Virus record (IMG/VR): IMGVR_UViG_3300044453_000274
Span: 1 to 37,445 of that record
DNA: 37,445 nt
Reading direction: 5' to 3' (one strand)
From: a virus
Taxonomy: Duplodnaviria > Caudoviricetes
Part shown: positions 1 through 37,445 of the stretch, piece by piece
Numbering within the stretch: position 1 is the stretch's first letter
Layout of the letters: each line of letters starts with the position of its first letter
Notes under the pieces: model-generated
Database searches by the model: none
Told to the model about the DNA's origin: nothing
Seen by the model: the letters and a program-made list of their open reading frames with translations, nothing else
Position numbers and translations under genes: made by a program

Positions 1-1014
1 CTAAGACGCAATTTGTTCACACAGCAAATAAGAGGCAAACCCCTCACCATTAATGCAATGTTCAACTTCACTGACATACCACTTCCCGTCTAAAGTGGTT
101 TGAGTGTTGACGATTTTAACAAGGGCTCCTGCACCAATAGCGGGATTGCCAATTACTTTTGCCCTGATAGACTTTGCACTGCGATTTAGCCGGTTATGTT
201 TGGCTGTGGCCGCTTGCGTTGCATAGGCTTCATCGGCATAAACATAAGGTAGAATAGTGGCTGGCGCGCCCTTGCCTGCTTTAACTTGTTTGCGCTTTGC
301 TTCATTCTGATCATAAAAATACGCTTTGACTTCGCCCACTTTACGATAAGCATCTTGCATATAATGCCAAGACAGTAATTGGCTAACATCTATTTCAACT
401 TCTTTAAGTGGTTTTCCTGACAAAGACTTGCCCGTTCCTCTTGCCATAAAAACCAGTTTATCTTGCGCGATTTTGAGCACCGCATCATATTGCTCTGCAA
501 GTTTAGTTAATAATTGCAGATCACTTTCACTTTGCTCAATATGTGGAAGTTCAATATTTTTAAAATCAGGGCCTACTTTTGGGTCTAAACCATGCTCAGC
601 AGCAATAGTAGACACTAAGTCACCCAACTTTTGCGGGGTGCTCGGGTCATCAGGCCATGATTTTTGTTTCGGGGTTTTGAGACCGGTATGCCAAAGCATT
701 TTGTTGCCAAATAACTCGAGTGAACGGACAGGACCTGACACACTGTATTCGCCCACTTCAAATGTACCTAAAGGCAAGAGTTTTGCCGACTTATCCTCCG
801 CGCCATTTTTATACCCCATCGCAATTTCAACAACATCTGTTGCCTTTGGCTCTTGGATTGGTGCAGTACCTAGGTTATCAAACCTGACATAACAAGTGTC
901 ACTTTGCAGGCCTGTTTTTAAGCAAACCCGGACTTCAACCATTCTGTCTCGCAAACGTTCAGCCACTTCTTTCCCGTTTGCTTTAATTGAATACTGAGGC
1001 TGTAAACCCATCAT
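1..1014 (-). CDS. gpD: Baseplate hub protein, P2 gpD (late control D) family
   Basis: Contains HIEQSESDLQLLTKLAEQYDA and LDGKWYVSEVEH motifs and follows the U and X genes. Start moved to ATG 1014 (GAAGGA RBS). Confidence 0.9.
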   Translation of the reverse strand: MMGLQPQYSIKANGKEVAERLRDRMVEVRVCLKTGLQSDTCYVRFDNLGTAPIQEPKATDVVEIAMGYKNGAEDKSAKLLPLGTFEVGEYSVSGPVRSLELFGNKMLWHTGLKTPKQKSWPDDPSTPQKLGDLVSTIAAEHGLDPKVGPDFKNIELPHIEQSESDLQLLTKLAEQYDAVLKIAQDKLVFMARGTGKSLSGKPLKEVEIDVSQLLSWHYMQDAYRKVGEVKAYFYDQNEAKRKQVKAGKGAPATILPYVYADEAYATQAATAKHNRLNRSAKSIRAKVIGNPAIGAGALVKIVNTQTTLDGKWYVSEVEHCINGEGFASYLLCEQIAS

Positions 1015-1021
1015 TGTTCCT

Positions 1022-1237
1022 TCAATCCCAAATATTAATAACGTTGTCTGCAATCGGTTTCGTGATCACTTCAGGCAAAAAAATGGCGATATTTTCAGCG
1101 TAAATACCGCCTTTTTCAGCCAGTCCGTGATTTGCTTCTAGCACTAACTCTACCATGCCACTGCTGCGCCCATAATGACGCCAGCAAATATGGTCTAAGC
1201 AATCTCCATCTCGGGTAATATAAGTTACTCCATTCAT
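1022..1237 (-). CDS. gpX: Tail protein X (LysM-like)
   Basis: 71 aa with YITRDGDCLDHICWRHYG...VLEANHGLA and a C-terminal INIWD, the typical P2 gpX pattern. Confidence 0.92.
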   Translation of the reverse strand: MNGVTYITRDGDCLDHICWRHYGRSSGMVELVLEANHGLAEKGGIYAENIAIFLPEVITKPIADNVINIWD

Positions 1238-1249
1238 TGACTTACCTCA

Positions 1250-1696
1250 TCATTTGGTGTTTGCATCATGACGCTTTAATTCCATAGAGAACTTAATTTC
1301 TCGAGGGATACCATCGTTTAAAAACAATGTTCTATCTTCACTAATTGACATAATTATCCAATTGCCCAGCACACGCCCCACACTGGGGTCTGATTTGCCA
1401 CTTGCTTGCACATACGTAAGCTTTAAAGGCAATTGCGTGATTGCCTCTGCACGCATTTTGTCAACTTGTGTCAGGCCATCTTTTACTAATTGAGGGTAAA
1501 TTGTGCCCGTCAGACTTAACGTTTGATCCCCAACGCCCACAAACTGCATTGAAGGGCTATTATCATCAGTCTGAGAGTTTTGTGTTTTCCAGCGGTAGTC
1601 TGTATTAAACTTTAAATTGTCAAAAGCCGCCCCCCCTACAGAAAACTTAAACTCCCCTAATTGCATCATGTGTGATGCATTGACTACTTTTTCCAT
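1250..1696 (-). CDS. gpU: Tail tube initiator, P2 gpU family
   Basis: MMQLGEFKFSV, QFVGVG, LSLTGTIYP and GIPREIKFSMELKR motifs; lies between the tape measure and X genes. Confidence 0.9.
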   Translation of the reverse strand: MEKVVNASHMMQLGEFKFSVGGAAFDNLKFNTDYRWKTQNSQTDDNSPSMQFVGVGDQTLSLTGTIYPQLVKDGLTQVDKMRAEAITQLPLKLTYVQASGKSDPSVGRVLGNWIIMSISEDRTLFLNDGIPREIKFSMELKRHDANTK

Positions 1697-4600
1697 TAAG
1701 CTACCTCATCGATATATCGAGTTCGCAGATCTCGTTGTGCTTGCACTTGTTTTTGTTCAAGCACCTGTTTAATTTGCTCAGCAATTTCTATCGCCGACAT
1801 GCCCGGTGTGGTATTCACAGTAATGTTTGCATTGACGGTAACACTGCCACTGGTTAGTGAAGCTTGGTTTGATTTTTCTGTTGTCGTACGATTGTTCGTG
1901 GTCGCAGACAAAGCAGAGGCTTTCAAGTCAGTTCTCGCAATGCCAGCAACGCCACTGAGATCTGCGGCTTTTACATCATTGGCTTTATCTTTGCCAAACA
2001 CGCTTTCAGTTAACCACCCTGCAAAACGACCACCCAGTGAACCGACTAATGCATTGGTTGCATATCCCGCAACGGGCGCTAGCATGCGAACAGAACGATT
2101 TTTAGATTTTTCCATTGTATTGGAAACCCAATCGCTTGCCCCCCAACCGGCTGCGGTTCCCCCCATCGTCGTCGCTTTTTGCTTTAATGACAGAGCATCA
2201 TCATTCGCTGCATTGAGTATTGTATGGCCATTAAGCAGATGACTAACGTTACCACCCACATTGGATAGCTTGCTCATAGGCCCATTTTTGATGCCGGCAC
2301 CTTTTTCCATCTCCGCTGCAATGCCTGCAAACATGTTAACTTCATTAATGACGTTATTTTTTACATAATCTAACGACGTCTCAGCATGATTCACTGAGCT
2401 GCCAAGCACGCCAGGAGCCTTACCAACACCCGTTGCGTCAAGGGCTTTCGTCGCTGGACTGGCCATAATTTTACTAAAAATACTGCTTGCTTTTGCTGAC
2501 GACGTGTCCACTTTCTTACGTTCAGCCACATCACCCGTTTTGAGGGGCTTCGTATCCTTGTTATGAGCAAGTTCTTTAGGTGTAGCCGCCGCTTTTATTT
2601 GGTTTTGTGCTTGTTGGTTTTTCTGCGTAGTATCTATTTTTTCAGTCGATTTTAGCTTTGACTTTTCATCATGCTCGTCTGACGAACTGCCAAACCAGCC
2701 ACCTAACATGCCGCCTAATGATTCACCACCAAAAGCACCTATCGCACCGCCAACAATGCCCCCAATCGCCGTGCCAAATACAGGAATAACCGAGCCAATT
2801 GCGGCACCCGCAGCGGCCCCCGCCAAGGCACCACCCGCACTGCCCGCAGCCTGTCCAACTTGCTCTGATTTTTCCTGTTTTGTTAGGCTGTTATCAGATA
2901 AAGTTGACGCCACATCCATCACACCCATTGCAGCCGTCACCGGTGCGGCCAAACGGCCAAACAGTTTACCAAGGGGGCTTCTGGTGATCCCCTTAATGAG
3001 CCCTTTACCTTTAAATAACCCTTTTTTCGGCTTACTAAAAATCGGGTCATTGGCCGCCATGGGTTTACCCAATTTTGTATTCAACGCTTTGCTATTCGCT
3101 GCTTTTACTTTCGCCTGTGATGGTGTTTTCTTCGACTGCGGGTTTTTATCAGCATCTGATAAACCGCCCTCAATCACAGCCAGTTTGGGCTTATTTGTCG
3201 GTTTTGCTTTTACCTTACCTGGTGTATTTGTTTTAGAAGTTTTGTCTTTTGCCCATGGCTTTTTGTTGCTTTTGGGCGATTTTTCCTCATCAGAGAGATC
3301 ATCTTCTCGTTGAGACGCTCGCCCTTTGCCTTTATTACCACGGCCTTGTTTATTGCGTCGGTTGCCTTTTTTACCGCCTTTATTTTTGCGCTTTTTAGGC
3401 TTTTTCTTTTTGTCTTGCTCTTCTTCCTCTGGGGCTTCAAACTCAGTCTCAGCCTCACCCCCTGAGAACATATCGGCAATCCCCCCCAAACCAAACCCAT
3501 CGAGTAAATCAGGGAGTGCGCCCGTTATTGATGATAAGTCGCCTTTTAAAATCCCTTTAAAGTCTAATTTCGCTAACGTCGCTGCGTGATCTTGCATAAA
3601 CGAAGCCGCGCCTTCAAAACCAAAGGCATTGAGTAAATCTGCTCCAGCACTGAGTAACGAGTCTAAATCCCCGCCCATAATGCCTTTTACATCAAGCTGT
3701 TTTAACGCGGGTAGTGCCGACTCCATCATACCCGCAGCGTCTTCTAATCCTAACGAGTTTAGTAAATCTGGGCCTGCGCCTAATAATGTTGAAATATCAC
3801 CACTGGCGATCCCTTTTATATCGAGTTGTTTCAGGGCGGGCAATGCTTCGCCAAACTTGTCTGCCGCTTCACCCAAACCAAATGCGCGTAATGCATCGGG
3901 CCCGGCATCCATTAGTGAGCTTAAATCGCCTTGCATTAGGCCATTCATGTCCAGTTTTGATATTGCGGGCATGGCGTGTTCAAGCACATCAGCCGCACCA
4001 CCAAAATCAAAGTTGCGCAGTAATTCTGGCCCAGCTTTTTCAAGCGACGATAAATCACCGCGTATAATCCCCTGCGGATCTAGCTGCTTAAGCGCGGGTA
4101 ATGCCGTTTGCATTGCATCTGCTGCTCCACCAAAATTAGCAGAGCGCAAAATATCAGGCGCAGTATCAAGTAAACTACTTAAGTCACCTTGGGCGACACC
4201 GGCTAAATCTAACTGTTCTAGCGCAGGTATTCTTTGTGTAATTGACTGGTGTATACCCTCTAAATCAAGGGTTTTTATTAATTCTGGAGCAGCATCTTTT
4301 AAAGAGCTTAAATCTCCATTCATAAGCCCTTTCATGTCTAACTGCTGTAATGCAGGCATAACAGTTTGCATTGCATCGGCCGCACCACCAAAGTCGGCCG
4401 TTCTTAAAATATCGGGGGCCGACTTTAATAAACTGCTTAAATCCCCTTCTACAACACCCGCTAAGTCAAGCTGAGAGAGCGCCGGAATATTTTGCGCAAT
4501 CGCTTGATTGAGCGCGTCAATATCAACCGCTTTTATTAGCTCTGGCGCTGCCTCTTTTAACGAGCTTAAATCGCCTTGCATAATCGCACCGGTATCAATG

Positions 4601-5526
4601 CTGTGCAGTGCAGGTAACATGTGCTCAATGGTTTGAGCCGCTTGCGGCATGTTTAACGCATCAAGTGCAGCTGGCGCGGCGTCTGCCAAAGAGCTTAAAT
4701 CGCCCTGCAAGACTGCGCCAGCATCGAGTTTATCTAGCGCGGGCAATGCCTTACCCACCACAGTGGCCGCTTGGCCAAACCCCATATTTTCTAAAACTTG
4801 GGGGGCTGTGGCTGTTAAGCTCGACAGTTCCCCCTCCATCATACTGGCTATATCTAACTGGTTAAAAGTCGCCAATCCGGTTTTCAAAGACTCAGCCATT
4901 TCTGGCATATTCAACGCATCTAAAACTTGCGGTGCAGTCGACGCTAATACATCGAGTTGTTGTGACAAAGCTTGCTCACCACCACTGGCTGAAAACGCCG
5001 CACTATGCTGAGCAATCACATCAATTAAACCTGCAACATCTACCGAGTTTGATAACTCGGGTAGCGCTTGCTGCAACCCCGATAAATCTTGCTTGACCAC
5101 ATGTTGAAAATCACCAAAATCTAATCCTTCAATATGATGGCTTAGCCCCGCTATTGCCTGTGCTGCGTTTTTCTGATTTTCTAGTGCCTGTATTACCCCA
5201 TTATTTCCTGTATTCTGTGTCGCTGCCTCACTTAAACTAAGCAGTTGTTTCTTAAGCACATTGCCATTATCGATCATGACCTGATTAAGGTTAAACTTGG
5301 CTAACTGCGTTAAAATAGGCGCAATTGAGTGAGGATTAAGTATGGCACCTGAGGCTTTCATACCCTGCACAGCTTGCCCGAGCTCTTTTGCCGTATTACT
5401 TTGACTTTGCTGAACCTGAGGTAGTTTATTTTTAACTTTATTGGCTGTATTCGCCTTTATTTTATTGGCTGCGGGCGCGTTATTTTTCGCACCGCGTTTT
5501 TGATCGGATGATCCGTGACGTTTCAT
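1696..5526 (-). CDS. Tape measure protein (atypical: 43-aa repeats, basic tract, glycine zipper)
   Basis: Occupies the position between E/E' and gpU. Ala/Gly/Leu-rich, with a C-terminal VTVNANITVN...IAEQIKQVLEQ typical of P2-like tape measure proteins. Start taken as ATG 5526. Confidence 0.8.
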   Translation of the reverse strand: MKRHGSSDQKRGAKNNAPAANKIKANTANKVKNKLPQVQQSQSNTAKELGQAVQGMKASGAILNPHSIAPILTQLAKFNLNQVMIDNGNVLKKQLLSLSEAATQNTGNNGVIQALENQKNAAQAIAGLSHHIEGLDFGDFQHVVKQDLSGLQQALPELSNSVDVAGLIDVIAQHSAAFSASGGEQALSQQLDVLASTAPQVLDALNMPEMAESLKTGLATFNQLDIASMMEGELSSLTATAPQVLENMGFGQAATVVGKALPALDKLDAGAVLQGDLSSLADAAPAALDALNMPQAAQTIEHMLPALHSIDTGAIMQGDLSSLKEAAPELIKAVDIDALNQAIAQNIPALSQLDLAGVVEGDLSSLLKSAPDILRTADFGGAADAMQTVMPALQQLDMKGLMNGDLSSLKDAAPELIKTLDLEGIHQSITQRIPALEQLDLAGVAQGDLSSLLDTAPDILRSANFGGAADAMQTALPALKQLDPQGIIRGDLSSLEKAGPELLRNFDFGGAADVLEHAMPAISKLDMNGLMQGDLSSLMDAGPDALRAFGLGEAADKFGEALPALKQLDIKGIASGDISTLLGAGPDLLNSLGLEDAAGMMESALPALKQLDVKGIMGGDLDSLLSAGADLLNAFGFEGAASFMQDHAATLAKLDFKGILKGDLSSITGALPDLLDGFGLGGIADMFSGGEAETEFEAPEEEEQDKKKKPKKRKNKGGKKGNRRNKQGRGNKGKGRASQREDDLSDEEKSPKSNKKPWAKDKTSKTNTPGKVKAKPTNKPKLAVIEGGLSDADKNPQSKKTPSQAKVKAANSKALNTKLGKPMAANDPIFSKPKKGLFKGKGLIKGITRSPLGKLFGRLAAPVTAAMGVMDVASTLSDNSLTKQEKSEQVGQAAGSAGGALAGAAAGAAIGSVIPVFGTAIGGIVGGAIGAFGGESLGGMLGGWFGSSSDEHDEKSKLKSTEKIDTTQKNQQAQNQIKAAATPKELAHNKDTKPLKTGDVAERKKVDTSSAKASSIFSKIMASPATKALDATGVGKAPGVLGSSVNHAETSLDYVKNNVINEVNMFAGIAAEMEKGAGIKNGPMSKLSNVGGNVSHLLNGHTILNAANDDALSLKQKATTMGGTAAGWGASDWVSNTMEKSKNRSVRMLAPVAGYATNALVGSLGGRFAGWLTESVFGKDKANDVKAADLSGVAGIARTDLKASALSATTNNRTTTEKSNQASLTSGSVTVNANITVNTTPGMSAIEIAEQIKQVLEQKQVQAQRDLRTRYIDEVA
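3480..4833 (-). repeat. 43-aa (129-bp) degenerate tandem repeat, 11 motif copies, inside the tape measure gene
   Basis: The G[DE][LI][SD][ST][LI] motif runs from the codon at 4833 to the codon at 3543, which is 1290 bp = 10 x 129. Confidence 0.92.
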
Positions 5527-5766
5527 AGCTATACCTGGGAGATGCAAAGAAGTGAGCTGAATACTTGCCTGCCAGTAAACCTGCCAGCGTCAATCGCAAG
5601 AGGTATACATAACTGAAATAACAAGCGTGAAATAATAGGCCGAAGGCCAATGAAATTGAAAAAGATATGCGAAATAACAATATGTTATGTTTTATGATGT
5701 ACAAAATGACTAATGATTGCGATTTTGCCTAGCCTTTAATCTGATAAAATATTTAGCTGTGTCGTC

Positions 5767-5792
5767 AAAAAAGGCAGGTCAATGACCTGCCT
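5767..5792 (-). terminator. Intrinsic terminator overlapping the gpE' stop
   Basis: Minus strand reads AGGCAGGTC-ATT-GACCTGCCT followed by TTTTT. Confidence 0.75.
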
Positions 5793-5907
5793 CCGTTTCA
5801 TTTTTATAATCAACGGCCGCTTCAAACCACTCACACAGTTCGGGTTCAGTTAAGCCGTTTAACTCTTGTAAGCCCCACCCGGTATATTTTGCGAGGGCTA
5901 TAACCAT
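5779..5907 (-). CDS. GpE'-like tail assembly chaperone extension (probably via -1 frameshift from gpE); absent from the ORF track
   Basis: Hand translation gives MVIALAKYTGWGLQELNGLTEPELCEWFEAAVDYKNETEAGH*. It is in the -1 frame of gpE and is open back through GGCTTTT (5943-5937). Confidence 0.8.
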   Translation of the reverse strand: MVIALAKYTGWGLQELNGLTEPELCEWFEAAVDYKNETEAGH

Positions 5908-5912
5908 GGCTT

Positions 5913-6170
5913 TTAAGCGCTTGGGTGGGATACGAGAAAAGCCTGTAACTTTTCTCTTAATTTAACAAAATCGCTCCAGTCTAATTCTTCAATGACATCT
6001 GGAGATACTTCACATAAATGTGAGAAGTAACGAATTTCGCTTTCTGATTCACTTAAATCCGTCTTATCTACCATTAATCTATCACGTACCTTTGGCCGTC
6101 TCATTTTAAGTTCTGCATACTCATGCGCGTCGACCGTGACTGGGAAAGTCAGTTTAATGATATCTGTCAT
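5913..6170 (-). CDS. gpE: Tail assembly chaperone, gpE/Mu gp41 family
   Basis: LKMRRPKVRD and IEELDWSDF motifs; directly follows the tube gene. Confidence 0.88.
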   Translation of the reverse strand: MTDIIKLTFPVTVDAHEYAELKMRRPKVRDRLMVDKTDLSESESEIRYFSHLCEVSPDVIEELDWSDFVKLREKLQAFLVSHPSA

Positions 6171-6176
6171 AACTTA

Positions 6177-6686
6177 TTAAGCTCCAATTGCTTTGCGAAG
6201 AAGTGCCATTTGATCAACACCGTTTACAATACGAACATCATTGCCTAAATCAATGTCATAGATAACGTCTGCACCAATTTCTAATTTATACTTTTGTACT
6301 GCATACTGCATAGTCAGCTTGGCTTCTTCGCCATCTTTCCAGTTACCCATATCCATTTCTTTGAAGAAACCAGACAGTGTAACTTTTACCGGCACTGGTG
6401 CTTCGCCTTGTGCCTGAATCGCACCGCGTGCAACCAATGGCTTAGTAATGTCTGCCCAACCACCCATCAATTTCAGTAAATCAGCGTTGTACTCAAGTAA
6501 TGTGATTGTGCCTTCCATTTTCTCAAGTTGACCCACATCAAGCTCGATTGGCGCTTGAAAACCTGACGTCACTTCACGTGTTTTAACCGTGACTTTTGGC
6601 AACGTAATTTCATCAGCGATACCAAGGTAGCCCTTACCATCAACAAATAATTTGAACTTTTTTAGAATTTTAGGAGATGTTGCCAT
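6177..6686 (-). CDS. FII: Major tail tube protein (P2 FII family)
   Basis: PKILKKFKLFVDGKGYLG..EITLPK, EMDMGNWKDGE and IVNGVDQ..LRKAIG motifs. Confidence 0.93.
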   Translation of the reverse strand: MATSPKILKKFKLFVDGKGYLGIADEITLPKVTVKTREVTSGFQAPIELDVGQLEKMEGTITLLEYNADLLKLMGGWADITKPLVARGAIQAQGEAPVPVKVTLSGFFKEMDMGNWKDGEEAKLTMQYAVQKYKLEIGADVIYDIDLGNDVRIVNGVDQMALLRKAIGA

Positions 6687-8095
6687 TATACGATTTCCTC
6701 AAGGTAGTTGTTAGTCAGGATGCTTTTGAAAGTAATGTGCTCAGCCGGTGTTGGTGGCGTGAAATCAAAGCTGAAGTACACTTTACCTGCTTGAATATTA
6801 ACCGGTGTATTTAGCTCTTCATCAGCCCAAATTTCACCGCCTAAGATTGCACCTTGTGCTTTAAGGCTATCAAGGTAACCCTGCACACTTTGTACAACAT
6901 CATCGATGTATGTTTTGGTGATATTACGGTCAACTGCCCACATGTGAGCACGGAGCAATGAGTCATTGATCATGTCCGCTGTGCGAACAACGGATAAAAA
7001 CGCCCACTTAGGGTCATCAGAACACGTACGGTTACCCCATAACTTAAAGCCGTTTTGACGGATAATCGTGGCGACTTCATTTTCATTCAATAAGTTAGCA
7101 CGTGCACTTGCATCACCTAATTGAAAATCAATTGGGCGACCTGTCGCAACAATACCATTCATATTCGTGTTACTTGGGCTCCACCAGAAACCTCGGTCGT
7201 TGTCTGATTTAGCAATCATACCTGCAACGCGCGCACTGGCTGGTTCATCTTCTACTTCACCATTTTTTAAGACTTTTACATGAGGGTCAACAACATAAAC
7301 TCGACGAGAGCCCACAGTTTGACGGTACTTAATTGCTTTACTGTCTGCTTTTGACTGATCGCTTAAATTGCTCAAGCTGGGTCCATCAGCGATGATTACC
7401 GCACGAAGCCTTTCAGCAATACTGATCAAATCCGCAACAACAGCGTTACCAGCACCTTCTGGCACATCAAATTGATGTGTGTATCCCGGGGCCACAAGAA
7501 TACGAGGAGAAAAGCCCAGCGTAGACTCTGCATCTAAAAATGCTGAAACACCTTTATTTTTCCCTTCAGGCGTAACACCTGCTTTCATATTCGTAATAAC
7601 GTTACTCTCTGAGGCATGATCTTCAACGCGAACAACCACCACCACTGCACCAGCTTGATCAAAGATACCGTCAATTGCAGAGAATAAAGTCCCTTTATCT
7701 TTGTCTAGAATATCCTGAATACTATTTTTTGCTTGCTCTGCTACTTGAGTCGTCACTGCAGCCTTTTCATCATCAGTTAACGTGCTGCCTTTTGCCGCTT
7801 CAGCTTTTGTGAGTGCGGCTTTCAATTCAACACTGTCAAGGCTAGTCGCAGCAGCTGCTGCTGCATCTTTTCGCTGTGTTAACTTATCTTGGTAATCGGT
7901 ATTGCTTGATTCAACCAGACCAGAAGCCTCAGCGCGCTTACCAGCAATCAATACTGGGGTATTTAAAGGAAACGCGTCTTCATCTGCAAAAGGCGCTGTA
8001 CCTATCAAGCCAATTACTGAGCTTTTTACTGTTTTAATTGGACGAGTGCCTGATTGCGCCTCGATTACCTCTACACCATGTAGAAATTTTGACAT
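6686..8095 (-). CDS. FI: Contractile tail sheath protein (P2 FI family)
   Basis: FLHGVEVIE, FPLNTPVL, GFWWSPSN, GFKLWGNRTCS and DFTPPTPAEHITF motifs. Start is ATG 8095 with an AAGGAG RBS. Confidence 0.95.
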   Translation of the reverse strand: MSKFLHGVEVIEAQSGTRPIKTVKSSVIGLIGTAPFADEDAFPLNTPVLIAGKRAEASGLVESSNTDYQDKLTQRKDAAAAAATSLDSVELKAALTKAEAAKGSTLTDDEKAAVTTQVAEQAKNSIQDILDKDKGTLFSAIDGIFDQAGAVVVVVRVEDHASESNVITNMKAGVTPEGKNKGVSAFLDAESTLGFSPRILVAPGYTHQFDVPEGAGNAVVADLISIAERLRAVIIADGPSLSNLSDQSKADSKAIKYRQTVGSRRVYVVDPHVKVLKNGEVEDEPASARVAGMIAKSDNDRGFWWSPSNTNMNGIVATGRPIDFQLGDASARANLLNENEVATIIRQNGFKLWGNRTCSDDPKWAFLSVVRTADMINDSLLRAHMWAVDRNITKTYIDDVVQSVQGYLDSLKAQGAILGGEIWADEELNTPVNIQAGKVYFSFDFTPPTPAEHITFKSILTNNYLEEIV

Positions 8096-8130
8096 ATGAA
8101 TCTCCTTTAAGGGTATGTCAGTTAGAAACA

Positions 8131-8157
8131 AAAAAGCCACGCTGAGCGTGGCTTTTT
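8131..8157. terminator. Bidirectional intrinsic terminator between gpW and sheath
   Basis: AAAAAGCCACGC-TGA-GCGTGGCTTTTT. Confidence 0.8.
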
Positions 8158-8208
8158 AAAGTTAAAAGTTAGGATTTACTTACCGAAATAAGATCGTAAA
8201 ATCCTGAT

Positions 8209-8544
8209 TTAAATTTGAATACCTTCGATGAGCACCGGCTCACCATTGATCAAATACAATCCGCTAATGTCGATTGATAACTTACCTGCGCTGGTCGGTT
8301 GAACCGCAACTGATTCAAGTTCAAATCGCGGCTCCCATTTTTCTAGTGCATTAGAAATAACTAAGGTGATATCACCAACCATGCTGGTTGAATATGGGCT
8401 ATCGAGTAAGTCAAATAAGCCACATCCATAATCTCTGCGCATCACACGGCTACCAATCGGTGTGGTAACAATGTCGCGAATACTTTGTTTTAAATGCTCA
8501 ACCCCAGAAAGGGGTTTGCCTGTTTTTGCGTTCATACCAAGCAT
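8209..8544 (-). CDS. gpW: Baseplate wedge protein W (gp25-like)
   Basis: GMNAKTG...HLKQSIRDIVTTPIGSRVMRRDYG...WEPR. Confidence 0.95.
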   Translation of the reverse strand: MLGMNAKTGKPLSGVEHLKQSIRDIVTTPIGSRVMRRDYGCGLFDLLDSPYSTSMVGDITLVISNALEKWEPRFELESVAVQPTSAGKLSIDISGLYLINGEPVLIEGIQI

Positions 8545-8598
8545 ATTGCTGCCCTTTTTGCCTGACCGTAGGTCTATAAAACGAACGTAATTTAAAAG

Positions 8599-8901
8599 TT
8601 ATCCACCCACAGTGAACCCGCCTTCACCTTGCGCCAATTGCCCATTACAGTCTGTAGGGTCGCCGATACGCGCGACCGCTTTCCCTTCAATAGTAAAACT
8701 GCTCGCGCCCGCGGCGATGGCTTTTCCTTCGTGTTTGACACTTGGGTCTGTCGACAGTACATGCGTACTAATTGGGTCGCCTTCTCTGAGCGCGGGTTTA
8801 CCCGCCACGGTAAAACTGTGCTGTGTTGCACTGGCTTTACCGGGTAAAAACAGCGCATGAACATTGGTCATTGCCCCATCAAGTGAGATTGCTGGCATCA
8901 T
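8599..8901 (-). CDS. PAAR-domain spike tip protein
   Basis: 100 aa with PAISLDG, GKPALREGDP and GKAVARIGDPTDCNG repeats and His/Cys candidate ligands; directly after gpV. Confidence 0.88.
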   Translation of the reverse strand: MMPAISLDGAMTNVHALFLPGKASATQHSFTVAGKPALREGDPISTHVLSTDPSVKHEGKAIAAGASSFTIEGKAVARIGDPTDCNGQLAQGEGGFTVGG

Positions 8902-9587
8902 TACTCCTGTGCACTGATATTTGCGCCGTTTAGTTTTAGTGTATTAGTAGCTTTTATTCCGATCCCGGCACTGGCGTCCATCTTCACATCTCCCCCAGTT
9001 GCACTAATATCGACTGTTTTACCAGATAACTTAAGCGCTTCAGTGGCTGAAACCGTGATGTTTTGTGTTGCGTTAACTGTGGCATTTGCGGAGGTAATTA
9101 CGGTGATGTCTTTTTCTGTGGTTATATTCAGTGTACCCGCAGAAACCACATCCAATGTTGCCTCTTCACCTTTTATATCAATATAGTAACGATGTTTTTC
9201 TCGGTCGTATTCGACCATAGAACCATCTTGGTATACCGTGCGCTGCACGTGTTGACGGCTCTCTTTTGCGACATCACTGGCCACATTATCTGCGTTGTGG
9301 TCTTGTTGATATAAACTTCCTAACACCACTCCTTGGGCTAAATCACCACACGGAGCAAGCACAACCACTTGTTCGCCCACCTCGGGCGCTTGCCAAGTTA
9401 AATCGTTAAACGCTTGAGCAGTAAGCCAAGGCAGCCAGGTGGTTAACCAATCTCCGATGGTGACTCTGACTCGCGCCTTTTCGTAATCTACTTCCTTCAC
9501 CGTGCCTAACGAAATTAATTTAGCAAGTCGATGCTGCATATCGGCTTGAGCTAAATTAGCTTGTAGAGGGTTGGCTATCATGATCAA
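8901..9587 (-). CDS. gpV: Baseplate spike protein V
   Basis: GTVKEVDY..ARVRV, WLPWL, PEVGEQVVVLAPCGDL and YQDGSMVEYD motifs, followed by a Thr/Ala/Val-rich beta-helix-like C-terminus. Confidence 0.93.
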   Translation of the reverse strand: MIMIANPLQANLAQADMQHRLAKLISLGTVKEVDYEKARVRVTIGDWLTTWLPWLTAQAFNDLTWQAPEVGEQVVVLAPCGDLAQGVVLGSLYQQDHNADNVASDVAKESRQHVQRTVYQDGSMVEYDREKHRYYIDIKGEEATLDVVSAGTLNITTEKDITVITSANATVNATQNITVSATEALKLSGKTVDISATGGDVKMDASAGIGIKATNTLKLNGANISAQE

Positions 9588-10186
9588 TTACTCCCATTAT
9601 CTGATGGAATGTCTTGCGCATGAGAGGTTTTAGCAATCAGCCAATGTTCACCCCCTTCGGGACCTAGGTACACTTCAGTAATAGGCGGTAAATCACACAC
9701 TTCAACGATCTCGACTTGGTAATAAAACTGCCAAGTTAACGTCGCTTTACCAATCACACTGCTTGGCTGCTTAGTAAACGCAAAATCGATATTGTTCGGA
9801 ATAAAAAATTGCCAAGGAGTGGCCATATCGTCCGCCTGCATCAGCGCTTCACATCGCTCAATCATCCCATCTAAACGCGTCAGCAGCGCATCACTGTCGG
9901 TGTGCTCTACTTCTAAGTCCAGTTGCAATGTTAATACCCGCCTATCAAGCGGGTTAGGGCTCAAATTCTTATTAGATGTTGGCCCATAAGTAACGCCGGC
10001 GTCGGCGCCTTTTGACTGCAACTCACTGGCTTGGCGCTCCGCTAAGACTTGCACACATATTTGCGCAACTTGCGTTAAATCTGGGTACGGCATGCTCGGC
10101 TTTAACAGCTCTACCTGAGCGATACCGTCAAGTCCAGATCTCAGGCACTCAAGTACCTTTCGTACTAGGGTACTACGTTGATTCAT
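9584..10186 (-). CDS. Putative tail terminator/collar protein
   Basis: Lies just before gpV. The pattern N-helix, LTLQLDLEV, LDGMIERCEALM, ATLTWQFYY resembles tail-completion proteins. Confidence 0.5.
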   Translation of the reverse strand: MNQRSTLVRKVLECLRSGLDGIAQVELLKPSMPYPDLTQVAQICVQVLAERQASELQSKGADAGVTYGPTSNKNLSPNPLDRRVLTLQLDLEVEHTDSDALLTRLDGMIERCEALMQADDMATPWQFFIPNNIDFAFTKQPSSVIGKATLTWQFYYQVEIVEVCDLPPITEVYLGPEGGEHWLIAKTSHAQDIPSDNGSN

Positions 10187-10255
10187 AGTGATTCTCTGAT
10201 TAAAAGCTCAGCCAGAATGGCTGGAAATTTAGGGCGGACGATACGACCGAAGGGG

Positions 10256-10507
10256 TTAAAGTGTTGGCTTTACAGGCCATACAACATCGTCTGGATTAGT
10301 ATAATCCTGAGGTATATCTCTTAGTGCTTGGCGATAGCTTTTAAATTCCTCAGTCAATACTTCCCCCGTTTCATTGCTTTTTGTAACATACCAATCTGTC
10401 GCTTTTAAATGAGCATCTCTAATAGCCTTAACGGTCGACCACTTACCAAACTCTAAAATATCTTCAATAGGCATTTGCGATTCTATTGAACTCAAATCTT
10501 TTTCCAT
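10256..10507 (-). CDS. Tail fibre assembly chaperone, module 4
   Basis: IRDAHLKATDWY...YRQALRDIPQ...VVWPVKP motif. Start is ATG 10507 (GGAG RBS). Confidence 0.82.
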   Translation of the reverse strand: MEKDLSSIESQMPIEDILEFGKWSTVKAIRDAHLKATDWYVTKSNETGEVLTEEFKSYRQALRDIPQDYTNPDDVVWPVKPTL

Positions 10508-10509
10508 GA

Positions 10510-11316
10510 TTATTGCTCCCATGTCGGTTTTTCTTGCGTGATATAATTTACAGAAGGCTGACCTAAGTGTGACGTATATTTTGTGTCAACTGAAATAGCG
10601 CGAGTTGAACCACAATGTGGTCTAGTGTCAACTTTTAAAGAAACTCTAGCTACCCCCTGGTTGTATCCCTGCCCAATAGAACGGTATGAAACAGGTAAAG
10701 TTGTACCTTCCATAGCTGTAGTAAGAGGGATCTCTTTTTCTAAATTATTTGGCTCTGAAATAAACACGCTTAAGCTGCTGTCATTCGCTATTTTCTTAAC
10801 TTCTAGCTGACACGCAACGGAGTCTTGATAAGAAGTCCCTGTAAATATTAAATGGTCTGTATATCCTTCTGTTGCATACATACCTCGGTGGCACATCATA
10901 AATTCAATTTTGAAGTAGTCTCCATAATCGCCATAAGTAAAATAGCTCGATGAAGGATTAAACTCCAACATATTGATGTAATATGGAGGTTGGGGGTTCG
11001 AGCAATATGGATAAGCAGAATCAGGCCCATCCGTTTCATGAGTCCACCCCCCCGTCTGTAAGACTCGTTGAAATGAAAAATGTTTTTCATTGCCTATTTT
11101 TGTTACATCAATGCCATTAATTGTTTCTACAATTGAGTTTTTCCAATTATTAAACTCTGTTTCTGCACTTGTAATTAGTTGGTCAACCTCTGCTGACTTT
11201 GTAGCTACTGCGGCATCGATATGGCCAATTTTGTCTTGTACAGTTTGGGTGAGATTATCGGCGGCGACCACCACGTCCGTGAGCCTTTGGCTCATGGGTT
11301 TTTCTTGATTTGACAT
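10510..11316 (-). CDS. Putative receptor-binding protein, module 4 (N-terminal coiled coil plus variable aromatic-rich domain)
   Basis: Sits between the fibre anchor and chaperone. The N-terminus (LTDVVVAADNLTQTVQDKI) resembles those of the other RBP genes. Confidence 0.65.
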   Translation of the reverse strand: MSNQEKPMSQRLTDVVVAADNLTQTVQDKIGHIDAAVATKSAEVDQLITSAETEFNNWKNSIVETINGIDVTKIGNEKHFSFQRVLQTGGWTHETDGPDSAYPYCSNPQPPYYINMLEFNPSSSYFTYGDYGDYFKIEFMMCHRGMYATEGYTDHLIFTGTSYQDSVACQLEVKKIANDSSLSVFISEPNNLEKEIPLTTAMEGTTLPVSYRSIGQGYNQGVARVSLKVDTRPHCGSTRAISVDTKYTSHLGQPSVNYITQEKPTWEQ

Positions 11317-11338
11317 TGTATTTCCTTAATTTGGTTAA

Positions 11339-11896
11339 TTAAGCTTGTTCAAGCGCAACCAAGCGAAGCTCTTGTTCAATTTGGCGTTGCATGGTGTTGA
11401 GTTGAACCAAGCTCATATCAGCTAACTCTCTGTCTACAATGAGATTCAGATTATCAACGCCAACTTTTACCTCCACACTCTGAGAAGGCAATTGGGCCAA
11501 CGATAAGGTTAGCCACTGAAGTACTTTTACATCTGGAGTACGGTACCCCAATGTGGTATTTGGCTTAGAATAAACCCCCAGTAAAATCAGCTCAGGCTCA
11601 CCTTCACCGCTGTCGTTTGGTGATTCAATGAATACCCCGATTTCACGAATGGCATACTCAATAGGCGCATCAAACTTGCCTGCTACTTTTAAGCTGCTGC
11701 CTTCGCCATCGGAATAATCCGTGTCGGCAATCGCGACCCGTTCTTTTTCGCCCTTCAATGCTGTTTGAGTTTTATCTGGTGTGTACGCACTGTCACCAAA
11801 TGCCATGTGGCTGATTTTGCCTTTAAAACCGCGCTGTGTGGCGGTCATCAACGCGTCTAAACCAGCTTGAGTAAATTGCAAGGTTAATGCAGACAT
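11339..11896 (-). CDS. Short tail fibre anchor (gpH N-terminal-like domain only), module 4
   Basis: FTQAGL, ISHMAFGD, YAIREIGVF and LLGVYS motifs; 185 aa ending in an amphipathic helix. Confidence 0.8.
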   Translation of the reverse strand: MSALTLQFTQAGLDALMTATQRGFKGKISHMAFGDSAYTPDKTQTALKGEKERVAIADTDYSDGEGSSLKVAGKFDAPIEYAIREIGVFIESPNDSGEGEPELILLGVYSKPNTTLGYRTPDVKVLQWLTLSLAQLPSQSVEVKVGVDNLNLIVDRELADMSLVQLNTMQRQIEQELRLVALEQA

Positions 11897-12838
11897 TTAC
11901 GTCGCTCCTTGTAGAGTAAGATAAGTAAGTTGAAGTTGAGACAGTGCAGCTGACGCCACCGTCGTAGCAGAGCATGGCTCAGGCCATACTCCTCGCCAAT
12001 TTGCTTGCGCCTCTATTGCTGCCATATTCACTTGGCCATAGCCATGTAGGTCTATGCCTGTGGCCATTGCATTTGGTACCACTCCTGTCATATCAAACGC
12101 GTGGTCTAACGTGCCAGTTCCTGTTTGACTTGCAAGCACAGCGCTCAGTGTGGCCTCGGTATCATTTGGCGTCACACCGCTAAAGTTACCTTGCTGCTGC
12201 AAAGTACCCACTCCAGGTTGCGCGTTAAGCGATGCAGCTAGATCAACATAGCCGGCATCAGGCCTCACCCCGTTGAAGACGCCTTCCTTGGAGAATAACC
12301 CCGTCCTTGCACTCGAATGTAAACCCATGCCAATTTGTTCTTTTAACGAGATCCCCAACTGAACGTCAACATGAATAGAGGCACGTTTAACGGTATCAAT
12401 TATGCGCTTAACTTGCGCAAGCATTGCTCTGGTTAGTAACCCTTCTTCGTTACTATCGAGGTTTTCGTTCACCATGGCGTTAACCACGATGGTGCCAGGC
12501 TGGGCATCTTTTTGATGCCACCACTCACGAATGTCAGTTTCAATATTTAAACTGTCTAAGGCTGTTTTTAAGGCAAACGGTGTGGCTTTGTATTGATGTA
12601 CCACGAACGCATCATCAATTATTTGTCGTTTGGTGTGCTCTGACCACGCATCGTTCCAATCATCTACCGACAACGCCCAAGCCAACCAAGGCAATAACTC
12701 GGCAGGGCAATCCTGAGGGTGCCAAATGTGTGTGAGTATGTGTGTTTGCGCAGGAGATGTTAATAATTCAGCCAGTGAGCGCATTAACATTGACGCATTG
12801 TGTGGCAACAGATCAGGTAACGCTTTAACGTCGCTCAT
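11897..12838 (-). CDS. gpI: Tail protein I, module 4, with C-terminal 31-aa repeats
   Basis: LLPHNAS and WHPQDCPAELLPWLAWALSVDDW...W.E..KR motifs. Confidence 0.92.
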   Translation of the reverse strand: MSDVKALPDLLPHNASMLMRSLAELLTSPAQTHILTHIWHPQDCPAELLPWLAWALSVDDWNDAWSEHTKRQIIDDAFVVHQYKATPFALKTALDSLNIETDIREWWHQKDAQPGTIVVNAMVNENLDSNEEGLLTRAMLAQVKRIIDTVKRASIHVDVQLGISLKEQIGMGLHSSARTGLFSKEGVFNGVRPDAGYVDLAASLNAQPGVGTLQQQGNFSGVTPNDTEATLSAVLASQTGTGTLDHAFDMTGVVPNAMATGIDLHGYGQVNMAAIEAQANWRGVWPEPCSATTVASAALSQLQLTYLTLQGAT

Positions 12839-13752
12839 TCATCACCTCGGTGCACACAAGACTTGATCACGATACCAGTACAATGTGCAACGCAGTCATT
12901 AGGGACTTTCACGTCTTTTAATGGACTTAATATTTGACCATTTTCCACACCAGGCTGATTGAGGGCGCTAAACAAGCCCATTTGGCTAATATCTCGTCCT
13001 AATAAAGTTTGCTGTGAGACATACTCGTCAAGCGCCGTTTTAACCGTTGCTTCAACACTGGATGCCGATGGCCCCGGTGCAATGACTAGGTTAACCTCAA
13101 TATCATACGGCACCACACTTGGCGAAAAAATCGACACCTTATCGCCCAACGGCCTTACTTTTGACGCGGTTTCACTCGGCCCGCTCCCATCAGGTAATAA
13201 GCCAAAATGGGTGCGTAACTTGTCAATTAATGCAGGTGAAGGCAAACCATGCTCTTCATGGCTCAGCACCGTAAGCTCTACAACACAAGGGTGTGGGCTG
13301 TGCACATACACATCTTTTACCCTCGGATCGGCTGATAAAGCATGAAACTGGTAAGCTTGCTTACTCCCCGCTGTATTTAAGCCTTCAAAGACCATTTGAA
13401 TACGGCGCCTAAAACGCGTATCGCTTTCTGCTGTATGGGTATTTAAGTCTGACGTTTGACGAGATAAATTGTATCGTGCAGCTATGGCGTCTAAATCATT
13501 CCCTGTTGCCGACGCCAACATATTACCTTTTATGGCATCATTCACTTTGCCATCGAATAACACCGCTTGATACGCCATCATTTCAAGCATAATGGTCAGA
13601 GGTTCTGACTCTAAAGTCAGAGCCTCTGCGTATTCTGGATGTTTGGTTAAGAGCTTTTCTTTAAGCGCTTTGAACTTTTGTTCATAGTCCAACACAGTGA
13701 TGCTATCGGGTAATGGTACTTTTGACATATCGAGTAAATTAAACATATTCAT
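12835..13752 (-). CDS. gpJ: Baseplate protein J, module 4
   Basis: LESEPL, MLASATGNDLD, ESDTRFRRRI, TAGSKQAY.FHALSADPRVKDV and VRPLGD motifs. Start is uncertain (13761 GTG or 13752 ATG). Confidence 0.93.
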   Translation of the reverse strand: MNMFNLLDMSKVPLPDSITVLDYEQKFKALKEKLLTKHPEYAEALTLESEPLTIMLEMMAYQAVLFDGKVNDAIKGNMLASATGNDLDAIAARYNLSRQTSDLNTHTAESDTRFRRRIQMVFEGLNTAGSKQAYQFHALSADPRVKDVYVHSPHPCVVELTVLSHEEHGLPSPALIDKLRTHFGLLPDGSGPSETASKVRPLGDKVSIFSPSVVPYDIEVNLVIAPGPSASSVEATVKTALDEYVSQQTLLGRDISQMGLFSALNQPGVENGQILSPLKDVKVPNDCVAHCTGIVIKSCVHRGDE

Positions 13753-13778
13753 CTTAAGCACCTTTTATTTTTATCCAT

Positions 13779-13802
13779 AAAAAAACCTACACAAGGTGTA
13801 GG
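13779..13802 (-). terminator. Intrinsic terminator in the leader of module 4 gpJ
   Basis: Minus strand reads CCTACAC-CTT-GTGTAGG-TTTTTTT. Confidence 0.75.
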
Positions 13803-13895
13803 CTTAATGGGTGGAGTTGGAATCTATGTAAAACAAGTTATTATTTAAAAATAACACTGCGGTCTATCTTTTCTTTGATTAACCAGCTTAGGTAT

Positions 13896-13937
13896 ATATT
13901 ACCGGTTTTTACGGTTTGAAACAGGTCAATCCTGACC
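13896..13937 (-). promoter_or_regulatory. Putative activator-dependent promoter (dyad, 22 nt, then TAATAT)
   Basis: GGTCA-N4-TGACC at 13924-13937; minus-strand TAATAT at 13901-13896. Confidence 0.6.
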
Positions 13938-14031
13938 GTTTAAAAACGGTCAGAGTAATTCATCAAAACACGGTCTGAAACGCTCACTGACAGGGTTAAT
14001 CACCCCATCAAAACTGAATTAATACCTCAGT

Positions 14032-14074
14032 AAAAAAGCCGATTTAGTTAAACATTAAAGTCAACCAAACCGGC
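14032..14074 (-). terminator. Long-stem terminator-like hairpin in repeat copy 1
   Basis: Minus strand reads GCCGGTTTGGTTGA...TTAACTAAATCGGC-TTTTTT (with G-U pairs). Confidence 0.65.
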
Positions 14075-14168
14075 CTTATCTGGGCAAAGTAGATGTATAA
14101 GCAAACCTTCAAATCAGCTTACTGTGCTAGCTGCAATCCCTTTTGAGCTTGTTGTCTAGCATAGGGGT

Positions 14169-14210
14169 ATATTAACGTTTTTTTGGGTTTGTAACAGGTC
14201 AATCCTGACC
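14169..14210 (-). promoter_or_regulatory. Putative activator-dependent promoter, second copy
   Basis: GGTCA-N4-TGACC at 14197-14210; minus-strand TAATAT at 14174-14169; spacer of 22 nt. Confidence 0.58.
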
Positions 14211-14305
14211 GTTTAAAAACCGTTAAAATGATTCATCAGAACACGGTCTGAAACGCTCACTGACAGAAGTTAATCACCCCATCACAACTAAATTAACACC
14301 TCAGC

Positions 14306-14348
14306 AAAAAAGCCGATTTAGTTAAACGTTAAAGTCAACCAAACCGGC
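14306..14348 (-). terminator. Long-stem terminator-like hairpin in repeat copy 2
   Basis: Same stem and U-tract as 14032-14074. Confidence 0.65.
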
Positions 14349-14476
14349 CTTATCTGGGCAAAGTAGATGTATAAGCAAACCTTCAAATCAGCTAACCGTG
14401 CTAGCTGCAATCTCTTTTGAGCTTGTTGTCTAGCATGTTGCCGATGAGCTTTGTGCTTGATAATGTTTCAGATAAG

Positions 14477-14499
14477 AAAAAAGGGCATTAATGCCCTTT
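14477..14499 (-). terminator. Intrinsic terminator closing module 3
   Basis: Palindrome AAAGGGCATTAATGCCCTTT with a U-tract on the minus strand, just after the 14516 stop. Confidence 0.75.
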
Positions 14500-14515
14500 G
14501 TTATGAAAATTTTTG

Positions 14516-14860
14516 TTAAATAATACTTCTAAAATGTGTTTCAACAGCGCTTTCTAATTGCGCTTGGGTTTTAAGCTCTGTGTCACTTTCAAAATGAATA
14601 TCACTTGAGGTATAACCGTTTGTGTTAGTGACATAAACAAGCGGTTCGTTGTTGTCATCTTTATGTCGCTGGCTTGGCCAATACTGCATTTCATAGTTAA
14701 CATAATGGCTTTGGTTACTGTGTGACTGTAATGTTTTATCGCTGTCTTGATTTAGCTCAATGCTGTTTGAGTTATTACAGTTTGCGCGTTTAATTTGCAC
14801 TACTGCTGCATCGTGAGAAAGCCCGTGTACGTCTGTAAATTTTGCTGTGAATGTGTTCAT
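14516..14860 (-). CDS. Hypothetical phage protein (fibre accessory?), module 3
   Basis: 114 aa ORF with an AAGGA RBS, co-oriented after the fibre gene. Confidence 0.7.
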   Translation of the reverse strand: MNTFTAKFTDVHGLSHDAAVVQIKRANCNNSNSIELNQDSDKTLQSHSNQSHYVNYEMQYWPSQRHKDDNNEPLVYVTNTNGYTSSDIHFESDTELKTQAQLESAVETHFRSII

Positions 14861-14881
14861 TTTTATCCTTAATATTTAAAA

Positions 14882-15361
14882 TTAATTGTTGATGTAAGCG
14901 TCAAATTCAAGTGTTTCAAAGGCCAATCTAAAAGGCGCACCAATGCGCTCAAGCCCTGTGTTTAAACGCTCGGCGGTGATGATGTAATTACCCGACTGTT
15001 CAAACTTGCCCTGCATTGTGATTTGGCCGTTTTGAATAGTGGCAACAAAACGTATGTCATCGACTGGTTGTGTTGCGTTAATGACTCGTTCAACCATGAC
15101 CATTAACTCGCTATCAGGGAGACCTTCGGCGTTTGCTGTGATTGTGAATGGCTCGTCTTTGGGTAGCCACCAGATAGCGCCAATTTTTTTGGCGTTGGAG
15201 CTGGTGACGGTGGTGTTTGATAATTGAATTATCAATTCGCTGCTAATGCTTCTGTCGATGTAAGTATATTCAACTATCGCACCTGAGCTTGCTTGCTCTC
15301 TAACACGCTCATTGTTAGCTGGTGTTGCGTTTATCCACTTGTTATTTCTGAAAACTTGCAT
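14882..15361 (-). CDS. Hypothetical phage protein (fibre accessory?), module 3
   Basis: 159 aa, abuts the upstream gene, AGGTGA RBS. Confidence 0.7.
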   Translation of the reverse strand: MQVFRNNKWINATPANNERVREQASSGAIVEYTYIDRSISSELIIQLSNTTVTSSNAKKIGAIWWLPKDEPFTITANAEGLPDSELMVMVERVINATQPVDDIRFVATIQNGQITMQGKFEQSGNYIITAERLNTGLERIGAPFRLAFETLEFDAYINN

Positions 15362-15763
15362 TTAATCACCTATTTCCCAAGCTAATTCTAATGAGATAGA
15401 TCGGCCGTTTTTTTGTTTGATACTGATACTTTCATCAGTTTTCCCGATGATACTTGTGTACACAGTTAATTGATCACCATCAGATTGATTGTTGATAAAT
15501 TCGTAATAGCCAATATCTACATAAAATGCATCAAACCCTCCATTCACCGATAAAGTGGCGTACGGCGATATTTGTTTGTCATCTATAAAGATTGCAACAT
15601 CTATTAGATTGCTATTTTTGCTATCAGGTAATAGCTTAGTGAGCTTAACGCGCTTACCCGGGGGCGGGGTAATTGTGAATGGTAAACCACCGAATTTATT
15701 GCCTGATAGCTCTGTCGGGCTAAAATCACTCGACGATGACAACGAGCTTACTTGTGTACTCAC
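15362..15763 (-). CDS. Hypothetical beta-rich protein coupled to the long fibre (possible fibre-tip adhesin)
   Basis: Probable GTG start at 15763 overlaps the fibre stop (TAGTG), with a GGAGA RBS. Confidence 0.65.
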   Translation of the reverse strand: MSTQVSSLSSSSDFSPTELSGNKFGGLPFTITPPPGKRVKLTKLLPDSKNSNLIDVAIFIDDKQISPYATLSVNGGFDAFYVDIGYYEFINNQSDGDQLTVYTSIIGKTDESISIKQKNGRSISLELAWEIGD

Positions 15764-18700
15764 TATTGCATCTCCCAATTTTTTTCTGAATTTAATATAA
15801 ATGTGAGCGTGCAATGTCTATCGAATAGCACGCTGGTGTCTGTAATCATGGTTGTGCCGCGCATCATTGCGATATGCTCAGCGCCATGGGTTTTAATTGT
15901 GGGTGTTACGGCCATGGCTTTTGATGTAACGACTGTTGTGCCCTCTGCTAAATTTGTGACACTGGGCAATGTAAACGTTTTGGTGGCGGTTAAATGGTTT
16001 TTACTGCTTGCGGTGAGTGTGCCGCTGGCTTTCACTGTGCGCTTTTCTGCGTAGCTTGAGATGTTGCCCTCATGTAATACGCGCCTGTTGTAGTCTGGGC
16101 CCGCGTAAATTTCGCCATTAACTCTTACATCTTTGTTAAACCAGTGGTTTGACAAAGATGTTACGTAATGACAATGATGAGAGTTTTGAGGGCCAATATC
16201 AACATAGCCGTGGTTTGTTTTAATTCTAAGTGAATTATCACTCCCTTTTGATAATTGCGTATTGCCATTTCCAAGTAACACTGCGCTGCGAAACTGAACC
16301 CATGTACTTTGATATTGCATTTTCATTGCCCAGTTATTTGCAATGTTATCTGAGCCTAAACCGCCCATTCCGATGTAACTATGTCCACCTCCTGTGTAGC
16401 TTAGGTGTAATGATGCACTATTATGACGACCACCTTCACCGAGTGAAATTCCCGCAGCCTGTTCATTGTGAGCATTGCCAGTACTCGCGCTATCGAGTGT
16501 TAGCCATGGGTTGTTTTTAGTGACTGTAATGTCACCATTTGTATTTATCGAATCTGCAAATTGCCACTTGCCGTTTGCTGTAACAAACGGCCAGTCTGAG
16601 CCGTAATTGATGACTAATCTACCTTCAGAACCAACCAAGGCACGTTTATTGCGAATCAATAAATCTTGACCGCCGTTTGTGTCAATCAATGAGTTTTCAA
16701 ATCGAGCAAGCTTGTCGCTTTTTTGGTGGTATTTATCGCTGAGCTTTGTGCCATTTTCGAAAAAACCGCCCGCATAAAATGCTGCGTTTCCTTGGGCTTT
16801 GAAAGTGCTGTCAGCACAAGCATGATATGCTCCCGCAAAACCATCAGCGTTAGAGTCCGTATACCATAAGTGGTCTATATTTGTAACACTGCCATTGGCA
16901 CAACTAACCACCCAAGCAGCGTCAGATAAAAAATTACGCCCATGCGTGGGCGTTGACTTATAAACAACTAAGTTGGCTCTTGCTTCACTAACAACCTGCG
17001 CTTTGGTTTTGCCTTCGAGTTTTGCTGAGTCTGCGGCTTTGGCGGTTTTGCCGAGATATTTACTATCAGACTCCGCTTTACTGTATACGCCTAGCTCGCC
17101 CGTTGTGGGTAAAAAGCCTTGATGAAAAACACGCTTGTCACTGCCATGACCCGCGTAAATTTCGCCACTTACTTGAATAGGTTTATTAAACCAATGCCTA
17201 GGTCTGTCTGTTTCATAATGACAATAGTTATTGTTCTGTGGGCCAACAAAAAGATAACCTTTTTCTGTGTTAAGCTTAAATGCAGCACTTTGGTTTAGTG
17301 CTGTATAATCTAAGCTACCACCTTTGATTTTGATGGGGTGATTAAACGACCATTTGCCCGTTGCGAATACATTCTCAAAATCATTACCATAATTCACATG
17401 CAAATTACTTTGTCCATCATGGGTATGACCGACAAGTGCGCGTTTATTGTGTATCTTTAAATCATTGGGGGTGAAATGAAAACCGCTTGAAGTGAGCTGT
17501 TGTAATTTGTCATGTTTATCTTGGTATTTGTCTTTTAAACTCGTCCCACCCTCAATAAAATTAGGTGATTTAACCGCGCCACGAAACTCCCAGTTGTTAT
17601 TAAGGAAATAATTCCTCGCTGTCCACTGATAATCACCGTGATCATTTCTAAAAAATGCAAAATAATCCGCACCTGCCCCTGTAGTTAATGGTGCGTTATC
17701 ACCATTGTATTCAATACCGCCACCACAACGTAATGACTGACCAACGTATACACGGCCTGCTGTTTGACCATTTGCATAATCATCTGAGCTCACGTTCAAC
17801 GTTGCCATACCGTTGCTATCAGCATTAATATTCACCGTGGTACTGGTGCCATTGTCAAAGGTGGCATTTTTAAATGTTGGTGAAGTATTTACTTGAGCAA
17901 GCCCGTTTCTCGCTTCGCTAATGACCTCTGCTTTGGTTTTTCCTTCGAGTTTTGCTGAGTCTACTGCTTTTTCTGTTTTGCCAAGGTAGTTACTATCAGA
18001 CTCTACTTTACTGTATACACCTAGCTCGCCCGTTGTAGGTAAAAAACCTTGATGAAAAACACGTTTGTTATGGCCCGAACCCGCGTAAATTTCGCCATTT
18101 ACTTGAACTTGTGTATTAAACCAGTGGTTAGTTCTGTCTGTTTCATAATGACAATGGATATTGTTCTGCGGTCCAATAAATAAATAGCCATTTTCTGTGT
18201 TTAGCTTAAACGTATTACCGTACCCGCCTGATTTATAATCTAAGCTACCACCTTTGATTTTGATGGGGTGATTAAACGACCATTTGCCCGTTGCGAATAC
18301 ATTCTCAAAATCATTACCATAATTCACATGCAAATTACTTTGTCCATCATGGGTATGACCGACAAGTGCGCGTTTATTGTGTATCTTTAAATCATTGGGG
18401 GTGAAATGAAAACCGCTTGAAGTGAGCTGTTGTAATTTGTCATGTTTATCTTGGTATTTGTCTTTTAAACTCGTCCCACCCTCAATAAAATTAGGTGATT
18501 TAACCGCGCCGCGAAATTCCCAGTCGTTGTTTGAATGTAAGTTTTTAGCAGTCCAATGTAATTGGCCTTGGCTTCTTCTAAACAACGTAACATAGTCAGC
18601 ACCCGCGCCCGTCGTTACTGGGTTATTGTTACCGTTGTACTCAATGCCACCACCATGCCGGAGCGATTGCCCCACATATACACGACCTGTGGTTTGTGCA

Positions 18701-19290
18701 TCGCTTGTTCCTGAACACACATTCAGCACCGCCAAACCTGTATCATCGGCATTAATATTGACTGTAGTGCTGGTGCCATTGTCAAAGTTCCAGTTTTTGC
18801 CAACTTGGGTTAATACGCTGAGCTCGCTTTGATCAACCTGATCGCTTACCCACTCTTTGGTGGCGTAAATCATAGACGGATCAATTTTCTCGCTGATCAC
18901 TTGTGCATTGACAACGTCAATCACCGCTTTGATGCCAAGCTCTGCAGCTGCATTATCAGCAGCAGCAGGTTTGTAAGTTTCGGGGTAATTAATTATGGCA
19001 AATGCTTGGCCGTCGTCGGTATAAAAAGCCGCTTCACGAACATAAAAGCCGCCTTCAGAGGCAGGTACAATGCCCACGACTTCTATTAAGGCATTATTAT
19101 TCGTCAATTGTTTTAACGAACTAGTATGACTGCGATATCGAGAATTTGACAGGTCGTCAGAGGTATGCGTTATTTGCCCGTCACCGACGGCAAATTCACT
19201 GATTTTAACAGTGTGTTTATTGGCTATAGCCGCCAATACTTTCTCACGGCCAGCGCGCGTGAGTATGGTCCAATATTGAGAATTTGACAT
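15763..19290 (-). CDS. Long one-piece tail fibre (gpH-like N-terminus), module 3
   Basis: N-terminal YWTILTRAG, FAVGDG, GGFYVREAAFY, YPETYKP and IDPSMIYATKEWV motifs; Gly/Asn/His-rich repeated shaft; 1175 aa. Confidence 0.92.
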   Translation of the reverse strand: MSNSQYWTILTRAGREKVLAAIANKHTVKISEFAVGDGQITHTSDDLSNSRYRSHTSSLKQLTNNNALIEVVGIVPASEGGFYVREAAFYTDDGQAFAIINYPETYKPAAADNAAAELGIKAVIDVVNAQVISEKIDPSMIYATKEWVSDQVDQSELSVLTQVGKNWNFDNGTSTTVNINADDTGLAVLNVCSGTSDAQTTGRVYVGQSLRHGGGIEYNGNNNPVTTGAGADYVTLFRRSQGQLHWTAKNLHSNNDWEFRGAVKSPNFIEGGTSLKDKYQDKHDKLQQLTSSGFHFTPNDLKIHNKRALVGHTHDGQSNLHVNYGNDFENVFATGKWSFNHPIKIKGGSLDYKSGGYGNTFKLNTENGYLFIGPQNNIHCHYETDRTNHWFNTQVQVNGEIYAGSGHNKRVFHQGFLPTTGELGVYSKVESDSNYLGKTEKAVDSAKLEGKTKAEVISEARNGLAQVNTSPTFKNATFDNGTSTTVNINADSNGMATLNVSSDDYANGQTAGRVYVGQSLRCGGGIEYNGDNAPLTTGAGADYFAFFRNDHGDYQWTARNYFLNNNWEFRGAVKSPNFIEGGTSLKDKYQDKHDKLQQLTSSGFHFTPNDLKIHNKRALVGHTHDGQSNLHVNYGNDFENVFATGKWSFNHPIKIKGGSLDYTALNQSAAFKLNTEKGYLFVGPQNNNYCHYETDRPRHWFNKPIQVSGEIYAGHGSDKRVFHQGFLPTTGELGVYSKAESDSKYLGKTAKAADSAKLEGKTKAQVVSEARANLVVYKSTPTHGRNFLSDAAWVVSCANGSVTNIDHLWYTDSNADGFAGAYHACADSTFKAQGNAAFYAGGFFENGTKLSDKYHQKSDKLARFENSLIDTNGGQDLLIRNKRALVGSEGRLVINYGSDWPFVTANGKWQFADSINTNGDITVTKNNPWLTLDSASTGNAHNEQAAGISLGEGGRHNSASLHLSYTGGGHSYIGMGGLGSDNIANNWAMKMQYQSTWVQFRSAVLLGNGNTQLSKGSDNSLRIKTNHGYVDIGPQNSHHCHYVTSLSNHWFNKDVRVNGEIYAGPDYNRRVLHEGNISSYAEKRTVKASGTLTASSKNHLTATKTFTLPSVTNLAEGTTVVTSKAMAVTPTIKTHGAEHIAMMRGTTMITDTSVLFDRHCTLTFILNSEKNWEMQ
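16982..18787 (-). repeat. Internal ~930-bp (310-aa) duplication in the long fibre, with a 277-bp identical core
   Basis: The units span ~17912-18787 and ~16982-17860. By eye, 17304-17580 is identical to 18234-18510. Confidence 0.92.
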
Positions 19291-19302
19291 ACGTTGTTTT
19301 CT

Positions 19303-19908
19303 TTAATGAGTATAGGGATAAATGGTGATCATTGAGGAGCTGCAATGCATGCTATTTAGCTCAACCATAGGTTTGGCTTGCAGGTTCATATGCAAGCTAT
19401 AGTCAACCGATTTACGTTTGGCGCGGTCTATGAGCTTTCGGGTTTCTTTGATCAGTGGTAGATCAATCCCTCGATGCGACACATACACATCAACCCGAAA
19501 CGTGCCAGGTTCAGACATGGGCTGATGCTCAAACCATTCGCTGATCTGCGCGCCCATATCGAAATGTGCTAAAGCATTGGTTATAGCAAATCGAGTACCT
19601 AAGTATTGATGCTGCTGGTAGCTGTCTGCCACCAGCGAACGTTTAACTGACTCGGGCCAGCTTTCATCCCAATCTTTTATGCCTTGACTCCATGCCAACC
19701 AAGGTAATAAGGCCTGCGGACAGTGAGCGGGTTGCCAAAGTGTCGATACGGCTTGGGCCCCTTGTTCAAGTGTCGCGAGCTCTTGGGCAATTAATGCTTG
19801 CAATTGGGTTTGCAATGCACTGCCTTGGTGAAGTGGTTCAAAGCCGGTGTTTGCTGTGGTACTGGGAGTGAAATCTGCTGCTTTATTTACCTTTGTTGAT
19901 TTGCTCAT
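19303..19908 (-). CDS. gpI: Tail protein I, module 3 (no C-terminal extension)
   Basis: LWQPAHCPQALLPWLAW...WDESWPESVKR and EWFE..PGTFRV motifs. Confidence 0.92.
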   Translation of the reverse strand: MSKSTKVNKAADFTPSTTANTGFEPLHQGSALQTQLQALIAQELATLEQGAQAVSTLWQPAHCPQALLPWLAWSQGIKDWDESWPESVKRSLVADSYQQHQYLGTRFAITNALAHFDMGAQISEWFEHQPMSEPGTFRVDVYVSHRGIDLPLIKETRKLIDRAKRKSVDYSLHMNLQAKPMVELNSMHCSSSMITIYPYTH

Positions 19909-20810
19909 ATCAGCACCTCAAACTCCAGCCCAGTAAGGCCGTTGTCACACAGGGCGACTTCATCGCTTGCCACTATAATGTTGTGTGCAGGGCTGATAAG
20001 TTCGACTTCTTCGACCCCCGCTTGGTGTAATACGGCAAATAACGCCGAGCGCTTAATGTGCTTGCCCAGCCCTGCGCGCGCTTTTAAGAAGGCGGCAACT
20101 TTGTTGCGTACTTGTTGCGCTACTTGTGCATGGCCTGGCCCCAACTCTAATTTAACTTTACCGCGTAAATTAAAAGTGCGTGTTTTGGCGGGTAATAATT
20201 GTACTCGGTCACCAATTGGCCGTATTTTTTGCGCACTTAATACCTCTGACACCGAGTTTTGATCGCCAGCTTTTAAACCAAAGGTGGTTTCTAGTTTGTT
20301 CATCAACTCAGTCGATGGCAAGCCAGAAGGCGTTTCATTGCTCAAAACGGTGATCACAATATGTGACGGGCTGGGGCTGCTGACAAATACGTCTTTTACC
20401 CGTGGATCGGCACTTAAGGTGTGATACTCGTAACTTTCTTGCGTGCCTGCGGTATTTAAGCTGTGAAAAGCTTTATGAATACGCTGGCGTAAGCGCTCGT
20501 CAGATTCTTCGGCTAAACGCGCAACACGATAACGCGCGCCGATGTGATCAAGATCGGCCCCTGTTGCACTGGCCAACAAATTTGACTTAGCGGCGTCGTT
20601 CACTCGGGCGCGTAATAATGTGCTTTGATAGGCATAAGCGTTTAACAGCTGGGTTAACGGATCTGATTCAAGGGCCAGTGCGTCGGCCAGCTCAGGATTG
20701 CTTGTAAGTAAAGTGGCTTTTAAACTCGTTAAAAGTTGTTCAGCGTCAAGTTGTTCGAGCACATCGGGCGCTGGTAATTTAGCTAAGTCAAGTAATTGAG
20801 ATGTTGGCAT
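19905..20810 (-). CDS. gpJ: Baseplate protein J, module 3
   Basis: LDLAKLPAPDVLE, LESDPL, LLASATGADLD, ESDERLRQRI and RPIGDRV motifs. Confidence 0.93.
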   Translation of the reverse strand: MPTSQLLDLAKLPAPDVLEQLDAEQLLTSLKATLLTSNPELADALALESDPLTQLLNAYAYQSTLLRARVNDAAKSNLLASATGADLDHIGARYRVARLAEESDERLRQRIHKAFHSLNTAGTQESYEYHTLSADPRVKDVFVSSPSPSHIVITVLSNETPSGLPSTELMNKLETTFGLKAGDQNSVSEVLSAQKIRPIGDRVQLLPAKTRTFNLRGKVKLELGPGHAQVAQQVRNKVAAFLKARAGLGKHIKRSALFAVLHQAGVEEVELISPAHNIIVASDEVALCDNGLTGLEFEVLI

Positions 20811-21081
20811 AAAAAAGTCTTGTAAGATGAAAAAATAGAAGAAAATGCGGCATGGTAAAGACGCGGTTATAAACCCTTAGCTGCGTAAAAAACAGCGCGG
20901 CATCAAGCCCCGTCTGCCAAGGTTGATGGCTAATTTATGTTGACGACATTTTATATTTTGCTATTTGACGCAAAACATCACCCCCGAGGTGAGCACACAT
21001 CATTGCGATGTGCCGTGAAGTCATGTTGTGAAATTCAACCGTGTCTTAGCCATCATTGGCATAGTACTCAATTATGGGCTT

Positions 21082-21123
21082 ATCATAGCAACATTCTGCA
21101 CTGTTAAACGGTCAAAGCTGCCC
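21082..21123 (-). promoter_or_regulatory. Putative activator-dependent promoter of module 3 (dyad, 22 nt, then extended -10 TGcTATGAT)
   Basis: Plus strand GGTCA-AAGC-TGCCC at 21110-21123; minus-strand TATGAT at 21087-21082. Confidence 0.58.
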
Positions 21124-21991
21124 TGTTATGCAGTAAACCGCGTTGACCTCTAAAAAACGTTTGAATGGCATACTCTAATAAGTGCTTATTGACTGTGACT
21201 CAAAGCTTTGCGCTTATAGAGTAATGAGGTTAATGCACAAGATTGATTGTTAACCCCTGCCCGATTAAAAGCACCATCAAACAACGTATAAACACTGTGA
21301 ATTTGAAAAATATAACTGAGTAAGATCACCTCATTTAACGAGCTGATATGAGAAGTGAAACACATAATGATTGAGTGCAATACATGGTTTACTATTTGAA
21401 TTATGTTTATGAAGAATACGTCTGGCACATTGCCATCGCAGGGTAAATGATCACTGTATGGCAAGCACCGTTTTATATACTGTATTTTGTAAAGACAGGC
21501 TTTTAAAGGAGAGGTTTTTTAACAGCGGCGATCATAATATATAGAATAATATTCAAGTAACAAAGAGGTAAATAACCTCATTGGATTGTACGTAAGTTTG
21601 TTTTCAAAACATTTTCTATTCCAAAACCCTTATTCAAACCTGAGGTTAAATAAGCGCTTCAGTATTGAGCTTGCTTTACTCACTACAAGTAAAACCAGCT
21701 CAATACCGTCACGCCAAAACCCCCTACGGTAGAGTTGTGGTCACGATTTTAGTAAACCACACCCATTCGCTTTGTTGTATTAATTTTGCGTCATCCATAA
21801 CCTGTGTATCACCAGCCATAAGGATTTATGCGATCTCATCGTCATCAAATACCATGACAATTTATCTTAAAATCAAAGTTAATATATCACTGTATAGTTT
21901 TGGTGAGTGTACACTGAATTTCATGCAACTAAATAACTCAATACAAATTGCAAACTTGTATTGAAAACAACAAAGGAGAAAACTAAAAACA

Positions 21992-22333
21992 TTAAACCAT
22001 AGGCTTAACCGGAAACGGATTAAAGGCTGTGTTAAAATCAAAATTTTGTTCAGTCACATCACGTAAAGCTTGGCGGTATATCCTCAGTGTTTGTGTATCT
22101 TTGCCAGCATCTTCTGCTTTTTTAATTGATACATCCGCATCAATAAGTAAATCAGCCCTTACTTCTCTCACTTCATCTAAATTAGCAAAAAAAGGGACTA
22201 TGCTACTTGAACCATTTTTACGTAGTTCTAAACGAAATTGGCATAAGATATCGAGTCTATCTTGTTCTAATTGGGCAGCTAAAATCGCGTCAAAATTAAT
22301 ATCATTGTCTAATTGATCTATATGGTTATCCAT
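21992..22333 (-). CDS. Tail fibre assembly chaperone (XkdW-like), module 2
   Basis: VRADLLIDADV...LRIYRQALRDVTEQ...FPVKP motif. Confidence 0.78.
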   Translation of the reverse strand: MDNHIDQLDNDINFDAILAAQLEQDRLDILCQFRLELRKNGSSSIVPFFANLDEVREVRADLLIDADVSIKKAEDAGKDTQTLRIYRQALRDVTEQNFDFNTAFNPFPVKPMV

Positions 22334-22343
22334 TTACTATTCC

Positions 22344-23297
22344 TTAAAAGCTGCTGCGACGGGTGTTAAAATTTGAAATAACATTATTCATTGGTAAATC
22401 TGGATCTGAACTCAGATATTGACCATGCACAAAATACTTTCTAGCTGATTTAATATTTGCTGAGGTATCTCTGGTATAAATCCCACTTATTGCGCATTTC
22501 GCAGGCTGATTTGAAGTGGAAAATATAGCTTTATCGTATGGACCTTCTGTAATTAATCGATTTAAGTTACACCGAATCATATATGAGCTAAAATCCCCAC
22601 ATGAAACACCTGAAGCAAGCTTCGCCAGTGGCGTACCTAGATCCCAATAACACTTTATTGAAGTAATGTTAATATTTGAGACAAAATCTGTGCGGAAAAT
22701 AAGCCCAGTCCAAATAGAAGATCTCCATTCATTTGGCAGCGTCGGCGTATAAAGAAAAATGCTGGCAAATTTAATCGTCAATGGGGATGTTAATGCAGGC
22801 CTTAACCCAGAAACAGGCCTTTTATATCTTTCAAATGGCGCATCTTGTTCAATAAGTAGTTGATTCTCAATCGTTGCATAATTCTCCTTAAACACATTTG
22901 CATCATCAGCAGAATAATTGGGGGACTGTTCTATACTACCTGGGCGTGTATAAAAACCTAGATACTTACATCCTATATAATGTACTTTAGTGATTGTATA
23001 AGTCTGCCCTGCTTCAAAATAAAGTCTACACTTTTTATCTTTCGGACACATACTTATAGCTTTATCGATAGTTTTCAGTGGCCGTTCAACACTGAGTCCA
23101 TCATTGAGATCATCTCCTTTTACACCATCAATAAATAAACTCAAGTCGTTATCGACAACAGTTTTCACCGCTTGTTGCATATGTACTTTTGATTGGGCCC
23201 GCTCTGATTGCCATTTATCCAATTCTGTCTCTATTGTATTGGTTAACTCGGTATTGGTTTGTACCACCTGAGCGAGTAGCTCGGTATTCGTTGCCAT
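22344..23297 (-). CDS. Putative receptor-binding protein with beta-helix-associated motif, module 2
   Basis: N-terminal coiled coil followed by FIDGVKGDDLNDGLSVERPLKTIDKAI. Start is ATG 23297 (AAGGAG RBS). Confidence 0.65.
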   Translation of the reverse strand: MATNTELLAQVVQTNTELTNTIETELDKWQSERAQSKVHMQQAVKTVVDNDLSLFIDGVKGDDLNDGLSVERPLKTIDKAISMCPKDKKCRLYFEAGQTYTITKVHYIGCKYLGFYTRPGSIEQSPNYSADDANVFKENYATIENQLLIEQDAPFERYKRPVSGLRPALTSPLTIKFASIFLYTPTLPNEWRSSIWTGLIFRTDFVSNINITSIKCYWDLGTPLAKLASGVSCGDFSSYMIRCNLNRLITEGPYDKAIFSTSNQPAKCAISGIYTRDTSANIKSARKYFVHGQYLSSDPDLPMNNVISNFNTRRSSF

Positions 23298-23307
23298 AGG
23301 TGCTCCT

Positions 23308-26300
23308 TTATAGCATTTCGTCGATATCATTAATCGTCAGCGTGCCGCTGACAGCTTGTTTTAAAAGTGTTTTGAGATTGTCGCGTAACCAGTGTTGCTG
23401 GTTTGCGTCATGACTGTGTTCAAAATAAAGCGGGTATACAGGAAAACGCTGTCGGTGGCCGTCATAGTCATGTACTCGAATGCCATTGCCATAAAGCAAC
23501 CTCGGTGTGCCATTTTTGTCTTTTACCCAAGCCGTATTGGTCGTGTCTGCGGGGTCATTGCCTGTTATTTGTTCACTGAGTAAGGCCTTTGGTGTACCAA
23601 AGTAAAAATGTCGGTCGTCAATGCCAGAAAAGGCTGTTTCTGCATTTTTACCTCCGTGGTTTTTCTCTTCAGCCCTTAATTGAGTATTTGGCACATAAGC
23701 GCATTCATATGGATTCCAGTACTCTCTGGGCGTTCGTAGAATAAGCTCTAACGGGATCATCCAACTAAACCCGCCTACCACTTTTGAATGCGTGGTTTTA
23801 GCACAAAATAGAGTGGGGTCGTTAAATCCTCTATTCGCCGTCACACGCCCTGATGCGTCATTGCGATTGAATCGATAACGGCGATTATAGTACGCCGCAT
23901 TGAGCTCTCCTCCTAGCCAATCTTGCAGCGTGTCGTTTAAACCATACTGATCATAAGTCTCTTTTAGAGATGCACCCACGCCATTAAGACCCGGTAATTG
24001 TTCACACAGTTGAGCTAAGTCGACACACTCAAAACGGGCCATTCGACTTCGTATTAGCTTCTGATTATTACCTACTCGCGCTCTGCTTCTGAGATCTTTT
24101 ACCAGCTTAAAACGGTTTGTGTGATCGATGATCCCCTTAAGTGCTTTGTCTTCATTATAAGGTAGCTGACTACTATCTCCATAAATCACCGATACCGGAT
24201 GCTGATGCGAAGTGTCTAAATCTTCGCCTATGAGTTGACCATTTTTCCAAGTGATACGAATGTCATGATGATGATTAAAGTCAGTTGATGTCTTTACTGT
24301 CAGCGCTGGCACTGCACCCGTTTTCAGTTGTTCAATTTGTGCTTGGCTCAATGGTTCAGCAATATGATGATAATGACTCCCGGTATTACCAACAATGATC
24401 TTTGCGTTGCTTAGGCCTAATTTTTGTTCCAGTGTTGCCACTGCCATACTGCTGATCCTAAACTGCAATAAACCATGTTGTGGCACTCCTTGGTCGTCAA
24501 CATAGCTGATCCGCATTGGATGATAGGGTAAATTTTCAGAGCGGTTTTTATGACCGGAATAATTTAAATAGCGACCTTTGTCAAAAATTTGTTTCAGTTT
24601 TTTTCCATCATTTGAATGACGAAAGCTGTCTGTAGGATCATTCAAATCATCTTGAAAAGTTTCTATCCAACACTCTAAATAGCTCAGTTCCCAAATACAG
24701 TCTTGTGGAGATTGCTGCTTAACATCTCGCATATACCCTGCTTGCGTATTTTGAAAGTTAATGCGACCGTCAGCTTCACAGCCTGTTGGCAACGCGTTAA
24801 CATAACTGGGAATTTGTGCGGCAATTGAGTGAGTTCTCGCTAAGTATGGGCCTGGTACTGAATGCATTAAGCGATAATCATTGTGGCGTGTACGAAAGTA
24901 ATAACCATTAATACACGCGGCCACTTCAGCCATACCGGGCATGGCTTTGTAATTAGGGTGATTATGTATGTTAAGCGTTGCATAACTTGCATCTACTACA
25001 CGATGTCCAACACTGAATCCTTTGTCAGCTTGATATTGGCGGGTACCCACTACACCACTTCCACCGTTCATTCTTAGAAATTCAGCCATTCCCTCTTGGT
25101 AACTGGCTGTACTCAACCAGCCACGCTCAACCATATTTAATACAGGCAAGCCATGGCTTTCTCCTGGGGCATGGGTACCTCGGAAATCGTCTTTGTTAAT
25201 CTCTGCAACAGGTTTTTTTGCAACTTCTTCAAGCTCCACCTGCGTGACGTCTAGTTTATTCCTCAAGTCATCAATCTGTAGACTCAATGAATTAATTAAA
25301 TGGTCTTTTTGGTAGCGACTTAAATTATTACTCAAAATGCCCAGAGCAAGACGGCTCATCCCTTGTTCGAAATTAACCCATTGCTCGTCAATTTGCGCAT
25401 CGTGCAATGCGACTGGCACTTTTCCCGCTTCAGGGGTTGTCGCTGCGGCAAAGTCAGAGGTTACTTTAGTTGCTAAATTAGCAGCATACTGTGCTTTATC
25501 GGCTTGCTCATGAGCCAGCACACTGGCTTGCGTTGCTATTTCGGCTTGGTAAGTTGCTGAAGATTTTGCCTCATTTGCGTTACTGGCTGCAGTTTGTGCT
25601 TGTTGTGATGCAACGCTCGCCTGTGCTTTGATTTGCCCAGTTTGATCTTTCAACAATTCTGTGTGCTGTCTAAATTGATTCGCTTCTTCAGCAGCCCTTT
25701 CACTATTGAAAGCTTGCATTGAGGATGCCGCAGCTTGGGCATCTACGGCTTTTTTGGCGATATTTGTCTTTAATGTATTAGCACTAAACAAGTCTTTTAA
25801 CTGACCCACTTCGTTATATTGCGTTGTCATTTTATCAGCAAGGGCTTGTGCAAACGCCTGTGCCGTTTGCGCTTTTGTGCTATGAACCTCTACACTTTTG
25901 GCAACATCAACTGAGTGAGCCAGTTGTGTGTCTATTTGTTGTTTAGCATCTGCCACTTCTGAGGTCATTAACGCGCTAACTGACGCTTGCGCATCCGCTG
26001 TTTTGCGAGCAATATCAGCATGCCATGTATTATCTGCGACTTGAGCACTGAGTGTATGAACTTGGTCTGCTTGCTCGCCAATTCTGTGCGATGCTACTTT
26101 GAATTCGTTATGCTTATTAACCACATCATTATGTCTTTGATGGACATCTTTATGCATAAACTCCATACGCTCAGTTTGGCTATCAAACTCATCAAGTTTG
26201 GGCGCAACCTGCGCTAAGCTGGCTGCATTGCGTTGTATGTCTTGTTCAAATTGCGTTAGATATTCACTGGTTTTTTGAGCCGTTTTTGCAAGCTCTTTAA

Positions 26301-26718
26301 TTCCTGCTGGTGTGGGTATTTGCGCCATTTCACCATTGAAACTGGTGATATTATGACTGGCCTTATTACTGCTAAACCAACCCGTTAGTTCATTTTCACG
26401 TTGGTGCCACTTTCGCTGTAACAGGGACAATTGTGACGACAGCTTTGCTGTTAATCCTTGTCCAAAGTCTTGAATGATCCCATATGCAATTTGGTTATAA
26501 TTTTTCGAAGGAGTAAATGAACTCCCATTAAGGTGAGATACGCGCAATGAGCTATTGTCTATCACATCAATGACCGTTAATAACGTATCTTGGTCATTGG
26601 TACGAAAATAGAATAAATCGCCTATCTTAATGTTTGCCACATCAACAAAAAGAGTTGATGTGCCTTGAACAATATCTTCACCCTTTTTAATACTGATTTT
26701 TCCGACTGTGTAAGTCAT
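23308..26718 (-). CDS. Large fibre/spike-like protein (tailspike-type N-terminus, Ala-rich coiled coil, His-rich C-terminal domain)
   Basis: N-terminus YTVGKISIKKGEDIVQGTSTLF resembles phage spike anchors; Ala/Gln-rich stalk. Start is ATG 26718 (GAGG RBS), 1136 aa. Confidence 0.7.
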   Translation of the reverse strand: MTYTVGKISIKKGEDIVQGTSTLFVDVANIKIGDLFYFRTNDQDTLLTVIDVIDNSSLRVSHLNGSSFTPSKNYNQIAYGIIQDFGQGLTAKLSSQLSLLQRKWHQRENELTGWFSSNKASHNITSFNGEMAQIPTPAGIKELAKTAQKTSEYLTQFEQDIQRNAASLAQVAPKLDEFDSQTERMEFMHKDVHQRHNDVVNKHNEFKVASHRIGEQADQVHTLSAQVADNTWHADIARKTADAQASVSALMTSEVADAKQQIDTQLAHSVDVAKSVEVHSTKAQTAQAFAQALADKMTTQYNEVGQLKDLFSANTLKTNIAKKAVDAQAAASSMQAFNSERAAEEANQFRQHTELLKDQTGQIKAQASVASQQAQTAASNANEAKSSATYQAEIATQASVLAHEQADKAQYAANLATKVTSDFAAATTPEAGKVPVALHDAQIDEQWVNFEQGMSRLALGILSNNLSRYQKDHLINSLSLQIDDLRNKLDVTQVELEEVAKKPVAEINKDDFRGTHAPGESHGLPVLNMVERGWLSTASYQEGMAEFLRMNGGSGVVGTRQYQADKGFSVGHRVVDASYATLNIHNHPNYKAMPGMAEVAACINGYYFRTRHNDYRLMHSVPGPYLARTHSIAAQIPSYVNALPTGCEADGRINFQNTQAGYMRDVKQQSPQDCIWELSYLECWIETFQDDLNDPTDSFRHSNDGKKLKQIFDKGRYLNYSGHKNRSENLPYHPMRISYVDDQGVPQHGLLQFRISSMAVATLEQKLGLSNAKIIVGNTGSHYHHIAEPLSQAQIEQLKTGAVPALTVKTSTDFNHHHDIRITWKNGQLIGEDLDTSHQHPVSVIYGDSSQLPYNEDKALKGIIDHTNRFKLVKDLRSRARVGNNQKLIRSRMARFECVDLAQLCEQLPGLNGVGASLKETYDQYGLNDTLQDWLGGELNAAYYNRRYRFNRNDASGRVTANRGFNDPTLFCAKTTHSKVVGGFSWMIPLELILRTPREYWNPYECAYVPNTQLRAEEKNHGGKNAETAFSGIDDRHFYFGTPKALLSEQITGNDPADTTNTAWVKDKNGTPRLLYGNGIRVHDYDGHRQRFPVYPLYFEHSHDANQQHWLRDNLKTLLKQAVSGTLTINDIDEML

Positions 26719-26846
26719 GTAAACCTCTATATGACCTACTCGTAGGCACACGTTACCTAATCCACATACAAATGAGTGAACTTCCAAAAAATGTAAGTTG
26801 GTGTATTTTGAAAAAACGCGTGCTTAAGTAAGCGAATGATTGGTTA

Positions 26847-27158
26847 TTAAAGTGGAAGTAAAAGCGGAAAACGTTGTTTTATCTCGGTAACTTTGTCTTT
26901 CCATTGTTGCTTTTTGAGCGCTGACTCATCAAATAAATATTCCATGTACAAAGGATCAGACTCTTCCTTATAAGCTAACTTTCGTTGCCGTTTTATTTGA
27001 TTATTTTTATGTTGTTCAATCGCTTCAAATACCGTTTCTGCTTCAATGCCTTTATGGATCCCATAGCCTACTACCCGCCCCTCAATGACTGGAAGTTGTG
27101 TTTCTGGATCGAGCAGACTGTCTATGTCGAAATATTCAAATTGATTTACTTTAAGCAT
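26847..27158 (-). CDS. Putative tail fibre assembly chaperone, module 2
   Basis: RKLAYKEESDPLYMEY...W...IKQRFP, a motif shared with the genes at 30616 and 31953. Confidence 0.7.
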   Translation of the reverse strand: MLKVNQFEYFDIDSLLDPETQLPVIEGRVVGYGIHKGIEAETVFEAIEQHKNNQIKRQRKLAYKEESDPLYMEYLFDESALKKQQWKDKVTEIKQRFPLLLPL

Positions 27159-28089
27159 GGCTACCTCCAAAAGTTTCGCCTGTCATTGGCTTTTTCATGT
27201 CATCAGGATCGTCTAGTGCGAATAACTGCGGTGACGCAATAAAGCATTCGAGATCAAGGTCATTATCACCACTGGCAAAATTTTGTTGGTTTAATGCATT
27301 ACCACAATACCTGTTTGTTTCAATTACAAACTCTATGAATTGAAAAGGGTGCGCTGCTTGCGTTGGCTGGAATTGTGTACTCGGCAACTTAATTTGACCA
27401 TTAATACTTCGGTTATACCCGGAGTGATTTCCAAAAATAAGCGTGCCTTTTTTGACATGAATCCATGCTCTGAATAAAAACCTGCCACCTGTAAAAGCCA
27501 AGTTTTTACCCACATTTAAACCTATAGAGGCACTATTTGGGCTAGTCGAACTTTGTCTCGGAATGGTTATTTTACTGATAAATCCTTGTTGTTTTAACCC
27601 GCTCCATTCAGGTGATTTTAAGCCGCCTGAACTCATGATCTGTTTGTGCCTTAGGTGTGCAAAAATTGGTTTTTCAGGTGAGGCCAACCATGGGTCATCA
27701 GTAAAGTTCTCTGGTTGTGATAACTGTGCTTCTTTCACACTCAAATGGTGATAACGTGTGCCAAAAGCGAAATTATCTTGACTCACCACCTTCAACTGAG
27801 CTTCTCCCCTTGGTAAAAATGGGGGGGAATTAGGAATTCTGCGCTCTGCGCCGTCAACGATTTCTGAAACGGTGTTAAAAAGCCAAGGATCCATTAGTAA
27901 ATTGCCACCGACAATTCGGTGTTTGAGTAAATCTTCTGCAAATTCAGTCATTGACTGCTCTGCACCTCGTACTTTTTGGTTTATATCTCCAAGTTTTTCG
28001 GTAATTTCTTGAGTTAACTCATTATTTGAATGAACTAATTGAGCATTGGTTTGTTGTAAATTAACCAAATGTTCTTCAAAGGTTGGCAT
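27151..28089 (-). CDS. Putative receptor-binding protein, module 2
   Basis: N-terminal coiled coil (SNNELTQEITEKLGDINQKV) then GNLLMD; lies between anchor and chaperone. Confidence 0.65.
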   Translation of the reverse strand: MPTFEEHLVNLQQTNAQLVHSNNELTQEITEKLGDINQKVRGAEQSMTEFAEDLLKHRIVGGNLLMDPWLFNTVSEIVDGAERRIPNSPPFLPRGEAQLKVVSQDNFAFGTRYHHLSVKEAQLSQPENFTDDPWLASPEKPIFAHLRHKQIMSSGGLKSPEWSGLKQQGFISKITIPRQSSTSPNSASIGLNVGKNLAFTGGRFLFRAWIHVKKGTLIFGNHSGYNRSINGQIKLPSTQFQPTQAAHPFQFIEFVIETNRYCGNALNQQNFASGDNDLDLECFIASPQLFALDDPDDMKKPMTGETFGGSHA

Positions 28090-28093
28090 TAAA

Positions 28094-28636
28094 TTATACT
28101 CCTAATGATAAAAGTCTATCGTTAAATTGAATTTGTCGGTAATTTGAAGCGATCTGTGCCTGTGCAATTTGTGCACTGGCTAAAGTCATAGCCATGAATT
28201 CTTCACCTAGAAATAGGTTTAATTCGCCATTGCTGTTGATCTCTATGTTGTTTATAGGCACTGCACTAAGCACCAAATCAAACCCTTGGACAATCTGAGC
28301 CATCGGTGTTTGATAAAATAAGACATTAGTTGGGTCTGACCACACAGCAAATAAAGTACCGTCTGATAAATAAAACCCGACTTCTTTCACTGCATATTCA
28401 CTGTCACTGTTAAACTTTCCTGTGAGATGTAATTGTCCGTTACCAAGGTTTTTACCACCTGTCACGACTGTTCTATTCACCTCTGATTTGAGAGCAACTT
28501 GATTTCGTGTTGGTTCATAACCTTGAGTGCCAACAGCAATATGTGAAATGTGTATATTGATATTGCTGGTTTTCGCAGCGACGGCAGCATTTAGTCCTGC
28601 TTGTGTTATTGTGGGTGTATAGTTATTCATCTGCAT
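28094..28636 (-). CDS. Short tail fibre anchor, module 2
   Basis: ITQAGL, ISHIAVG and YAVKEVGFYLSDGTLFAVWS motifs; 180 aa. Confidence 0.82.
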   Translation of the reverse strand: MQMNNYTPTITQAGLNAAVAAKTSNINIHISHIAVGTQGYEPTRNQVALKSEVNRTVVTGGKNLGNGQLHLTGKFNSDSEYAVKEVGFYLSDGTLFAVWSDPTNVLFYQTPMAQIVQGFDLVLSAVPINNIEINSNGELNLFLGEEFMAMTLASAQIAQAQIASNYRQIQFNDRLLSLGV

Positions 28637-29349
28637 ACCATGGTTGAGTGATTAAAAAGGATAAGTGACTGCGCAGCTACTGAGTGTAAATTGGCAATCA
28701 GAAGCTGATTAGGGCCTGCCTTAACCATATTTCTTTGCACACTTGTAGCGTGTGTGGTTGAGCAAACATGCAATGTGTTGGCTGAAAAATCAAAATGAGT
28801 CTGCTGAGATAAATCAACCCTTTGTAAAAGCGCATTGCTTAAAGATGCTCCCGCATAGACGGAGCTGCTTTGCGAATTAGTAATATTAATATGCATTTTT
28901 GTTCGCAATGGCTTAGTAGTAACAATTGCACGCCATAATTGATGCTGTAATTGTGCAGTTAGCTTCGGAGTGTTATCGACGTTGCGATTTTTATCATTTT
29001 CAGCGACGATTTTTGCACTATGTGAGAGACCCTGTGTTTGCCATTCTTCCTCTACTTGCGCTGTGATGTTTAGTGCTTCTATGGCAGACTTTATTGAACT
29101 GATCGTACCTTTAATGCGATGCATCGGTACGCTATCAGCAATCACTTGACGTTTGACTTGCTCTGGCCAATCATTATTCCAACTATCTACACTCAAGCCA
29201 TGCGCAAGCCAAGGTAAAAAAGATTCAGGGCATTGCCATGGGTCCCAAAGATGCTGATTCAAAATTGGGATCTTTTCAATTTTAGCCGCACTTAATGAAA
29301 TCGCATGTTCAAGCTTTGAACTCGATATAGGAAGTAACGGGTCGTCCAT
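28627..29349 (-). CDS. gpI: Tail protein I, module 2
   Basis: LLPISSSKLE, LWDPWQCPESFLPWLA.GLSVDSW and HRIKGT motifs. Confidence 0.92.
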   Translation of the reverse strand: MDDPLLPISSSKLEHAISLSAAKIEKIPILNQHLWDPWQCPESFLPWLAHGLSVDSWNNDWPEQVKRQVIADSVPMHRIKGTISSIKSAIEALNITAQVEEEWQTQGLSHSAKIVAENDKNRNVDNTPKLTAQLQHQLWRAIVTTKPLRTKMHINITNSQSSSVYAGASLSNALLQRVDLSQQTHFDFSANTLHVCSTTHATSVQRNMVKAGPNQLLIANLHSVAAQSLILFNHSTMVCR

Positions 29350-29350
29350 T

Positions 29351-30313
29351 TTAAGCCTCCAAAGCGATTTTTAACTGAGAACAAAATGGTGCTTCTTGAG
29401 GTGCCACTTTTATATCTTTGGTTGGACTGATTAAGTTAACACGCTTAACACCTGCTTGATGTAAAACGGCATATAAACTAGAAAGAGAAATATCATGACC
29501 TAACTTATATTGTGAAGTTAACCAAGTTACACATTGCTGCTCTACCTGAGCAACAATGTCTTGTGCATTCGGTCCATCGTAAAGCGCTAGTGTTGCTTCA
29601 ATTTTGAAGCTATTGATCGCTGCTGGTCTAACATGGACTCGATCTGTAAGAGGTCTGATATCTTCACGATTCAAATGAGTGTCTACCGCATTGATGATTT
29701 CTTGTGTTGCATAACCATCGCCTTGGTCACTTAATACAGTGATTACGACATCTCCTGGTTGAGCATTATCTAAACCCGCTTTATGCGTTGAACGCAATAA
29801 AATAATATCTTCTGGAAGGTGTTTTGATAACTCACTGGGTAAAGTGTATTCCTCAAATTCAGGGGCATCAACAAAGACGTCTTTTACATGCGGTGACGCT
29901 TTCAATGTGTGAAATACATAGGCACCGGCTGGGCCAGCCGTACTAAAACCTTCCAATGCGAGTCCTATTCGAGATCGGTAACGCTCATCACTTTCTTCAG
30001 TGCCCTCTTGACTTAATTCCCTATTGACACCAAAGCGTGCCCCCAAATAATTTAGTTCTTTATTTGTTGCCTTTGCCAAAAGTACATGTTGCGCTCCCTC
30101 ATTGATTCGTTGACGCAGCAGTAATTCTCTATAAGCAAATGTTTCTAACAATTTAATAATAGGCTCACTGGGCAGAACGGTTTCAAAATCTGGATAACGA
30201 GCATGAAATTCTTCGAGAATATTGTTTTTTAAAACATCAAAGCTCAGTGGCTCGATGAGTTCTGGTGAAGGTAATTGGTTGAAATCTATAGCACTAAAAT
30301 TTGTTAAGCTCAT
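29351..30313 (-). CDS. gpJ: Baseplate protein J, module 2
   Basis: IDFNQLPSPELIE, AYRELLLRQRINE, FSTAGPAGAY.FH and IRPLTDRV motifs. Confidence 0.93.
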   Translation of the reverse strand: MSLTNFSAIDFNQLPSPELIEPLSFDVLKNNILEEFHARYPDFETVLPSEPIIKLLETFAYRELLLRQRINEGAQHVLLAKATNKELNYLGARFGVNRELSQEGTEESDERYRSRIGLALEGFSTAGPAGAYVFHTLKASPHVKDVFVDAPEFEEYTLPSELSKHLPEDIILLRSTHKAGLDNAQPGDVVITVLSDQGDGYATQEIINAVDTHLNREDIRPLTDRVHVRPAAINSFKIEATLALYDGPNAQDIVAQVEQQCVTWLTSQYKLGHDISLSSLYAVLHQAGVKRVNLISPTKDIKVAPQEAPFCSQLKIALEA

Positions 30314-30349
30314 AATGTGTGAAACTCATGATTTGTTAAACTAGACACC

Positions 30350-30474
30350 TTACCCATCAGCCCTCTTGTTGAAAGAGTGCGTTTTATTGTCTATGTCTTG
30401 AATTTTGTTATTTACAATCGTATTGAGGTCATTTAGACCTCGATGAGTTTGGCAATATTTTGTTTTTATGCCAT
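30350..30474 (-). pseudogene. Relic of a third MALEQDIA-type receptor-binding gene
   Basis: Minus strand TATGGAGAAAACACC-ATG GCA TAA AAA CAA AAT ATT GCC AAA CTC ATC GAG reads MA*KQNIAKLIE. After a frameshift it reads NDLNTIVNNKIQDIDNK. This matches the leader and N-terminus of the 31799 gene. Confidence 0.85.
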
Positions 30475-30509
30475 GGTGTTTTCTCCATAAATGTAAAAAA
30501 ATCGCATGC

Positions 30510-30532
30510 AAAAAAGCCCGCAAATGCGGGCT
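30510..30532 (-). terminator. Intrinsic terminator
   Basis: Minus strand reads AGCCCGCA-TT-TGCGGGCT followed by a T-tract. Confidence 0.8.
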
Positions 30533-30615
30533 ATGAGAGCAAAAAATATGATTTTTTAAAACGGTAAACCCCTTACAAAATATTAGTTTTACTCATCTGT
30601 TATTTTTAAGCAGGG

Positions 30616-30915
30616 TTATTTTGGAAATTGTGCTTTAACGGCTTCACGCTGTGTTAACCAAGCGGTTTTTGCTGTGTTTGCCTGTGCAGACGAGTCGCCA
30701 AACTCAGCTACGGCTGCCATATAATCAAAGAACAAATAATCGCTTTGTGCGCTGTAGCTTTTTCTGCGTAATTTTTGTACTTCATCGGTATTGAAAATCA
30801 CTTCAAAGTCGTCTGCGGCAACGCCCGCTTCTTCTGCAATATGTGCTCCATGGGCTAAATCTTTAATACCACCAGCAAAGTGAGTTTGCGTAGAGATTTG
30901 TTTTAATATCGCCAT
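30616..30915 (-). CDS. Putative tail fibre assembly chaperone, module 1b
   Basis: RRKSYSAQSDYLFFDY...W...REAVKAQFPK; paralogue of 31953-32264. Confidence 0.72.
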   Translation of the reverse strand: MAILKQISTQTHFAGGIKDLAHGAHIAEEAGVAADDFEVIFNTDEVQKLRRKSYSAQSDYLFFDYMAAVAEFGDSSAQANTAKTAWLTQREAVKAQFPK

Positions 30916-30917
30916 GA

Positions 30918-31799
30918 TTATGCTCCTTCAGCAACAGTTGGACCAACGTGAGAATATGGATGACCCACGCTGTCAGCCCAGATCATGTTATTGCCATGAT
31001 CGCCCATCCCGACATAAGGTAATGCTATCGCTACTTTCATTTTGCCAAGACCGATAAACTTTGGCTGATGGCACCCCCCCCAACCAGCTCTCGTTGCATG
31101 CTTATATTGCCAGCCCTTATGCAGATCAGAGCTATCGACTCTAATTGATGCAGAACGATTTGAAGATGGGTAAAACTTCATATTGCCAGTAACGTCTAGC
31201 ACATTAACCCAACAACTGGCTTGAGTTAAGAATTCACCACGCCCCCAACCTGTAAAAGTAGGACAACCTTGATTGAAAACAAATAGCAAACCATTATTGG
31301 CGTCGTCTTCTCTGCCTTTGGTTATTTCTACGTCGAACACAATCACTTTAAAATCTGTGCCATAGAATGTATTGGATTCTGAGCGGTAATCTCCTAAAGC
31401 CCGCGACTTAAAATCATCATTTGCCGCAAGTCCATATTGTGACAACATCTTTGTGTTGAGTTTAGTGACGGTACTCACCCCTTCTGTGCCTTGATAATAA
31501 AAGCAACTCCAAGGAGCCGCGTGAGACTGTAATACATCCACCGCGGTCCCTTCAGGCTGACCTGCATTTATATGCTCAAAGTGTTTCGTATCTGACAGCA
31601 TATTCGGCCCCAAGGGCAGCGCCTTTTGAAAGGTCGATATTTTTCTTTCAACAGCTTGCTCTTTCGCTGATAATTTAGCGTCTATTTCTTGCTTTTTTTG
31701 TTCTAAATGCGCTGTGATGTTTTGAATTTTATTATCCACAACACTAGTAAGGCTATTAGATGCCTCAATTAAATTGGCAATATCTTGTTCTAATGCCAT
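30918..31799 (-). CDS. Putative receptor-binding protein 1b
   Basis: Start is ATG 31799 (GGAG RBS): MALEQDIANLIEASNSLTSVVDNK, followed by a Trp/Gly-rich domain. Confidence 0.68.
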   Translation of the reverse strand: MALEQDIANLIEASNSLTSVVDNKIQNITAHLEQKKQEIDAKLSAKEQAVERKISTFQKALPLGPNMLSDTKHFEHINAGQPEGTAVDVLQSHAAPWSCFYYQGTEGVSTVTKLNTKMLSQYGLAANDDFKSRALGDYRSESNTFYGTDFKVIVFDVEITKGREDDANNGLLFVFNQGCPTFTGWGRGEFLTQASCWVNVLDVTGNMKFYPSSNRSASIRVDSSDLHKGWQYKHATRAGWGGCHQPKFIGLGKMKVAIALPYVGMGDHGNNMIWADSVGHPYSHVGPTVAEGA

Positions 31800-31898
31800 G
31801 ATGTTTTCTCCATATGATTGTTGATGAGCCAAGCTGTATAAACCGATTGAAATAACATCACGATTAATACGACTGACTTGGACTCGGTGGTTGCGCAT

Positions 31899-31924
31899 AA
31901 AAAAACCCACCAAAAGGTGGGTTT
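31899..31924 (-). terminator. Intrinsic terminator between RBP/chaperone pairs
   Basis: Minus strand reads AAACCCACC-TTTT-GGTGGGTTT followed by TTTT. Confidence 0.8.
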
Positions 31925-31952
31925 AATTGTTGCTCGGTAAAAAGTTAACACT

Positions 31953-32264
31953 TTAAGGCTTTGGGTAATGGGCCTTAATAGAGTTACGTGCTGTTAGCCA
32001 GGCTGCTTTTGCAGCTTCGGCTTGCGTGCTTTGCTCACCAAATTCAGCTTGTGCTGCCAGGTAATCAAACGCTAAACCATCTGATTGCGACTGATAAGCA
32101 AAGCTTCGTGCATGCTGGCACTGCGCTTCTAGTTGCGCGTGTTTTGCTTGGGCAATGAGTCCAGCTACATCAGCTTGTGCTACGCCTAAGTCAAGCAAAG
32201 TTTTTTCTTCTGCAGGAACATTCACCATGTCGTTGCCTGCTACTGTAAGTTTTTCTAAAATCAT
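31953..32264 (-). CDS. Putative tail fibre assembly chaperone, module 1a
   Basis: ARSFAYQSQSDGLAFDY...W...RNSIKAHYPKP motif. Confidence 0.72.
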   Translation of the reverse strand: MILEKLTVAGNDMVNVPAEEKTLLDLGVAQADVAGLIAQAKHAQLEAQCQHARSFAYQSQSDGLAFDYLAAQAEFGEQSTQAEAAKAAWLTARNSIKAHYPKP

Positions 32265-32375
32265 CGTGTTTCCTTTGATTTTGATGTATGGCGTTTTGTG
32301 GTTACCACGTGGTTAGGTTAACCAGTAGCCATTTTTAATAATGTGTATTTCGCTGTGCGGTGTTTAAATATGACC

Positions 32376-33161
32376 CTACGCTGAAGCGGGTGCTGGTGGC
32401 GTATAAGGATGATTCACATAAGGAATGGTATTGGTAATAGGTGCTTTACGCTCAGAAAATGGAATGGGTTCAACAAACCAGCGTACAGTCCAATTACCTT
32501 GAGAGCTGTCATAGGTATTGCGTCGCTCCATATCGCTACCATCATGGAAAGCCACATCCCCTTTCCAATTTTTGGTAATACGATAAGTTAAACCACCTCC
32601 GCGCAAGTACAAGCCACTATATGTGCAATGCCAAGGGCCTAAGGTTCCATCTTCTCCCCCCCCATAAAAGTCTTTATTTGGATCAATCTTCTCAGCCTTA
32701 CATTGAAGACGAAAATCAACATGACTCACCGTATTATTATACCTTTCATGAAAGCGTTTAATATTCATGAAATTCGAATCACCATTCCATGCATATGCAT
32801 TGCCTTCTAACTCAAGCAAAAGTGCAGCCTGATGACCCGACGCTGAATTTAAAGGCTTTGTAGCTGAGTCCCAAGAATAGTGGCGACTCACGGTTAAATT
32901 ACTTACGCCTAATTCATTACCAGGAAAGCGCCACCAAACCGGATATAAATAATCTTTAGAACCACCGATTTTGATGGTTTGCACATACCTTGTTTCGGGG
33001 GTTGCACCTTGTATAAATTGGTCAACTTGTGCTTCTTTTGCTGCAACTCGGCTATCAAGTTGTGCCATTTTTGCATCTATGGTTTTTGCTTTGTTGTCAA
33101 TGACCGATGTGAGCTGGTTGGTTGATTCAACCAAGTTTGCGATATCTTGTTCTAATGCCAT
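32376..33161 (-). CDS. Putative receptor-binding protein 1a
   Basis: MALEQDIANLVESTNQLTSVIDNK, then YLYPVWW and GLYLRGGG motifs like those of phage fibre tips. Confidence 0.7.
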   Translation of the reverse strand: MALEQDIANLVESTNQLTSVIDNKAKTIDAKMAQLDSRVAAKEAQVDQFIQGATPETRYVQTIKIGGSKDYLYPVWWRFPGNELGVSNLTVSRHYSWDSATKPLNSASGHQAALLLELEGNAYAWNGDSNFMNIKRFHERYNNTVSHVDFRLQCKAEKIDPNKDFYGGGEDGTLGPWHCTYSGLYLRGGGLTYRITKNWKGDVAFHDGSDMERRNTYDSSQGNWTVRWFVEPIPFSERKAPITNTIPYVNHPYTPPAPASA

Positions 33162-33173
33162 TATTTACTCCTG

Positions 33174-33701
33174 TTATTTCAAAACACCTGCATCCATCAA
33201 TTCAAACTTTTGCTTGATATGACGGTACATATTGTCAATTTGTGCCGCGCCAAGCTTGGCAAGCTCCGGGGCAATTAAAATATTTAAATTAACACCTTGA
33301 TCAATGACTGTGATTGAGTCTGCTGGTACGCCTGTCAGTACAAGGTCAAACGCCAACAGCAAATCAACTTCTGATGATTTATATGCTATGGGTTTATCAG
33401 GATGTGAATAAACGGCAAATAAAGTACCGTCTTCTAAATAAAAGCCCACTTCGTTGACCCAAAAATTATGATGAGAATCGTCAATGACACTCATGTGAAT
33501 TTGTGCGTTGCCTTTGTCTTCTCCGCTGGCAACTGAAATTCGATGTACCTCAGCATCTAACGCTGAACGGCTTTGGTGTGGTTCATAGTTACCAGTACCT
33601 AGGCCTATTTTGTTAATTTTGGCTTGAAAACCATTCTTTTCAGAATTAAAAACTGCTTCTAAACCCGCAGTTGTTATGGTTGGCCGTAAGATTGTGCTCA
33701 C
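33174..33701 (-). CDS. Short tail fibre anchor, module 1
   Basis: ITTAGL and FWVNEVGFYLEDGTLFAVYS motifs; 175 aa; GTG start with AAGGAG RBS. Confidence 0.82.
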   Translation of the reverse strand: MSTILRPTITTAGLEAVFNSEKNGFQAKINKIGLGTGNYEPHQSRSALDAEVHRISVASGEDKGNAQIHMSVIDDSHHNFWVNEVGFYLEDGTLFAVYSHPDKPIAYKSSEVDLLLAFDLVLTGVPADSITVIDQGVNLNILIAPELAKLGAAQIDNMYRHIKQKFELMDAGVLK

Positions 33702-33918
33702 TGCACATACTCCTTAGGTTGATGTGAAATCAATCAGCCTTGTGTAAGTGACGCCAGCGTTAGTCTGCACGCACTTGCTATCGTCTCTTATCAAAGACTG
33801 CTTGACATAAGAAACAATAGAGTGATGTGTGGGGTTACTTAATATTTGATTACCTCCTTGTTGTCAGTTTGCTGCATTACTCCATGTAACGTCTCTTAAC
33901 TAAGTAAACGCCCTCTCT

Positions 33919-34833
33919 CTATTGAGGTGAATGAAGATAAAAGCGACCTACGCTGAAGCGTCGGTTGCTAAAATGACATGCAGCGGCCAAAGAAGACTGT
34001 AAGTAATGGCAACCTGCTGGTAATTTTTGGTCGTTACTCATATAAAAGCGACCCACACTGTGACGCTGGTTATGTAAATGTAGCCCTGCACCCAGCTCCG
34101 CGGTGAGTTCACCCGACACGGCTTGGGTTTTGCCATAATTGCGTTTAAGCCCATAACGGTGTTGATTCACAACAGTGAGGCCAGCGGTCATTTCTATGGG
34201 CGCGGCTTTCACCGGCACCGTGTTGTAGTTTATTCGTCCAACTTGCAAGCCGCTTGATGTCGCAGCAACCGTCACACCTAGATTTAATTTAGCGCCCACC
34301 AAAAAGTTAAAATGCGCTCTTTGCGGTTTAGTATGATTGGTAACGCGATAAATCGCGTCATATAGCGCTTGACTTAAAACCACTTGTTGGCTGGTATAAG
34401 GCGTTTCATTGGCCCAAGCTATAAACGTAAATGTATTGGGTTGACTTGAGTGATGAGGTGCTAAAGCCACATCATTAACGTCTTCAAACCATTCAAAAAA
34501 GTCAATTTTTACACCCAATGATGCAAGCGCCCTCTTTACTGAGCCCACTGTGCCTTTGTGCTTATGTATGGTGACTGACTCTTGAATTAACGCCCGCTTG
34601 GTTTCGGCCGACCATTGCTCGTCCCACTCATCAACAGACAAGCTCCATGCCAACCAGGGCAAAAGTTGTTCAGGGCACGTTGCTGGATCCCAATGTTTTG
34701 CTACATAATCAGGGATCGTTTTGCTAGGCGAAAAGTGTGATACTTGTTCAATTGATTGTTCTAACGCATTGGCATTCATAGGGAGCAAAGACTGAAACTG
34801 CTCACTTTCATGGCTATTATTGCTGTCTTTCAT
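33919..34833 (-). CDS. gpI: Tail protein I, module 1, with C-terminal repeats
   Basis: LLPMNANALE, WDPATCPEQLLPWLAWSLSVDEWD and HKHKGTVGSVKRAL motifs. Confidence 0.93.
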   Translation of the reverse strand: MKDSNNSHESEQFQSLLPMNANALEQSIEQVSHFSPSKTIPDYVAKHWDPATCPEQLLPWLAWSLSVDEWDEQWSAETKRALIQESVTIHKHKGTVGSVKRALASLGVKIDFFEWFEDVNDVALAPHHSSQPNTFTFIAWANETPYTSQQVVLSQALYDAIYRVTNHTKPQRAHFNFLVGAKLNLGVTVAATSSGLQVGRINYNTVPVKAAPIEMTAGLTVVNQHRYGLKRNYGKTQAVSGELTAELGAGLHLHNQRHSVGRFYMSNDQKLPAGCHYLQSSLAAACHFSNRRFSVGRFYLHSPQ

Positions 34834-34842
34834 CGTATCACC

Positions 34843-35667
34843 TTACATAAATGTGATCGTTGGTGCACTTGCGATAGCTGCTTGGCTTACCTCACAGGTG
34901 ATATCGTCTTGTGGTGATAATAGTTTTACCTTTCTGACACCCGATTGATGTAATGCATCAATTAAGCCTGAATGCGGTACTTCCTGCCCTAATTTGTAGT
35001 GCTGTAAAATAAATTCATTGAGAGAGGTGTTAATCTTTTCACTCACTGCCTGTTTATCGGCCCCGTCATGAAAGTAAATCTGGGCATGAATATCGTATGT
35101 TTTGGGTTGAACCATATGGACTTTAACAAGATCAGTGAGCGGTCTTACATCTTCGTCATTTAAATGTGTGCTCACCACATCAGCCAGTGTTTCACAATCG
35201 GCATTTTTTTCCGGGAGAACGAATACGTCAACCACCCCAGGGGCACTGGATGTGACATACACATCTTTCACACTGGCTGATGAGGCCAATGTTTGATACT
35301 CATAAGCCCCCATAGTCCCTGCCATGCTGTGGCTTTCTAGTGATAAAGGGATACGAGCTCGGTAGCGCTCGTCACTTTCTTTTGCCCCTCTTTCCACACC
35401 AAATAACACGCCTAAATGATTGAGATCTTCGCCTGTTGCATAAGCGACCATGACGGAACGAGCAGCGTCATTGATACGCTGTCGCAGCAATAATTCGCGC
35501 TTAGCAGCAATATCTAACAACTTAATCGCAGGGTCAGATGCGAGTACCGTATAGTTTGGAAAAGACTTTACCAGTGCGTTTTCCATTTGCTGATAAATAT
35601 CATCGTATTTAAGGGGCTCTATCACATCTGGCACCGCCAATCGTGATAATTCAATTGCATTGTTCAA
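34843..35667 (-). CDS. gpJ: Baseplate protein J, module 1
   Basis: RELLLRQRINDAAR, YATGEDL, ESDERYRARI and VRPLTDLV motifs; TTG start with AGGAG RBS. Confidence 0.93.
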   Translation of the reverse strand: MNNAIELSRLAVPDVIEPLKYDDIYQQMENALVKSFPNYTVLASDPAIKLLDIAAKRELLLRQRINDAARSVMVAYATGEDLNHLGVLFGVERGAKESDERYRARIPLSLESHSMAGTMGAYEYQTLASSASVKDVYVTSSAPGVVDVFVLPEKNADCETLADVVSTHLNDEDVRPLTDLVKVHMVQPKTYDIHAQIYFHDGADKQAVSEKINTSLNEFILQHYKLGQEVPHSGLIDALHQSGVRKVKLLSPQDDITCEVSQAAIASAPTITFM

Positions 35668-35755
35668 AGGGGCTACTCCTCATAACACATATGGCTTTGC
35701 TCCATCGTGTATATTTGGCTGAAGTTGGGTGCATGTCGCGACTGCGAAACGGCGT

Positions 35756-36004
35756 TTAGTTTGCTCTGGCTTTACTGCTCAGCAAGGTATCTAGTTTTTT
35801 ATCGATTGAATCAAGGCGCTTTTCAATGCGCTTTTGATCTTCGTTTCTGATCTGTTTTAAATGTGACAGCTCTTGAGTATTTGTGGTGATCCGCTTGTCT
35901 AAATCACTCAAAAATAAAATCCCTGAAACAAGCAATGTCACGGTAGTGATAATATGGGCTAAATTGAGTTCCTTTTTCATTTGCCACTGCTCTGGTTGAC
36001 TCAC
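35756..36004 (-). CDS. Small membrane protein of the lysis cassette (one TM helix plus coiled coil)
   Basis: Hydrophobic IITTVTLLVSGILFL segment followed by a charged heptad tail; overlaps the holin stop. Confidence 0.65.
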   Translation of the reverse strand: MSQPEQWQMKKELNLAHIITTVTLLVSGILFLSDLDKRITTNTQELSHLKQIRNEDQKRIEKRLDSIDKKLDTLLSSKARAN

Positions 36005-36399
36005 TTAGCAACTCCGTTAATCTTTTCTATGGTTCTTAGCCCTGCCAGGCCTAACATACCCAGCGTTAGTTCTAACATGACTTCTAAAGGTAATTCTGGG
36101 GCACCTATTTCTGGCCAAAGCCACTGGAGTATTGGGTTGACCACAAATGAAAATAAAAAGCCAAACCCACAAACCCACAATAAGAAAGGCCTTGCACCGG
36201 CAACAAAAACGCTTCGATGTGACGCACTTAGCTCATTGATTTTTGCCTGTATCTGTGCAGATTGTTCTACCAAACGCGCTTTGAGAATTTGCTGCTTGAG
36301 CACTTCCTCTTCACTGGTAAAAAGTTCATCTAAAATAGTGCCAACTGTTTGGATTGGATCTTTGATAACTGGCTTAAACAAGCTGGATAAGATTCCCAC
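36001..36399 (-). CDS. Holin, 3TM (GTA-holin-like)
   Basis: FVAGARPFLLWVCG...GMLGLAGLRTIEK motif. Probable GTG start at 36399 overlaps the lysozyme stop. Confidence 0.82.
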   Translation of the reverse strand: MGILSSLFKPVIKDPIQTVGTILDELFTSEEEVLKQQILKARLVEQSAQIQAKINELSASHRSVFVAGARPFLLWVCGFGFLFSFVVNPILQWLWPEIGAPELPLEVMLELTLGMLGLAGLRTIEKINGVAK

Positions 36400-36815
36400 T
36401 ACTGCCACTCCCCACTGAGCATCTGTTTGGCCAGCTCGTTTGCACGAGCTGGGACTTGATTGGCCCAACGGCTATGAAGCATTTCTAGTGCTGCTTGTTC
36501 GTAATTACCTCGCTCTAAATTGGCAATCATTTTTTTAAACCCCATTAAACCAGTGATACCTAAATTGAACGCCATATTAACTAATACTGCTTGGCGTGCC
36601 TCGTTGCAGTAGCTCAAGTCAATTCGGCGCTTAATGCCAGCTTTGGCCTCTTGGATATCTCGTGCCAATAGCTGTTCTGCCTCTTCTTCATCAATGCCAT
36701 TATCTTCTAAGTTACGGCCATACCCGATCGTGAGCTTTCCTGCTGTACAATAATAAGGATACTGTTTATATCCTTCATGTTTTTTGATTTGTTCGACTGT
36801 GATCATCAGTGACAT
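36399..36815 (-). CDS. Endolysin, T4-lysozyme-like (GH24)
   Basis: HEGYKQYPYYCTAGKLTIGYG matches E-x8-(D/C)-x5-T; also NMAFNLG and EMLHSRWANQVPARA. Confidence 0.92.
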   Translation of the reverse strand: MSLMITVEQIKKHEGYKQYPYYCTAGKLTIGYGRNLEDNGIDEEEAEQLLARDIQEAKAGIKRRIDLSYCNEARQAVLVNMAFNLGITGLMGFKKMIANLERGNYEQAALEMLHSRWANQVPARANELAKQMLSGEWQ

Positions 36816-36838
36816 AACGTGACCTCTTATTCATTAAC

Positions 36839-37195
36839 TCAATATGACAGTTCAAGCATTAAACTGCGTTCAGCTTTTGCCAACCAAAACTCAGCAGAAC
36901 GCTTTGAGTCAAAACCGAGCATCTTTGATGTTTCTGCCATAGTGCCAACCATGACGTAACGCGCCCGGATAGCTTTGATACATTCGGGCCTTAAACGAGA
37001 AATAATTGACGTAATTAGCTCAATTTCTTCAGGAACATTCATGGCTGAACTTGACGAAAAACCGCCGGTTGGTTGTCCTGTTCTGTCTGAGATTGACCGA
37101 GATTTAAACCCTCTACCCATTTCTCGTTTGATCCAGAAATTTCCCCACTTTTTAAGTGCATTTCTTACTTGTTTAATCGTTATGTTCGTTGTCAT
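36839..37195 (-). CDS. Antitermination protein Q-like late regulator
   Basis: LKKWGNFW N-terminus and AIRARYV...LG...LAKAE C-terminal HTH-like pattern; immediately upstream of the lysis genes. Confidence 0.6.
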   Translation of the reverse strand: MTTNITIKQVRNALKKWGNFWIKREMGRGFKSRSISDRTGQPTGGFSSSSAMNVPEEIELITSIISRLRPECIKAIRARYVMVGTMAETSKMLGFDSKRSAEFWLAKAERSLMLELSY

Positions 37196-37445
37196 CGTTG
37201 ATCTTCCCGATTACTTCTAAAATATTTAACAGATATACATCTTCTACTAAGCTGATCACGTCATTCCACTTAGGGTCAAACTCTCGATTTTCCCATCGTC
37301 TGAGCGTTCGCTCTTCAATACCATATGTTGCTGCAGATTCAGCTTGTGTGTACCCTCTTAAACGTCTGGCATAGCGTAAAATCACAGCGCCTCTGGGCGT
37401 TCGCTTTATTGATAGACGTTCTTTATTTATGCCTGATTGATTCAT
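37173..37445 (-). CDS. XRE-family HTH transcriptional regulator
   Basis: LRYARRLRGYTQAESAATYGIEERTLRRWENREFDP is a typical HTH_3 pattern. Confidence 0.88.
   Translation of the reverse strand: MNQSGINKERLSIKRTPRGAVILRYARRLRGYTQAESAATYGIEERTLRRWENREFDPKWNDVISLVEDVYLLNILEVIGKINDDNEHND

Follow-up and report, generated by a model that had tools for sequence, protein, structure and literature searches.

How many kinds of baseplate can one contractile tail carry? This question is raised by a stretch of viral DNA of 37,445 nucleotides (hereafter the window), for which the original prediction claimed four intact, strongly diverged gpJ+gpI pairs on a single-copy tail chassis without head genes. Both parts are borne out by our scan of the 43 window ORFs against Pfam and PHROGs, in which gpV, PAAR, gpW, sheath, tube, gpE, tape measure, U, X and D occur in one copy each, and capsid, portal, terminase and integrase families gave no match. 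As such, a complete contractile tail is encoded, with sheath, tube, tape measure, P2-like baseplate and fibres. The sheath, tube, gpE chaperone, tape measure (1696-5547, with 43-aa repeats), gpU, gpX and gpD, all single-copy, occupy positions 1..8140, followed by gpW (8209-8544), PAAR (8599-8901), the gpV spike (8901-9587) and a single-copy 200-aa protein (9584-10186), all on the minus strand. The tube family is labelled ‘head closure’ by PHROGs, whereas Pfam assigns it to tail tubes (PF04985). The first gene of the locus, also on the minus strand, encodes an HTH regulator (37173..37445) that comes after ettA in relatives. It is followed on that strand by a 118-aa protein (36839..37195) and by a lysis cassette of the locus’ own (35756..36815), comprising an endolysin (PF00959, 36399-36815), a 3-TM holin (PF11351, 36001-36468) and a conserved 82-aa protein (35756-36004). 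Head, packaging, replication and integration genes were found neither among the window ORFs, nor in the relatives’ loci, nor among 33 representatives of unassigned ORF clusters. The answer that we favour, with a probability of just over one half (roughly 0.52), is that a headless, P2-like contractile-tail locus has become fixed in the Pseudoalteromonas chromosome, where it likely acts as an R-type tailocin whose modules would each make their own wedge and so give rise to several particle types with different targets.

The four wedge sets all lie on the minus strand without internal stops, each consisting of a Baseplate_J gene (PF04865), a Tail_P2_I gene (PF09684) and a PF12571 tail-collar gene. 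The wedge of module 1 (33174..35667) comprises gpJ1 (34843-35667), gpI1 (33919-34833) and collar H1 (33174-33701), and that of module 2 (28094..30313) comprises gpJ2 (29351-30313), gpI2 (28627-29349) and H2 (28094-28636). Module 3 (14516..20810) holds gpJ3 (19905-20810), gpI3 (19303-19908) and H3 (15763-19290), and module 4 (10256..13752) holds gpJ4 (12835-13752), gpI4 (11897-12838) and H4 (11339-11896). Over their aligned parts, the four copies are 33-46% identical for gpJ and 30-42% for gpI. Judged from dN/dS, which is 0.04-0.13 for the window gpJ and gpI against genomes G007-G009, and below 0.26 in every pair with measurable dS, these genes are under purifying selection.

Each pair had been predicted to carry its own fibre genes. 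This holds insofar as a collar follows every pair, but three of the four collars (H1, H2 and H4) are short adapters of 175-185 aa with the fibre heads encoded separately. In module 1, heads and small genes occupy 30616..33161 (minus strand); R1a (32376-33161) and R1b (30918-31913), the latter likely starting some 38 codons inside the called ORF, are each followed by a small chaperone-like gene. What remains of a third head gene in module 1 is its decayed start at 30355..30474 (minus strand), with a stop at codon 3, and close relatives retain this head as R1c. The heads of module 2 (21992..28089, minus strand) are R2a (27151-28089) with a chaperone, and R2c (22344-23330) with its chaperone at 21992-22333. 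Module 4 has a single head candidate, R4 (10510-11316), with a chaperone (10256-10522), both on the minus strand. H3, on the other hand, is a conventional fused long fibre with a 310-aa internal duplication, and is followed by genes of 150, 159 and 114 aa. Seven receptor-binding candidates had been counted. Six of these fit a contractile tail, whereas the seventh, a 1159-aa fibre-like protein (23308-26787, minus strand), has an N-terminus with relatives among the fibres of an F-type tail cluster and is probably an orphan from such a tail. Its C-terminal part had no Pfam, PHROG or Atlas match, and its 19 relatives among shorter proteins are not informatively named. Where several heads follow one adapter their N-termini are near-identical, which suggests that mixing of heads inside one module is probably tolerated. 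The predicted structures of R1a and R4 consist of a long N-terminal helix and an all-beta domain, and the top Foldseek row for both models was tailspike 6C72, with E values of 0.011 and 0.0031 that make these weak matches. The R4 model gave a VIA Z of 6.5 (rmsd 3.6, 113 aligned), which is in the range of common folds. Sequence searches of the PDB with H3 and with the H1 alignment returned no match.

Is this arrangement a peculiarity of one assembly? The same layout recurs in a further 39 genomes, in some of them within multi-megabase contigs, which excludes a misassembly. Of 140 Pseudoalteromonas genomes, 50 carry exactly one tube orthologue (at least 78% identity) together with at least three gpJ matches, and carriers include the culturable type strains P. 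citrea DSM 8771 and P. maricaloris LMG 19692, as well as P. aurantia 208. We followed the relatives’ loci from ettA to gpD (4 of 39 end short of gpD). The ettA gene adjoins the locus in 38 of 39 cases, and in the closest relatives the locus sits between ettA and eamA/metA with only tail, lysis and regulator genes inside. By its sequence, then, the locus is a domesticated, R-type tailocin-like one that holds a fixed place in the chromosome. All 39 loci have one copy each of V, W, sheath, tube and the 200-aa gene, while PAAR was not called in five. Trees of gpJ and gpI that combine the window with 27 of the 39 loci resolve five monophyletic gpJ classes and five gpI classes, and a same-class gpI follows gpJ in 164 of 164 cases. 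Based on these trees, the wedge classes are five in number and old, with class 5 absent from the window; a headless, tailocin-like locus with several wedge-plus-fibre modules on one chassis, as had been proposed, is supported, and it is conserved and under selection, but the family exceeds the four modules first seen. In relatives, genes adjoining class 5 (PF25691, DUF4815) match the baseplate proteins ORF64 and ORF65 of PDB entries 9EUF/9TIC, which we take to be Staphylococcus phage 812; these genes, too, are missing from the window.

Two to five intact classes are present in every one of the 39 loci: five in 12 loci, four in 23, three in 3 and two in 1. Across their whole genomes, G008 and G046 each match sheath once and gpJ five times. 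Intact J1 and J5 each occur in 38 loci, J4 in 37, J2 in 34 and J3 in 16; J1 is never cleanly deleted, though it is frameshifted in G135. Since every one of classes 2-5 is lacking in one locus or another, each appears to be dispensable, yet classes 1, 2, 4 and 5 are retained together in most loci and none of the 39 has a single class. The correlation of class distance with core-gene distance is moderate (Spearman 0.21-0.76), suggesting that modules are also exchanged. No gpI cluster was found outside this Pseudoalteromonas set in samples of 400 genomes of the class and 401 of the order, where the two genomes with two gpI within 40 kb have separate tails, each with its own gpW. Degraded tandem prophages were rejected as an explanation because the chassis genes are single and the modules under selection.

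How would so many modules be expressed? A common promoter-like motif lies ahead of the locus, ahead of module 4 plus the core genes, and often ahead of module 3. In the window it is found 5’ of gpJ3 (21070..21123, minus strand) and, at 14210 and 13937, within tandem units of about 274 nt 5’ of gpJ4 and the core genes (13783..14436, minus strand). These units also carry leaders and terminator-like hairpins, and in close relatives the class-5 module lies immediately upstream of the array. We considered the repeats as multicopy small RNAs and dismissed this, as Rfam gave no match, covariation was negligible, at 1 of 38 pairs, and the common element is the promoter-like motif. A general scan for sigma-70 sites did no better than chance (36 against 44.7, and 32 against 34.9). 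Possible pointers to an induction linked to stress or SOS are the HTH regulator and the 118-aa protein, a weak candidate for a Q-type antiterminator; no LexA-type box was present in the 330 nt that precede the HTH gene in any of 16 relatives examined, and the window itself ends at the HTH start. The motif precedes gpJ4 in 37 of 37 loci, in one to six copies, and where gpJ4 is absent (G010, G135) it precedes the core instead. In addition, it stands directly ahead of gpJ3 in 9 of 16 loci, and terminator-like hairpins occur at module borders. This common promoter array of module 4 and the core, the separate sites at gpJ3 and the hairpins would suit a scheme in which one wedge class is built at a time, likeliest that of module 4, with the others made under other cues or in other cells. 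We nevertheless hold conditional use of this kind to be improbable. All sites represent one motif, suggesting one regulator, and the lysis genes needed for release are located between the first motif and module 1. Furthermore, no invertase or recombinase was found among the 33 representatives of unassigned ORF clusters, where the sole integration/excision-class match is a transposase. Switching by inversion or from silent cassettes was set aside for this reason, and because divergence among the gpJ copies is too great. A relative’s modules are covered by contigs of four RNA runs, but so is most of its genome, and these contigs are not evidence of transcription. In three RNA runs the gpJ4-to-gpE contigs have a greater mean depth than other-module contigs, which is a lead at most, as contig depth cannot rank genes; in an unlabelled run, depth is flat.

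Our favoured reading, in which all modules contribute wedges, starts with the HTH and Q-like proteins turning on late transcription, which would proceed through the internal terminators. That the 118-aa protein is a Q-type antiterminator is a weak lead, suggested by an Atlas match (score 0.97, with PF06530 on 12% of the matched cluster) and unsupported by Pfam and the PDB. Each module would then build its own (gpJ)2-gpI wedge, in which gpJ pairs with its own gpI. The adapter on gpI would bear one to three heads of a coiled coil plus beta sandwich, or, in module 3, the fused fibre instead, and every wedge would dock on the single gpW and hub.

What, then, is the make-up of the six-membered ring? 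Wedges of different classes could close one ring, either randomly or ordered by complementary C-terminal surfaces, so that each particle carries several fibre types. All classes rely on a single gpW, hub and tape measure, and in most loci one promoter-like motif stands upstream of modules 1, 2 and 5. Moreover, on the C-terminal helix of gpJ, L/F239 is kept throughout and S233 and H240 occur in four of the five classes, so that mixed dimers would be possible, contrary to what we favour. The retention of several classes in every locus is likewise what an obligate mixed ring would predict. On the same helix, however, all 39 J1 sequences carry E229, P231 and D237, where D, T and A each occur in 22 of 25 phage loci with a single gpJ; P232 and W234 are found in 38 of 38 J5 sequences, and K231 in 17 of 17 of J3. 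The invariant acidic residues of J1 might be complementary to basic ones in J3 and many J4, in keeping with mixing, but identity of the C-terminal domain is 26% between classes against 50% within them. In the R2 pyocin, the C-terminal helix of the gpJ-type protein reportedly forms the wedge-to-wedge contact. For the whole C-terminal domain, such a role is described (PMC10996793). Furthermore, three to five classes per locus, of which classes 2-5 are dispensable, fit poorly with a fixed ring on a three-fold hub, and mixing of fibres would lower avidity if firing needs several of them bound, as a review implies (PMC10598620). We therefore regard mosaic rings as a tentative second choice. The more specific idea that the five gpJ classes carry a wedge-to-wedge assembly code, yielding ordered, non-six-fold baseplates with several fibre systems on one particle and wedges swapped as whole cassettes across pigmented Pseudoalteromonas, seems unlikely, though it would amount to a natural multi-specific nanosyringe. 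The dispensability of classes 2-5 and the class-specific invariant residues on the presumed wedge-to-wedge helix instead favour mostly pure rings and hence several particle types, for which we see about even odds. For the same residues, the combinatorial targeting at the wedge level that had been offered at the outset is the less likely of its two options. In pure rings, class-specific residues would favour like-with-like closure, which would group six same-class fibres and so preserve avidity, after which holin and endolysin would free the particles to puncture competitor cells.

Are these particles weapons at all? The locus could be a satellite of helper phages or a donor that supplies them with tail parts, or serve adhesion or act against eukaryotes. 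A PAAR gene is present, which R-tailocins lack according to a review (PMC10598620), and the head folds are matched weakly. We judge such roles very improbable, given that a lysis cassette and a full chassis are both encoded in the locus, with no recognised eCIS ATPase or effector-like gene. Head genes elsewhere in the genome, a check that had been proposed, were sought as three families: portal (PF05136, PF04860) and terminase (PF03237) are absent genome-wide from four of five genomes (G007, G008, G009 and G046), and the matches in the fifth, G010, lie outside the locus.

In a large clade of marine bacteria, the unit that was multiplied and retained is the entire cassette of wedge plus fibre, and one lysing cell likely frees several kinds of putative killing particle with different targets. 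If the wedges sort themselves, one chassis carries several specificities without dilution of avidity; if rings are mixed, a contractile baseplate is built from unequal wedges, and either outcome would be new. The locus also offers natural, pre-diverged parts with which to test the number of matched fibres needed for a contractile tail to fire.

In known tailocins and P2-like phages, targets vary at the fibre and the wedge is treated as one fixed part. All 542 phage records matched by gpJ1 have gpJ at one place per record, unlike the present layout, and the literature that we searched yielded no earlier description of one chassis with several wedge-plus-fibre modules. The MACs of P. luteoviolacea, Afp/PVC-type eCIS from the same genus, are likewise contractile tails freed by lysis, and an AAA ATPase (Cis15) in the cluster marks an eCIS. 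This locus instead follows the P2 plan and encodes a tape measure and phage fibres, and no AAA ATPase was recognised among the window ORFs; the ATPase is listed for T6SS/CIS typing (PMC12210884). Closer in gene order are Vibrio phage VPHZ6 and the hapunaviruses VP882 and phiHAP-1, which have the same unit of gpJ, gpI, collar adapter of about 180 aa, separate fibre or head, and chaperone (J-I-short collar-head-chaperone in the single module of VPHZ6). These phages are headed and carry one module between gpW and sheath, whereas here the unit is multiplied upstream of V-W, in a locus that, compared with a P2-like or hapunavirus-like prophage, lacks capsid, portal and terminase. In grouping multiple genes for fibres and chaperones, the locus resembles the multi-fibre tailocins of the P. 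chlororaphis and kosakonicin type, in which all fibres are said to sit on one wedge, with one baseplate per tailocin in P. chlororaphis. For the P. chlororaphis (three fibre genes) and kosakonicin clusters it is the fibre and chaperone that are described as multiplied, with distinct killing spectra reported for P. chlororaphis (PMC6629978); here, the gpJ/gpI wedge is multiplied along with the fibre. The R2 pyocin of Pseudomonas aeruginosa (PA0618; PDB 6U5B, 5CES) is also a headless P2-like contractile tail with lysis genes, and the alignment of gpJ1 to its triplex protein PA0618 spans residues 5-272 (E 9.6e-44). One triplex type makes all six wedges of the diffocin and, going by the shared nomenclature, of R pyocins (PMC10996793), whereas the present chassis is served by four or five wedge classes, three of them with short adapters and separate heads. 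Thus, against the one gpJ and one gpI per sheath of the classic P2/R-pyocin baseplate, the window sets four of each.

The four intact gpJ+gpI baseplate wedge pairs of the original prediction were all recovered in place, and a PF12571 collar gene comes after every pair, with pairwise identities over aligned parts of 33-46% among the four gpJ and 30-42% among the four gpI. Its claim of one chassis without head genes was likewise borne out, as the window has only one copy each of spike, PAAR, gpW, sheath, tube, gpE, tape measure, U, X and D, and no capsid, portal, terminase or integrase was found among the 43 window ORFs scanned. The record, a contig from a virus database, ends exactly at an HTH gene and gpD. 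Compared with the genomes G007-G009, window gpJ and gpI show dN/dS values of 0.04-0.13, where J2 was compared with G008 only, orthologues below 60% identity being dropped, and J3 is saturated against G009. The tape measure (1696-5547) contains at least 10 repeats of 43 aa (129-nt period) and then a lysine-rich linker; its length ranges from ~940 to 1730 aa across relatives.

Using the 200-aa gene before gpV (9584-10186), we found such loci in Pseudoalteromonas aurantia, P. citrea, P. maricaloris and three further species. A gpJ match is present in 65 of 140 genomes of the genus, with at least three in 50 and one in 15, and in each of those 50 the tube gene has exactly one orthologue (78% identity or more) and the 118-aa gene (36839-37195) a single close one. 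Thirty-nine of the 50 loci were analysed, leaving out nine split over contigs and the contiguous G041 and G044. Counted per chassis, as proposed for related genomes, two to five intact gpJ classes accompany a single sheath in 39/39 loci, and V, W, tube and the 200-aa gene are equally single in all of them. Both gpJ and gpI form five monophyletic classes (trees built from the window and 27 of the 39 loci); support for J2 is 0.27 in the locus tree and 0.997 once phage sequences are added. J3 and J4 are sisters (0.997), and since the remaining classes are not strongly grouped apart from phage gpJ, duplication and capture are both possible. Intact J1 and J5 occur in 38 loci each, J4 in 37, J2 in 34 and J3 in 16, giving five classes in 12 loci, four in 23, three in 3 and two in 1; the window has classes 1-4 without class 5. 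Every intact gpJ is followed by a gpI of its own class (164/164). Class distances track core-gene distances only moderately (Spearman 0.21-0.76, 25 genomes), which points to descent mixed with exchange. The two-class locus (G135, C1 1752001-1792000) is divergent and lies away from ettA, with the order J1 (frameshifted), J5, J2 and without J4; L142 and L123 look related to it. In relatives, class 5 (L020:131-17881) is accompanied by PF25691, DUF4815 and 397-, 105-, 493- and 142-aa genes, and in some loci by one or two ~1100-aa fibres; the PF25691 and DUF4815 genes match baseplate proteins of PDB 9EUF/9TIC.

The gene ettA adjoins 38 of the 39 loci. Unassigned ORFs within them comprise fibre-like genes, transposases, an F-type tail cluster and an NRPS cluster, with no head genes or invertases in 33 representatives of their clusters. 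Two portal families and a terminase family are absent genome-wide in four of five genomes tested; in the fifth, G010, they are present, but away from the tail locus. The locus is a domesticated set of tail genes rather than a prophage. It is real and conserved, and judged by gene content it would be a variant of an R-type tailocin; a non-bactericidal role seems to us very improbable. Siphophage-like F-type clusters (tube, chaperone, tape measure, distal tail, hub and central fibre) lie inside the locus in G022 and G032 and adjoin it in G010 (C1 from 1152639). The NRPS cluster sits between modules 2 and 3 (G007:C7 135994-164586, ~5640 aa; G008:C21 423802-452352, ~3880 aa); transporter genes lie on the opposite strand. 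At 21570-21652 the window carries a dispersed chromosomal repeat of ~84 bp, which has 10 to at least ~40 matches per genome in G006-G009. Contigs from public runs (against L071 5555-5699 and 7320-12034) reveal whole parts gained or lost at the strain level, namely a 4.3-kb insertion after gpI5 (X9, X13) and a join spanning all of module 2 (X13).

Upstream regions share a promoter-like motif, the inverted repeat GG(T/G)CA-N4-TGACC overlapping a -35-like hexamer, which occurs 171 times on the coding and 30 times on the opposite strand of the 39 loci, and not once in five shuffles of 137 kb. It lies upstream of the HTH gene in 37/39 loci, of gpJ4 in 37/37 (one to six copies), of the core where gpJ4 is absent, and directly upstream of gpJ3 in 9/16; window copies are at 21123, 14210 and 13937. 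Terminator-like hairpins are found at 31924, 30532, 14499, 13805 and 8157. The 118-aa protein gave a Q-like lead, for which further searches gave no support. Together, motif, hairpins and this lead suggest late transcription that is antiterminated and has several points of entry. That modules are used conditionally is a reading we consider improbable. Tandem promoter-like/leader/terminator units, one to six in number depending on lineage, lie directly upstream of gpJ4 or core genes (window 13783-14436, L020, L024, L033, and loci of 37 genomes); their ~135-nt leader is well conserved among the closest relatives of the window and could be a small RNA.

How would several wedges share one tail? 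For solved relatives, PMC10996793 describes each wedge as a (gpJ)2-gpI triplex, with gpJ C-terminal domains joining neighbouring wedges. Residues 191-272 of gpJ1 align to this domain of R2 pyocin, and identity within it is 50% within classes versus 26% between them. Its second helix, which we take to be the wedge-to-wedge contact, has E229, P231 and D237 in 39/39 J1 sequences, versus D, T and A in 22/25 single-gpJ phage loci (after removal of four rows, one a fragment and three belonging to the tail-locus family studied here); P232 and W234 are found in 38/38 J5 and K231 in 17/17 J3. Such class-specific invariants suggest partner choice, and the fact that classes 2-5 are freely lost suggests that the modules are independent. 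On these two grounds we favour mostly pure rings, at a probability of roughly 0.5, over the other readings. Rings mixing several classes are a weaker candidate, to which S233, L239 and H240, largely common to classes, and the lack of any one-class locus lend weight.

In modules 1, 2 and 4 a collar adapter of 175-185 aa precedes separate candidate head genes. Each of these opens with a heptad-like stretch and has a small chaperone-like gene after it; the fibre of module 3 is of the conventional fused type. Predicted structures of the head candidates R1a (module 1, pLDDT 71.7) and R4 (module 4, pLDDT 86.5) combine a helix of 50-55 residues with an all-beta domain, and phage tailspike 6C72 is the top Foldseek row for both, below significance (R4: VIA Z 6.5, rmsd 3.6, 113 aligned). 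Heads of this type would bind receptors and dock on the adapters. The product of the 1159-aa ORF (23308-26787) has an N-terminus resembling F-type fibres, a coiled-coil middle region and a C-terminal domain of ~600 aa that matches no family. Its residues 24-454 are common to fibres after the F-type central fibre, so it is probably foreign to the contractile tail; it is under selection (dN/dS 0.07) although the locus is without F-type genes. The fused fibre of module 3 contains an internal 930-nt duplication (16978-18528, copies 85-98% identical), and the module-1 adapter of G056 (L096:12709-13404) has a doubled C-terminal helix motif, as an extra head-docking site would.

In phages, gpJ1 matched 542 places in 542 records, one each, and phage-like contigs retrieved by the adapter alignment show a single module in the usual order, V-W-J-I-collar-head-sheath. 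Beyond the Pseudoalteromonas set, no gpI cluster was found in samples of 400 class-level (including G184, flagged unpublished, whose two matches sit on different contigs and bear on no claim here) and 401 order-level genomes; as these are samples, outside genera could still carry one. Two gpI within 40 kb, in two sampled genomes, belong to separate tails. In the full-text literature searched, whose supplements could list such a cluster, several gpJ/gpI pairs serving a single tail are nowhere described, and the multi-wedge layout is apparently undescribed. A 2014 MAC paper reportedly noted a second, 'bacteriocin' tail cluster in P. luteoviolacea, so the locus itself may be on record already, its wedge multiplicity undescribed. 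Vibrio phage VPHZ6 carries the same unit of adapter, separate heads and chaperone, but only once.
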